A DNA stretch of 64,000 nucleotides from positions 186,001-250,000 of the forward strand of contig NW_015160869.1 in assembly GCF_001447785.1 (NCBI RefSeq). Reading direction: 5' to 3'. The stretch is from Gekko japonicus. Its lineage: Eukaryota. How positions within the stretch are numbered: the stretch's first letter is position 1; every line of letters starts with the position of its first letter. Below the pieces are notes generated by a model that worked only from the letters and a program-made list of their open reading frames with translations, was not told where the DNA came from and searched no databases. Shown one piece after another: positions 1-64,000 of the stretch. A program made the translations under genes and the position numbers.

Positions 1-904
1 GCGTGCTACTGTCCTCACAGTGTGCGGGGAGGCAAAGAAGGGAAGCCAGCTTCTTTCTCTCATCCTCCTCCTCTCTTCCCCCCATTCCCGCCCAGCAGGG
101 CACATGATGCTACTGCTCCCCTTGGCAGTGGGGCAAGGGGAGCTGGGCTAGTACCGGAGGGCGGGGATGGTGGGGTTTGTCCCCCGGCCAGGAGAACTCC
201 TGCGAGACGCTCTCTGGAGCGACAGAGGGGAGGGCATTGCTGGGCTTGTTGTGCTTCCCCAGTCTGGCTCATCAGCTGTCTTGTGGCAGGAGATGATCAA
301 ACTCTCCCTGTTTTAGCGGCTTGGATCTTGGTGAGGCTGCGGTCCCAGGGACTGCTTGGATTGGGCCCGGCTCCCCAAGTCGGGGCGTGCCAAAGAGCGG
401 GGGTCCAACGTGGTGGCCAGAACTCCTGGGTTGTAATTCGATGAAATGCTCTCCCCCCCCCCGCCACACAGTTCTCCTCATCAGTTCGCCCAGTCTCCTC
501 ATCAGATCGCTGGCCGGTCCCTCCTATTAGCTGGCTCCAGCTCTTTCCCGCCACCCCTGTCACCACCTCCCCTGGGGGTGGCAGCTGGTGTTGTGCAGGG
601 CAGGCTGCCAGCTAAGCACTTTGCAATTACTGGAATCCAGTAAGCCCCGCTCCAGGAGCAAACTGGTGCGCAACTGATTGGATTGGGGGAGGTGGCGCTT
701 GCAGAGCCCCGGCAAGGGTGAAGTCTGGGCGGGGAGGGGAGGGGAGGCTCTTTGGCCACTTCAATGCCATGGGTGGCTTGACTGCTGGCCCAGGAAGAGG
801 GTTAGCGGCAGCTCATACATGAGGGGGGCCCACGAGAGAACCTCGCCGGGGGGCGCCACAAGCTAGCCCCGCCTAGGGCGCAAAAAAACCTCAGTCTGAC
901 CCTG
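1..904. mobile_element. GC-rich non-autonomous DNA-transposon-like repeat (partial; right end ...tctgaccctg)
   Basis: Abrupt GC/CpG-rich block ending in a CCCTG terminus typical of hAT MITEs. The left end lies outside the window. Confidence 0.45.
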
Positions 905-2959
905 GCTGGATCCAACCTATGACCTTCCCAGACTCTGACTTAATTTGGTCTGATCAGGACGGGCTCTAGACTCCCATGTATTTCAGTGGGAGAAGATTAT
1001 GTGCTGTAGATGCAGCATGCCTGCTGAAATAAAGTCCCTCCCCATCTTGAGTATTATGCATCTTAAAATTTGCTTCCTTGTGTCAGTTCTCTCCTTAATA
1101 ACCACCTATTTATTTTTTCATATAATTTATTCTCCTGCCATTCCACACTAAAATCTTCAAGGTGGCTTACATTTCAGAATAGATTGAAACAGGCCAAAGT
1201 AAAAAGAGAGAGAGAAGGGAGAGAGAGAAAAGAGAAAACTGATAAGCAGAATATAGCAGTAGTGATGCATGAAATTGTAAATATTTTAGCTTCATACATA
1301 CTGCAATCCTAAGTGGAGTTATTTCCTTTTAAGTACACTGAAAGCTTAGGATCGTTTAACACTACTTAGGATGGCACTTTTGGCAAAGCCTTACTTCATA
1401 CCTTTCTGAGCTCTTTTCCCAAAAATCCAAATTTAGACAAGTTTTCTATGGTAGTATGATATTATTTTTATACCTCTCACAGTTGTGAATAAGCTAGCAT
1501 TATCCTATCTAGCTAGAGGACATTATTATAAACTGAGTGTACCCTCCCCATCCAGAATGAATGTTTCTACGCTGTTCTTTTTTTTTTCTAGCTTTACAAT
1601 CAGCCTTATTTCTTTTTAAGGCACCAAAGGTTTTTGATTTATCAAAGTGACTTAACTTTGTTTTAATCAGCGGTTAAACCTGTTGCACTTTCTTTGCACA
1701 CACAAGCACAGGTTCTACTCAGCACAGACAGGTACTTAACAGAATGATGGAACTACAAATGCTAAAAAGAACAATTGCTTTTTAACATTTGTGGTTCCAT
1801 GGAATGGTGGCTGCTGTTCCTTGTTTATTAACAGAACAATCAGGGGGCTATTTCAGAGCAATTAGTGCCCATTGAGAAAACATCAGCCAACTGTTCTGAG
1901 GCAATGTAAAGAACCCCTGCTCAGCCAGCATTTACAGCAGTACTGCTACAAATCACAGTGGGACACTTGGTTTGAGCCCCTGAAGGAACTCACATAGTGG
2001 AAGTCCATAATGACATCCCCGGGTCCCAAAAGACAGAAAAGAAAGACAGTGAAGGAATTAAGAAAAATTTAAAAAATAAAATAAAAGAGCCTGTGGGGGG
2101 GACGGGACAGAATAGAATTGTAATAGGAATAGACTTTTGCTCAAGATTCAACAAGCAGTCAGACAAATTTGGTTGTGCCAGGTCATAAAGCTAACCATTG
2201 TACATACCATGGTGCGAATCAAGCAGACAGGCCTGAGCATTTATTTTGCATGCAGGACCAAACAAGGCAGGAGCTAAAATGGCAGAAAAAAGATCCAAAC
2301 GCTCCAGAAATAAATTTCCATGAGGATGAAAGAAAAAAAGAATAAATAGGCCTTGAATTACAGGGTAAATGATCGCAAAAAAACTTTATACGGGAATTAG
2401 GGGAGAACTCATTACAGGAGATGCCATTTTGGGCAGCAGTCACATGAACACAAGAAGCTGCCTTATACTGCATCAGACAGCTGGCCTATCAAGATCAGCA
2501 GCATCTGCGCTGACTGGCAGCAGTTCACCAGGGCCTTTTAACGGGAGATGCTGAGGACTGGATATGGGGCCTTCTGCAAGCAAAGCAGACACACTACCAC
2601 TGAACTCTGCCCCAACTAAATATAAAAAGAAAGTCCCCTCACCATAAAATCAACACCCAGGCCAAACCCCTGAACCTAGAAATATGAAATTTGGGGGAGA
2701 GCACTCCTACCATGACGTAGATGCTCACTAAGAAGGGAGTTTTAGAAATGTGACACCTAAGGGGGTCAAAAGGGGGGAAATGTGCTCTCCCCCATTGCTT
2801 CCTATGTGGCTGCCGGGCTGCTGCTTCCTTGCACCCCCCACTCTCTGATTGTTTAGCTGCAGAGCTCAGTGTTCTGAGGTTAAAAAACAATTACAGGAGA
2901 CTGCAGAGAGCTAATGACAGTTGAGGAAATCAGGAATGGCCAACCACCTGCGAGTTGCA

Positions 2960-3800
2960 GGAACACAGCTGACCCAGCCTTCCCAATGGCTTCAGACTCG
3001 CTCCCCCCACCACCTACACCTGACAGGCAGCTGTCTGTCAGGTGCAGGGGCGGGTGCAGGGTGCTTAATAGCATTAGGGAGCCAGCCCAGCCTCCACAAT
3101 GTCTTGCAATACCCTTCCCCCTCCCCCTCCGACACTGGACAGGCAGCTCCTGTTAGGTGTAGGAGAGGGGGTGGGATGCTTACAGCCATCAAGGAGGCTT
3201 GCTCAGCAGGATTGCCTTAGCACTGCTACTGACCCAGCCTCACCAATGCCTTTAAACACACTTCCCGCAACACAAGACAGGCGGGTGTCAGGTGTAGGAG
3301 CAGGGCCAGGATACTTTAATCCATCAGGGAAGCTACCCAAGCAGAAACACCTTAGCAATGCTGCTGAGCCAGCCTCCCCAATGGCTTTAGACACACTCCA
3401 ACACACCCCTCCTCCACCTGACAGGCAGTTGTCTGTCAGGAGCAGGGGCAGAGCATTGAAATCCATTGGGGAGGCTGCCCAAGCAGCATCTCCTAAGCAG
3501 TCCTGCTGGCCCAGCCTCCCCGATGCCTTCAGACACGCTACTCCTCCTACATCTGACGGGCCACTACCTGTCAAGGTTAGGAAGGGACATGGAGTCCTTA
3601 AAGCTATAGGGGAGGCTTGCTTAGCAGGATTTCCTTATCACTGCTGCTGACTTAGCCTCCCTGATGCCTTTAAACACAATCCCCCCCCTTACACCAGACA
3701 GGCAAGTGTTTGTCATGTGTAGGAGCAGGGTCAAGGTGCTTTAATCCATCAGGGAGGCTGCCCCAGCAGGATCACCTTAGTGATGCTGTTGGCCCAGCTT
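2960..3800. repeat. Degenerate ~140-bp tandem array (~6 units), each unit an imperfect hairpin
   Basis: Anchor ctg(a/g)cccagcct recurs at about 2969, 3085, 3229, 3364, 3506, 3647 and 3788. Each unit folds around cctgacaggcag/ctgtctgtcagg. Confidence 0.85.
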
Positions 3801-4335
3801 AACCACACTCCCACCCACTATGGAAATATATCCCAAATTTGTAGAAAAGTGCTTTTTTGTGTTAGGTTATTTAACTTCTCACAATGTGGGTTCTAGAAAA
3901 TTGGTTCATATGAACTTGCTCAGTATCTTATTGCTCAGATATTGTTTTGAATACGTAGTTATGTCCCAATTCTTAAATGTAACATAAATGAGAAGCATTT
4001 TTGTTTAAAAAGTATGCCCTGCCCCCCCCCATCCAATGCCCAGGCCAAACTCCTGCACCAAGAAACCCAAAATAAGGTGAGTGCATTCCTACCATGATGT
4101 CAGCCCCCCCAAGAAATTTCGGAGAAACCTGACCCCTAAGGGGGTTAAAAAAAAAAGGGCAAAATGTGTTTCCCCATTGGTCAATTGTGTAGCTCGTTCT
4201 GAGGTAAAACCTGCCTGCTTGCACCCAACTCCCTCTGATTACTCAGCGGTGGATCTCAATGTTCTGAGTAAGAACACAGTTAAAAGAGACTGCAGACAGT
4301 TGAGGACAGTTACAGAAATCAGCGATTCAAGACTT

Positions 4336-4400
4336 CTGAATAGACATTTCTTATAACAAGTCAAGTCAAGTTTATTAATACGGTCAAGCGACCAGCCAAT
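4336..4400 (-). mobile_element. 3' end of a non-LTR retroelement (family unassigned)
   Basis: Reverse complement reads ggtcgcttgaccgtattAATAAActtgacttgacttg: a small stem-loop, a polyA signal and a tandem-repeat tail. Confidence 0.5.
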
Positions 4401-6829
4401 AGAACGATTCCAAGAATAATAATAAAATACACAATAAATACATAAGTAGCTAGTAAATACATATAACGAATATATATAAAACCTTTAAACGAATACAGGA
4501 ACAATACAATATATCATTGAAACACACCAATACAACGCTAATTTGAGCCAGCATGGCAATTGAGTTTATGAATGTTCATGGGGAGATAGTAAAGGACCTT
4601 TCTAGGAGTCTGCTACAGAGTGAGCTCACCAAGTAGCCTGGTGATCCTAGCACCTGAGGGCAGAACCACCACTGTGGTCTACAGAGCGGTCCTTTGGTAG
4701 AGGGGGGGGAGTATGTATGCCTCACTTCATCCTTTACACTACAGTTTTCTCATTAGAATTCCTACAATAAATGTTACCTTTCAAACTTCACATCATCAGT
4801 ATTATAACTGGATTTATGGAATTTAAATACCATAGTGAAGCACGGGTATCAGGCTAGTGTCATATCTAATTCTTCTTGAAATGGAGCATTGTGTAGAATG
4901 TGGTTCCAAGTTGCACAGACATAACAAACATTGGTTTTGAACTGGTGGGTGAGAGCACAAAAAGATTGCAGCAGCTTAACCTAAAGTAGTAGAATGGGCT
5001 TGATTTAGCCAAAATTTAGCACTTTTTAAAGTCCTGTTGGTTGGAAGAACATAGGGGAGTGCAAGGACATGCTTAAATTTAATGGGACTTTATCTTTGAC
5101 GGAGAGAAATAATTAAAACAATAATACTATTTAGATTTTTCAGGATAATTTTTTGAAACTGTCATCAGGTGTGCTTTTATTTCTAAGGCCAGATTTTTGG
5201 TAAGTTAGATGAAGGCAAATTGTCTTTATTACTACTTATACAGTACAGACTTAATCAAGAATATAGGCAGTGAGTACATCACATAATTGAAAGTGATTTG
5301 GTAAGAAATCTGTCCTAGTTGCACTAGCATTTCAAAATTATAATCCTGTCTTTGATGCTTTCTCTGTAGCTTTCAGAATTTGGAATATGTGGGAAAGATG
5401 CAACACTTTCCTATTTACATGATAACAGCTCAGAGGTTTGAAATGATTCTAGTTTTAAAATGGATGCAGAATGTAACAGTTTTTCTAAAGAACAAATCAA
5501 TGTGTGTGGCAGAGGTTTAATTATTAGCATAATCTTATTAAAATAAATGTAACTTCTGAAGCTGAGCCACTTGAAATGCATCCTTTACAAAACATTTGCT
5601 ACTTTGTGTGACTACATTGGAGAGTTGGTGTAACTACACGCTGTATGATGCTTCTAGGGAAGTTCAGAGTAAATAATATCTAGCAGCCAAGTAAGATGAG
5701 GAGACAGAGCACCAATATGGACCCCACTCTGACATCTGAGATCGTGGTTAAAACACCATTGGATTAGGTATTGTTTTCTTTTCCACATGGAGTAATCAAG
5801 CATGTTTACAAAGGCAGTAGATGAAAACTAGGGACTTAGTGAGGGTGGCACAGCAGATAACTCAGAGATGTCATTAGTTTTAGTGCCAAAAGTGTGAGAT
5901 GTAAACATTTTAAACTGTGTGGATATGGCATCGGCAGCACTCAGGTCGAGTAAGACCCAGCCTGCTGTTTGACAGCAAAGCACCCTCCTTATTCTCACCA
6001 ATGAAGGGTGCAGTCTCGGAAAAGCTGTGATTGAACAAATGGAGGTCGCTTGCCAGCTGTATTTCTTGGGATGCACCCAACAACTGCCAAAGGATAGCTG
6101 TTCCATATCTAGGATGGATTAACTCTGATTAGCCCAGTAATCCATTGAAAATATGCTGTTCCATTCTACCCAGAACTGCAGTGCGAATTGGTAGGCATAT
6201 TTGGAGAGAGCTGGTTTGTGTGTTAATCAGCCATTCTGTTCTGCTCATCCACATTTAATGAAATAGGTTTTGAAATGTCTGAAAGCCAATTTGCATGAAT
6301 AATTGTGTTGCATCTCATGCAATTACTTCAAGCATTGCCACAGAGGAAAGCTTGAAAGGCACAAAGAAAGAGCAGCAACACTTCTGCTGTTGGCAAGAAG
6401 GCTGTTGGGGCATGCCATAAAGACGTGGATGTCCTTAGGTGAAGTCATTGATAGGGGGAAGTAAATTTTTGAGAGTTGCTAAGCTGCCTGGTTGATTATG
6501 CGAAAATTAGATGGGGTTTTCTGCCTTAGCATCTCAGTAAGCACATGCAGAGGATAGTCAGCTCACCTCTCCCCCCGCCCGGTGGTTTCATTTTATGTAG
6601 GATGCTTTGTACCCTGCTGGATCTTCTGCAGCACAGTTCTTTGTTGCTGAAGCTAAATTCTGGGCACAAGCAAAACCTGAGCTTGCTCTTGGAGGGGAAA
6701 CATCTGTAAAAAGTGATGCTCAGAACAAAAGGAAAAATAAGTTTGAGGGAAAGAAGAATGCTCAAGATTGCAGCAGCACAGACATTTTGATGCAATAATT
6801 CAGAGTAAGAGGTGTCAGTTATCAGACAC

Positions 6830-7032
6830 CGTTAAATAAACAAAATATTGCAAGGGGGCTGATGTTTTAAGCATGTTTTTATTTTAAGATAAAAGCCCTT
6901 TGTGTTTGTGTCCTTTATAAAGTTTATATCTTCGCTACCTGGCATTACATTTTATGACATACATGGCCTGGCTCAACAAGGTCTCATTTATGTCAGATCC
7001 GGCCCTCATAACAAATGAGTTCGACACCCCTG
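6830..7032. mobile_element. hAT-type MITE fragment
   Basis: Ends ...ggccctcataacaaatgagttcgacacccctg, a CAGGGGTGTC-type terminal repeat. The left end is unclear. Confidence 0.55.
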
Positions 7033-7033
7033 G

Positions 7034-7228
7034 TTTAAGGTGTAAGCTTTCATGTGCAAACACACTTCCTCAGACAAATTGAAACAAAATGTCTTCAAGT
7101 TTTATATACAATAAGGGGGGGGGGGTTAAGCTTACACCTTAAATGACATGTTGTTGGTCTTAAAAATGCGATTGGACTCAAACTTTGTCCTGCTACTTCA
7201 GACCAATGTGGCGACCCATCTGAATCTA
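7034..7228. mobile_element. Penelope-like pseudo-LTR remnant in inverted arrangement, with hammerhead motif
   Basis: Inverted ttaaggtgtaagctt / aagcttacaccttaa. The tail ggtcttaaa...ggactcaaactttg...tcagaccaa...atctgaatcta is shared with copies at 17130-17380 and 38029-38158. Confidence 0.7.
7041..7076 (-). ncRNA. Minimal type-I hammerhead ribozyme motif (Penelope type)
   Basis: Minus strand: UGU-CUGAGGA-A-GUGUG(UUUG)CACAU-GAAA-GC-UU-ACA. This has both core boxes, stem II, a 3-bp stem I and a palindromic AAGCUU in place of stem III. Confidence 0.65.
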
Positions 7229-7499
7229 TTGTTATAATGGAGACATTGTTGTGCATGGCATGCTTAGTCACCCATCCCACTATCATCCCTGTTTGCAGGT
7301 GTTATGTATATTTTAATGCTCTCATTTAGGTATTGGGGAAGGGGATATACATCAACCTGGTTCTTCTGGGCATCTCTAGTTAAAACAAGCTCAATCCTCC
7401 CTGGCCCATGTGCATAAGCTGCCACTGAGACCCAAAGAAGAAAAGTGTTTGCATCCTGGATACTTTGCATGCTTTTCTTGGGAGGAGCCATGGCTTACT

Positions 7500-8017
7500 A
7501 ATTATTTTTTTTAGTTCCTTTGCACCCTGCCTTTCTCCCCAGTGGAGAGCCAAAGCAGCTTACATTGTTCTCCTCCCCTCCATTTTATCGTCACAAAAAC
7601 CTTGTTGTGGTAGTTTAAGCTGAGAGTGTGTGACTGGACTAAATTAGGGCTGCCAAGCCGCGGCAGGGGATCCGCACGTCTTCACAGGATCCCTGCTGTG
7701 GGGGACAGCGATACGCGTTGCACCGCCGTTGCCAGGATATGACATCCTGGCGACGGCGGTGCAATGCGTATTGCTGTCCCCCGCGGCAGGGATCCTGTGA
7801 AGACGTGCGGATCCCCCGCCACAGCTTGGCAGCCCTAGACTAAATTCAGTGGGGGTTCAATTCTAAAGACATTTTGCTGGGAGTAGACCCCATTGAACCT
7901 ACTTCTGAGTAGACCGGCTTAGGCTTGCTGCACCACTGAGTTTCCGTGGCATGGGGGGGGGGGGGTTTGGGCCAGATCCTAGTTTAGCAATCTAGCCACT
8001 ACACCACACTGGCTCTC
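7500..8017 (-). mobile_element. Old tRNA-derived SINE (Squam3/MIR-like) interrupted by MITE insertions
   Basis: Reverse complement begins gagagccagtgtggtgtagtgg (A box). The body resembles other copies in the window and is split at 7645-7935. Confidence 0.65.
7645..7837. mobile_element. Fully palindromic 193-bp hAT-type MITE
   Basis: TAGGGCTGCCAAG...CTTGGCAGCCCTA. The whole element is self-complementary, with a perfect 8-bp TSD GACTAAAT (7637-7644, 7838-7845). Confidence 0.92.
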
Positions 8018-9111
8018 ATTTATGTCAGTTTCAGTGGTGATAGTATCTTCTGCACAAAAGACCTCTGCTGGATTTAGGTATGTTTATAATTCCAAGAAGA
8101 AGAAAAATAATGGTTTGCTTTTAGGCGATATTTAAATAGCTCTTCTTTCACTTTAATATAAAAATAAATGGACGAGCCCATTGATCTATAAAGCTGTGCA
8201 ACATAGAGAAACATAAGCAAATAAATTGATTTTTTCCCCAGTCCCCAGTTACCTGAAGCCTTAAGTTATTGTGACAGCAATTTGCAGAGCTTCCCGTTGT
8301 ATGATAAGCTGCAGATATTGTGCAGCCAGTGATGGGAATCTACATGCTTGTCCTCAGCTGCATGTTGAGAACCACAATGAGGATCATAGATATTCTCCTA
8401 AACTATTGCTATAGCAACATTGTAAGAATTTCCAAGCTCTGTTTCCCTTGGGTTCACACCTGCAGTTCATTTCATTTATGCAACAAAATGCCTTCCTATA
8501 TAAAATCCAGTGTATTGGTGCAGGTAGAAGCCTGAGGATTTGTGTGTGCGTGTGTGAGCGCGCGCACACGCACGCGCAAAAGAGCAGGCTGTTTTAAAAA
8601 TCAGATTTTGTTTTTTGGCCAACCTGGTTTGAATCAACCAACAACTGCTTAGGGGAATATGTTTACCATGCTCCCAGTTTTCAGAAGTGGTTATGGAAAA
8701 TAGCCGCTTCATAATCAGGGCTCTGTGAATCTCCTTCATACACGAGTCCCCTGGATTCCTGGGAAGTTCCCACGTGACTCCAGTGCTGACAGTTCTCACG
8801 TGATACAGTGTCATTGCCGACTGTAAATTCTCACTGCTTATTCAGTATTTAAGTTTGAAAATATTTGAATGGTCTGTTTAATAAAGACATGCCCTGCCAG
8901 GTCACTGGTACTGCATAGGAAAAAACCAATAAACTCCAAATTCTGCCATGGTCTACCATGCCATGTCACCATCTACCAAGCTTACCTGTAACCTGGCATG
9001 TTGCATTCTTGACTTTCCTCTGACCCACCACATTCTTCTGTGGCTTCTTCACAAGCAATCTCCAGACTCAGTCTCTTGACTCCACATTTGCTTCTGTTCT
9101 AGCTGTTCTAA

Positions 9112-9360
9112 AGAGCCAATTTGGTGTAGTGGTCAAGAGCGGCGGTGTCTGATCTGGAGAACCATGTTTGATTCCCCACTCCTCCACATGAAGCCAGCTG
9201 GGTGACCTTGGGTCAGTCACAGCTCTCTCAGAGCTCTCTCAGCCACACCTACCTCACAGGGTGTCTATTGCAGGGAGAGGAAGGAAAGGTGATTGTAAGC
9301 CGCTCCAAGACTCCTTCGGGTAGTGAAGGGTAGAGTATAAAACCAACTCTTATTCTTCTT
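9112..9360 (+). mobile_element. Full-length tRNA-derived SINE (Squam3-like)
   Basis: A box tggtgtagtgg, B box gtttgattcc, body cctacctcacagggtg...gtaagccgct, (CTT)-type tail. Confidence 0.85.
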
Positions 9361-11717
9361 CACATCTGGCTAGCAGGATCTAGAAAACAACAGCTGACAC
9401 AACCATATAGGATCTGTCTGCTTAAAGGTACTGTTTTTTAATTAATTCAGATGGTCACAGACCAGGCTCTGGCACTGAAAACAGGTTCCTGGGCTAACTG
9501 TTGGTGAGCCCTGGCAAAAACATAGTAATTGAGAGACGGGGGGGGGGGGGTTTGGGGGGGGAAATGATTTCACTCCTGGCTGTCCAAGCCTGAAAAGGAA
9601 CTGTTGCCTGATGCTCTGTGCCTGCCCAAGAAGCCTCTCCTCCAGAGGTGTAGGAAGTCGTGTAAGCCCAAATTTTAGAGGTGACGTTCTGGCAGTATTA
9701 TCAGTAGCAGAATTTTCCTTAATTTGACCTTTCTCACTGGATGATACATATTGTGAAAGTAGAGGGTTTTTGTTGGGGAGGGGTTGGGTTTTTTTGTTGT
9801 ACTGAGATTTGAGATTGTTGTGTTTTTAGAGGCATAAGCCAGTTTGAATCTGCTATGCTGGAGAAAAGGGGGATAAAAGTATTATAAATACATTTAAATA
9901 AATAAATTGTCCATAACTGTGTCATGTGCTTCAACTTGTCCCTGTTAGCCAGAGACAGCTCCCAGTCTCAAATAAGTGTGCCAGATAGTTCAGTCTCTAT
10001 TTTGTCACTGAGAGAGATGCTGGGTGTGCTTTATAGAATAAATAAATAATGGATTTTCTTTCCTTCTACTCTGTTAGTGAATTGATCTTAAAAACAGCAA
10101 CAATACTGTGCTTCAGAAGCCTGTGCATGATAGGCTGTTGCACCAGTGAGCTGCACTTAAAGGTGCAGCAACTAGTTAAAAGTGGGCAAACCCATACATT
10201 CAGCAAGCCAAGATGAGAGTTCAGCCATGTGCAGTAGTTGAAGCAATATTTGCAGCCAAGGGAACCTGAGAGAAGAGAGATGTTAAATGACACGAGTGCC
10301 TCTGTTTTCATCTGTGAAATGTCAGAAGAATACTTGATGCCTTTGTTCCCCTGTGGATTTGCTTGGGTCAAACAAAACCTGTGAATGCTTCGAATTGGTA
10401 TCTGTCACTTCCTGTATCAAACCATTTCTCAGATTTTTTTTCCAGTTATGATCCTATTCAAGATAAATAATTTTTTTTTAAGTATCAGGTGATTTAGCTT
10501 TGAAATGGAACAGATTCACAGAAGCATCTTCCATTAGATACAATTTTCTATATTGAAAAAATAAAATAAAATTAAAATCTCTCTTTGTGGAATTGAAACT
10601 CTATCCTTTTTGATGGGAGAAAAGAGTAGGTTTCTTTGTTTTGTTTTGTTTGCTAAGTTGCCTTTGGATCCTGGCAGTACTGATTTTGAGAGCAAAAGAG
10701 AGAGAGAGAAATAGCAACACTTCATCTTCTAGGTTTAGTTTGTTAGCCTCCTAGCAAGTATGGAAACAGATTGGTGAGCACAAAATCCAGCACACAAACT
10801 GGTCTTTTGAGAAACATTTAAGAGCCAATTAAGATGCCTTCCAACATTTCACAGCTGAAATTAGGGGCACACTCTTGAACACCTGAATCTTTATACCAAG
10901 GAAATACAGCCCAACCCATGCCCACCACCAATACTCTTCCCTCCATTCAGCCCTAGACTGTTTTAAAATCCAAGAAGGCATTTGTTCATTAGGTGTGCAA
11001 GTAAAATCTCTTGTCTTTCACGTTGTTATCAGTTGTTAAAAATGAGATCTTGGTTGTGCAAGACAGGCATGTGGCATAAAGATGCAGCCAGCTCCACTCA
11101 GAAATTTAACTTCCAGACACTCCAGGGAAGAAACTGAACCCTAAAAAATGACAAGACAAGCAAATTGTCCTCACACAATTTTAACAAGGCATGTGTAAAA
11201 GGTAAAAATAGAGGGCAGTGATTTGCCAGGGACAGTGACCAGAAAATAAAGACTATTTCAGGTAAGGAGAGGCAGTTCTAATGTATGAAATTCTTTCTTT
11301 GCGGTATGTGTGTTGTCCTTGCCAAAATCAAATGCAACAGATTTCGAAGCAGGGTGTCAAATAAGCTTTCCAAATGGCTGATTTGAAATACAGCTTAAAA
11401 AATTCTTTAATCCAAGTGCATTTTTAACTGGGAGGGGGGCTGTTATGATGAAATAAAAGCTTGATTAAACTAACAAGTCCAAACACCTGTGTGCAAAACT
11501 TTCCAGTAGCAGAAGCCATTTCATCAAATATGTGTTTTACCAAAGCAGCAGGCCTAATGAAGCTCGCACTTCTAATTGGAAGGCAATTAAATGTGTTCTC
11601 CTTTTCAGGGCATGTATGTCTAACACCCATTAGCATTAATGGGAGTTACACGTGCAGAAAGAATGGGTACCAAACACTCGTTGCTTACAAATGCCTCCAA
11701 GTATTTCACATAAACTA

Positions 11718-11807
11718 ACAGGGCAGTCTTAAACAGAGTTGCATCCTTCTAAGTCCATTGAAGTCAATGGCTTCAGGAGGGTGTAACTCTATTTAGGATT
11801 GTGCTGT
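11718..11807. mobile_element. ~90-bp palindromic MITE (gcaatcctaa...ccattga...ttaggattgc family)
   Basis: Imperfect hairpin. Related copies at about 1300-1378, 7850-7932, 16435-16510, 29852-30340 (split by CR1), 53774-53860 and 63435-63520. Confidence 0.7.
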
Positions 11808-11996
11808 ATGCTCCATATTGCACTTCACTCCCCTATAATGCACCCACCTCACAACTCAGTGTAGACCTTCCTTCCACAGATACAAGCGGTAACTCTCAAT
11901 GAAGAAAACAGCCCTACAGAGGGGAAGTGAGAGAATGCATAAACCCACTGAAGGTCTCTGAAAGATTGCTACTAGTCCTAGGTGCAAGCATTGTAG

Positions 11997-12795
11997 GTAG
12001 GATTGCCACTGCCTGGTTGGGAAATGTCTACAGATTTGGGGATGGAGCCTAGGGAACATGAGGTTTGATGAGAGTAGGGTATAATGCCATAGAAGTCCCT
12101 CTCCAAAGCAGCCCTTTTCTCCAGGGGAACTGATCTCTGTTGTTTGAAGATCAGTTGTAATTCCAGAACCTCTCCAGCCCCCACCTGGAGGGTAGCAACC
12201 CCACCTAGAGTTGCCAAATCTAGCATGGGAAATTCCTGGTGATTTGGGAGCAGAGCCTGGGGGAGGAAAGGGAGTTCAGCAAGGATGTGATGCCATAGAG
12301 TCTGCTGCTGCCGCCACCCTCACCCCCCAAGAAGCTGCCATTTCCTCCAGGGGAAGTCATCTCTGTAGTCTGGAGATCACTGATAATTCTGGGCAGGGCT
12401 TTTTTTGTAGAAAAAGCCCAGCAGGAACTCATTAGCATATTAGGCCACACCCATGACAGCACAACTCATTAGCATATTAGGCCACACCCCCGTGTTACCA
12501 GAAGTGTGGTTATCCAGCCATACCCACCTTTTGCTTCTTATTCTGTTTACCTTGTTTCTTGTGAAAACCCAGGGCTTTTTTTGGAGCAGGAACTCCTTTG
12601 CATGTTAGGCCACACCCCTAATGTAGCCAGTCCTAATGAGTTTCTGCTGTTGGGTGTGGCCTATTATGCTAATTAGTTCCTGCTGGGTGTGGCCAACTTG
12701 GGAGCCAGCCAGAACTCCGTTCCTGTGTGTTCCTGCCCAAAAATAGCCCTGATTCTGGGAGAATTCCAGGCCCTGTCTGGAGGTTGGCAAACCTT
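11997..12795. mobile_element. Two adjacent TAGGGTTGCC-family MITEs, the second interrupted by a nested hAT MITE
   Basis: taggattgcc...ggtagcaaccc, then tagagttgcc...ggttggcaacc, with a shared body (gccatagag...ttctccaggggaactgatctctg). Confidence 0.75.
12394..12751. mobile_element. hAT-type MITE (CAGGGCTTTTT...AAAATAGCCCTG)
   Basis: Terminal inverted repeats, perfect 8-bp TSD ATTCTGGG, and repeated ctcattagcatattaggccacaccc subterminal motifs. Confidence 0.88.
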
Positions 12796-13860
12796 AAATG
12801 TTGGTGGGTTAGCTACCCATTGTTTCCCCATAGAATATATATATCTCCAATAGCTGGTTGTACAAATGGGATCAGGTTACACATTGCTGAATTCCAGCTC
12901 TTTGTGTGATTCGAGCTGTGCAGTTCAGGGAAATAAATTAATTGCTCACCTTTCACGGCTGTAATTTTTGCACTTTAATGAGTAGTTTCTACATGGGTAA
13001 AATTAGAAGACTTAAGCTCAGAAAGTCTCAGATGGCATGAGACTGTTCAACATTAACAAAGACTTTGATTCCTGCTAATAAAAATGACTCCAAAGTTCAG
13101 AAAATGGGATACCAGAAAATGGCAGGAAGGGGAAAGAATGGAGGCTGCTTGTGTCTGCAACCCCTTTCTGGAATCGGTGTCCAGAAGACAACCTTTTGAC
13201 TGGGTCTTTTTCCTTGATAGCCCCAGTTGTGTGGACTGATACCATCTTCAGTCAAAGTCTAATAAAATTTTAACACACACCTAAGCCCTGTTCAGCTTTC
13301 TGTATGAACCAGAATAGTCATGTGGTAGCAAGTTTTGAAGGTCTGCACCATTTCACAAAGGAGCTGTTTACCTGTAATTCCCCCAGCACTGCAAGAGCAG
13401 CAGCCAGTAAAATAGGCGAACAGGCAGTGCTTTGCCATGTCCTCATCATCCAGAGACATGAGTGAGAGGTGAAGCTGGAGGGTGGCTCTGCCCACACTGT
13501 GCAGATATATGGCTGGGGAATGACCAAAGGGCCATCTGGAGAGCCAGCAGCTCCGGGCAGCAGATTCCAGGGTTGCATCATTCTCCTGGCTCTGCTCTCT
13601 ATCTTTGTGTGGCAGTAACACAAGTAGTGCCCAGTTACTTAATCGAGCTCCTTCCTTTCTATGGGTTATTCTGTTTTGTAACCAGCTGAGTCCCACAGTA
13701 GACCCAGCGTGAGCCCTTTTTGTTTATTGGTTATGTCATGCCACCATGCAGTAGTTTAGCATGTAAAATGGTAGGCTGCACACAGTATAGGCTGTGCATT
13801 ACCACTGAAACATGGATAATGGTCATAATGCAACCTCTTAATGGAAATATAACTTTAGAG

Positions 13861-14436
13861 ATAGAATCATAGAATGTTAGAGGTGGAAGGGACCTTTCAG
13901 GTCATCTAGTCCAACCCCCTGCACTCTGCAGGAGCATAGCCAAAAGATAGCCCTACATACCTACAACATACCTGAAAGATGGTCGTCCAGCCTCCGCTTG
14001 AAAACGTCCAGCGAAGGAGCATCCACCACCTCCCAAGGCAGACTGTTCCACTGCCCAACCACTCTTACAGTTAGAAAGTTTCTCCTGATACTTAGCTGGT
14101 AACGACTCCCTTGTAATTTCTACCCATTAGATCTAGTCTTGCAATCCGGAGCAAAAGAGAATAGATCTGCTCCATCTTCTACATGACAACCCTTCAAGTA
14201 CTTGAAGACTGCAATCATGTCCCCTCTAAGCCTTCTCTTCCCCAGGCTAAACGTACCCAATTCTTTCAGCCTTTCCTCATAAGACTTGGATTCGAACCCT
14301 CTCACCATCCTGGTTGCCCTTATGGACACGCTCGAGCTTGTCAACATCCTTCCTAAAATGTGGTGCCCAAAACTGGACACAGTACTCCAGGTGAGGCCTG
14401 ACCGTAGCAGAATAGAGCGGAACAGAATAGAGCGGA
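13861..14436 (-). mobile_element. CR1 LINE 3' fragment (ORF2 C-terminus and 3' UTR)
   Basis: Peptide [44 protein letters not shown]; (ATTCTATG)n tail. Confidence 0.93.
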
Positions 14437-15321
14437 GGTGAGTTAAGAATCACAACGATTGTTTAAAATACAGGATCCCCAAAATCTCTGTAAAAAAAAC
14501 AGTGTTGAGACACTGAATTATCAGGAACAGATAGTAAAAAAAAAAACCAGAGACTTTAGTGGACAGTTAAGGCTATTGAAGTGTATTTGATTTTAATGAG
14601 AGGCCTAAAGCAACCGCCTCCTCTCTCTCAGCCTCCTCGTCTTTATTACAAGGACCATAATACTGCCCTATAGGGTTGTTGATAAGAGTTTCCAAGATAA
14701 TCTGTGTGAAGAGCTTTGAACATTCTTTAGTGCTATATAAATGCTAAGTGTTATTAATATTAAATGAAAAAGGGCAGACAAAGGTTTCAGGCAGAGCAGT
14801 TTCTGGAAGAGGAGGAGAAGAGATATGGTAGACAGAAGCTCCTAAATATAGCTACTAAACTTCTGGCATAATTCTAGGGCGTATTTCAGTGTAGAGTCAA
14901 AACAAGTACTTTGCTCTTAAATTCCAATTTAGATTTCCTCAGTTTAGCATATTAATAATTTTAATGTGAACATTTTAAATAACTCTGAGATTTAGGGCCA
15001 ACTCCATGAAAACATTCAGATTTCTGAAGGGGATTTCTGAAAGAAGGAGCAAGCTATCCTGAAAGTTTTAACATGTTAATCTTTGTAGCTTGATTTCCTT
15101 CTACTGCTGGCAGACAAATGAAATATGGCTTGGACCTACATAAACTAAGTAAATTATTCAATTATGAAGGATAGTCTGATTATTTTTGCTACCATATTTT
15201 CAGGCAAGTTCTCTGGAGCAGCAGCACAGCAGTGTTCTAAATAAATAAGAAAACTGCATGTATGTGAAGCACCATCTTCTTCCTTATCCACTAAGATCCT
15301 GAGAGAACACCCTTTTCTGAC

Positions 15322-15500
15322 TAGGGATGCCAGCTCCAAGTTGGGAAATACCTGCAGATTTTGGGGGTGGAGCCTAAGGAGGGTGGGGTTTGGGGAGAGA
15401 ATGGACTTCAATGGGGTATAATTAGGGTTGCCAGATCCCTCCTGGCAACCAGCGGGAAATGGGGGGAGGGACTTACCAGGAGCGGGAGGGAGGCCCAGGC
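15322..15500. mobile_element. TAGGGTTGCC-family MITE fragments (two left ends)
   Basis: tagggatgccagctccaagttgggaaat and tagggttgccagatcc. Confidence 0.6.
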
Positions 15501-15710
15501 AGCAGGCCTTTTCTGCATTGGCTCCTGTACCGTGCTTTTCCTTTCTTACATCTGGTTGTATATGGCCTTGGTTTGAATTTTAAGCACCAAGTAAAGATTT
15601 TCTTCTAGGCATTTGTTTGAACAGTTAACTTTTTTCTTTCATTTTTTCCCTTCTGTGATTTAAAAAAAAATGTTGTAAATTATTGTTTTAATATGGGTTT
15701 TTAAAAAAAA

Positions 15711-16325
15711 TATATTTATTTATTACAGTTTTCTTGTGCATTACATCATGCATTCATGGTAATTCAAACAGTTTCAACTATCAGAGTCAAATAAATCATA
15801 CATTATTATCTTTTATCCACTTATAAAACATTTCCCATCTACTATGAAATACGTCCATATCTTAATTCTCTAAGATTGTGGTCAGTTTGTCTATTTCAAC
15901 TACTTCCTGAACTTTGGTTATCAATTCATTTCGTGATGGTATCCTTTCAAGTTTCCAATTTTTGGCAAATATAATCCGTGCTGCAGTAATAATAAATCCC
16001 ATAGAATATTTTTGTTCATTTTTCAACTTATCTGGCAATATGTTTAACAAAAATATTTCTGGTCTAAAAGGCAGTTCTACTTTGTACATATCTGCTAGTA
16101 TCTTACGTACCCTCTGCCAGAATCGCTGAGACTTTTGGCACCTCCACCACATGTGATAGAAGGTGCCTACATTGTTTTTACATTTCCAGCAATTTTTAGA
16201 TACATTCGGGTAACATTTAGCTATTTTATCCGGGGACCAGTGCCACCGGTGATACATTTTAAATATATTTCCCTTATATGGAATTGTGCGTAGCTGTTTT
16301 GCAGCAATCCGTTTTAATATGGTTT
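15711..16325 (-). mobile_element. L1/Tx1-clade LINE 3' fragment (ORF2 C-terminal cysteine-rich domain)
   Basis: ORF 15862-16404: FKMYHRWHWSP...NCWKCKNNVGTFYHMWWRC, a C-x2-C...H-x4-C motif of L1-type ORF2, followed by AATAAA on the minus strand. Confidence 0.85.
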
Positions 16326-16685
16326 TAAGTGTTCTAATTATTTGTGATTTTTTTTTTACAATTTTGTAACCACATTGGAAGTCATGTGCTACAAATGTAG
16401 ACAACCTGTAAATCTTTTAAATAAACAAAACTGACAATGCCATTCTCAGCAGACTTACACCCTACTAAGCCCCCTCATTTCAGTGGACTTGGAAGAGTAG
16501 AGCTCTGCTGATAGGGTAGGAACTTGCTTATGAAAATCTCTTTTAAAGTGATAGTCTATGTTATCCTTACCATTGTATCCCATTGCACTTAAAGAGATAA
16601 GATGGCTCCCTTGCCATGGGGATAGGCTATTCATATATTGAAAATCTTTTTCAACAGAAGTCTTTCATTTATTGTGCATGCATTG

Positions 16686-17024
16686 TGTTAACTATGCAAC
16701 CCAACAACAAAGTAAGTAACAAAGTGAATCAGCTTTATTGAGAACAAGCGCTTCCAAAGATCACACAGCATCAGACGACACAACAACAAACAACAGTGGA
16801 GCATAGCTCCTTTTAAACTCCCCCGGGCTGGTGTAGCCACACCCTTACAAAGTTAGCATCCAATCACATTGTTAAGATAACATCCAATCATTGGTCTTCC
16901 CTCCAGCACAAACTCTTGCATTTCATTGGTTACAGTACATGCTTCAGCCAATGGTGTTGTTCCAGATTACAATCCGGCTGAGGTTTCAAGCTTTACATTA
17001 CAAGTCAATGGTAAAGACACAACA
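16686..17024 (-). mobile_element. Solo LTR (339 bp)
   Basis: TGTT...AACA termini and a perfect 5-bp TSD CATTG. On the minus strand, CCAAT boxes, TTTAAAA and AATAAA occur in LTR order. Confidence 0.85.
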
Positions 17025-17099
17025 CATTGTTTGAATGACTGTACAGAAGACTGAGCTGTTAGTCCCTCAGCAACACGTTGTAGACATGGAAAGGACAAA

Positions 17100-17380
17100 G
17101 GGAGCCTGAAAGCTTATACCTTGAAAATCATAGAACAAACTTGGAGTCCAGTGGCACCTTTAAGACCAACACAATTTAATTCTGGGTATAAACTGTGCTG
17201 AGAATTAAACTTTGTTGGCCTTAAAGGTGCCACTGGACTCAAACTTTGTTCTGTTGCTTCAGACCAACCCAGCCACCCACCTGAATCTACCCTGAAAATC
17301 TTGTTGATCTCTTGAGATTCTACTGGACTTGAATCTCGCTCATGTACTGCAGACCAACATGGCTGCCCTCTTGAAACTTT
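17100..17380. mobile_element. Cluster of Penelope-like pseudo-LTR remnants (one inverted pair)
   Basis: gaaagcttatacc hammerhead remnant; inverted gagtccagtggcacctttaag / cttaaaggtgccactggactc; two cagaccaac tails. Confidence 0.7.
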
Positions 17381-17496
17381 GCAGACATGTGGCTGTGGCT
17401 AACTAGCAATGTCCTAGTACACAGTAAGGACATAGTCTACTGAAAGTGGATCATGTGGAGGTCAGTTACCCCTTATTGATGGTATTTGGTATTCTC

Positions 17497-17719
17497 TGTG
17501 TGTGTGCGCATGCTTGCGAGCCTGGAAGTCATAGTGACTTCTGGTGATCCCTAGTGGGGCTAGGAAACTTCAGAAGAGGTGGCTTTGATATTACCTGCCT
17601 CTGTGTCCCAGCCCTGGTATTCCTTGGATGTTGCCCTTCCAAGTACTTGCCAGGGTCAGCCCTGCTTCGCTTCTGAGATCTGATGAAACTGGGCTTGCCT
17701 GGGCTATCCAGGTCAGAGC
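17497..17719 (-). mobile_element. 5S rRNA-derived SINE
   Basis: Reverse complement contains the 5S internal control region: cagatctcagaagcgaagcagggctgaccctggcaagtacttggaagg. Confidence 0.85.
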
Positions 17720-17949
17720 TAATGGTCCCCCGTTTTAATAGCCCTGCAAACAAGCCCACTGTCAGAATTTTGAGGAGTTTTAAAAGATATAACAAATAAA
17801 TACTGTGTTGATCTTGAATTTTTTTTATTACCTTCTTTATGGCTTTAAAGATAAAGATCACCACCAATTATGCCTGGAAAGAGAGAGCCAGTGGAATGCT
17901 TTCAACATTAGAGGGGTGTATGTTGTGCGGTCTGTCTGTGTGCCTGTCA

Positions 17950-18144
17950 AATGCTGTCAAGTTGTAGCTGACTTATGGTGACCCCATAGGGTTTTCAAGG
18001 CAAGAGGTGGTTTACAATTGCCTACCTCTGCACAATAACCCTGGATGTCCTTGGTGGTCTCTCATCAGTACTAGCCGGGGTTGACCCCGCTTAGCTTCTG
18101 AGATCTGATGAGATCAGGCTAGCCTGGCCTATCCAGCTCAGAGC
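17950..18144 (-). mobile_element. 5S rRNA-derived SINE
   Basis: 5S-like head (cttagcttctgagatctgatgagatcaggc) with ccatagggttttcaaggcaagag tail. Confidence 0.8.
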
Positions 18145-18589
18145 GGGGTCTCTCTGCAGCAACCAGGAAAGTCGGAGATGCATTTTGAACCAAGAAAAAA
18201 CTTCTAGACAGTCTTCAAAGGCAGCTCTACATAGAGCAAACTAAAGTAATCTAACCTGGATATGATCAGAGTATGGATAGTTGTATGTCTCAATCTTGTG
18301 AAACGTATATGGAAAGCAGAGGCTGAGAGATTGCAGGTTTCTATGGAGACTGCAGTTTGCCCTGGTTGTCTCACTGAGTTTATGGTTGTCAGTAATTTGA
18401 ATGAACTTGCATGGTCATTTTGTAGAAGGAACTGAAGTTCATTCCATGTGAGAGTACGAAGTTAAATGACATCATTAGTGGAGCTTATAATGTTGGTAGC
18501 TAATGGGGAGAAGACACAGACACTGATGAAACTGGATCCATTTTTAGTTGTTGCTCATTGTGGTCAGTGACAGGAGAAAAGTAGACATG

Positions 18590-19034
18590 GGTCCCTGCCA
18601 CACGGCAGGGAAAACACTGGCCAAAGTGCGGCTAATTAGAGCTGCACCAAAATAGAGACGCCGCGGCGGGATCCCACAGATCCCCTGAGCCGCGGCACCG
18701 TTGCTCCCTGGCACGATCAGATGCCGGGGAGGAAGACACGGTCGGGAGGGGGAGTCTGCCAAACTGCGCATGTGTGAGCATGCGCAGTCCGGCCAGGAGC
18801 CGGGGATGCGCCGGCGGACGGACGCGCCGGCGATCCCACGGCTGGCCTTGATGCGGACTTCCCGGATGAACCACCTTGGTAGGTGGTTCATTTTTGCTGC
18901 GGGGTTTTCAGCGGAAGGGCCGGATCGGGAACGGGCGCGCAACGCTTCCCAGATGTTGCAGTGGGATTGCGCCCGTTTGCTGCAGCCCCGATCCGACCCT
19001 CTCCCGGCCCAAAACCTCTCGTGTGACCGGGGCC
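18590..19034. mobile_element. CpG-rich PIF/Harbinger-like MITE
   Basis: 15-bp terminal repeats ggtccctgccacacg / cgtgtgaccggggcc, the same family as 44838. Flanks ATG/AAG are an imperfect 3-bp TSD. Central palindrome actgcgcatg...catgcgcagt. Confidence 0.8.
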
Positions 19035-20161
19035 AAGGCTGGTTTTTCTACCCAAGAAACCTTGTGAAGCTCTGACTCTTGCAGAAGACATATAATACTA
19101 ATATAACAATGATATATCCTTCGTTCCTCACAGGAAATTAAATATATTTCATATGTGAAATAACAAGTCCATGATCCTCTAGGAAATCATTTTGGACTTT
19201 TTACAAAATCGTATATCTCTGATTCTCAGCTGTCTTTTAATTTTAAAAAGATTAACTTCAATATGCACTGCTTCCTGACACACTGTGATTGTAAGTGCAG
19301 TCAGTAACTGTAAAATCTCCTGTATTTCACTCAAAAGCTGTATGAATGATTACCTCTGCCATTTTGCTCTAATCACCTTGGTTTTGGTCATGCTTAGAGA
19401 GAAATCCTCAGGTGCTGTTGGGTAGGATGGCCATCCTCTCTCAGACCCTAAAAAGGAAAGTCGAGATGGTAGAGTATGTAGTTTGTTTGGTACTCCTACC
19501 CCTTATGCGAGCTCAGTTTTAGTGGGGATTCACATGACTAAGTCCATAGCATATAGGGCAGCTGCTACAAAAATCAATTCCTCCTCCCCATTGCCTCTCA
19601 ACCCCAAATCTGACTTTGAGGGAAAGTTCTGTGCTTCAGCTTGTCTCAGAGAAGCAGGGCTAAGGGATGGACTGTTGCAGTGGAGGGTGCATTCAAACAG
19701 TCAGTGGTGGTGGGTCAGTTAGGGATAAAACCTCGCACTCTGAGTTTTCAGATCACCCAGCATCTTTTCAAACGTACGTCTCTCTACTGCAGTGGTTTAC
19801 AGGTTCAGGTGCAGTATTGAGTTGCCCAAGGAATCAGTCACATAGTATATCCCCAGATATTTCATCATATAGCTTATTTATTTATAGCCCACCTTTTTCA
19901 CTGAAACTCAAGACAGATTACAAAGTTGTTGTTTTTTAAAAATACTATAGAACAGCATACAGCTTTCAGTAAATCGTGCAATCCTATTAGGATTATAGAA
20001 ATTAGGAAACAATGCAAACAGAAAACTAAGGTATGACATACTATAAACAAGGCAGAAGTTGAATCACAATGATAGAAGATGCACTAAAAGCAAGATGATA
20101 TTTACAATAATAATTGCAGTAAACTACAGTCCTATTCCACTATAATGGTGCCTTTCTGTGG

Positions 20162-20360
20162 GTGGTGGAAAGTGCCCTCAAGTCACAGCTGATTTATGGT
20201 GAACCCCCCCCATAGGATTTTCAAGGCAAGAGATGCTCAGAGACTGTTTGCCATTGCCTGCCTCTGCATGGCAACCCTGGTCTCCCTTCCAAGTGCTAAC
20301 CAGAGTCGACCCTGCTTAGCTTCCAAGATATGACAAAATCAGGCTAGTCTCGGCCATCCT
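20162..20360 (-). mobile_element. 5S rRNA-derived SINE (degenerate)
   Basis: Same head and tail motifs as the other 5S-SINE copies. Confidence 0.75.
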
Positions 20361-23300
20361 GTGCATTTCTGTACTGTTCCGTTTTACTACAGATTCTAAT
20401 CCATTTTTAAAAGTGCCCTTCTGAACAATTCTGTTTTACCCAATCTGCAGAATGACAGATTGGAAAAGGAAGCTGGTACTTACAAGAGATCTAGTTGGAC
20501 CATTTGGCATTAGTCAACAAAAAGACCGGTGGGGAAAGGACTGTCTTGTGTTCCGTCCTCCATCTGAACTAAAGCTACCTCTGAAAATGCCACCTCACAA
20601 AAAGGTCCGAATGAACACGGGTGTTCCTTCTTGAAGCATTTTGAGGGTAAACAACAGAGTAGGATTTGCAGTGGAAGTTTCACACAGTTGTCCCTGGATT
20701 TTACCTATAATTTAAATCAAATTCTGAGCTGAAATTTCTGCAGAGAACATCAGCAACAACAAAAACCCTGTCAACCAAAGCAGACACCCTCCCCAATCCC
20801 AGAGATGTACACATTCCTACTTTGGACAGTCTCATTGTCTAGGAAAGTGACACACAAAGGGTTGTTTGTTTTTAATGCAGATAGTGTACAGGTTCTGCAT
20901 GCTGATTGTCACATCTAGGGAAAAATCCCCCAAATACTGGAATTATGAAAGAATATGAATGGATGGACCTGTACTTGTTTTTGATCCAGAGAGGGTGAAA
21001 TAAAATACTTTCAAAACTTTTGTCTAAGGGGAAGAGTAGATGTGATATTAAGGGAGAATCAGGACTGTGGTTTTTTGTTTAGTGTTTCATGGGGGGAGCA
21101 GATGTGGGACACGCATGCAGACTTCTTGTACAGATGAAGGTTTTATGAACTGGGAGGGGGGAGTCAGCTGAAGAACAGAATTGATTAATGTGACATATTT
21201 CAGTTTTCTTTCTACTACTGTCTCAACAGCCAGTCAGAAAGATCAGCTTCACACACAGTAAATTAAATTTAAATTACACAGTCTTGGCGAGAAAATTGCT
21301 CAGTTAATCTAGCCTCCTGAAATGAAATTTTATTTTTTTACACATTAACTCCATCCTAATTCTTCATACCCTGTTGGTTTCTGCCAGCCATCTCATCAGT
21401 TTAGGTTCTGTTATTTTCTTTTTAAAAGCCAGGTGTTGGCTTTCAGCAAATGTATCTTTCTCCTCAGGAATGTAATATGTCCAGATTTGAAGAGCCCACT
21501 AAAAAAACTTAACCAGTTATTTTCACTTTAAATGTTTATGTTCAATTGGAAGAACACAACAGAGTGTAAGAGCATCCCCCCCCCCATTGGCCCATAGTCA
21601 TCCAGAGAACTTCAAGGCTGAGTGGACATTTAAACCTAGGGTTCCCCAAACCTAGTACAACACACTAACTACTACAGTATGCCATCTATTAACGAACCAG
21701 GTAATACAGTCCAGAGAAGGGTATCACTGCAGGAAATAATTTAGTGTGATGGATCTCAAGGTCTGTGAGCAGATAATGGCACGGAACAGATCTTTCCTGC
21801 CTCCTCCTGTCTTTTGCAGCTGCTCCTAATGGTGAGGAAACCCATGGAAAAGAACAGGAGGATGCAGTTCAAGGGAGAAATCTGCAGAAATTACAGACAC
21901 CTTCTGTTGCCCAAGTAGAAGTGGCTTCCATTCTTACAAGGACTGCTTTGGTGTCAATCTAATGTCTATATTAGTTGATATTTTGTAAATATGTAGTCTT
22001 TTACAAGCAGTAGAAACTCAACAGGACTTTCATGTAGATGAGGACCCCGTTGAAATGAGATGTTGGCCACAGACAAAGCACTTGTGCATGCGGTTTTCCA
22101 AGCATCCAACATCATATCCAAAAGAAGTTGTAATGTATATCATATGCCCATATGCATATGCCTTCAGGGCCACAGACCATTGGTGTGCACATGCATAGGA
22201 TGCATGGACCCTGTGAGCATCTGTTGAATAAGTCCCTGACAATATGGAGCAGCATTATTAGCAAATACTTTGACATAACTGTGTCCAATCCAAATTATCA
22301 TTAAAAATGGTTTATGGCATCATTTTTAATGAATAACCAATGTGCTATAGCTAGTGAGAACTGACTGCCAAAAACTTGTCCGTGTATTTCATAAAGCCAC
22401 AATCAAAATACAGTGAATGGGCTGTTAGAACGGGTAATAAATAAGCATCTTCAATATATTTACCAGTTGCTCTGAAACGTCCTCTAATCCAGTAAGTTTA
22501 TGAGTGACCTTTCATGTCTGCCACTGCTGTGGCAAAAGGATAAGAGGTCTTGAAACTCTTACACAGCACTGGTCAGATTCCGAGTGTGGGGTTGCTCACT
22601 AGTTTCCAGACTTCACCATGGGTGTGACGCTGAGATTCAGAGAAGTTTCATCACTTTCTTGACCATCTTTTCAAACAAAAAGACATGCATCCCACTTCTC
22701 CACTAGGAATATCCTCTGGTTATTTGAAACAAACTCCCCTTTGCTATGACATTAGATATGGAATATCATGCAGACTGCAGCCATTCCACTATGATGTGAC
22801 AGCAAACACAGGTGTCTAGCCACTCCTAGCTCTCTGCACCTGTATGATATATGTGTTGCCAAGCATAGTCCTTTTAAGACTAGGCACATGCTGGGAGGCT
22901 GGCAACGATGGGTATCGGGAGTGCGTTCCTACTGATATGCACAGTTGCCATATTTTCCAAACAGGAACATTGCATTTATTTTTTTATTTATTTTATTTTA
23001 TTAGATTTGTATGTATTTTGCATGTGTTATACTGGTTGGCATGTGCAACCCAGACTTTTGGAAAATACAGTGATTGGTTTGCACATACCAAAGCTACACA
23101 TGCAGTATATGAATGGTGTCCCTAATAATGACCATGCAGATTGAAAAGAGTATGCTCCCAATATCACATGGCCTCCCCTACAAAGCAGCCCTACTAAAAT
23201 TGCCTGAGGTTATTACTTATCCAGCGGCTCGAGCTAATACAGAAAGCCATGTCTTCATTTTAGTTAAATTTTTAATCTGATTTTGAAATTCTAATCTGAC

Positions 23301-23434
23301 AATTGTTTATATTGTAAATGAAATTTTGATGTTACCCGTCCTGAGCCCATGTGCGGGAAGGGCGGTATAGTTACTGGATTCCCAGTATGTGCAGACATAA
23401 ATGGCATCTGAAAAGGCTCATATCTTTGCTTGAT

Positions 23435-23649
23435 TTGGTGGAAAGTGCTATCAGGTCATAGATGACTGCTGACAACCCTGTGGGGTTTTCAAGGCAAGAG
23501 CTTTCAGAGGTGGTTTGCCATTGCCTGCTTCTGCATAGCAACCCTGGTATTCCTTGGAAGTCTCCCATCCAAATACTAACCGGGGCTGACTCTACTTAGC
23601 TTCTGAGATCTGAAGAGATCAGGCTAGCCTGGGCTATCCAGGTCAGGGC
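23435..23649 (-). mobile_element. 5S rRNA-derived SINE
   Basis: tctcccatccaaatactaacc...cttagcttctgagatc...ctatccaggtcagggc. Confidence 0.85.
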
Positions 23650-23874
23650 TTGCCTCATTTACCTATTACATTTTATGTGTTCTCTTAAAACACTTTACTT
23701 AAAATATGATGTGTGAAGTGGACCTACATTCATGCAAAAAGAAGGGAGACCTGCAGTGAAGAAAGGTCAGTTGAAGGGTGCACTAGATGCATTCTAGGTG
23801 ATCTGTTATTAGGATTTCCTGGTGTGTTTTTTTAAAAACCTAAAAGCAGCCAGCCCGGGGGGGGGGGTAAGAGC

Positions 23875-24525
23875 TAGGGATGGGCATGAACCATGAAAGC
23901 AAATTCATCACGAATTTTCCCTGTTCATGGTTCATGAACCAAAGTTCGTGACAGGCTGCTGCATGACCTTGGACGAGCCATAGTTCTGTCAGAGCTGTTC
24001 TCTCAAGGACAGTTCTGGAAAGAGCTCTCTCAGCCCCACCCACCTCACAGGGTGTCTGTTGTGGGGAGGGGAAGGGAAAGGAGTTTGTAAGCCGCTCTGA
24101 GACTCCAAGTGAAGGGTGGGGTATAAATCCAATCTCCTCCTCCTGTTCTTCTTCTTCTGCTTCTTCTTCAACTTTCATGAACTTTTAAAACAGTCCATGG
24201 TGTTTGTGGATAGAGCAAAAAGCAGGGATTTAAAGGGATTCTGCTGCTCAGCTATTTCAGGCTGTCTTGCAGCCTTTAAAGGGAGTGCACAAGACACCCA
24301 AAAAAAACAGCTGAGCTGCTAGAAGCGCCTGCTCCCAACTGCTCAGCTGTTTTGGGCTGGGTTGCATTCTAGAAACCCTGTTTAAAGGGACTGTGGTCCC
24401 TTTCAACAGGGTTTGTAGGGCCACAAACCGGTCCAGTTTGCGACCGAACCCCCCAGTTCAATTCAGTTTGTGGTTCAACCACAAACCCACACAAACTGCA
24501 TTTTCCCAGTCCGTGCCCATCTCTA
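23875..24525. mobile_element. hAT-type MITE (TAGGGATGGGCA...TGCCCATCTCTA) with nested SINE
   Basis: Terminal inverted repeats and perfect 8-bp TSD GTAAGAGC (23867-23874, 24526-24533). Confidence 0.88.
23952..24169 (+). mobile_element. 5'-truncated Squam3-like SINE inserted in the hAT MITE
   Basis: Body cacctcacagggtgtctgttgtggggagggg...gtaagccgctctgag and (CTT)n tail. Confidence 0.85.
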
Positions 24526-26053
24526 GTAAGAGCAGAGCCACAGAATACTGGAGGTTAAACATTTCCTTCTGTCCCATATTCCTGATATGCATCTCCCCCA
24601 CCCCCAAGCTTCTCTTTGCCATACATGCATTGCCTACCTACTGCGTATATATTTTTTTCTCTACAGAGTAAATAGCAGCTCTGGATGGAGTGAAGGGATT
24701 GAAACCTGTGAAAATGGTGTGGAGAGAAGGATTAAATCTTCCTCCCCATGGAATTACTGCCCTGATCTAATCGTTCCCCCTTTCCTGGTTGTTGTTAACC
24801 TTTAAAGGCACTTGGGGAGATTCTAATCATGGATCTCCCAAATCATCCTTTGAGTTTGGCCTGAATACACCTGTCTTTTTAACACTTTGAAAGAAAAACA
24901 GAATAAAGCTAAAGCATAATACTAAGATGAATTTGACCAGTCACCCAAGAGACACACTAATCCAATCCTGCATTATTATGATTATATTGCTCTGTATGTC
25001 ATCCCATTAGATGCTAGTGGCAAAGAGAGGGATTCTCCTTTGCCTTCTAAATCCTCCTTTAATGAAAACTCTCAAAGCAGCTGCCCTGCAAATTAGGAAC
25101 GTTTATCATGGGTGCTACTAATAGCAGATTTTCCTTCCATCTTTCATCTTCCAATTAAAGGGGAAAAATTGAAAACCCTGCTCTCAGCTGCATCTGCATC
25201 ACAGAAAGCTCATTGGTGTTCATTCGTTTTTTTTCCTGAGTGGCTGGAAAGGTACAGCAGAAATCTTGCACTTCTGTCTGTAATATATGTTTTATCCTGG
25301 CCTTCCTCCAAGGACCTCAGGGCACTGTGGGAGATGGAAAACGTGGGAACTGAGCTTTGGACTTTGTGCATACAAACCACTTAGCCCCTCAAAGTGTAAT
25401 GGTCTCCGCTTCAGTAAAAGGAGGTATGCTTAGGAAAAGAAATAAGGGAAATTCTGAAGCATGTGGTAAAATGCTTTGGGCCTGACCATGCATATAGAGT
25501 ATTGTATGGTGGGAAAGGAAGAGGGACCCACAAGTGCATGTAGAATCATTGAGCTGGGGAAGCAATCGATTCTGTACTCTAGCAATTTCCAGGTTGACAA
25601 CTGACATTAATGGTCTCAGAACAGAAGGAGTACAGGTGAGTTAAAGTTAGTATGGTTCAGCAACTTCCTTGTTCCAATAATGGATCATGAAAAAATAGGA
25701 CAAGAGGGAAGCAGGTTTGGGACACTGTCCAAACACAGAGAGAGCCGTTGAAGGAAGAGCAGAAAAGAGATGAAATGATAAAGATCAGAGGGAGCAAAAG
25801 GGACGTGATTGGACACAAGGGATGAAGTATTACTGCAGTGATCATCCCACTGGACTACTGACATAATCTTTTGTGAGCTCTCAAGTAAAAAAAGAATCTC
25901 ACGTCACTATTAGAACATACCTTCGGAATGTTGTGATTCTCTAAGATGCAGTCATCACCAGGGACTGCCTGCAAACCCTGAGCTGTGCCAGAGAAGAGCA
26001 GGTCATTTGGACCACTTTGATTAACTCAAATGGGCTCTTTGTTTCCTTCGCAG

Positions 26054-26141
26054 ACCACGGATGACATCTTGGTGGCCTCCGCTGAATGCCCCAGCGACGA
26101 TGAGGACATTGATCCCTGTGAGCCAAGCTCAGGTGGGTTAG
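26054..26141 (+). CDS. NRXN1: Neurexin-1 penultimate coding exon (stalk and Cys-loop), with alternative donors at 26132 and 26141 (splice site 5, +/- GGL)
   Basis: Acceptor ctctttgtttccttcgcag| then ACC ACG GAT GAC... = [26 protein letters not shown](GGL), matching the NRXN1 stalk as I know it. Donors TCAG|gtgggt (79-nt exon) and TTAG|gttagt (88-nt exon) are both phase 1 and in frame with the last exon. Confidence 0.97.
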
Positions 26142-27431
26142 GTTAGTCAACTTTTTTATTACTTTCTTTTAATTTTGATTATTTGCATGTGGCACAGGCT
26201 GAAGAGGCAGTGATAGAACAGCAATCTCTTTCAGCCTGTATTTCTGTGTTCGCAGTAAACAAAATCTGTGGTCTCATTATGAAAAGCATAGGTGCTGGGT
26301 CCCAAGTTTAGACATGGTAAAATATGGACATTTTCATATCCATCCTTCTTTTTTTTGGGCAACCCACAATCAGTGTAGGACTATAAACTAAAAGAAAATA
26401 GGGCCATGTGTGGAGATATATGTAGGTGCTAGTACATTTTCCTTTAAAAACATAAGTGAGGGCTAGAAACTTCATTGTGGTTTCAAGGATTACTCATTAA
26501 ATAAAATATGTTAGAGGGTGTTGACTTTCCATTTGTAACTCCACTGCTTCCTTTAAAAAAAATTCGGAACAGTTTATTAATTTACACATTGTATGAAGTA
26601 CCATATTTCTCAGGACTTATAGGGCTGACTTACTTTCTTGTATAAAAGCAGAGGTTTTATGGGACAGAAGGTAGAGCTAATGTTGCTTCTTGCAATATTT
26701 AGGCCACTGGTTAGACTTTTCAGTTGCATGCAACTCTACATATGCAGAGACCAAAAGATAAATACTTCACAGATTAAACAGACACTATTAACAAGGGAGA
26801 CATGCCTGCATATTAAACCTTAATAAGGACAACCATTTTTACCCTTTAAAGATTTCACAGTTTGTAGATTTCCTTGTATGCTGTTGGTTCCCTTCTTTCA
26901 ACTGGTTCAACACACACTGAAATGGCAATTTAATATGTCTCTGTTCATAATCTTATTTTTGAATTTGTTTCCGGCCTGTTGAGGTCAGTGGTTGCTGCAT
27001 TGATCAGAGTGGTGTCAAATTAGAAACTCTTGGAAAAACACACTTTGAAAGTCGTCAGAGGCCAAGATGGTTCCCACAGTCATCATATATATATATGTGT
27101 GTAATTCCCTTACATATTGGTCATTTCTAGCTCTCCCATTGGCTGTGCAGTGTGCTCTATCAGCCATTGGCCCATCAACCGCCACTCAAGAGTACTTGCA
27201 TGCCATTGGCTGGGTGCTGGGTCTGCTCATCTCCCCCAGCCACTGCCAGCCTGGACACTCTTCCTTCACAGAATTAACTATCAAAACGGTTGTCTCTCCT
27301 GATGAAGACACTTCTCCTGCTTGGCTCCTGTGGGACTAACTTTCCCCTCAGTGGCTGTTGCTATGCAACCAAGCTTGTTTCTGTCAGTAAAGAGACAAAG
27401 AAAGGAACCCCTTCACAGGTCCAGTCCTAAC

Positions 27432-27646
27432 TAGGGTTGCCAGCTCCGGGTTGGGAAATTCCTGGATATTCTGTTGTAGAGTCTATAGAAGCTAGAGTTT
27501 GGGGAGGGGAGAGGCCTCAGCTGAATAGAATGCCATAGAGCCCACCCACCAAAGCAGTTATTTTCTCCAGGGGGAGAGAGATCTGTTGTCTGGAGTTTTG
27601 TGATACCTGGTGATCTTCAGGCTCCACCTGGAGGTTGGCTACCCTT
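27432..27646. mobile_element. TAGGGTTGCC-family MITE
   Basis: tagggttgccagctcc...ggaggttggctaccct. Confidence 0.75.
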
Positions 27647-27659
27647 GGCATAGCAGTTA

Positions 27660-29290
27660 GCATTTCAGTGCAGGGTCTGCCAGACCCAGGTTCTTGCTGT
27701 GGAAGTTGAGTGGGTAATTTCAGACCAGTCACAGACTTCAGCCTAATCTACCTCACAGAGTTGTTGTGCAGATCAAAAGGGGGACAAGGGAATGATGTAA
27801 GCTATTTGGGTCTCCACTGTGGGGGAAAACTGTACTGTTCCTCCTGGGGAACCATTGCTGCCAATCTCCAGGTGAGGACTGGAGATCACTCAGAATTATA
27901 ACTGCTCTCCAGATGGTAGTTTCCCTGGAGAAAATGACTGCTTTGCACAGTGGACTGTGTGTCATTATACCCTGCTGAGGTTGCTTCCCTCCTGCTTGGG
28001 TCCCCAATGTGGAGAAAAACTGTAGTTTTCCTAGGTAGAGGCAGCGGGGGGGAGATGGAAAGTTGAAGTCAGAGGGGCAGATAAAGGTAGGTTGATGGTT
28101 GGCTCGGAAGGAGATAGTGTTGCCACCTCCAGGTTGGGAAATTTCTGGAGATTTAAGGGGTGGGGCTTATGGAGGGGTGGGACCTCAGAAAGGTACAATG
28201 CCATAGACTCCACCCTCCAAACCAGCCATCTCCTCCTAGGAAACCATTGTTGCCAATCTGCAGGTGAGGCCTGGAGATGACTCAGAATTACAACTGTTCT
28301 TCAGATGGCAGAGATCAATCCCCCTGGAGAAAATGGTGGGCACTGTGTCATTATACCCTGCTGAGGTGGCCCCCCAAGACAAGCTGAGGTGCCCCCCCCA
28401 AGACAAGCCAGTGTGACCTAGGAGTTAGCACTTCCAGACCCAGATTCTTCCTGTGGGAGCTGATTGGGTGATTTCAGACCACTCACAGAGTTTCAGCATA
28501 ACCTACCTCACAGGGTTGTTCTGCAAATCAAAAGGGGGAGAAGAGAATGATGTGAGCTGTTTTTGTCCCCACTGTGGAGAAAGACTGTACTTTTCCTAGG
28601 TAGACGTTACAGGGAGGGGGGAAGAGATGGAAACCTGAAGTCAGAGGAGCAGATAACAGTATGTTGATGGTTGGCTGGGAAGGAAATAGGGTTGCCACCT
28701 CCGGGTTTGGGAAATTCCTGGAAATTTGAGGGATGGAGTCTGGAGAGGGTGGGGTACAGGTACAATGCCATAGACTCCACCCTCCAAACCAGCCATTTCC
28801 TCTTGGGGAACCATTGCTGCCGTTCTCCAGGTGAGGGCTGGAGATCACTCAGAATTAAAACTGCTCTCCAGATGACAGAGATCAGTTCCCCTGGAGAAAA
28901 TGGCTGCATTGCAGGGTGGACTCTGAGTCATTATACCCTACCAAGGTTGCTTCCCCTCCTGCTTGGGTCCCCATTGAGGAGGAGAAAGACTGTACTTTTT
29001 CTAGGTAGAGGCTCCAGGTGTGGGGGGGAGATGGAAAGCTGAAGTCAGAGGGGTAGATAATGGTACGTTGATGGCTGGCTAGGGAGGAGATAGGGTTGCC
29101 ACCTCCAAGACATGTACAATGGCGTAGACTCTACCCTCCAAACCAGCTATTTCCTCCTAGGGAACAGTTGTTGCCAATCTCCAGGGGAGGGCTGGAGATG
29201 ACTCAGAATTACAACTGCTCTTCAGATGGCAGAGATCAATTCCCCTGGAGAAAATGGTAAGCTCTGTGTCATTATACCCTGCTGAGGTCA
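27660..29290. repeat. Local tandem amplification of a composite SINE + unique + MITE unit (about 3 copies)
   Basis: Block gtcccc..ggagaaa.actgta.ttttcctaggtaga...gatggaaa..tgaagtcagagg...gttgatgg.tggct.gg.agga.ata.ggttgccacctcc recurs at about 28000, 28565 and 28967. Confidence 0.8.
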
Positions 29291-29926
29291 CCACAGCAAA
29301 TTGATGCTAAGTGCCCAAGACAAGGGCACCTGCCTAGAGCCTCTTTCTAGAACTTCTTGTATTTATTTCCACAATGGGCCTTATTCCTAGTATTCTATAA
29401 TGCACATCCACAAAAACATATCCACATCAGCTTGTAAAAGTTCTGAGAACAGTAGAAGCAGAAACCACATGGAAAGATTTTAGTATTTAATATTTTCATT
29501 CTGTACCAGTGGTGGCTGTCACCTATACTGATGCTCCAGTTTCCTTTTCACACTACGCATTCAACACAAAAGAATGTTGCTGCACTTGTTGACATGACCA
29601 GCTTTATAGCAGGTTCCAGGTAATTCCTCCCACAGCTAACCTTTATGCCCATGTAAGAATTACAGGCCACAGTCTAGCTACTATACAGTATTCAGACAGT
29701 GATGTAGTAATGCAATGTAAAGGTCTACTTGCTAACACTGAATAAGTTTGTTGCTTGCTAGTGTCATAGATTCCATTGTAGGTAAAGGCCCACCTTCAAA
29801 TAACAAATCCAATGAAGAACACGGAGGTCACTGCTGAGGTTGATTCACACACAGTGCTATCCTAAGCAAAGTTGGAACCTTCTAAAACCATTGACTTCAC
29901 TGGAGTTAGAGGAGTGTAAGTCCCTT

Positions 29927-30303
29927 TAGAATCATAGAATCATAGAATGTTAGAGTTGGAAGGGATCTTGCAGGTCATCTAGTCCAACCCCCTGCACTCT
30001 GCAGGAGCATGGCCAAAAGATAGCCCTACAACATACCTGAAAGATGGTCTTCCAGCCTCCGCTTGAAAACATCCATCAAAGGAGCATCCACCACCTCCCG
30101 AGCCAGTCTGTTCCACTGCTCAACCACTCTTACAGTTAGGAAGTTTCTCCTGATATTTAGCCGGTAACAACTCCCTTGTAATTTCCACCCATTAGATCTA
30201 GTCTCGCAATCCGGAGCAAGAGAGAATAGATCCACTCCATCTTCTACATGACAGCCCTTCAAATACTTGAAGACTGCAATCATGTCCCCTCCAGGCCTTC
30301 TCT
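29927..30303 (-). mobile_element. CR1 LINE 3' fragment
   Basis: GDMIAVFKYLKGCHVEDG...RRNFLTVRVVEQWNRL and (ATTCTATG)n tail. Closely similar to the 13861 copy; inserted within a small palindromic MITE. Confidence 0.93.
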
Positions 30304-30543
30304 CTTTTTTACATTCCACTTTCTCTTTAGGATCGCACTGACAGTGTATTTTCCTAATGCTTTATGCATGTGTTGATACACTGTGGCAGTGACTCTAGAG
30401 GGTTGAAAGTTTCAGGGGATCTCATCCAGGATGGCTTATTTGTGGCATTTGAGGACAAGTGACCCAAATGATTTTCTAGGTAGAAACAATTTTCTTCACC
30501 AAACCATCCAAAAAGCACACATACTTGTGACTTTTATGATAAC

Positions 30544-31400
30544 TGGAGATGGGCACGAACCACGGAAAATCGAGGTTCATTTCGGTTCATGGGCCACACG
30601 AACCAAGAACCTTCCTGTTTACCAAACCGATTTGTTTTGTGATGTGGTAGAATGCCCCCCCCCCGCTCCAGCTATGAGCAGAGGGACAGGTGGCTCAGAT
30701 CCCTGAGTAAGCACCAAACCCCCCCAACCCCACTGTTCACACTGAGAAATGACTTCCGGTTCCCTTCCCTCTCTGGTTCTAACTGCCATGCAATGCACCT
30801 GCTGCCAGTGGGGAACAACAGCTGTGTGTGAGCCAGGGGTATATATACCAGGGGGCACTTCATACCCTTCTTTCTGCTGGCCTTGGTTTTCTTCAGCCAG
30901 CAGAAAGAAAGGGGTGAAGAAAGGAAGAGGTGAAGTGCCTCCCACAGGGCATTTCCCTCCTCTTGTCTGCTGGCAGTGGCTTTCCCCAACCAACAGAAAG
31001 GAAGGGGTGAAGTGCTTCCCAGGGGGTACCTCCCCCCCCTCCTTTCTGCTGGCCATGGCTTCCCACAGCCAGCAGAAAGGAAGGGGTGATCACCTCCCAC
31101 AGGGCACTTCATCCCCTCCTGTCTGGTGGTTACAGCTCTCTTATTGGTGGCCAGCACTGCCTGTCGAGCTTTGGAGGGCCACTATTGGTGTTTCCATGGC
31201 TGCAGAAGTCCATCCCCCCCATTGCTTTGATGATGTGGCAGCATGTCTGCCACAGACAATGATGACACACACCACCACAAACCACATGAACCTCTGAAAA
31301 CCACATGGAGGGTCATGGGAGGTTCGTTGCAGGGCAAGATCGCACAAACTTCAGCTCATGAACCCTGAACCAGGTGTTTTACATGTGAATTTAGGTTCAG
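30544..31400. mobile_element. hAT-type non-autonomous element (GATGGGCACGAAC family) with internal ~60-bp hairpin tandem repeats
   Basis: Left terminal-repeat-like tggagatgggcacgaacc. Units cacttca.cccct.ctttctgctgg...ccagcagaaaggaaggggtgaagtg at 30850-31130. The right end is degraded. Confidence 0.65.
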
Positions 31401-33133
31401 TGATAACATTGAATGAATTGAGTCACTGGACCATTTCTACAGCTCAAAATACCTGTTACAGAAGTTATTGTTCTGATCAAGCAAATTGGCCAGGTTTCAA
31501 GTTGCACTGATATCTTCCTCATGCAATAATTGAGTCAAAATATTTCTGTGCAACTTGAAATCTGTGGTACGAACAAGTCCAACATAATAAAAGGTATCTC
31601 CTGAATCATTTGGTCATAGCTGTCTGTCTTTTCAGCCAGTTTGGAGAGCATTTTAATTTGGTAGGATTTAAGAAGCATTTGAATCAACAAGACTTGCTAT
31701 AAAACCATGAGAGCTGGCAACCTGGAATGGGTTTTACATCCTGGTGCTTTGGCTCTTCTCCTTGGCCTTTCCCAAGCTGTGCTCTGTCCACTCCATCTGT
31801 TTCAGACCAGACCTTTTTGCATCTGTTACAAAGGATCTGCCATTACTGACAGTAATTCTGAACAACGTTGGAAATTATTTATTTGTACATGCTCTGTATT
31901 ATTGTGGGAGCTCAATATGGGCCACAAAAGTGGCATGTAAAAATGAAATCAAAAACTATTCCCTACTGAGGCAAAGTCTAGTAAGACTGAAGTATTGCAA
32001 AGAACCAGCTGCCATCCCAATATTAGTTTAGCTTTCAAACAGTCCTGAAAAAGGAGGATACCCAAAGATGCTGCACTGGTTCACTACAAAAAATAGGTTA
32101 TGGAGCAATAAATGCAGTTATTAAAGTGCACTTGTTTATGTTATGAAACATTAATGCAGAGTCTACATAGACATCTTGAGTTTTATCCAGACTACATTTT
32201 CCACTAACGGAAGGCATTTACAACAGTGGAACACAACTTTGCTGCCTTCCTCCTCTTACTGCGGCCCGCTGATCTCCCTGAAATGCTGCTTCTGGGGAAC
32301 AGGGGACCCTCAGGAATGCAGCAGGAAGGGAGAGATGGTAGAAATTACACCTCCCCTTCCATTAATGGAACGTTTTCGTCTGGATCCAACCCTCATCCTT
32401 AATCATTGCAAAATTTTCTATCAGTTTCTATATATGGAAATTCCACTGACCATACCATAAAACATACTCAGTTTGTGTATGAGCCTACTTTGGAGGGGAG
32501 GGTGGGGCATAAATCAAATAAATATAAGCAAAAACGTGAAATCAAAAACATAATACCATGATATTTTTCAAAAAATGTGTTTTGGGGCTCAAAGCATAAT
32601 GGTACAAGTTGGGAACTCTGGAGGAAGGGAAATCCCACCCACCCCTTCCTACCTCCCCCTCCGCTGACCCTCCTTTCCACATTTTCTCTGTTGCTCCTCC
32701 TTACCAGTTCCCACTTTTCCCATCCTTGCCCCCCCCTACTGCCTTCAACCTCCTATGGCTATTAGGAATAATGATGTGTGTACATCAAACTTATTTCCTC
32801 ACAGACCCCTCACACTACAGCAGGCTGATCTTTTCATAATTCCACCTTAAACACAGCTCTAAGTACATGACATGTTTGTATATGACCATAATGTGTACAG
32901 AGGAAGCGGGAGTGAGTGCACTGGGCCCATCATGCATACAGAGGTTAAGAGATGCAAATTCTTAATTTTTGGGGTCATATATGACACACGCAGTATTAAT
33001 TTCTGCTTAATGTCCAGTCACTTCCCCGGAGTGACAGTTTCCTCCAAAGATTCAGATGGCTTCCTTCTGCAATGTTGGCTTCATCTAATCTTTTGTAGCC
33101 CCGATGAACTGGAATGTTTGGAAATGTAATAAG

Positions 33134-33541
33134 CAGGGGTCATTTAGTAGAAAAAGAGGCGCAGGAGCTCATTAGCATAACTCATTAGCATAACTTATTT
33201 GCATATGCCACACACCCTGACATCACTGGAAGTGTGTCAGAAGGCAACACCCACCGCTCAGGCTCCACTGGACTGTTTTGGATTGCTAGCTATTGGGGGG
33301 GGGGGGACATGCAGACCTGTCCTCGCAGAGGAGGGAGAGCTTGCACCTGAATAAAACATGGTCTTAAAGGTTCCACTGGACTGTTTGGGGCCGGGGGGAG
33401 CTCTGCAACTTACCTGGCTACTTCTTGCTCTGACTGAGGGCTGCTGGGAGCAGGGGGTGGGGGTTGTTGCCTGTGCCAGCCCCCTGAGCTCTTTACTGCC
33501 GGAGCTCCGCTCCTGTGCGCTCCTGCAGGAAATGACCCCTG
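33134..33541. mobile_element. hAT-type MITE (CAGGGGTCATTT...AAATGACCCCTG)
   Basis: 12-bp perfect terminal inverted repeat and perfect 8-bp TSD GTAATAAG. Confidence 0.92.
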
Positions 33542-34791
33542 GTAATAAGTATGCCAGGACTTCCACACCAAGCATTGTCATTAGCTGGTAGATGCTTGTG
33601 GTAAGAGGTACAAATTACAGTTCTTCCTGCTCAGTGGCAGTGCTGTAGTTAACTTGTAGACAAAGGCTTAGGTCATATCATATCCTGAAAATTGGTCAAG
33701 CCATAATCTGCTGCCTCTTTACACACACCCCACTTACACCCCACTAATGTGTTCGGGTGGAGTGAAGGGTTTGTTTCTGTGTTCTAAAATTATGCCTTTA
33801 GCAGAACCAAAGTTTACTTTGGCAAGTCCCCTTAAATGCAGAGGTTACGGTGCTCCTCGGATGGAAGTGAGTGCTCATCAATAAGTGCTTTTGGTGTTGC
33901 CGCCAAAAAACCTTCCATCAACTAAAAGGTTTACGCTCCTCATCCTTGCAGTCTCTGATTTATAGCCTCTCTATTGATTGTGCTAAATTATTAATCCAGA
34001 GGATTTATTTAGGAAAGTGGGGCAACAGCATCATTTCTTGGGAGGGGAAGGCTCTGCCAAAACTGTCACAGCCTGCAAGCCCTTGCCTCTCACCTCAGGT
34101 TCTGCTGGCTGTGCACCTGCCTTCCGATAAATAATGAATGGGATGACGTGACTTGCAACTAATACCGGCAACATAAAGACACAGCATTGATTAGGAAATG
34201 GTTATAAAACCGGAAGCCCATATACCGTATCTGGAACATAACAGATTAGAAATGAATGACATTGCATGACACTTGTTCTGTGGTGCACAAACTGTTCATT
34301 GAAGGGTACCGGGATTTCATTACCTGAAGGTAAACACGGTGACCCTTTTCAAACTGCCTTTGTATTCCGTTTTAGTAACTGGTTACTAATGGATTTTTTT
34401 CTGCCATTTCAGACAGACCCATTTTAGTAACTGGCTGCTAGCGGAATTTATGTATTTGTTCATACAAACCCACTTGCGTCGGGTTTGCTTATTTATTTAT
34501 TTATTTTTCACATTTATACCCCGCCCTTCCCAGTGGGCTCAGGGTTAGCAAAGCATGGTTGAGCCACTTTTGAGGGAAACCTTTTTCTCATTTTCAACCC
34601 CTTCGTTGCACTGCTGAATCGCTGTGGTGTACTGTTTAAAATATCCATAGTGTTTCCTACAATACCACTTTTCCCCTACCCCTTTTTGCCACACGATCTT
34701 CCTCGGACTTTTAAAAAACATTCTAAGATATGTGCTATAGCGCTAAACCACTATAGCACTTCAGTGCTATAGCAGCACCACTGAGATGCTT

Positions 34792-35056
34792 TGAAGAAGA
34801 AGAAGAGATTGAATGTATACCCCACCCTTCACTACCTGAAGGTGTCTCAGAGCGGCTTACAAACTCCTTTCCCTTCCCCTCTCCACAACAGACACCCTGT
34901 GAGGTAGGTGGAGCTGAGAGAGCTTTGACCAAAACTCCTCTTTTTCAAGGACAGCTCTGACAGAACTACGGCTTGCCCAAGGTCATCCAGCCAGGTGCAA
35001 GTGGAGGAGTGGGGAATCAAACCCGGTTCTCCCAGATTAGAGTCCGCGCACTTAAC
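34792..35056 (-). mobile_element. Squam3-like SINE
   Basis: (GAA)n at the left is the (CTT)n tail; B box ggtttgattcc on the minus strand. Confidence 0.88.
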
Positions 35057-35072
35057 TGAGTTAATGCATCTC

Positions 35073-35315
35073 TTTTTTCCCCTTTTTGTTGAGTATTGTG
35101 TGTGTGCGCATGCATGCCCGGAAGTCATGGTTGACTTCTAGCAACCCCTAGTGAGGCTTGAACGTTTCAGAGAGGTGGCTTGCTATTGACTTGCCTCTGT
35201 GTCTCGGCCCTGGTATTACTTGGAGGTCTCCCATCCAAGTACTTGCCAGGGTCGGCCCTGCTTAGCTTCTGGGATCTGACGAGATCGGGCTTATCTGGGC
35301 TATCCAGGTCAGGGC
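35073..35315 (-). mobile_element. Young 5S rRNA-derived SINE with 16-bp TSD
   Basis: 5S head gcccgatctcgtcagatcccagaagctaagcagggccgaccctggcaagtacttggatgggagacc; TSD tgagttaatgcatctc at 35057-35072 and 35316-35331. Confidence 0.92.
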
Positions 35316-36159
35316 TGAGTTAATGCATCTCAGTGGTGCTGCTATAGCACTTTAGCGCTATAGTGCTCACCTTAGAACATTTTTTTAAAAGTCCAAGGAA
35401 GATCATACTACGAAAAAGTCTTGTTGATTCAAATGCTTCACAGATGGCTCATTAACGGAAGGAAATTTGCTGTATGAAACCCCCGTCCCTGTATTGCTTT
35501 ACTTGAAATCAGGCCAACAACAAAGAATATCCCGTTTAGAACAATAATGTGAAAAGGTCCAGTCTTATTCTCGGTCTTAAGGAAGGGATTCTGAGGCACT
35601 AGGAAAAGTTCAGTCATTCACACACACACACCCACTGCACCATCCTCCACCCTGCATGTCGTAGCCGCCTGTATCCATGACAAGGAAGGAAGAAAGAGGA
35701 AGTACAGTGGGAAACTTGCTGTGGTCCATTTCTGTACTTCACACACAGCTCTCAAGGGCTTATTTGGACAATGGGGAAGCCCTCCAGAAGCCTCCCTTTC
35801 CCTGTAGTTGCCATGTGATGCTCAAAGTATCACACATGGACATCAGTCAAACTGGAGATGAGTTAGCCAGGATAAGACATCCCGCAGAGGTTATTTCCAT
35901 AGATCTCAGCCCAGTCTTCATAAAACACACTTGCAAATTCTTGGACTGAGGCACTGTAGTATCCTTCTGTATATTATCATGGCTTCTACCTTTGCAACGG
36001 TATTTTTTTAGCTCTTTTGTCACCTGGCTTGCTATAGTAAAGCAGAAGAGTTAACTGACTTCTCCCACTCTCACTTTATTTACTGTATCCACACTGGGAT
36101 TTATTTCAAAGAAGAGGAGATTGGATTTATTTACTGTATAGGCTAATAGCGTCTGAACT

Positions 36160-36908
36160 TGCTGAGACTGAGAGGGGGGAAGATCTTGGGGCCATAGTGG
36201 ATAGCTCAGTGAAAATGTGAACCCAATGTGCTGCAGCAGTAAAAAAAGGCAAACTATATGTTAGGGATTATTAGGAAAGGGATTGAGAATAAAATGGCCA
36301 GTGTAGCTCTATGGTGCGACCGAATTTTGAATACTGTGTATGGTTCTGGTCACTGTATCTCAAAAGGGACATTGCAGAGCTGGGGAAAGTACAGAGGAGG
36401 GCAACCAAGATGATTAGGGGGTTGGAGCACCTTCTCCCTATAAGGAAAGGCTGAAGAGCCTGGGGCTTTTCAGTTTAGAAAGGAGATGACTAAGGGGACA
36501 CATGACAGAGGTTTATAAAATTATGCATGAGATGGAGAAAGTTGACAAAGGGAAATTTTTCTCCCTCTCCCAAACTATTAGGAACTCAAGGGCATCCAAT
36601 GAAGCTGTTGGGCAGGACGGACAAAAGGAAATACTACTTTACATAGAGAGTGGTTAAAATGTGGAATTTGTTGCCAGAGGAGGTAGTGATGGCCACAGGA
36701 ATAAACAGCTTTAAAAGGGTTTAGATATATTCACGGAGGCTACTAGCCATGGTGACTGAGGGGAAACTCCACATTCAGAGGCACTAAATCTCTGAATTCC
36801 AGAGCTAGTTGGCCATCCGGAAGAACTGGTTGACCACTGTGTGAGACAGGATGCTGGACTAGGTGGATCATTGGTCTGATCCAGCAAGGCTCTTCTTATG
36901 GTCTTATC
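36160..36908 (+). mobile_element. CR1 LINE 3' fragment (a different subfamily, frameshifted)
   Basis: ORF2 remnants (…EYCVWFWS…[12 protein letters not shown]…RRXLRGHMTEVYKI…) and a ttcttatg-type tail. Confidence 0.88.
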
Positions 36909-37189
36909 CAAAATGCATCCAAAAGGTGCATCACAACAGTCTTCATTCCACCAGAAGAGCTGTGAGAGTTGCCCATAAGCTGGTCAATTCCCCTTCCATC
37001 TTCTCTTTCCTTTTGCTGTGGGTGGGAGATAATTTGGGGACGGCTAAAGTGGAGATAAGACATGCAAAACACTCATGTCCTGACCATTGATTAGGTATTG
37101 CTGTTGCTTCCACATGGCACAGAAATACTGAAATTCTCAGACAAGAGTCCGAACGAGAGACAGTGCAGTGATTAGTGTCCTGGGGAGGC

Positions 37190-37517
37190 TAGGGCTGCCA
37201 AGTGGGGGCGGGGGGCGGGGAAAACCCCGCTTTGGAGGCCCAATTTCCGCTGCGGCGGAATCGGGCCCCGGGGGAACTCCGCCCCCCGAAGCTGCGTCGT
37301 GACGCAGCCACATCACTCACATTGGGGGCATGGGCCAGATCGTTGGGGTGTGGCCCAGAACCATATGGTTCCCCCCGGCTATCTGGGTCACGCCCCCAAC
37401 GTGACCGACGTAGCACATCACTTCCTGTGACGTGCTGGTGGCGCGCACGCACATGTCCTGGGAGAGCTCCCGGAGCCCGGCAAGGCTCCCCCGCCGGCAA
37501 TACACTTGGCAACCCTA
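37190..37517. mobile_element. CpG-rich hAT-type MITE inserted in an old SINE
   Basis: TAGGGCTGCCAAGTG...CACTTGGCAACCCTA and perfect 8-bp TSD GGGGAGGC. Confidence 0.92.
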
Positions 37518-38028
37518 GGGGAGGCCCAAGTTCAAATTCCCACTCACCATGAAATTCCCTGGAGGGTCTTGGGCCAGTCGTTCTCATGCAGCCTAACCTA
37601 CCTCACAAGCTTGTTAAAGTGGAAGAAAGAAACCCTGGATACCACTCTGAACTCCTTGGAAGAAATACATTTCTATCAACCCTGTCCAAATGCTGCTATT
37701 TGCATGGAGTGGGCATGTGTTTCCCCATATGGGCAAATAGCCGCTTTTTGGGTGGGGGAGAAAACAGAGAAAAATAGTACAAAGGGAAAGGATTAAAGCC
37801 CCCCCCCCCCAGCACCACAGTCCTGATTACTTTCAATTTTTAAAAAATGTGAGATCCCAGTTACGGATCTCCCACATCATACATAGTATGATTTTAAAGC
37901 ATTTCAAAACACCAAAGATTGTATATTTTCCTTGCTATTCATAAGCTTTACCTCAGCCTGCACTAGCAGTCTATTGAGAAGCAGCCGTAAGTAACAATAG
38001 AGATCCCCCCCACCATCATGCTTGTGGT

Positions 38029-38158
38029 GCATCTGAGAAAGTGTGCGTGCACATGAAAGCTCATACCTTGAGTAAACCTTTGTTTGTCTTAAAGGTGCCC
38101 CTGGATTAAAAATTTGTTCTACTGCTTCAGACCAACATGGCTGCCCACCTGGTTCTAT
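38029..38158 (+). mobile_element. Penelope-like pseudo-LTR remnant with degenerate hammerhead motif
   Basis: gcat-CTGAGAA-A-GTGTGC(GT)GCACAT-GAAA-GCTC-atac, then the family tail cttaaaggtgcc.ctgga...cagaccaacatggctgccc. Confidence 0.72.
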
Positions 38159-38865
38159 CTTCAGTCTTATGCAAACTCACCTAAGTCACACTGAACAAAG
38201 TGGGACTTATGTTTGAGTAAAGGCGCATAGGATGACACTGCTAGTGTCTTCACCGTCCCTGAATTTGGTGGCTCCTCAAGCAATCCACTCCTTTCCTGGG
38301 TGATGAATAGGAGGAGCTTGTTAGAAACTGGGATAATATCATCATTAATCTGGGTCCAGCCTGTCCACGATTGTTATAGAGATGTATGGGTCCTGTATGT
38401 GAAGCTGGATCATCCAGATGATTATTGCGGCATTATTTGGAGAAGATAAATATTTAGATAAGTGATACATTTTTCCTTCTTTTGCATCCTAAAATTGATG
38501 GAAATGTGTATCGTGCCACCTTTCTGAGAACTAGGAGAAAATGGCTACAGCCAAACACCCAAATACATTTTAAAAATAAATTACTATTCTGTAGGAGCAC
38601 GGAAGCACAAAATCTTGCAATTCAGATTTTATACCCCTAGTGGGATTTTCTTCTCTGTTATGCAGGCGGGGAGCAAACCATCCATTTCAGCTTGGTTTAC
38701 TGAAGTGTGCAATTTATTTGGTTGCTTATTGCAGTTCATTAGATTTATAGCCCCCCTATGCCAAGGACTCGGGGTGGGTTACATAAATATTTACAGGGCT
38801 CATGATCTAATTTCATAAGAGGGGAGGGGAGTACACTGACTGTGAGCCAGTAGTTGCAGGCATTT

Positions 38866-38909
38866 ATTCTTTTGTTAAAACTCCCATTCTTTTGTTAAAA
38901 CTCACATTC
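38866..38909. repeat. 20-bp tandem duplication
   Basis: attcttttgttaaaactc(c/a)c occurs twice. Confidence 0.8.
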
Positions 38910-39248
38910 AGATGCATGCAAGCCTTTCTGGGGGAGTCATCCCACTGAGCTTACCCTGCAGAGATCATACCATTTTATCATGCAATCATCTCCTGTTTTC
39001 CTCACTAACGTCCACAAAGTATTCAGACACTGTGGGCGATTCTGCATCTGGCATTCGCTCCACGTTTTCTCAACAGGAAGGAAAAGGTACAGCTCAAAAC
39101 CACATTCAAATGCACCGTCCGGGGCAACACTATACTGACTGCACAGTCACCTCTGAACGGCCATAAATCTAGGCAGAAGGTACCATAAAACCCGATGGTC
39201 AAAGAAAATGAAAGCAGTATGCAATGCAGAGGGAATTTCTGTTCCAAT

Positions 39249-39455
39249 CAGTGTTCCCTCTAAGCTGAGTTAGTGTGAGCTAGCTCACAGTTTTTTAGCC
39301 TCAGGCTCACAGATTTTTGTCTTACCTCAGGAAAGACGGCTCCAGAGCAAACTAATTTATGCAGTAGCCAAATCACTCGTTCACAGATTTAATGCCAATA
39401 GCTCACAAAGTAGAATGTTTGCTCACAGGACTCCACAGGTTAGAAGGGAGCATTG
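39249..39455. mobile_element. hAT-type MITE (CAGTGTTCCCT...AGGGAGCATTG)
   Basis: Imperfect terminal repeats; 8-bp TSD GTTCCAAT/ATTCCAAT (7/8 match). Confidence 0.8.
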
Positions 39456-40482
39456 ATTCCAATGTGGGTTTTGTAAAACAATGGAGGGAAAAGCCAGTAC
39501 AGAATCGCCCTGTGATAATTTCCAAGCTCACCCCTGATACAGGAAGTGTGAGATCAGTTCTATATGGTCCTCTGCAGTGTTCCGGTATGCACAACAACCC
39601 AACAACCCACCAGCTTCCATTTTTTAATGCTCACTGCATTGTAAACATAGTGGTTGTCAGTTTTCTTTTACTATGGTTTTGCTGCCATTTAAATCCTTAT
39701 TAAAAACCAATGCACTGCTGATTGCTCCATAGGATGACAAGGGGAAGCACTTTTAATACAATGAAGGAGGTTGGCATAAAAATGGGGGGGGGTAACAGGT
39801 TCATAGAGCTTTTCAGACAGGAGATGGAGAGTGAGTGAGAGAGATAAGGTGTGTCTATCCTCCTTGGATAGTTAAGCTCCTTATTGTAACTGTTTTAATT
39901 ACTGCAATATTCAAGATTACTGTTCCAAATTTTTATCATTCTGTCATATTATCTTTATTATATACAGTGCTACAAACTGCTGTATCCTGACTGTTTTCCT
40001 TTGTTGACATATGGGCTGATTTGTACTGCTATTCCTTTCATAGAGTTATTGTATGCCAGTAAGGTTATTGGAATTGGAACTGGAATTGGCTTTTCTGGCC
40101 TGAAATTATTTTAGTTATGGAATTAAACTTTATAGCTTCAATGTAACCAGTCACTTTGGTGGCAAGGGGGTATGTGGGGGGTTAATCATTCATACAAGGT
40201 CTGTTTACTGATCTCCCTTCCCAAAGCACCAGTAACATTCTGGCCTGTGTTCATTAGAAAGTTTTACTGTTCCTAATTTTAAAAAAAAAAGACTACCTTA
40301 AGGGCCATTTAAATTAATGGAACCTGCTAATCATATCTAACTCCTCTGCTGACTTTGAGCAGCAGTTTTATCCATACTTACTGAGAAGTAAATCCCACTG
40401 TATTTAGTTGGTTTACTTAGGATTCTGCTCCACTCCAGGGTAAGCTTTTATAGACTGGAGCCCATTTTGTTAGGAATGCTGG

Positions 40483-40527
40483 CAGTGCTGGTCAATTGGC
40501 CGTAATAAAATTGAAATTGAAATTGAA
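40483..40527 (+). mobile_element. 45-bp, extremely 5'-truncated non-LTR insertion
   Basis: ggtcaattggccgtAATAAAa(ttgaaa)n flanked by a 13-bp TSD ttaggaatgctgg. Confidence 0.8.
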
Positions 40528-40599
40528 TTAGGAATGCTGGAATTTTAAAAAAAATTGCTTGTCATTAAAGTACTAAGAAAGTTCTGCTTATTTTTTTTG

Positions 40600-40806
40600 A
40601 GTGGTGGAAAGTGCCATCAAGTTGCACCTGGCTTACTGCAACCCCATAGAGTTTATAAGGCAAGAGACTAACAGAAATGCTTTGCCATTGCCTGCCTTTG
40701 CATAGCAACTTTGGACCTCCTTGGTGGTCTCCCATCCAAGTACTAAACAGGGCTGACCTTCCTTAGCTTCTGCGATCTTATAAGACTGGGTTACCCTGGA
40801 CCATCC
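40600..40806 (-). mobile_element. 5S rRNA-derived SINE (degenerate)
   Basis: ggtggtctcccatccaagtactaa...cttagcttctg. Confidence 0.78.
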
Positions 40807-41059
40807 CCTCTGTAATTAAAATCCTGCACAGATGGTGGAATCCTATGCTCATTTTCTTGACACTAAACCCCACTGACCTCATTGGGACTAACATACAAAT
40901 AGTGCTTAGTGTCTGAGGATTGTAACGAGTGGCCTTAAATCCTGCAATGGGCTGCAGGCTCTACACTGTAGTGCGGAGGTACCATTTTATCATACAAATA
41001 AGTCATTCTTGCCATAATTATTTTTAAAGTTATATCAAAAATGATGGAGTGGTTATATG

Positions 41060-41624
41060 GCTATAGGGAGAACTGTCAATAACAAACAGTACAGCACACA
41101 GCAAAAAATAGCAAGGGACAACAAGAAACAACTGTGAGCTGAATTACAGTGAAAGTAAATCCAAAAGGAGACTTCAACAAAGTGAAATGCACATGTAATC
41201 AGAAATGAATCTATACATATAATCCATCATTGGAAAATACAGAAGTTCACAGGATCCATAGAAGGAAAAAAACAAAGTCCAGAGTAGATATCCAACACTT
41301 TTCCTAGGTAGTATGCAGTGTTTCAGACTTCTGGTCCTTCCTCAGGAACAAAGAACAACATTAGGAAGTCTCATTCCAATTTCTTTACAGGACAATACTA
41401 TTCAGTTTCTTTATGGGCCAGGTCTCCTAAGCTTTAATATGCACCTCTCATGGTTGCTTCTATGTAAACAGGACCAAACATGCCTCCAAATGATGGATTA
41501 TATGTATAGATTCATTTCTGATTACATGTGCATTTCACTTTGTTGAAGTCTCCTTTTGGATTTACTTTTGCGGGTAATTCAGCTCACAGTTATTTCTTGT
41601 TGTCCCTTGCTATAGGGAGAACTG
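41060..41624. mobile_element. Inverted-repeat element (Penelope-like) with ~127-bp arms and a hammerhead core in the spacer
   Basis: Arms 41108-41234 and 41485-41613; flanking 16-bp direct repeat gctatagggagaactg; minus-strand CTGAGGA-A-GGAC(cagaa)GTCT-GAAA at 41321-41345. Confidence 0.75.
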
Positions 41625-42973
41625 AAAGTAATCTTTTTTGTGGTTGTTGCTTGGGGAATCAGTAACTTTAAACATTTTAGTGGCCACTGATTATCCACAT
41701 GGTCACACGGTCATTTTGATGGGGTTTCAGAACTGTTCCCTATCGCATTTAAAAGGGCTGATCAGATAGCTGATTTTGAAACGGACTCCCCCCTGCAATC
41801 CTCCCAGTTTTCTAGCGTGTTTTCCCACACTGGGAAAATCAAGTACTTTCCTACTACTTGCCCTGTGAATCCGCAATTTCTCCTATTTGGACAGCCATCT
41901 CTCGCTATGAATCCGATTAGGTCATCTGTACGTCCTTCTTGTGGTAGTTTTTTCCCCCAGCTTTCACCATTGTGAAATTCATGACCAATTCTGCATTGAC
42001 TATATTAAATGCATGAATGCTCAAGCACACATAAAACAGCACTCGGTTACACTTCGGTAGTTCATTTTGTTTGGCACAGCACAATTTAAAAAAAATTATT
42101 TGTGCATATGCACATATGCACATGTGCAGATAATTTTTTTTTTTAAGCATTGTGCTGCACCACCACTTGGGCAGCGCAGCTGTCTGGACGGTGCCTGGAG
42201 CCTCGTTGTGCAATGCAAGCAGTTGGGCAAGGGATGTGTGATCATCTGAACCCACTAAAAAATATCCCCGATCAAATCTACAGCGGGAACAAATTGCGGT
42301 AAGCTTGCAGTGTGACCACACCCTTAGCTTCATTGTATGGAATAACAATTTGGCTATGCTACCTACTGGTTGCTTGTGGCTCACAAACAGAGTATATTAG
42401 TGAGAGACAAACTACACCATGATGAGCTTAGTATTTCATAACTGCCATGCGGATTGTTTGTGTGCATAATAATGAAGCCCATAAAATGACCAGCAGGACA
42501 CACTTGAACATTAGGGCTAGCCTGTGAGATTAAAAACCAAATGAAAACAGTGAAGCAAAATTGAAGGAGGGGGGAGAGAATGTAACTCATTTGAAGTGCT
42601 GGAAGCAGAGAGCTTTGATCCATAGAAGATAGGATTTTTATCCCCGTGGAAAGAGAAACCAGACTCACCCAAAGCACAGCAGTTATTGAACGAAGCTCAG
42701 CATTGATTACAAAGAAAGTGTGTGCAGTCACCACAGAAGACTGCGGCCTTGTCAATCACAAGATTACATAGACAACATACTGTTGGCCTCCTCTCTTGTC
42801 CACTTGATCAACTCCTAAAATAATAGATAAATGTTTCAGTGGTCCACGAAAAACAGTTTGTGGACAGGAATCCCAAAACAGGGACTCCCCATAATTCATA
42901 CTCCGGAAAATTCTGTTATCACTAACCAGAAAGTCCCTGATGTTTCCACATCATTCTGTATGTGTGAAGATCC

Positions 42974-43308
42974 TAGGGTTGCCAAGTCCCTACCTTCTGC
43001 CGGCGGGGGACTCCTGGCTTCTCCTTGGGAACGTCTGGCGTATGTGTGCACCATGATGATATCACCTGGAAGTGACATCATCATGCTAGACGTGGCGGGG
43101 GGGGGGGGGGGACGCTCTAGCATTTGCCCAAAAACTCTATGGTACCATAGAGATTTTTGGCTGAGTGCTAAAGCGTCCCCCTGGCGACGTGCCTGGCACG
43201 ATGATGTCACCTCTGGGTGACAACGTGTTGGGCCCATTGGCGCGATCCCGGGTCAGTGGATCAGGAGCCCTAAAAGTGGGTAACCCCCCGGGGGGGATTG
43301 TAAGCCTA
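42974..43308. mobile_element. TAGGGTTGCC-family hAT-type MITE
   Basis: Left terminal repeat tagggttgccaa, degenerate right end, perfect 8-bp TSD GAAGATCC, internally palindromic. Confidence 0.88.
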
Positions 43309-43942
43309 GAAGATCCCAAGGCCAAACTAGGCCTCATCTTGCATATCCAGAGGCAGTAACCGTAAGAATGAGACCATCATAATGGAAATCTGCTACTTGA
43401 TCCAACACATAGTCCTACTGAGTGATTTCAGATTCTTACACTCTCTAAATCAGACCCAATGCTGGAAAGGCTTCCTTGTTTTACAGAGTGAATTTTTGGA
43501 AAACAAAAGGGGGTTGTGGTAAGAAAGGACATTGTAGAAGCCCTGATAAATGCACAGAACCTCATGAACCTACATGGGTGTTCCACCTGTAGCTTCTTCA
43601 ATCCTTTCTTTTGGTTTTATCTTTTGTTGCTTGCAAACTTATTCTGTGAAATGTTTTAAATTCAATTCAGCTCCGCACACATGTGACCCTGAAGATATTT
43701 TCCTCATTAGGAGTCAAACAGAAGACAGCTTAGTTTTCTAGGAATAAGCAATCATCCTGCAGCGGTGTCTTTGAAATTAAGTGATGCTTTACTAGGGGCT
43801 TAAGTGCATAGGAAATTAACATAGGCCCATTGTTGCCCTCTGGGTGTACATTGGTTTTACTTCCCTCAAGTGACTGGCTATGTCAAATGCATATATTTTT
43901 CTTGCATATTGAGTTCCTTGGACCAATGCTGCTGCTTTCAGA

Positions 43943-44005
43943 GTGGCAAAACAATGGCACTTTCTTGTGGCAAAACAATGGCACTTTTTTGTGGCAAAAC
44001 AATGG
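43943..44005. repeat. 24-bp minisatellite (~2.6 copies)
   Basis: gtggcaaaacaatggcacttt(c/t)tt at 43943, 43967 and 43991. Confidence 0.9.
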
Positions 44006-44433
44006 AACTGTTCCTCATTGCTACCTAATTGAATGAACAATGGAGAGATATTGGGTATTCTGACAATACAAACCCTGTGGTGTTGTCACCCCATAAAGCT
44101 GAAGTAGTAAAGGGGACAAATCAGAATAATTAGACCTCCATCATTTGGCTAAAATACCCATCATGATATGGTACAATATTGTTGTGTATTCTTCTGGATA
44201 ACTATGGGCTCTGTCTGTCTGTATCTCCTATCTTTCTGTCTGTCTGTTTCATACGGACAAATCACCAATATTAAGTCACGAATGCATTTTCTATATAGGG
44301 GAAGAAACAGGTGTACAGCTTATAATTAGCATCTCTATATTTTGAGTAGATTCTAATACACACACATGATGCAGGGATGGATAGATGCAAGGAGCCCTTT
44401 TTTAAAACACTGACCACCGCCCACTGCCCCATC

Positions 44434-44594
44434 CAGGGCTTTTTTAAAAAAAGAGGTGCCAGAACTCTCAAGAAGGAAAGGAAGTTTTCAGTCTGTATAC
44501 TGAAAACTCATGAACTTTTAAACATTTTTAAAAGAATTTTGTCAAAGAGGTTCCGGACCTCTGTACCAGCGCATTCCCCCAGAAAAAATCCCTG
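44434..44594. mobile_element. Short CAGGGCTTTTT-family MITE
   Basis: cagggcttttt...aaaaaatccctg; TSD degraded. Confidence 0.65.
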
Positions 44595-44837
44595 ACCCCA
44601 CACCACCCAGTCACCTGATGCTTGGCAGTGGCTGAATTCATCCCCTTCTTTCTCGGCCTGCTTTCATGCCTCTAGTAGGACCAGGTGCAAGTCCTGAGTG
44701 AAATTTTTAAGTGGAAATATTTCTTCCTTATTCCTTCCTAGACTAAGCCACTTCAGCTAGAACAGTAGCAAGGTTACATTTAGGAATATTCACCTATATT
44801 TTAAAAGTCCCTGGACATATAAAATTTGCTCATATAA

Positions 44838-45171
44838 GGCCCCGGTCACACGGGCCGGAAAACACGCAGGGGGGGAGTGCGGCTATTTGCGCCATCGCAG
44901 TCTGATGCGCTATTATGCGATCAGACGCGACGGCGGCTTCCCCGCAGCAAAGAGGACGTGCAATCACACCGGGAGGCTTCCATAGGTGGCCCGTGGCAAA
45001 GCGTTTGCTAGTACATGCAATGTACTAGTTTTTACTGCGCGGCTTTGGCGGCTTGCCACGGGGTCGCCACGGGAGTGCTACGCCTCCCAGATGTTCCCGT
45101 GTGATCGTGCCCGGATACTCCGCAGGACTCCCGTGCCTTCAGCGGGGCAAATGTTCTGTGTGAACGGGGCC
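44838..45171. mobile_element. CpG-rich PIF/Harbinger-like MITE
   Basis: Terminal repeats GGCCCCGGTCACACG / TGTGTGAACGGGGCC and a perfect TAA TSD on both sides. Confidence 0.9.
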
Positions 45172-46529
45172 TAAGACTGTTTTCCTGGATGTACTGGTTT
45201 TCTGCATGCAGGGAAGCCTTCCCCCCCCCCCAAACAATGATCCCCTGCTTTCAGTTGTAGTAATACAGATCAAGAAGGTCTGCCACCGAATGTTACTAAT
45301 AGCGTGGCTCAGGGGTGGAGGAGGACCACCTGGGAGACTCATATTGATTTAATGGCCTTGAGAAAATGGGAGTAATATCATGTCCAGGTGAAATTGTGTC
45401 TGGATAATGTGGTCCACCAGAGGACTTTCTAGCTTCCAACTGCTCTCAAATTGAAAGCCCACAGAGTATACATCACAAAATAATTACTTTCATGCCTTGT
45501 TGAAAATGCAGTATTTTATTTTTTAGTCTTGTCTTGTGAATAATTTCCTGGCATTTCCCACTACTTGGTTTATGCAAAAGCATGAATATGAACCAAGCAG
45601 CTCTTTTTTACTTTTTTTTTTTTTTTAAGAAACGGGGTCTTTGCTAATTTCAATTCTCAAACACCACAGGAGTCTGCAATTCCAATTTTCTTTTCACAGT
45701 ATTAATGAAGACTGGACATTGGCAATAGTCGCAGTTTTTCCTTACTCTTGAAATTTAAGAGCCATATTGAGGCGCTGCCAGGAATTATAATAACTGTCTA
45801 ATGCACAATGTGGAACTGTGGCCAATTGTGATTGTTCCAGACAAGTTATTTCATAGGTGTGGTAACAAAAGGAATATAAAAATCAATCTCATCTAGTTTT
45901 ATATATGCTACAATTCAGAAAGAGAGGTGTGTGTGTGCGTGTGCATTTAAGCTTCTTAATGAGGACAAGCACAATATACCCACCTCACTGATTGCTTTGA
46001 GAGCACCAGTGCTAGGCAGGGTGGCTGGTCAATTCCTGTCAGTAGAGTGAAGAAATACGGTTTTATGATCTTCTACATGCGCCCTGTCAAACCATCTATA
46101 TTGCCATAACGGCAGCTTCCAGATTTGCAGGTGGCTCTTCATCTTTAAGGATTTCCAGCTTCTCAGTTTTATGGTCTTAAATCTAGATGAGCTGAGTGGT
46201 TATTGGCTTTTCATCTCCCATTTCCTGGGCAATGAAATAAGGCACTTCGACTATTCTGGCTGTTTTTCAAGGTGTAAAAGGTACAATAATGGAGACTTCT
46301 GAAAAGAATGTTTTCAGAGTCAAGAGATATACACATACATACATTTCTTCAATATCTCATGAACTGCTATTGGAAACTTGATATTAGCAACAAGCACATT
46401 GAAGACATTCATGATCCTGAGGAAGTTTTCAGTGAAACATACATATGATGGAAGGCTTTGTTTGAAGAGCAGGACATATATGTCATTGAAATAATAAATG
46501 TTTGCAGTGGAAAGCTTTACTATGATCCT

Positions 46530-46712
46530 TTTCTTCTATCCATATTTTAATCCTAACCATTCCCCAAGGACAGTGCACGCAGTTCTCCCTTTCTCCTGTT
46601 TATCCTCCCAACAACCCTGTGAAATAGGGGAGGGCTGAGAGAGAATAGTGTGCACAGAGGACACCCAGTGATCTCCACGGTTAGCAGGAAGCAAAGCTGT
46701 GTCTCCCCAGTG
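46530..46712 (-). mobile_element. Old MIR/Squam3-like SINE fragment
   Basis: tttatcctcccaacaaccctgtgaaatagg...ggctgagaga core motif. Confidence 0.55.
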
Positions 46713-47586
46713 CTAGGAACTATGGGAAATATCCTAACAGATGGTTCTTAGCACTCTTACAAACTTACAACAGGCAGCCTGTAAAAAAATTGACAAGAAT
46801 AACTGGATATTGCTGGGAAAGTTATTCCTTTTAGTACAGTGATTAATAAAACAAAAAGGCATGCTTTAGCCTCAAACCCCTCATCCCCATCCTCCGCACC
46901 TCACGTTACAAACAGCTACTCTTAGAACACCAGGAACATTTTCAGTTAATTAAGTGGTTGTGTCTTCTTTAGACAGATGGAGTAAGTGAGATAATTGTGA
47001 AAAGATGCCTAAAATGAAAGAATGCCAGAAGGCTTGGTTTTTTTAAAAAAAAACTGACTTTGCTTAAAATAAGATTCTTTGGTTTCATTTCTTAGGCCTC
47101 CATATTCAAAGGAACATTTCCCCATAAAAGGGAGCTGAAAGATGCCATTTAGCAGACATTAATAGCAGAGTTAATTGACAGTGTTTGCCTCAGATGCTGG
47201 TGTTCAAAGGGAGGACAACTTTTAGCCCATCAGGTAGTGACAGAATTTATTCAGTAGATTCCATTCTTTCTTAGGTAGAAATTAATTTTCAAAATCACAT
47301 TTAGTCAGATAACTCTCTCTCAGTTTCACTCACGTGGATACACTCAAGAGTCTTTATGTAGTCAGAGTGAATTGTCTTACAAAACAATTGATGACACATC
47401 CAACTCAGATGAATTTCCACCACAAGTACAATGGAGAGGAGGGAGAAAATCTCTGTTGTCATTTCTAACTGATTTAAAATGGACCCCTATTGCAAGTTTG
47501 TGAAGCTCAAGGAAATTGAAAAGCTCTACAGCTTTGAACTGAAAACCTGAGCATCCAGTGTAGGCTTATAATCAAACTATACATGA

Positions 47587-47820
47587 ATTGACTCATTTGA
47601 AATGTGGTGTTGGATGAGAATTTTACGGGTATCGTGGATCACCAAAACGACAAATAAGTGGGTTCTAGATCAAATCAAACCTAAAATCTCCCTAGAAACT
47701 GAAATGACTATCAAGTAAGGCAATCAGACTTTGGCCACATTATAAGAAGACAGGAGACACTGGAAAAGACAATAATGCTAGGGAAAAATTGAAGGCAGCA
47801 GGAAAAGAGGAAGGTCCAAC
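47587..47820 (+). mobile_element. RTE-clade LINE fragment
   Basis: IDSFEMWCWMRILRVSW...NKWVLDQIKP...FGHIIRRQETLEKTIMLGK. Confidence 0.85.
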
Positions 47821-48036
47821 TGTCGCATAAATACTTAAAGTACTGCTTTTACGAGTCAGCATTATTGTTTCATGACAGCCCACTCTTTTAAAAGACAAAT
47901 TCAACTTTTCCACCTTTGTGGAAAGTGACTTGGAATGATACTAGGTAATGATAGGTTCTAAGAGAAGGAGTCTTCATGAAAAGAAGAGGCAGCTCAAGAC
48001 AGTCGAAGGCCAAGCAGATAGCTTAACTACACTATG

Positions 48037-48256
48037 AGAGAGCCACTGTGGCACAGTGGTTAAGAGTGTTGGACTAGCATCTGGGAGACTGAGGTTCAAA
48101 TCCTCACTCATGCCATGGAAGCTGGCTGAGTGACCTTGGGGCAGTCACACTGTTTCAGCCTCACAACTAAGAGGAAAGGAGCATGATGCAAGCCGCTATG
48201 GGTCTCCATGGGGAGAAAGGCAGGGTATGAATGAATTAAATAAATAAATAAATAAA
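48037..48256 (+). mobile_element. tRNA-derived SINE with (TAAA)n tail
   Basis: A box tggcacagtgg, B box ggttcaaatcc, taaa repeats. Confidence 0.8.
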
Positions 48257-50608
48257 GTATGAAGAACTCTGACATCTTTATAAAGAAAAATTGCAGAAAT
48301 TTTTTGGATGTGAAGAATAGCATTGCGGTATGAGCCTTGGATTTGAAAAAGGCTATGCAACATGCTGCTGATCCATGTGCTTATGTTATGCCCCAATTTG
48401 AAATCCCACTGATTAGCTATTTGGTGCCGAAAGGGGAATATGAAGGAACTAGGTCTACCCTGCCACAAAGACACAGAAAACCGGAATTACTCATAGGCGT
48501 AATGGGCAGAATGTTAACCTTTGTGAAAGGTTTCAGTGCATGCAGAGCCAGCTGTTGGATCTGAGAAAGAAGCCCATCTGTGTCAGTGTTTACCCATCCA
48601 GCTAAGTTTCTACCTGACAGAGCTGCCTCCTGTGTGCATAATACCCGGAGCTGTATCGGGGTATTTATGTACAGAGACACATTCTAAGGGCAAAGCATAT
48701 AGAGATACATTTTGCTCTGAATGTTTCCAGAGGTAATTTGGGATGTCTTGACTTTTTAATTACTGAAGGAAATGTCAGCCAATCCAGGTTTGGCAATTTC
48801 AATTCCTAACTGGAAAATGAAACAATATAAGCTGAAACTTGAGCTCTTCATTTCAGATTTTGCACCGAGAAAACTGACAGGCATTGTCTGATTAACTGAT
48901 TTTATTGTAATAATTTTGTGAGATACTCAATAATAAATAATAAATTCAGTATTTCACAGTGTCTTGTGCATGCAGCCTTTCTCCCCCTTTAATTAGATTG
49001 GCTCTTACACTCTGTTTGTGGCGGGGGGGGGGGTCTTCCTTTGTGTTGTTATCATCTGCAACATATGTCATCAGACACCCATCCAAAAAGCCCTGTACAC
49101 AATTAAATGTAACTGTTGGACTCATTTGACATACTGTACTTCTTATATAGGTCAACTGAAAACTGGAAATGACAACCAGCTTAAAGGGAAGTGCAGGGGT
49201 AAATATGGGGAACCTTAGAAGTAATTTTCAGTAAAGTTAATAACATTTCTCTGGGAGGCCTCACACCTCTCTAACTTGCCTTTGAATTTTCCTTAATACT
49301 ATGCCATTAAAGGTATCTGAATCTGAATTTTCCTTAAAGTGAAATCTAGATTTAGAAAATGCTGTTCAGGTAAAATATCTGTAGGAATTGCAAGGAAAGA
49401 AAAAAAAAGGATTCCTGAAAGAGTATTATTTTATGAACCTCTCTTTTGAGGTCAAACTTGTAGGGCAGGCTTGATGGCCTTAAAGAAGTACAGAAGAGTC
49501 TTTCTGTACTCTGACTCATGCTGGTAGGTCATGAGTCTCCCAATAGATCTCAGTGATGTTACATTTTTATGCACCATTGTCTTTTTTCATTCCTTTGTTT
49601 TTCTTTTTGGTGTGTGAATATGAATTTTATTTATATGCATGAATTCAAAAAGTATTTGAACCTTTTGCAAAAATTTAACAATAATTTAAAAAATCAGGCA
49701 ACAGGCAGGCTCTCAACAACTAGTGGCATGTCTATATGGGCTTTTCTTCAAGGGTTGGACACAATGATCTACTGCATCTGATCCCTGCAGTCTATACAAC
49801 TGTGGATCTTCAACTCCTACTAACCCTGTATCTGTCTGTATAGCAGATGGAGGCAATAATTAGATCCAAAGAGTAATGCACATTTGTGAGAGAGCCACAT
49901 GTGCAAGCATGTAAAGGAGACACTAAAGACACAAGCACTTTGTTTTAAAAGCAGCTTACCCTTTTCACTGTGGAAACTGCTAGGGCAAAAACAACTAGTA
50001 AAAACACATCTGTACATGTAGGTCACTTCTATGTGTTCATGCTGTTGGATCTTCACCATTATGTGGGACAGCTGCTCTCACTAACCCACATTTAGAAAAG
50101 GTACATTGTACAAACTGCTGGAAATAACTATTTCATAATGTATAATGGCTTCACAAGTTCACATAGAAAACTAGTACATCGAGAAGTCCATTTATGTGCT
50201 AGATTTCCAAAAAACAAGACGTTTTTGACATTTAGGAGGACTCATGTATATATTTCCCCCCCATCTGCATTATAAAGTGGTGCAGTCCCTGAAGGACTCT
50301 GCTGTGGCCTTTTCTGAATGAACAGATTAGTCCTGGGTTGCTAGCACAACTTCAAAATACTGCAGGAGCTAAGGAGTGAACTGTGCAATTTAATATTGGG
50401 GGGGGGATTTGTCCTATACTTCTGGTTTCATTCCAGATTACCAGACTGGGATCAAGGAATGTCCACCCATGGAGACATGCCCAGTGGCACATGGTTAATG
50501 TGACCTTGCCTGATCTATTAAATGGGTTCTGATGATATACAGACATAGAATGCACAGATGGTTTCTACTATGCACTGTATAAATGTTTCTTTCATCATTT
50601 ACCTACAG

Positions 50609-50913
50609 CAAGTCCCACCAAGGCTGGAGGGAGAGGATTTGCAAATTCGGACGAGGTGGTCCGGGAATCCAGCAGCACCACTGGCATGGTGGTTGGGATT
50701 GTGGCGGCAGCTGCTCTGTGCATTCTCATCCTCCTCTATGCCATGTACAAGTACAGAAACCGGGATGAAGGTTCCTACCATGTTGACGAGAGTCGAAACT
50801 ACATCAGTAACTCAGCACAGTCCAACGGGGCTGTGATTAAGGAAAAGCAACCAAACAGCTCTAAAAGTTCCAGCAAAAATAAGAAAAACAAGGATAAGGA
50901 ATACTATGTCTGA
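50609..50913 (+). CDS. NRXN1: Neurexin-1 terminal coding exon (juxtamembrane, transmembrane helix, cytoplasmic tail with PDZ-binding motif)
   Basis: Acceptor tttcatcatttacctacag|CA. Translates (A)[100 protein letters not shown]. The HVDESRNY segment and the GGL donor pattern fit NRXN1 better than NRXN2/3. Confidence 0.97.
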
Positions 50914-52830
50914 TCCCAACAGCCGAAAGAACAATTGTATAGAAATAGTCTTCATTTTATCTGAGACATAAAAACAAAACTTATTTACTTTACTTTTTAT
51001 GAAGCACATACAAAGTTTAAAAAAATGGGAAAACAAGAACACAGGGAATGCAATCAGAAAGGAAAGACTTTTTTTAAAAAAAAAGGAAAGAAAAAAAATG
51101 AAATAAGCATTTCATGCTCTTGTTTCGCTGAAACAGGAGTCAATAATCCCCTAACATCCACAGTGTTTTCATTTACTCTGCCGTCTTTCTGTTGCTGGAA
51201 TGTTTCGGAAGAAGATGTTGGTACTGCACATCCATAAGGCAAGGAGTATTACTACAACAAAACATCACCCAGCACAACACGAAGTGTAACAGACTGCAAC
51301 AACAAAAATGAAATCTCTCTCGCATACACACACACACAAACATACACACAAAAGAAGCTACCTACAAGTCTGGATTTCGCCAAAGTGCTAGCACTTTCCT
51401 GAGGAGTAAGTTAGTCTTATTACCCGAATAGACTCTGCCGTCCTACACAAGCCCTCGTCCAGCAGACCTCGAAAGAGTTCGCCACCCAGTCCAATGAAGC
51501 AGTGATTGAAGCTGGGGTTTGAAGTGAAGTGCTGGCTTTTCTGAATAAACCACATTTTAAAAAAAGAAAGAAAACACTTTAATAAAAAAGCCCCTTTCTG
51601 GTTGTGAAGAAAAAGTATAGCGGCCTTATTTTCAAAAATAATAATAATAATAATAATAAAGAAAAGAGGAGAAATATAAGGCTTATTTTTCACATACCAC
51701 TAACAAACAAACCTGAGGGCAAAGATGCAATCATTGGGGGGAAAATCATGCACGCTTAATATGTTATTACATATGTTTATATTAAAAAATACATCTATAT
51801 GTGCTTTCTGGACTGTGATAAGTGATGTTTTCTAGCCTGTTGTATAGAAAATGCAAACTATATCTGCTCTTCAACCATTTTTGGTAAACTCAATGTTCTA
51901 AGTGTTGCTAGGTATAGAACGTTTTACCACATCTGGAGCAACCAACCTTTCTGTTTACTTTCGCAGCCATAAGAAACTGCCACGCTGTTTCTTCCTCTCC
52001 TGCAACTGATTTTTTAACTTTTTTTTTCTTTTCTTGGTTTGTTTTAATTTACAGTGCAGTGAATATACTAAGAGGGACATGTATGAATGTATATAAGAGT
52101 CAGCTAATTTTCTTCTTAACCTGTACAGCCTCCTCTCTTCTGTTGCAGTTCAGTTATAGTAGTTTGTATGAAAGAAGTGGATTTAGAAAGCAAATATATA
52201 TAGATATAAACATCATAGTTTTCTTCTCCAATTGCCTATCCACTCCCAGTATACATCAGACAAACTTAATTGAAGTCATGTGGCTTCTGCCACCCAACCA
52301 AACTCGATACAAATGAATTATTAAGTGACCTTTGCACTCCAGTTCAGATCACATCATTGGCTGTTGTAGTTGGCTGCTCCCCAGGAAGTGAGGAAAAGGT
52401 CAAATTCCTTGGGATTCTTTCTACAAATCGTTGTCACTGTGTAGCGTTTGCCCAGCATTCATAATGCAACCACTAAAGTGGTGGTTAATCAGAGAATTCA
52501 GGTCTGTCCTTTGAATTACATAAATTCCTCACACTGAGGCTTTCCCCAGTTACGGGGAGGGGGGGGGAGAATTGTTTCAGGCATAATCTGCATGCAAAAA
52601 CAAGATTTCAAGTGCACATTTTGTTATCTGAGGAAGTATTCTGTGTTGTTTTCCTTTAAAAAAAATTCTTATCCCACCTTGCCTTCTCTTCTGAGGTAAG
52701 TTGGTTTGGTGGTTCAGTAATTAACATGCTTTAAGTTTCTCCACATAGATATAAGTATAAACATTTAATTTTTTGGGGGGGTTTGATAACATGCTTATGC
52801 TGTATGTTAGCAATTAAAAGAAAAATGAAA
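50914..52830 (+). other. NRXN1: NRXN1 3' UTR (3' end uncertain)
   Basis: AU-rich stretch after TGA with no recognisable transposon. AATAAA at 51544, 51581 and 51655; ATTAAA at 51781 and 52813. It may extend toward ~54100. Confidence 0.65.
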
Positions 52831-54448
52831 TGACTGCCCCAGCAGATCCCCAACAATAAGTCATTGTGTAACGCCTCACTTGCAGAGAGATACAAAGGGA
52901 ATACATTAGGCCAAGAGAAAGTAGTTCAGTAGAGAATCAGCCATAGCTTGAAAGGCCTCCTGGGATGAGGAGAATGGTTCACACTTTACAGACAGGAAGA
53001 AGGAATTTAAAATTAGCTTTAACCAGCAGGACACTGTATCTTCTTGCGTGCTGTTTGCTGCCACTGAAGCAAAACCCTGGGAATCATGGGAAGGCTTGGT
53101 CTTCAAAACAGCAATATTTTAGAAATGTGTGCAAAACTGTTGTGTTATTGCCATCTTTGGAAACTGCGAAACAATTTGATCACACCGTATGTCAAAAGGT
53201 TGGGTGGGGGATGATGTGAATATTTGAAGGAAGTGTCAGCAAAGCGACGTAATCTAAAAACCATTTGCCCAATCACTCTCCTCCTGTACCATTTTCACAA
53301 ATGACATGGGGAGGCCAGCAAGGGGGTCTGGCTTTCATACACAAAATGCAACAAGCTGCCAATGAGAATTTCATTTCTGTAACTGTCAGGATACGTGGAA
53401 GGGGAGAGATATTCTGCTCCTTGGAGTTCTCCACCACTGCCGCAGTTTGAGCCAACAGCAAGGTTCTCTTGTGGTTTCATATTGTCTCTGTTAACTCACC
53501 TAACTTGACCAAATTATTTTTCTGAGCAATTAACATGACTACCGAAAGAAGTAAGTAATATGGGATTGCTATTTCTAGAGAAGGTCAGTTAAAGCTGTTT
53601 TCTGGGGAGTTACTCCTGTTCTTCCTTGTTGATTTTGTGACTTAATAATGAACAAAGAAATGTTTGCATTTATCAGATGTTACAGTAGCTATATTAAAAC
53701 ACCTTCTCTTTTCAAAGTACATAACAAATACTTTAATCCCATCTCTGTAATAATCTAATTTGTTTGACTAAAGCTGCAATCCTATACACATTTACTAGGG
53801 AGTAAAATCCACTGGACCAAGTGAGACTTCTTTTGAGTAAACATGTTTAGGATTGTGCTGTGAGATGGCTTTGGGTTGGGTTTTTTTTAATTCCTGTATT
53901 GTGTTGCCTTTTTTAACAATACACTAAAATGTGTGAAATTATTCATTCCCAAAATATCAAAAAGAGGTCAGAAGCCCTTAACCTTATAGTGCTTTCTGTG
54001 ATAGGTATTTACAATTTTTTTATTTGTTGCAAGGCCAATTTATCCATTATTGGAAATGCTAAGCAAGTGGAATTTACCGTTTTGTTAATAAAATGTTTCT
54101 TAATACAAATGCTGACTCATTATTTTCTAATCCCTTTGCTTCATTTGCCATAATATGTTGTGACTCCTACAATTTAGCTACAAGATCTAGTTTCCTCACT
54201 ACCACCTTCCATTCTCCACAGGCTCCTAATTTATTTAGAAAGCTCATCCACATGTATATTGTTCTGTGTATGTCCTTGCTTCCAAACGTGGAAATGGCCA
54301 TCTGCTGAAGAAATTATGTGACCCTGCAAAAGTCTCTGAATCAGGGTAACAACGTGCAGGACTTGCAGAATGTGTAACTGTGCAATGTTTCCTATCTTGT
54401 ATTTGAAACTAAATGGGCCATCATTCTTCATACCATTTATGCCAGCGT

Positions 54449-54690
54449 GAGCCAGCATGGTGTAATGATTAAGAGCAGCAGACTCTAATCTGGACAACCA
54501 GGTTTGATTCCTCACTCCTCCACATGAAGCCTGCTGGGTTACCTTGGGCCAGTCACAGTTCTCTCTGAACTCTCTCAGCCCCACCTGCCTCACAAGGGGC
54601 CTGTTGTGTGGAAAGGAAGGGAAGGGAATTGTAAGCTGCTTTGAGACTCCTTAGGGTAGAGAAAAGTGAGGAATAAAAAAACAACTCTTA
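54449..54690 (+). mobile_element. Squam3-like SINE
   Basis: A and B boxes and body as at 9112. Confidence 0.85.
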
Positions 54691-55353
54691 GAACAGTCGT
54701 CCTTAAATATTGTTTGATAGATCTTTGCTGTTTTGGTTTGTTTGTCCTTTACCACACAGCCCCCCCTCTCCATAGAAGGATGCTCCAGTTAAGGATTTTT
54801 TACCCCCTGGGTGAACTATAACTTTGAAGTCCCCCATCTCCTAAAGCTCACCATCAATATAAAGAGAAATGAGAAGTTTAGAGACAGAATATTTTTTTAA
54901 AAAAGAAATTACTTTCCAAGTACTTTGCCCAACCCCCCCCCCCCCCAGGCCGGGCAACCACCTATTGGGTTGGGCCAGCCATGGCTTGAATGAATTCTGA
55001 ATTAAAACTCAGCTGCTTTCTTTTTCCTCCACTTGCATGCGAGAGAACATATACACAGGGATATCTTTGATTTTGTGCTATGTGTACTGCTGAAAAAGTA
55101 GTGCATCTGATTTAAATGTTAAAATGTCAGTAGAAAAATGTTGAGGATATGGTGGAAACTTTTGTTAGCATTTTTTATGCTACTTCCATTAGGGTCTTCA
55201 GGACCATTACTGGTTTATGGACCACTGTGTGCAGTCCAAAATATGAAGTCATGCAAAAGTTGCAGCATGCTATCAAATGTTAAAACTGATTGCTAACAAT
55301 ATGAAAAGTGAAGTGAGTAGTCTGGGCTCCTCTAGAACCCCAGAGTCTGATCA

Positions 55354-55715
55354 AGCATTGCCCCACCTATTCCCCCTTCTAGAGACACGCCCTACTGATG
55401 CTCCACTGTGTACAACATACAGAAAATACAACCACAAACCACTGCACAGTCTCAGATTTTCCTTTCATAAAGCCCTCCTGATCTATATATTCCCTGTTTT
55501 ATTTCATCCTAAGAAAGGATATGTTCCCACACAGCATTGCCCCACCTATTCCCCCTTCTAGAGACACGCCCTACTGATGCTCCACTGTGTACAACATACA
55601 GAAAATACAACCACAAACCACTGCACAGTCTCAGATTTTCCTTTCATAAAGCCCTCCTGATCTATATATTCCCTGTTTTATTTCATCCTAAGAAAGGATA
55701 TGTTCCCACACAGCA
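55354..55715. repeat. 179-bp tandem duplication with no differences seen
   Basis: Units start at 55354 and 55533; AGCA microhomology at all three junction positions. Confidence 0.95.
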
Positions 55716-56033
55716 ACCTAAGTATATGGTAGGCACTGTTAGAAATTTCAACAACTGTGGATTCAGGAATGTTACAGTGTATTGCAAGGTGAGAGCACAA
55801 ATATTTATTCTTTTATCTACTTACGTTATTTATAGTCCACCTTTACCAACTCAAGGCAGATTACATATAGTGAGTCAGTACAATGAACACAATGAGACAT
55901 TCAGTAACCAATGCATTAGGATATTAGAAGTCTGGAACCTCCAGAAAGAATAGCATAAGTATTCTCATGACACATTAAGTAATACAGAAATAACAGAAAT
56001 AGAATCCTACTATACAGCATTATAGACCCCAGT

Positions 56034-56842
56034 TAGGGATGGGCACAAACTGAGGAAATTAGTTCTGTTTGTGGTTTTTGACGTGCCTGGTTTGCAGACT
56101 GTGAACCACCACAAACTTTTAGAGGCCAAATGAATGGGTGAGATTTGTGGCCCAGTACAATGGCCATCCCTGCATGCTACAGACACCAAACTCACAGGGG
56201 AATTCCAGCTGATTCTCCTCTACCTGCCCTCCAGGTTTGGTGATGAGTGGCTTTACAGTGTCTGAGTAACAGTCCCCCAAAGAAGGTGCCCCCAGGAAAG
56301 TGTTTTCTGGGGAAATGACCATTATTTCCCCAGAAGGCACTTTCCTGGGGGCACCTCCTTTGGGGGGGGGGTAACTCAGACCCCGTAAATCCAATCCTCG
56401 CCAAACCTAGAGGGCAGGCAGAGGAGAGTCAGCCACAGATTTCCTGCGAGTCTGATTTCTGCAGCTTGCACAGGATCCATTCTACAGATTCCTGAACCTG
56501 TGCCTGTCAAAATGATGGGTCATTTTGACAGGCGCAGGTTCAGGAGTGTGTAAAACAGATCCTGTGCGAGCTAGAGACATCAAAGTCACAGGGGACCTCC
56601 CCTGGATGCTCTTCTACATGCACTGCTAAGCCCCCCCCCCCAATAGCTTTGATGTTTAGATTGAACAGAGACTGTCTGGAAATGTATCCATTCATGAACC
56701 AGCACAAACCTCCATGAACAGCTTGAAAGTTCATGGGAAGTTTGCGCTGCTTTACCTGCCACAAACTTCACTTCTCAAACCATGAACCAGCCAAAATTCA
56801 TCACGAACCTTTAGTTCATAAGCCACTTAGTGCATATCCCTA
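56034..56842. mobile_element. hAT-type non-autonomous element (TAGGGATGGGCAC...GTGCATATCCCTA)
   Basis: Terminal inverted repeats, 8-bp TSD ACCCCAGT/ACCACAGT (7/8 match), internal hairpins. Confidence 0.82.
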
Positions 56843-57882
56843 ACCACAGTCCCTAATTAATCCAAGCAAGTTTGTCAAATCACTTTTGCTTAAAGCCAGC
56901 TGTACGTGGCTATAGTGATTCTTATACCAGCAGTAGTTTGGGAACGTCCTACTGCAGCCATGGAAATTGCTATCAGCTGTAGCCATGTACACTAGCCATG
57001 TAGTCATGTACAGATCACACTAAACGTTCTACCATGCAATTTTGTTGCTGCAACTTAAACAAGTAAATTCAGAACCCAAATACAAAAAGTGTTCAGTCTT
57101 GGAATTTGACCAGCCTACAGTAGGAAGGGATACTGTAATGTTACAAGGGTATTTTGGGTGGATTATCAGAGTGAGCTGAATCAGAGGAGGTGATCTTTAA
57201 GGTAAGTTGGGCCTAAGCCTTTATAGATTACAAGGTGAGACCTGCAAGACTTGTGGGGGAGGGAATCCAATCCTTTTTGTCCCCACTACCACTACCAGCC
57301 AACCTGACCAACAGCCCACCAGCATGCAGAACTCTTGCCAATGGCTGCCTGGCTTTCATGGTGGTGGGGTGGCAGGTGGACAGCTCCAGGTCCTTCGCCT
57401 ACCCACAGTGCCACTGCCTGCCTGGCTCATTTGGTAGTGGTTCCATCTCTCACTTCTACTTCCTGCCTGGCACATGTGACAGCAGCAGCAGCTCTTTCTC
57501 TCTCTCAACCAGTTTAGGCAGTGGTTCCTGCTTCACCCACCCCCCAGCCTGCCAGAAGCAGATGTTCCAGGAACTTTATCCCACCTCCATTATGGGTGGC
57601 TTTCACATTCTTCTACACCCTCCTTGGTCCCTCAGATCTGCAGAAGAATACCTTGGAATCCAGGCAAAACTGTTGTGGTTACCTAGTTACCTAACAACAG
57701 TCAACGAGGACATCTGTTTCTTAAAGCTATAAGCACCTTTTATATTTTGGGGGGATTAACCCCCCTCCCCCAATGCATTTATTTTTAGATTTCCATTTTT
57801 TCTGCAAACTAGTCTACAGATTTAAGTATCCTCAGAGTTGGCCAAGTTGAGAATTGGGTATATTAATAACTAGTATTACCCA

Positions 57883-58173
57883 TACGGTTCCCAAGTACTT
57901 ACCGCAATCTGGCAGAGGACACATGCTCCTCGGCCGGAACATTCCTCCCTGTAACACACCATGCCGTCACCAGGAAGTGACGCTGGGTGACGCTCTGACA
58001 ATGGGGCTGAAAACTCGATTATACCATCAAGTTTCCAGCCCCATTGCTAGAGCGTCACCCGGCGTCAATTCCTGGCGACAGCATGGTGCCGCGTGTCTGT
58101 TGTCCACACGGGAATGGTCCTGGGAAGACTTATGTGTCCCCTGCCAAATCATGGTAAGTACTTGGTAAGCCTG
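57883..58173. mobile_element. TAGGGTTGCC-family palindromic MITE
   Basis: ccaagtacttacc...ggtaagtacttgg inverted ends; TSD ATTACCCA/ATTACCTG (6/8 match). Confidence 0.75.
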
Positions 58174-58654
58174 ATTACCTGGAAGAAAACAGCAGCCAAT
58201 TTGGATGCTAAAAAAATGGTTACGTGTTCCCATAATAGGACTATTAGTCACTTCAGCAGATTGCTTATAAGAAAGATGCTGAAAAGCACAAAAACTCTGC
58301 TGATTTTCTATCCATTCCACTATGCTATTTGCATTACTAATGTTTTTTTAAGACCCCCGAAGGGGATTTTTTAAAAATAATACTACATAAACTACAAAGA
58401 AAAGAAGGGAAGGGGAGCTACAACTAAGGAGAAAGAAAAGTAACCCACACTAAACTAAAAACCCAAGAGTAGGAGATCATTACCCTGTTAGACTGCAGTT
58501 GGTAAGGCAAAAAAAAAAAAACTTAATAAACAATATACTTTGTGAGATCCTGTCTTTCTAAGCTTATGTGTTAGTTTATTACTTGTTATGAGAAGATTTC
58601 CAGAGCATCTCCTCCAGCTCTCTTCGTAAGGGCAATTTTCAGAGTCCTTCTGCT

Positions 58655-59630
58655 TTTTTTTTTGTGTTGTTCAGTCACACAGTCGAGTCCGACTCCCGTC
58701 TTCTTTGACCTTCAATCTTTCCCAGCATCAGGGTCTTTTCCAGTGAGTGCTCCCTTCTCATTTGGTGGCCAAAGTATTTGAGCTTCAGTTTCATTATCTG
58801 GCCTTCCAGGGAACAGTCAGGGTTGATTTCTTTGAGGATTGACTGATTTGTTCTTCTTGCAGTCCAAGGGACTCTCAAGAGTCTCCTCCAGCACCATAGT
58901 TCAAAAGAATCTATTCTTCGGCGCTCGGCCTTCCTTATAGTCCAACTCTCACAGCCATACATGACTACTGGGAATACCATTGCTTTGACCATGCGGACTT
59001 TTGTTGGCAGGGTGATGTCTCTACTTTTTATCATGCTGTTTAGGTTCGCCATCACTTTCCTCCCAAGGAAATCTTTTAATTTCATGGCTGCTGTCACAGT
59101 CTGCGGTGATCTGGGATCCCAGGAACGTGAAGTCTGTCACTACTTCCACGACTTCCCCTTCTATTTGCCAAGGAGTGATGGGGCCGGATGCCATGATCTT
59201 AGTTTTTTTGATGTTGAGCTTCAAGCCCACTTTTGCGCTCTCCTCTTTTACCCTGAGCAAGAGGCTCTTTAGGTCCTCTTCACTTTCTGCCATTAGAGTG
59301 GTATCGTCTGCATATCTGAGGTTGTTGATCTTTTCCCCAGCAATCTTAATTCCCGCTTGTGATTCATCCAGGCCAGCATTTCGCATGATGTACTCTGCAT
59401 ATATATTAAATAAGCAAGGCGACAATATACATCCTTGTCGTACTCCTTTTCCTATGCTGAACCAATCAGTTGTTCCATATCCGGTTCTAACTGTCGCTTC
59501 TTGGCCCTTATACAGGTTTCTCAAGAGACATGTGAGGTGGTCTGGTACTCCCATCTCTTTAAGGACCTGCCATAGTTTGTTGTGATCCACACAGTCAAAG
59601 GCTTTAGCATAGTCAATGAAGCAGAAGTAG
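58655..59630 (-). mobile_element. RTE-BovB LINE fragment (reverse transcriptase to 3' end; frameshifted, internally deleted)
   Basis: YFCFIDYAKAFDCVDHNKLW...GVRQGCILSPCLFNIY...NNLRYADDTTL, then KVRMVKAMVFPVVMYGCESWT...; 3' tail gactgaacaacac. Confidence 0.95.
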
Positions 59631-60450
59631 CTATGCTTATGCAAATGCATCCGAGAGGCGTCCCTCTCATCAGGATTCCAATCGCTCAAAAGGTTTCAGG
59701 GGGGGATTTACGCTTCTGTTTACGGTTCGCTCATTTTAATTCACAGTTCATTGTTTCTTAACCACACTCGTAATAGCTCCTTCACCAGATCTTCTGCACT
59801 TGACTGGGTTGGCACATCTTGTGCCTCGCTAAGAGGATGCAGACAGCAGGGAGGACCGTCAGGGCAGAGGGCAGCCTCAATTTCCCTGCAAATAGCAGGA
59901 AAAGAGGCTCACCCTCAAAAGCCCTATGGCCTCGGGGGCCTCCCTGACCCCCCGTGGAGGTGCCGATCCAGCGGCACCCCTCCCCTCTGCTGCTGTGCAG
60001 AGCGCCCTCCCCGAGCCTCAGGAAAGGCATCCGCCATCGTTGAACCGTAGACCCCGCGTCTGCATTACTAATGTTAAACAGATCTACTATACCAATAGTT
60101 ACAGATTCTGTAAAGAACAACGTATTTCAGAAAAATATCAGAGCCTTACAAGTAATTTAAACCTTGTGAGTCTGTGGCTGGCAGAGAGGTTTGACTGCAA
60201 CTATCTTTAGCCGGCTACTTGGATGGAGGAGGAGGGGGTTTAAACCCTGTCCCCTTCCACGGCTTGCCAGCGAGCCCCATGGCTGCGGGGCTCCCGGGCA
60301 AGCCAATGCTTAGATGGGCTGCTGGGAGCGGGGGTGGGGCTTGGTCATGTGCCCGCCCCCGGGGCTTCTCACTCCTGGAGCCCTGCTCCTGTGTGCTCCG
60401 GCTCCAACCGACCCCTGCAAACCAGAGACCAATTCAGTTCCATCATCTGG

Positions 60451-61126
60451 TGTTTGTGAGATCGAATGTGTGAAAATCATGGTAACAGTATTAAAGCAAG
60501 TCCAAGAAATGATCCCGAAAACGGAAACCTGTATGAGTACTGCGCTACAATAATAGTTTAAGTATCTAAAGTGACAGTGTAATAATCCAAAGTGCAAATT
60601 AATAAAATGTTAACGATGACCTTCGGAATGTTCTACCGTTTCGATAATAATCTTCTTCGGAACAAAGATGAAGAATATGTAACGCCTCTAGTCAATGTCT
60701 CAACTGGTACATATCAATAAGTCTCACTGAAGTGTCATGACATCATTTTATAAGGTTCCAAATGATTCTTAGAAGGCACTTTACAGCATTTTGCCCTTCT
60801 AAGAATCATTTGGAACCTTATACAATGATGTCATGACACTTCAGTGAGACTTATTGATATGTACCAGTTATTGACTAGAGGCGTTGCATATTCTTCATCT
60901 TCGTTGGGAAGAAGATTATTATCGAAACGGTAGAACATTCCAGAGATCATCGTTAACATCTTATCATTTGCTTATTTTTGTACTTACCTTGTGAAATGTT
61001 GATTGTGTGTATATTTGCACTCTGGATGACTACACTGTCACTTTAAATACTTAAACTATTTTTGTAGCACAGTACTCATACAGGTTTCCATTTTCTGGAT
61101 CATTTCTTGGACTTGTTTGTGAGATC
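60451..61126. mobile_element. ~620-bp foldback element (Penelope-like) with hammerhead-like motifs in both arms
   Basis: Arms 60497-60776 and 60795-61115 around an ~18-nt loop; 13-bp flanking direct repeat tgtttgtgagatc; motif gaaga-a-gat(tatt)atc-gaaac in each arm. Confidence 0.75.
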
Positions 61127-64000
61127 AAAGCCATAGAGATAAAGGTAGTTGGACAATGTCAAATTTCAAAAACATTAGTCTTGGTCAGGGAATGCCAAGT
61201 CTAAACTGAAGGTAAATTGTGCAGTCTCAACTTGGAAATGGGGATAGATGAGTTCACCCAGTGCCCCCTCCATTGTTATTCATTGGGAATGTTGAGCACT
61301 GCTGTTCACTCCAGTTGTCTTCTGGCAAGAAAGGAGAAGTTCTGAGTGGTGATAAATGATTTTGTACAGAAAAGGAAAAAAAGACTTACCAAAATGAGGG
61401 GGGGGGGATTATTCCTTTGCGGTTTTTTTCCTTTGTTGCCTTTTTGTAAGAATATACAAGTCTTCCAATGATAATCAAACAAAAGTTTAAAAAATACTAA
61501 AAGATTCAATTTCCTTGGGAGAAAAGAAGTTTATTACTCAAAGGAATAATATTTTCCAAGGTGCAGGTCTTTTTTGATGTTGTTATATTTTAAAACTTCT
61601 GCTACCTGCTGGTTTGCTAGTATCTTTCAGAAGGAGTAAGGAGTTGTAAAGAGTAAAAGTTGTAAAAATTTCAAGAAAATATGTATTTTTTAAAAGACCT
61701 GCTTCTCCAGAAGACAAAAAAATGCAACATCAAAAAATCCCAAGTAATAGGTGCCCTGCTTTATTTATTGTGTTGCCTTAGCCAGACTCTGCCTTCCCAA
61801 AATTAAAGAAAAGTTTATTCAGTTGAGTTACTCATTTTGTTGACCTTATTGCCTTTGGAAAATTTGCAAGACCCAGAAATCAAGTAACTAGTTGCCGGTT
61901 CAAATATTATTAGTACCACTCTAATAAATACTTGTACTAATTCAGAACCCCAAACTCCTGGAAGAAACTTGGCAGGCGAGGACCTGGAACCGCAGACGTT
62001 GCCAAATGAGCATCACGCTATCTGATGGGCAGGGCTCTTACATCTTCTGCCTACCTGCTTGCCAACTGCCGCTACAGCAGCAATGGCACCATTAACATAG
62101 TTTAGGCCTCGTACAGGTACACTGCAGAATGAACTGGTAGAACCTGAGGTAGTAGAATGGACTGCATTGCAGGTGGAGAGTAAGATTTTTAATGCTCCCC
62201 ATGTAAAAACCCCTCATAAACATTTTTAATACATCAGGGAGAAAGGTACTACCCTACATTGTTGGATACTGTGCTGTTTTCCAGTTTACCAGGAATACAG
62301 GGGAACTTTGAATAATGTAGTTCCTCACCTACAGTCCGAAGAGTGTCACCCCTGAACCCCTATGAGCCATACTATGCACAAGCATATAGGGGAGAGTCCA
62401 TCTTAACCAATCCAAAAGCCCTGTCAACAGCCTGAAATAAGATGAAAACTACACAAGCCAAGAACTTGTCTCATGATTCCATGAGATTACGGTTATAGGA
62501 TGGTTATGAGACATTTACAAACATCTAAGAATACATAATAGGTTTCCCAAATAGTGCCCACCATTAAATTGAACAATCAAGCAGGGTTAAATAACAAAGA
62601 TGGGACTATCTCTTGTCACAATCAGCATAGCTGCTCCTGGTGAGGTAATTTTTGATCCTCCACAACCACCAGGAGACACAAAATCTAAGAGTTAAATAGG
62701 CAGACTCTTAGACTGGTAAAGGGGGCACAACTTCTTCTCAAAAACTGACCTCTACCTTCATGGTACTTCAGAAATCCAGCTCATAGTTACAGGAACAAAT
62801 AATGCCCCCTTTAAGGCTCCATGTTTTCTTTCTGCATCTCCCCCGTCATCTTCACCAAGGATACAGTCCCTGTTTTCATGTGTTGGGACACTTCATGCAC
62901 CGACTCTTTGAGATTTAATAAATCTTTATAGCCGCAAAGCAACCATTTGGTCTGATCTGATTTGCAACTCAAACTATGAATGCATACATTGGCTGAATCC
63001 AGTTTAAATGCCCTTTTCTCTCTAACTTTTTAACCTATTCCCGATGATCAATAAAAACAGCCTATTAAATTAGAGTTGTCGCTCCTTCATTTCCCTCAGT
63101 ACCACTTCCAAACACCCTTGTGTATACACAGGCTTGCAACCTGAGTCAGGAGATATGCATGTGAAGGCCACGTGTGTATTCTCATTTTCCAGCTAGCAAG
63201 TGGCACAGTCCATTCTATGACCTCAGTACTCCACTACCTCATTCTGCTACATGTGTAAATACAGACCTTTAGCCAGTGCTACACAGGTCAGATATGTGGA
63301 TGAAGGAGAGAAGAAGGAGATCTTCTCCAGCTCAGACATACAAGAGGTTCAGTTTTTGTTGGGGTTTTTTAATTCCACAAGGGTGACGTGTTAAGGGCCA
63401 AATCACTCACTGGACAGGAAGTTCCTGACTGAGAGAGCAATCCTAAACAGATCTACTCTGAATTCTACTACAGTCTTTTCAATAGGGCTTACTCCCAGGA
63501 AAGTGTCCTTAGGATTGCACAGTGAATCCCCCGGTGTTTTGTTTTCACTTTAGCCAGCTATGGTGATGGGAGCTCCCAATTTGACTGGAGCAGGGGCACT
63601 GGAGGAATGGGGGTTAATATTCTACACTGTCCTGTTTATTTGATCTAAATTGCCTTCCAAAACTTCTTGTAATATGTGTAATTTAGGGAAATGACAACCA
63701 GGGAAAGGGTAAAGCCTTCCCTTTCCAACTAATTCAGAGCCCTCACAGCTGCTTTCAGGTAAAAAACAAAAACAACACACTTGGTAATCCAGTCACAGAT
63801 CTTGAACATTTATATGCTGCTTGGCTCTTAAATGGGTCAAGTCATGGTGTATGGTTAACCTTTGTACCTCAGAGACTCCTGTGGTACTGTAATTAATTAA
63901 TCAATCTGGACCAGAGAGAGAGAGAAGACAATTAACCATTTTGGTAAAAAAAAAAAAAATCTGACATAATACTGATGCGAGTAGAGGCAGTAGGAGTTTA

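Follow-up and report, generated by a model that had tools for sequence, protein, structure and literature searches.

Hammerhead-bearing, probably Penelope-like insertions in Gekko japonicus and a predicted extended hammerhead in two of their families

Hammerhead motifs and the insertions that carry them

We analysed a 64,000-nucleotide stretch of the Gekko japonicus contig NW_015160869.1, hereafter the window, for hammerhead ribozyme motifs and the repeats around them. An exact core followed by a bulged A, stem II and GAAA was found at 7073-7048 and 41345-41321 on the minus strand and at 46417-46437 on the plus strand. These three matches compare with a mean of 0.31 (maximum 2) in 100 dinucleotide shuffles, and an independent descriptor of our own also gave three, with 0.3 expected from 40 shuffles. 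Since the exact-core count lies above the shuffle expectation, the hammerhead motifs are real. An Rfam scan with E-values up to 5 returned 31 matches, none of them to a hammerhead family.

The first-pass annotation had listed motifs or remnants at six places, most of them within inverted repeats. The CUGANGA/GAAA core is exact at 7, 41 and 46 kb, where bulged A and stem II are also present, and is decayed or variant in most copies. The motifs at 38 and 60 kb are present but altered in the core, and near 17108 a GAAAGC half remains while the rest of the hammerhead is absent. An inverted, 5'-truncated copy accompanies the elements at 7, 17, 41 and 60 kb but not those at 38 and 46 kb. Other palindromes, lacking a hammerhead, also occur in the window. 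The sequences fall into at least three unrelated families, as had been proposed: family A, family B at 41 kb and family D at 60 kb.

Family A is represented by pieces at 7, 17, 33 and 38 kb. At 7034..7074 (minus strand, core 7073-7067) lies an inverted piece with a minimal hammerhead, which has a stem II of 5 bp, a helix I of 3 bp and an AGCU palindrome as helix III. The sense-oriented partner in this head-to-head insertion starts at the helix III palindrome and spans 7128..7229 (plus strand). The inverted piece is 87% identical over 38 nt to 38032-38069, part of a solo pLTR piece at 38029..38158 (plus strand) that has no inverted arm and carries a decayed minimal hammerhead, with G8 replaced by A in the core at 38033(+). 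In both copies helix III is minimal and palindromic, the cut site lies directly 3' of GAAA plus two bases, and the two differ by paired changes in the hammerhead helices. An older family-A-like copy with only the 3' half of the hammerhead, at 17107..17129 (plus strand), resumes at 17293-17380 and is split by a palindrome (17130-17292) inserted into it. This palindromic stub of family A (17122..17300, plus strand) is bounded by an 8-nt direct repeat (17122-29 and 17293-300). Its arms, 17130-17186 and 17198-17252, are identical at 48 of 55 positions and are followed by a 40-nt tail at 17253-17292; the palindrome contains no hammerhead. A 24-nt fragment at 33359..33382 (plus strand) matches family A in sequence. 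A family A 20-mer had no match in viral contigs, and seven matches in metagenome contigs were set aside as chance, extending to at most 28 nt.

The family B insertion (41060..41624, minus strand) lies between copies of a 16-nt direct repeat (41060-75 and 41609-24), five nucleotides of which overlap the arm end. It has a 32-nt tail (41076-41107) and arms at 41108-41231 and 41489-41613 that agree at 120 of 124 positions. The palindromic insertion of family D (60451..61126) has a 13-nt direct repeat (60451-63 and 61114-26), a 30-nt tail (60464-60493) and arms at 60494-60776 and 60795-61118, with 260 of 278 aligned bases identical and an 18-nt loop between them. For the 46-nt gap that separates the arms at 60 kb, an intron was considered and rejected by eye, as short repeats flank the gap. 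As first described, the 41 and 60 kb elements share one architecture, running from direct repeat, tail and arm to inverted arm and direct repeat, and their arms are unrelated (76 of 1,000 shuffles score equally well).

The motif at 46417..46437 (plus strand) has an exact core and a weak stem II with two G-U pairs. It lacks a helix I partner, an inverted arm and a second copy, and outside the motif it matches none of the other elements. It was equalled in 14,826 of 20,000 shuffles. About 0.3 sites of this kind are expected by chance, and we regard it as unsupported and possibly a chance match. It can therefore not be counted as a separate design.

Predicted helix III of families B and D

The hammerheads at 41 and 60 kb have an unusual feature that the first reading missed, an extended helix III. 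Both are non-minimal type I motifs with a GUU site and an identical helix III spacing of 5 bp plus 17 nt. In family B (41289..41350, minus strand), the predicted fold has a helix I of 5 bp (two of them G-U), an exact core, the bulged A, a stem II of 4 bp and a 5-bp helix III, with cleavage predicted after GUU, between 41294 and 41293. Its 17-nt loop contains a 6-nt palindrome, which arises in 2,974 of 20,000 shuffles of that loop. By itself the loop palindrome is weak evidence, and the dimers predicted through it lack a control.

Both arms of family D carry the motif. In the left arm (60608..60664, minus strand), helix I has 4 bp, stem II 2-3 bp and helix III 5 bp with the 17-nt loop, and the predicted cut falls between 60612 and 60611. 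Its core, at 60660(-), reads CCGAAGA, with a base other than U at position 4. The right arm (60903..60957, plus strand) has a 3-bp helix I and the core GGGAAGA at 60906(+), in which C3 is also changed to G. The first-pass annotation had aligned a shared context of the 41 and 60 kb motifs. That alignment was one base out of register: the 60 kb core keeps all seven positions, and position 4 holds a substitution, not a deletion. A deleted U4 was rejected because the helix I register fits a 7-nt core.

The extended geometry occurs at three sites (two loci) in the window, against a mean of 0.18 and a maximum of 2 in 100 shuffles. The 41 kb motif was attained in 18 of 20,000 shuffles, and the 5 bp plus 17 nt spacing at 60 kb in 12 of 20,000. 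Paired, compensatory changes separate helices I and III of family B from those of family D. Helix III is part of the minimum-energy fold in all three copies (B and both arms of D), while the full hammerhead fold lies 5-8 kcal/mol above that minimum in each; their folding z-scores are 0.04-0.44. In terms of the predicted best fold, then, families B and D depart from the minimal hammerheads of metazoan PLEs in that helix III has 5 bp and a 17-nt loop. Three viral matches to the extended pattern were dropped, as none had the helices.

Copies of the 60 kb family and the search for a coding partner

Reads were used to follow family D, the one of families A, B and D that the read-based tests cover. 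By read depth it has tens of copies. DNA-read depth was 27-46 over the body and 68-81 over 60611-60670, a peak that sits exactly on the ribozyme, as it also does in a second species. The tail had a depth of 14.5, about half that of the body, and toward the palindrome centre depth dropped to 17 and then 8, a roughly four-fold fall that is partly an edge effect. No strand-switch joint was listed at the centre. Depth across the loop was 5-8, so a few other copies have it; two contigs carry an insertion at 60788 in the central loop, and another departs from the alignment at 60770 and continues with 293 nt of other sequence. In the second organism, contig depth was 691-2254 over 60611-60670 and 0 over 60471-60590. 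Its depth ends near 60466, which suggests an empty target site at 60 kb.

Position 4 is G in 51 of 70 family D reads, and stem II has 2 bp in 49 of 77. Position 2.4 of helix I is changed in 26 of 55 reads, with the partner change in none among those listed. In one cDNA run, the RNA/DNA depth ratio of the family was 0.11-0.22, compared to 0.13 for a neighbouring ordinary repeat. RNA read ends did not pile up at family D in the one RNA run, which is no gauge of ribozyme activity.

We next looked for a coding partner among 150 ORFs of the window, namely 142 stop-to-stop ORFs of at least 75 aa and eight of the 158 shorter ones, chosen near the elements. No Pfam match to GIY-YIG was found. An RT detected at 59024-59695 (E = 2e-28) is separated from the 60 kb element by 770 bp. 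Among its 18 listed matches to solved structures, R2 and LINE-1 ORF2p rank best and no telomerase RT occurs; it is therefore a separate LINE. The first-pass statement that no RT or GIY-YIG ORF adjoins the elements thus stands for GIY-YIG, whereas an RT does lie nearby but belongs to another element. None of the scanned ORFs carries the telomerase-like RT and GIY-YIG expected of a parent element. An upstream frame at 41 kb had looked by eye like a GIY-YIG C-terminus and was dropped, as the searches gave no support: phmmer over 1.84 billion proteins returned two matches, both unrelated repetitive proteins, a word-index protein search returned none, and Pfam found no family in any of six frames.

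Origin of the insertions and relation to known elements

The labels Penelope-like, hammerhead-bearing and retroelement are supported. The inserts at 17, 41 and 60 kb have direct repeats of 8, 16 and 13 nt and tails of 40, 32 and 30 nt on one arm; direct repeats of at least 13 nt occurred in 5 of 5,000 random flank pairs. In our main reading, to which we give a probability of about 0.84, the elements are insertions, truncated at the 5' end and dead on arrival, from at least three unrelated PLE families, of which only the hammerhead-bearing 3' end (the pseudo-LTR, or pLTR) was copied, and in two of these families the minimal form is replaced by a helix III predicted to have 5 bp and a 17-nt loop. 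An inverted 5'-truncated copy, a tail of 30-40 bp, a TSD of 8-10 bp and palindromic junctions have been described for PLE insertions (PMC8557442, PMC3846280). Solo minimal hammerheads and pairs on opposite strands 100-700 bp apart have been ascribed to truncated PLEs (PMC4209133).

The mechanism we propose is drawn from PAc Poseidon of Anolis carolinensis (Frangieh et al. 2024, PMC11167929). That study reports cleavage of two strands, links the tail to a pair of RT start sites and finds that the template is mainly uncleaved RNA. The RT/GIY-YIG protein of an autonomous element, encoded elsewhere in the genome, would nick the target strands 8-16 nt apart. One nick would prime reverse transcription from the distal start site and give the arm with the tail, the other would prime 30-40 nt further in and give the arm without it, and the two cDNAs, both ended early, would then be linked head to head. 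The hammerhead copy would have left its own template RNA uncut; the sequence runs without a break through all of the predicted cut sites. Ribozyme activity would belong to the RNA of the complete element, probably with the help of protein or as a dimer. The copies in the window carry decay changes and, judged from their sequence, are likely inactive passengers.

The first-pass annotation had instead proposed an undescribed non-autonomous, retrozyme-like system. Families B and D would then be retrozyme-like or SINE-like derivatives of PLEs, amplified as fixed non-coding units by a PLE protein in trans. A PLE ORF remnant was detected in neither, family D is multi-copy with a central loop covered by some reads and contigs, and PLE-derived non-LTR retrozymes, including monomers, are reported in four of five reptiles (bioRxiv 10.64898/2026.07.22.740005). 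However, we consider this unlikely. Head-to-tail hammerhead arrays were looked for in the window and none was found, as none of its 11 tandem-array rows overlaps a motif. The centre-ward fall in depth, the lack of tandem units and of RNA end pile-ups disfavour retrozymes, and the missing strand-switch joint, the contig departing at 60770 and RNA/DNA ratios near that of an ordinary repeat point the same way. Solo hammerheads and inverted pLTR stubs are instead a described by-product of PLE insertion.

Even less probable is an origin of the hammerhead ends in some retroelement class outside the canonical PLEs whose insertions are inverted in a similar way. The extended helix III and the G4 core match none of the 56 metazoan PLE motifs in Fig. 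S3 of PMC4209133, and no coding partner was found among the scanned ORFs, but the bulged A after the core, G10.1, the U-rich upstream sequence, the one-sided tail and the inverted copy are PLE hallmarks. We give almost no credence to the palindromes being DNA-transposon MITEs with hammerhead letters arising by chance. Long inverted arms with direct repeats outside them, and palindromes without a hammerhead elsewhere in the window, would fit such elements, and chance is plausible for 46417 taken alone. This reading is contradicted by direct repeats of three lengths and by tails of 30-40 nt that leave the arms non-terminal on one side; motif counts also exceed those of shuffles, and in two organisms the motif itself is where conservation is highest.

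Truncated insertions of EN+ PLEs (Arkhipova et al. 2013, PMC3846280; Craig et al. 2021, PMC8557442) are the closest known counterparts, with the same inverted 5'-truncated copy, one-sided 30-40 nt tail, short variable TSD, palindromic junction and insertion into older copies. They differ in their 8-10 bp repeats, compared to up to 13-16 nt here, or 8-11 nt once the 5 nt common to the arm end are discounted; no ORF was recovered from the window inserts. Animal non-LTR retrozymes (PMC7229834; bioRxiv 10.64898/2026.07.22.740005) are similarly non-coding, PLE-related and low in GC with type I hammerheads, but they are defined by head-to-tail tandem units and circular RNAs, while the window copies are single or head to head, form no tandem array and give no hint of a discrete RNA. 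PAc Poseidon also has a pLTR hammerhead, likened here by description and not by sequence; it consists of stems I and II only, and the ORF starts inside it (PMC11167929).

Family A shares the bulged A, G10.1, the AGCU palindrome and a short helix I with metazoan PLE minimal hammerheads (Cervera and De la Pena 2014, PMC4209133), and a turtle example in the supplement has a close layout in a by-eye comparison. Families B and D share the bulge, G10.1 and the U-rich upstream sequence with that group but depart from it in helix III, which has 5 bp and a 17-nt loop; D departs also in G4 and a stem II of 2-3 bp. In the account given there, large helices III are reported for fungal and protist PLEs only. 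Since the minimal descriptor of that study requires GAAA and two further bases to lead straight into the cut site, it could not have found B and D. The extended variant was not found in the literature searched, although the set of small PLE hammerhead variants of Lunse et al., file S2 of PMC8557442 and Repbase/Dfam may contain it. U4C is reported to be tolerated as a natural variant (PMC3088659); a natural U4G was not found in the literature searched.

The insertions themselves are likely ordinary PLE debris, and the new part is the extended hammerhead of B and D. Tentatively, and with the balance of probability against it, the type I hammerhead of one reptile PLE lineage may be a subtype that has gone undescribed and is catalytically active, with a stable helix III of 5 bp and a 17-nt loop containing a 6-nt palindrome. 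It would cut as a monomer or pair two RNAs through the loop, would tolerate G at the nearly invariant U4 in one branch conserved in at least two species, and would have escaped notice because published descriptors call for a minimal helix III. The hammerheads of animal PLEs have been described as minimal, weak and dependent on dimers or protein, and the extended variant bears on the part that the hammerhead plays in PLE transposition. If true, a natural G4 core and a genuine helix III in a vertebrate family would provide a construct suited to assays of the monomer, and current ribozyme descriptors would be overlooking whole PLE families.

Inserts with head-to-head arms

Comparing the window with itself, we found that the pieces at 7, 17, 33 and 38 kb fall into one family, A, whose three longer pieces were 72-87% identical over 38-102 nt. 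The 41, 46 and 60 kb regions had no window matches beyond their own arms. The 41 kb element (family B, 41060..41624) and the 60 kb element (family D, 60451..61126) aligned no better than shuffles (76/1000 overall, and 265 and 282/1000 up- and downstream of the motif). A copy of a very high-copy repeat (33438-33541) adjoins a family A fragment.

The 17, 41 and 60 kb inserts shared a common layout, with outer direct repeats enclosing a pair of head-to-head arms and, beyond just one of these arms, a tail. The direct repeat and tail measured 8 and 40 nt at 17 kb, where the host is an older A-like copy, 16 and 32 nt at 41 kb, and 13 and 30 nt at 60 kb. Arm-to-arm identity was 48/55, 120/124 and 260/278, respectively. 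Direct repeats of at least 13 nt arose by chance in 5/5000 random flank pairs. This layout matches insertions of Penelope-like elements (PLEs) as described in excerpts of published work: PMC8557442 reports an inverted 5'-truncated copy plus a 30-40 bp tail, and the PMC3846280 cases have TSDs of 8-10 bp, a 31-bp tail and palindromic junctions. PMC4209133, in the part concerned, interpreted lone motifs and pairs on opposite strands spaced 100-700 bp, reptile motifs included, as probable truncated PLEs. We therefore consider it very probable (about 0.84) that the inserts are ordinary PLE stubs, that is, 5'-truncated, hammerhead-bearing pLTR insertions. The undescribed system of non-autonomous, solo pseudo-LTR or retrozyme-like families proposed in the first-pass annotation was not supported, since the inserts carry published PLE insertion structure.

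About 46 nt (60970-61012) in the right-hand arm of the 60 kb palindrome are absent from the left one; they have short repeats on either side and include, on the minus strand, a consensus-like splice donor. The family A pieces at 7128 and 17107 start immediately 3' of stem II, within a few bases of the predicted cut site on its upstream side, which may reflect RT stalling at stem II. Hammerhead-free palindromes were found elsewhere in the window (1745-1802, 7645-7837, 56411-56624 and 57957-58088), and the one at 7645-7837 has a 9-nt direct repeat on either side (7637/7838).

Hammerhead motifs of the three families

The core plus GAAA pattern had three matches in the window (7073-, 41345- and 46417+) versus 0.31 expected from shuffles, and at least three were reached in 0/100 shuffles. 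With one core mismatch permitted, nine sites were found, including 38033 and 60660, versus a shuffle mean of 4.1 (maximum 8, n = 40 shuffles). Detection of the 60906 core required two mismatches, and the 17108 site was the 3' half of the motif only. These match counts and the mismatched or half motifs show that the hammerhead sites of the first-pass annotation are real, most of them in decayed form. At 7, 38 and 41 kb the copies carry T in place of the expected C11.1, as would be expected of CpG decay. The reverse strand of 5S rRNA-derived SINE-like copies, of which four decayed ones lie at 17603-17715, 18030-18145, 23533-23638 and 35199-35311 (also 20294 and 40741), gave several matches to CTGAnGA, none of them a hammerhead.

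The isolated match at 46417..46437 (+) has an exact core, two G-U pairs in stem II and no helix I, and its fold was equalled by 14826/20000 shuffles. Neither a second copy nor an inverted arm was found in the window self-comparison. Its best match, the 7 kb piece, was marginal (40/1000 shuffles as good, with the motif included in the alignment), and we assign the site to none of the families.

The family A motif is a minimal hammerhead with an AGCU palindrome, a cut site directly after it and a helix I of 2-3 bp; one paired change distinguishes the 7 and 38 kb copies. Compared by eye, its layout agrees with that of the turtle motif in PMC4209133 Fig. S3, and it belongs to an already known minimal kind.

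For the 41 kb copy and both 60 kb arms, we enumerated all candidate cut sites up to 45 nt from GAAA. All three shared the same best solution, a 5-bp helix III with a 17-nt loop and a GUU site, followed by a helix I of 5 bp at 41 kb and of 4 and 3 bp in the 60 kb arms. Shuffles of the downstream bases reached the family B geometry in 18/20000 cases and that of the family D arms in 359 and 402/20000 (12 and 18 with the same spacing). A relaxed-core scan of the whole window returned exactly these three sites (two loci), whereas 100 shuffles gave 0.18 on average and never more than 2. The B and D helices differ in sequence with pairing kept. Helix III was present in 3/3 minimum-energy folds of these copies and helix I in 0/3, and the full hammerhead fold lay 5-8 kcal/mol above the minimum.

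None of the 56 motifs in PMC4209133 Fig. S3 had a comparable helix III or a G at position 4, and the minimal descriptor of that paper is incapable of matching the extended form. Natural hammerheads with dimer-forming palindromic stems III, with 2-bp stems II or with U4C are described in part of PMC3088659; given these precedents, the B/D hammerhead extends known themes. The literature searched contained no hammerhead with an extended helix III and a G4 branch; Lunse et al., PMC8557442 file S2, the supplements of the retrozyme preprint (bioRxiv 10.64898/2026.07.22.740005) and repeat databases may contain such forms. Two viral contigs, L008 and L009 (3001-3057), share a near-identical hammerhead-core-like motif that misfits the extended-helix-III geometry.

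Family D in sequencing reads

Reads from 4/24 listed runs were aligned at 80% likeness to 60211-60810, a stretch that among the three families covers D. In the DNA run (1934 Mb), the flank bin 60431-50 had depth 0, the tail 14.5 and the body 27-46. Depth peaked at 68-81 over 60611-60670, coinciding with the predicted ribozyme span (60608-60664). It was 27-33 just upstream of the motif, then 21, 17, 8 and 5 toward and across the palindrome loop, the last bins being subject to edge loss. Assuming a genome of about 2 Gb, this depth corresponds to tens of family D arms. In a second organism, another species matching family D, contig depth was 691-2254 over 60611-60670, 0 over 60471-60590 and below 90 in adjacent and upstream bins. 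With depth by far the highest over its span, the predicted ribozyme is the best-kept part of family D. Flank depth in the second organism (run X7, 60431-60470) stops at about 60466, where a left-to-right-flank contig would cease aligning; this depth profile suggests an empty orthologous site. The repeat at 60311-60417, of the same very high-copy kind as 33438-33541 and covered about 13000-fold in 1.9 Gb of reads, crowded the family D read tables.

Core position 4 was G in 51/70 DNA reads, 10/12 RNA reads, and 4462/5154 and 393/637 of contig depth in two organisms, with the right arm concordant. Two changes, present in 66/68 reads and likewise in the second organism, create a 6-nt loop palindrome. 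Stem II was cut to 2 bp in 49/77 reads, and the fourth pair of helix I was broken in 26/55, a change for which the rows listed (67, 366 and 1698 further ones in the tables) contain no compensating partner. Both the 2-bp stem II and the broken pair would count against family D ribozyme activity. Family D reads had no strand-switch joint at the palindrome centre among those listed, and no position with many molecule starts or ends. RNA/DNA depth ratios were 0.11-0.22, similar to the 0.13 of the neighbouring repeat.

Coding content and a model of insertion

No PLE coding partner was found by Pfam in 150 window ORFs, which gave only LINE RT, exon and weak sub-cut-off matches, and searches for PLE coding remnants were negative. 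The LINE-type RT fragment at 59024-59695 (-) (RVT_1, E 2e-28; related piece at 47585-47795) has R2 and LINE-1 ORF2p as its nearest solved structures, and we take it to be of RTE/BovB type. The 60 kb element, at a distance of 770 bp, is unrelated to this fragment. The Syndecan-domain exon at 50536-50910 (+, Pfam) presumably encodes a neurexin-like C-terminus, and the 7-46 kb elements may lie within introns of this gene. Overall, the window has the look of nuclear DNA from a reptile, presumably a squamate. A 184-aa frame at 15865-16416 (-) had no Pfam match at E 0.01; we assume that it resembles an L1-type ORF2 C-terminus. An exact 179-nt tandem duplication (55354-55711, 100% identical) is either a recent event or an assembly artefact.

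A lizard PLE protein, according to part of PMC11167929, cleaves both strands, has two RT start sites whose spacing equals the tail length, and uses mostly uncleaved RNA as template. The observed basis of our model is the insert layout, the unbroken sequence across the predicted cut sites and, in family D, the multiple copies and the peak in conservation. An autonomous PLE protein would make two staggered nicks and priming would occur at two RT start sites, followed by early termination and head-to-head joining of the products. In this model the parent RNA is where the ribozyme would act, and the window copies would carry it as a passenger.

Follow-up and report, generated by a model that had tools for sequence, protein, structure and literature searches.

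The window analysed here comprises 64,000 nucleotides of DNA from Gekko japonicus (contig NW_015160869.1, positions 186,001 to 250,000, forward strand), and at 7041-7076 its minus strand carries an arrangement of bases which resembles a hammerhead ribozyme. The question raised by this locus is whether such a sequence, placed antisense to the host gene NRXN1, is a ribozyme at work or the residue of a mobile element. The reading that best accounts for the observations, with a probability of about 0.87, is that a nearly complete minimal type-I hammerhead lies in an old copy of an abundant repeat of about 140 nt, likely the pseudo-LTR of a Penelope-like element (PLE), and is predicted to be inactive here.

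A minimal hammerhead, as defined in PMC4209133, has one additional base following A9, a G10.1-C11.1 pair that is conserved, and, at positions 15.2-16.2, a palindrome. The minus-strand motif at 7041-7076, identified by a descriptor match and by this published consensus, is a real and nearly complete example. Its stem I consists of 3 bp between the 5′ arm at 7076-7074 and the 3′ arm at 7043-7041. The core C3-A9 occupies 7073-7067 and is followed by an extra A at 7066, and stem II is formed by 5 bp (7065-7061 with 7056-7052) around a loop of 4 nt. G12-A15.1 is found at 7051-7048, then GC, then U16.1-U17 at 7045-7044, and cleavage is predicted after U17, between 7044 and 7043. The invariant positions C3-U4-G5-A6-N7-G8-A9, G12-A13-A14, A15.1-U16.1, and H17 are all present. 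The palindrome AAGCUU spans 7049-7044 and contains AGCU at 15.2-16.2, and the motif has no stable helix III. The first-pass annotation had described this layout on the minus strand, and every element was found as claimed, with all core bases in place and the palindrome standing without a stable stem III. Its term “near-intact” holds for the core, the stems, and the palindrome but overlooked the pair closing stem II, which is G10.1-U11.1 instead of the conserved G-C.

A descriptor that demanded the core without mismatch and helices of at least 4 (stem II) and 3 (stem I) pairs was applied to both strands of the 64-kb window and gives a single site, 7041-7076; allowing one core mismatch adds no further site. 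In dinucleotide shuffles, any descriptor match occurs in 2 of 150 and a palindromic match in 0 of 150. The bare core pattern is common, with 11 matches against 6.6 expected, which is not significant as 4 of 100 shuffles reach 11. The folding energy of the 36-mer is no better than that of shuffles (z 0.32), as expected of a motif with little helix. Rfam hammerhead models expect helices which minimal motifs lack. The Rfam search proposed with the annotation, run on the whole window and on 7000-7120, yields no hammerhead family at E≤10, and it was the separate minimal descriptor that matched. Weak matches to a relaxed motif at 23497-23536 (in a 5S-derived SINE), 40434-40478, 41421-41476, and 25867-25912 were rejected as hammerheads, being at shuffle level (0.74 per shuffle at 4 mismatches).

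The motif is part of a repeat unit of about 140 nt. A profile built from seven window fragments, with acceptance at E≤2e-4 and the reversed window as control, finds eight fragments at four places, two at 7 kb, four at 17 kb, one at 33 kb, and one at 38 kb. Seven of the eight are seeds of the profile and only the 33-kb fragment is new; four further matches with E≥0.17 were dropped, and the reversed window gave one match at E 2.1 and nothing better. The sister copy at 38029-38161, on the plus strand and sense to NRXN1, is homologous to the 7-kb copy and holds a whole but broken hammerhead (38029-38067) in which G8 is replaced by A, C11.1 by U, and stem I is reduced to 2 bp. Stem I differs between the two whole copies in a compensatory manner, with G-C at 7 kb and A-U at 38 kb; this is the multicopy family with compensatory changes expected of a minimal hammerhead, represented by a single compensatory pair from two whole copies. 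The cluster at 17101-17380 contains fragments on both strands (17101-17130 plus, 17129-17200 minus, 17196-17291 plus, and 17287-17380 plus) and has neither a core nor a whole hammerhead. It also holds an inverted head-to-head pair, an arrangement thereby seen at two of the four places (7 kb and 17 kb), and at 17196-17380 one tail directly follows another on the same strand. The plus-strand fragment at 33335-33382 (profile E 7e-7) is short, with the palindrome and the start of the tail. No tandem array is present at the 7-kb locus or at any of the four places. Whole motifs occur in two of the eight fragments (7041-7076 and 38029-38067), and the other six keep at most the 3′ half. The annotation had counted at least six such motifs, a figure which is true of repeat fragments and not of whole hammerheads.

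At the 7-kb site, two copies of the repeat lie head to head. Copy A (7034-7083, minus strand), likely a PLE pseudo-LTR, comprises the hammerhead and the first 7 nt of the tail; its 3′ part is cut off at a hAT-like piece and its 5′ boundary is uncertain. It is identical to 38032-38069 at 33 of 38 positions, and the depth of the family in public contigs is high over 7056-7096. Copy B (7128-7231, plus strand) lacks the core: it starts with the palindrome, 6 nt ahead of the point where cleavage is predicted, and reaches the 3′ end of the family. Its identity with the 17.2-kb and 38.1-kb copies is 72-82%. The copies point away from one another, and the spacer of 51 nt between them (7077-7127), which includes a G run and is covered at 7111 by 5 and 6 contigs in two DNA runs, is either a part of the element that precedes the hammerhead or target DNA. 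The part shared by copies A and B forms a perfect 16-nt inverted repeat (7034-7049 with 7128-7143, 100%). Since these 16 nt are identical while family copies differ by 18-28%, one insertion event is suggested, from which both copies likely stem. No target-site duplication was identified. An inverted match of 30 nt at 77% between 6780-6809 and 7065-7094 was treated as chance (E 0.64).

Copy A is abutted by the terminus of an end fragment of a very high-copy DNA repeat, hAT-like, at 6762-7032 on the minus strand. Its depth is about 10^4-10^5 times that of the flanks, and public contigs stop at 6761 and 7032. The flanks of this repeat family have the consensus CTCTAGA, and the local target 8-mer shares the central TA; we take the terminal sequence and target preference to be of the hAT-Charlie type and the piece to be, presumably, a nonautonomous transposon. 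Neither a second end nor a duplicated target was found at the locus. In run X3, from a second organism, the alignment of a 541-nt contig of depth 50.3 covers 6533-6762 and breaks off at the hAT-like edge, and a contig of equal depth (50.3) appears at 7115. As judged from these contigs, the hAT-like piece may be missing from the second organism, in which case it would postdate the PLE-like insertion. Both DNA runs carry about 14 more bases than the window at 7453-7458, and all contigs have G at 7111; these discrepancies are either a private deletion and a variant or assembly errors of the window.

The abundance of the family was followed in four public runs, aligned to 6400-7600 at 80% likeness. 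Contig depth over 7056-7096 is 309,000 and 63,000 in the two DNA runs, values which are summed depth and not copy number, and over the tail it is 170,000-860,000 as compared to 30-70 on the unique flanks. In two organisms, motif and tail are covered thousands of times more deeply than the flanks, and the repeat of about 140 nt is very abundant. In run X1, contigs from other loci join the minus motif to the plus tail. The right half of the motif can be recovered from the consensus of the loose contig ends that precede 7151, and reads CACACGAAAGCTTATACC in run X22; runs X1, X3, and X21 give a consensus of the CACACGAAAGCTTATACC type with A for G12 (agreement 0.6-0.7). The left half of the family core is seen only in the 38-kb sister copy.

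This consensus bears on the lost pair of stem II. C11.1 is present in the loose ends of all four runs, and the two positions C11.1-G12 read TG at 7 kb and 38 kb, CA in three of the four runs, and CG in the fourth, three states that we read as those of a decaying CpG. The G10.1-C11.1 pair, absent from both the 7-kb and the 38-kb copy, is present in the family consensus and was likely lost in the 7-kb copy by CpG decay. The majority letter at the catalytic G12 is A in three of the four runs, which speaks against selection acting on the family at present. In copy B, 9 of 78 nt are private changes (about 11.5%), seven of the eight scorable ones being transitions. At this rate, the 11 core bases would all survive with a probability of 0.26; as this is about one chance in four, an intact core needs no selection, and its presence in one of the two whole copies is unsurprising. 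In the second organism (run X3), the flanks are at about 94% and 90% identity, and a contig runs from 7133 through the right flank, so that at least copy B is older than the split of the two organisms.

The features of the repeat can be compared with known systems. It has been reported in PMC4209133 that minimal hammerheads number thousands per genome, mostly as single truncated copies, that they occur in turtle and snakes, and that some form opposite-strand pairs 100-700 bp apart. The gecko family is likewise dispersed in mostly single copies with opposite-strand neighbours, in a reptile. With the Chrysemys picta row of Fig. S3 of the same paper, a row not marked there as PLE-associated, it shares the CUGANGA core, the extra base before stem II, G10.1, a 5-bp stem II, the GAAA-G-C-U-U-A layout, the lack of helix III, a short stem I, and a U-rich 5′ side. 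It differs in its stem sequences (the family is absent from Fig. S3), in G10.1-U11.1, in a stem I of 3 bp, and in having no PLE frame. According to PMC8557442, PLE insertions are highly 5′-truncated and are frequently joined at the 5′ end by a truncated copy in inverted orientation, and this trait of EN+ PLEs is found at two of the four places. The window copies resemble the Penelope/Poseidon and Neptune elements treated there in 5′-truncation, in the adjoining inverted copy at the 5′ end, and in a hammerhead inside the repeat, whereas here only about 50 and 100 nt remain and no reading frame is left.

Searches for the coding part of such an element were empty. None of 107 frames of at least 38 aa around the four places matches Pfam for a reverse transcriptase (RT) or GIY-YIG domain, as expected for truncated copies; no match was obtained when viral, metagenome, and genome contigs were scanned for patterns of the motif or the tail; and the comparison of the PMC8557442 supplement with four short family motifs gave one match, in an unrelated coding sequence. 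PLE membership therefore rests on motif and layout, from which the repeat of about 140 nt is likely the pseudo-LTR of a Penelope-like element. It may belong to the Neptune clade, a group recognized by its RT phylogeny and a Zn-finger-like linker. The earlier assignment of the motif to a PLE is thus upheld by the consensus, the turtle layout, and the inverted 5′-truncated pairing, but no PLE frame is linked to it. PMC2837043, PMC544870, PMC11300833, and PMC7561263 contain nothing decisive for the motif. The papers searched hold no description of a named lizard or gecko PLE family with a repeat of about 140 nt; the family is probably catalogued in repeat databases, and the motif is a further copy of a known kind.

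A sequence of events can be proposed for the site. In the parent element, as may be derived from the model in PMC4209133, AAGCUU would join the motif to a second copy in a shared helix III, and the RNA would then be cut after U17. One insertion likely left two 5′-truncated copies head to head, 7034-7083 on the minus and 7128-7231 on the plus strand. The tail of the minus copy was likely hit later by a hAT-like transposon, whose distal end would have disappeared along with the remainder of that tail. The copy would since have decayed as neutral DNA does, G10.1-C11.1 becoming G-U through a CpG change.

The host gene is identified by two exons on the plus strand. The penultimate coding exon of NRXN1 lies at 26054-26141, flanked by AG and GT, and 29 of its 29 residues are identical to residues 331-359 of Neurexin-1. 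The last coding exon, encoding the transmembrane and cytoplasmic part, lies at 50647-50913 with an approximate 5′ boundary and was recognized by a protein match, 50647-50910 corresponding to residues 375-461 (E 4.6e-48). As both exons are on the plus strand, the minus-strand motif is antisense to NRXN1, and it lies 19 kb upstream of the penultimate coding exon. A scan of the window with peptide motifs did not find the preceding exon. The annotation had placed the motif antisense in an NRXN1 intron; the antisense orientation follows from the exon matches, and the intronic position is a safe deduction. The NRXN1 pre-mRNA would carry the complement of the motif and hence no hammerhead. Nothing ties the motif to NRXN1 function.

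Activity at this locus was evaluated by RNA modelling, in which the energy models ignore tertiary contacts and the results are indicative only. In minus-strand RNA folded in four genomic contexts, the predicted pairing is 0.00 for stem I and 0.01-0.19 for stem II, while the inverted repeat is predicted to pair at 0.92-1.0 once the RNA includes 7143, as in the two longest contexts (0.71 at one end in the shortest context). In a minus RNA starting above 7143, this 16-nt repeat would be paired over the stretch from A14 to the 3′ arm of stem I, palindrome and cleavage site included. In the models, the homodimer of lowest energy does not take the form of a double hammerhead, and duplex formation by the palindrome is estimated at −4.3 kcal/mol. 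A partner on the same strand is also wanting, as the window holds no other whole motif in that orientation, the nearest same-strand relative being the 17-kb cluster, without core. The literature describes the G10.1-C11.1 pair as conserved, and its replacement by G10.1-U11.1 would be expected to abolish hammerhead activity. Taken with the modelling, the hammerhead at 7041-7076 is probably inactive at its site.

Two public RNA runs of unspecified tissue, of which 3% and 12% were read, leave the unique flanks without a single read and show no accumulation of ends at 7044; the test is insensitive. RNA reads fall only on repeats, equally in both directions. Because neither run contains NRXN1 intron reads on either strand as a control, the absence of flank reads is compatible with antisense RNA in brain. 

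Three other explanations can be weighed against an inactive PLE relic. An origin of the motif as a chance arrangement of bases would agree with the silence of Rfam, the unremarkable fold, and the frequency of the bare core pattern. The Rfam silence would be expected of a minimal motif, the palindromic descriptor match is absent from the shuffles, and the homologous whole motif at 38 kb, with its compensatory change, together with the depth of the family refutes this explanation, which retains practically no credibility. A nonautonomous hammerhead element, either a non-LTR retrozyme or a SINE-like derivative, in place of the terminal repeat of an autonomous PLE would still leave a dead relic. 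The absence of any coding remnant beside the four places is in its favour, as are the end-to-end tails at 17196-17380. In this regard, the preprint 10.64898/2026.07.22.740005 reports retrozymes in four of five reptiles, with a mean unit of 176 bp and derived from PLE terminal repeats, and defines a retrozyme as at least two consecutive whole motifs in tandem. According to that preprint and PMC7761336, animal non-LTR retrozymes are similarly noncoding and have a type-I hammerhead which needs a dimer. The gecko repeat, however, shows neither two consecutive whole hammerheads nor a tandem array at any of the four places; its copies are dispersed, 5′-truncated, and inverted, and its minimal motif is of the type described for PLE pseudo-LTRs in PMC4209133. 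A nonautonomous origin is thus considered improbable.

The remaining alternative is that the copy is kept as a regulatory ribozyme on NRXN1 antisense RNA and cleaves by pairing in trans with RNAs of the family. The core bases are all intact, family RNA is abundant on both strands and would provide partners, and the insertion, at least in its plus part, is common to a second organism whose flanks differ by 6-10%. Moreover, PMC6155905 describes hammerheads that were domesticated in amniote introns (RECK, DTNB, and others) and are of type I as well. These known cases are canonical and conserved across amniote classes, whereas the gecko motif is minimal, antisense, lies in a young high-copy repeat without sign of conservation, and has no Rfam match to a canonical fold. 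Against such a role also stand the age and abundance of the copy, the lost closing pair of stem II, the ready survival of the core by chance, the predicted burial of the cleavage site, the predicted homodimer and its weak palindrome duplex, the lack of a near same-strand partner, and, as a weak test, the lack of flank reads and of ends at 7044. In vitro, single minimal hammerheads are not cleaved and dimers or trimers cleave weakly, as reported in PMC4209133, and the in vivo role of PLE minimal hammerheads is called a mystery in PMC7761336. A working ribozyme antisense to NRXN1, a possibility implied by the first-pass annotation, is not supported, and its retention as a regulatory ribozyme is very improbable, more so than a nonautonomous origin. 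The locus is likely an ordinary transposon relic, a dead Penelope-like pseudo-LTR, and one decayed copy of a motif present in thousands per genome has little importance by itself.

A separate aspect of the family concerns the points at which its fragments begin. Of the six partial fragments, five cease to resemble the whole copies at a point between about −8 and +2 nt from the predicted cleavage site, and the sixth at about +8, in a comparison resting on two whole copies. The partial copies starting at 7128, 17106, 17194, 17287, and 33337 do so near the palindrome or the predicted cleavage site. The clustering could be a signal or an alignment bias. The 17.1-kb and 33-kb fragments carry core-like letters slightly upstream of the loss of similarity and may be copies that lost stem II or another subfamily, and the contig depth over the motif, allowing for a half-covered bin, is not far below that of the tail. 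That the starts record ribozyme cleavage in vivo, or palindrome-driven template switching and inversion, is a doubtful proposal with a small chance of being right. If it holds, tens of thousands of copies could reveal, by where their 5′ ends lie, either that the minimal hammerheads of PLEs cut in vivo or that their palindrome brings about template switching and inversion. A high-copy lizard family is of use here, since genome-wide statistics of its copies would allow a test of starts at the cleavage site.

The window contains several other repeated elements. Heads of 5S rRNA-derived SINEs lie on the minus strand at 17603-17715, 18030-18145, 23533-23638, and 35199-35311, and also at about 20284 and 40720; two of the heads reach the Rfam gathering score. 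An exact tandem duplication of 179 nt (55354-55715, 100% identical) is either recent or an assembly artefact, and an inverted repeat of 125 nt (41108-41231 with 41489-41613, 96% identical) is probably a young MITE. Long MITE-like hairpins are seen at 7682-7800, 57978-58067, and 60734-60837, with Rfam microRNA matches below gathering scores. A reverse-transcriptase remnant at 58675-59695 on the minus strand (Pfam RVT_1, E 2e-28) is presumably RTE/BovB-like, and further LINE remnants occur at 13853-14449, 29924-30361, and 15862-16416, for which we assume CR1 and L1 labels.
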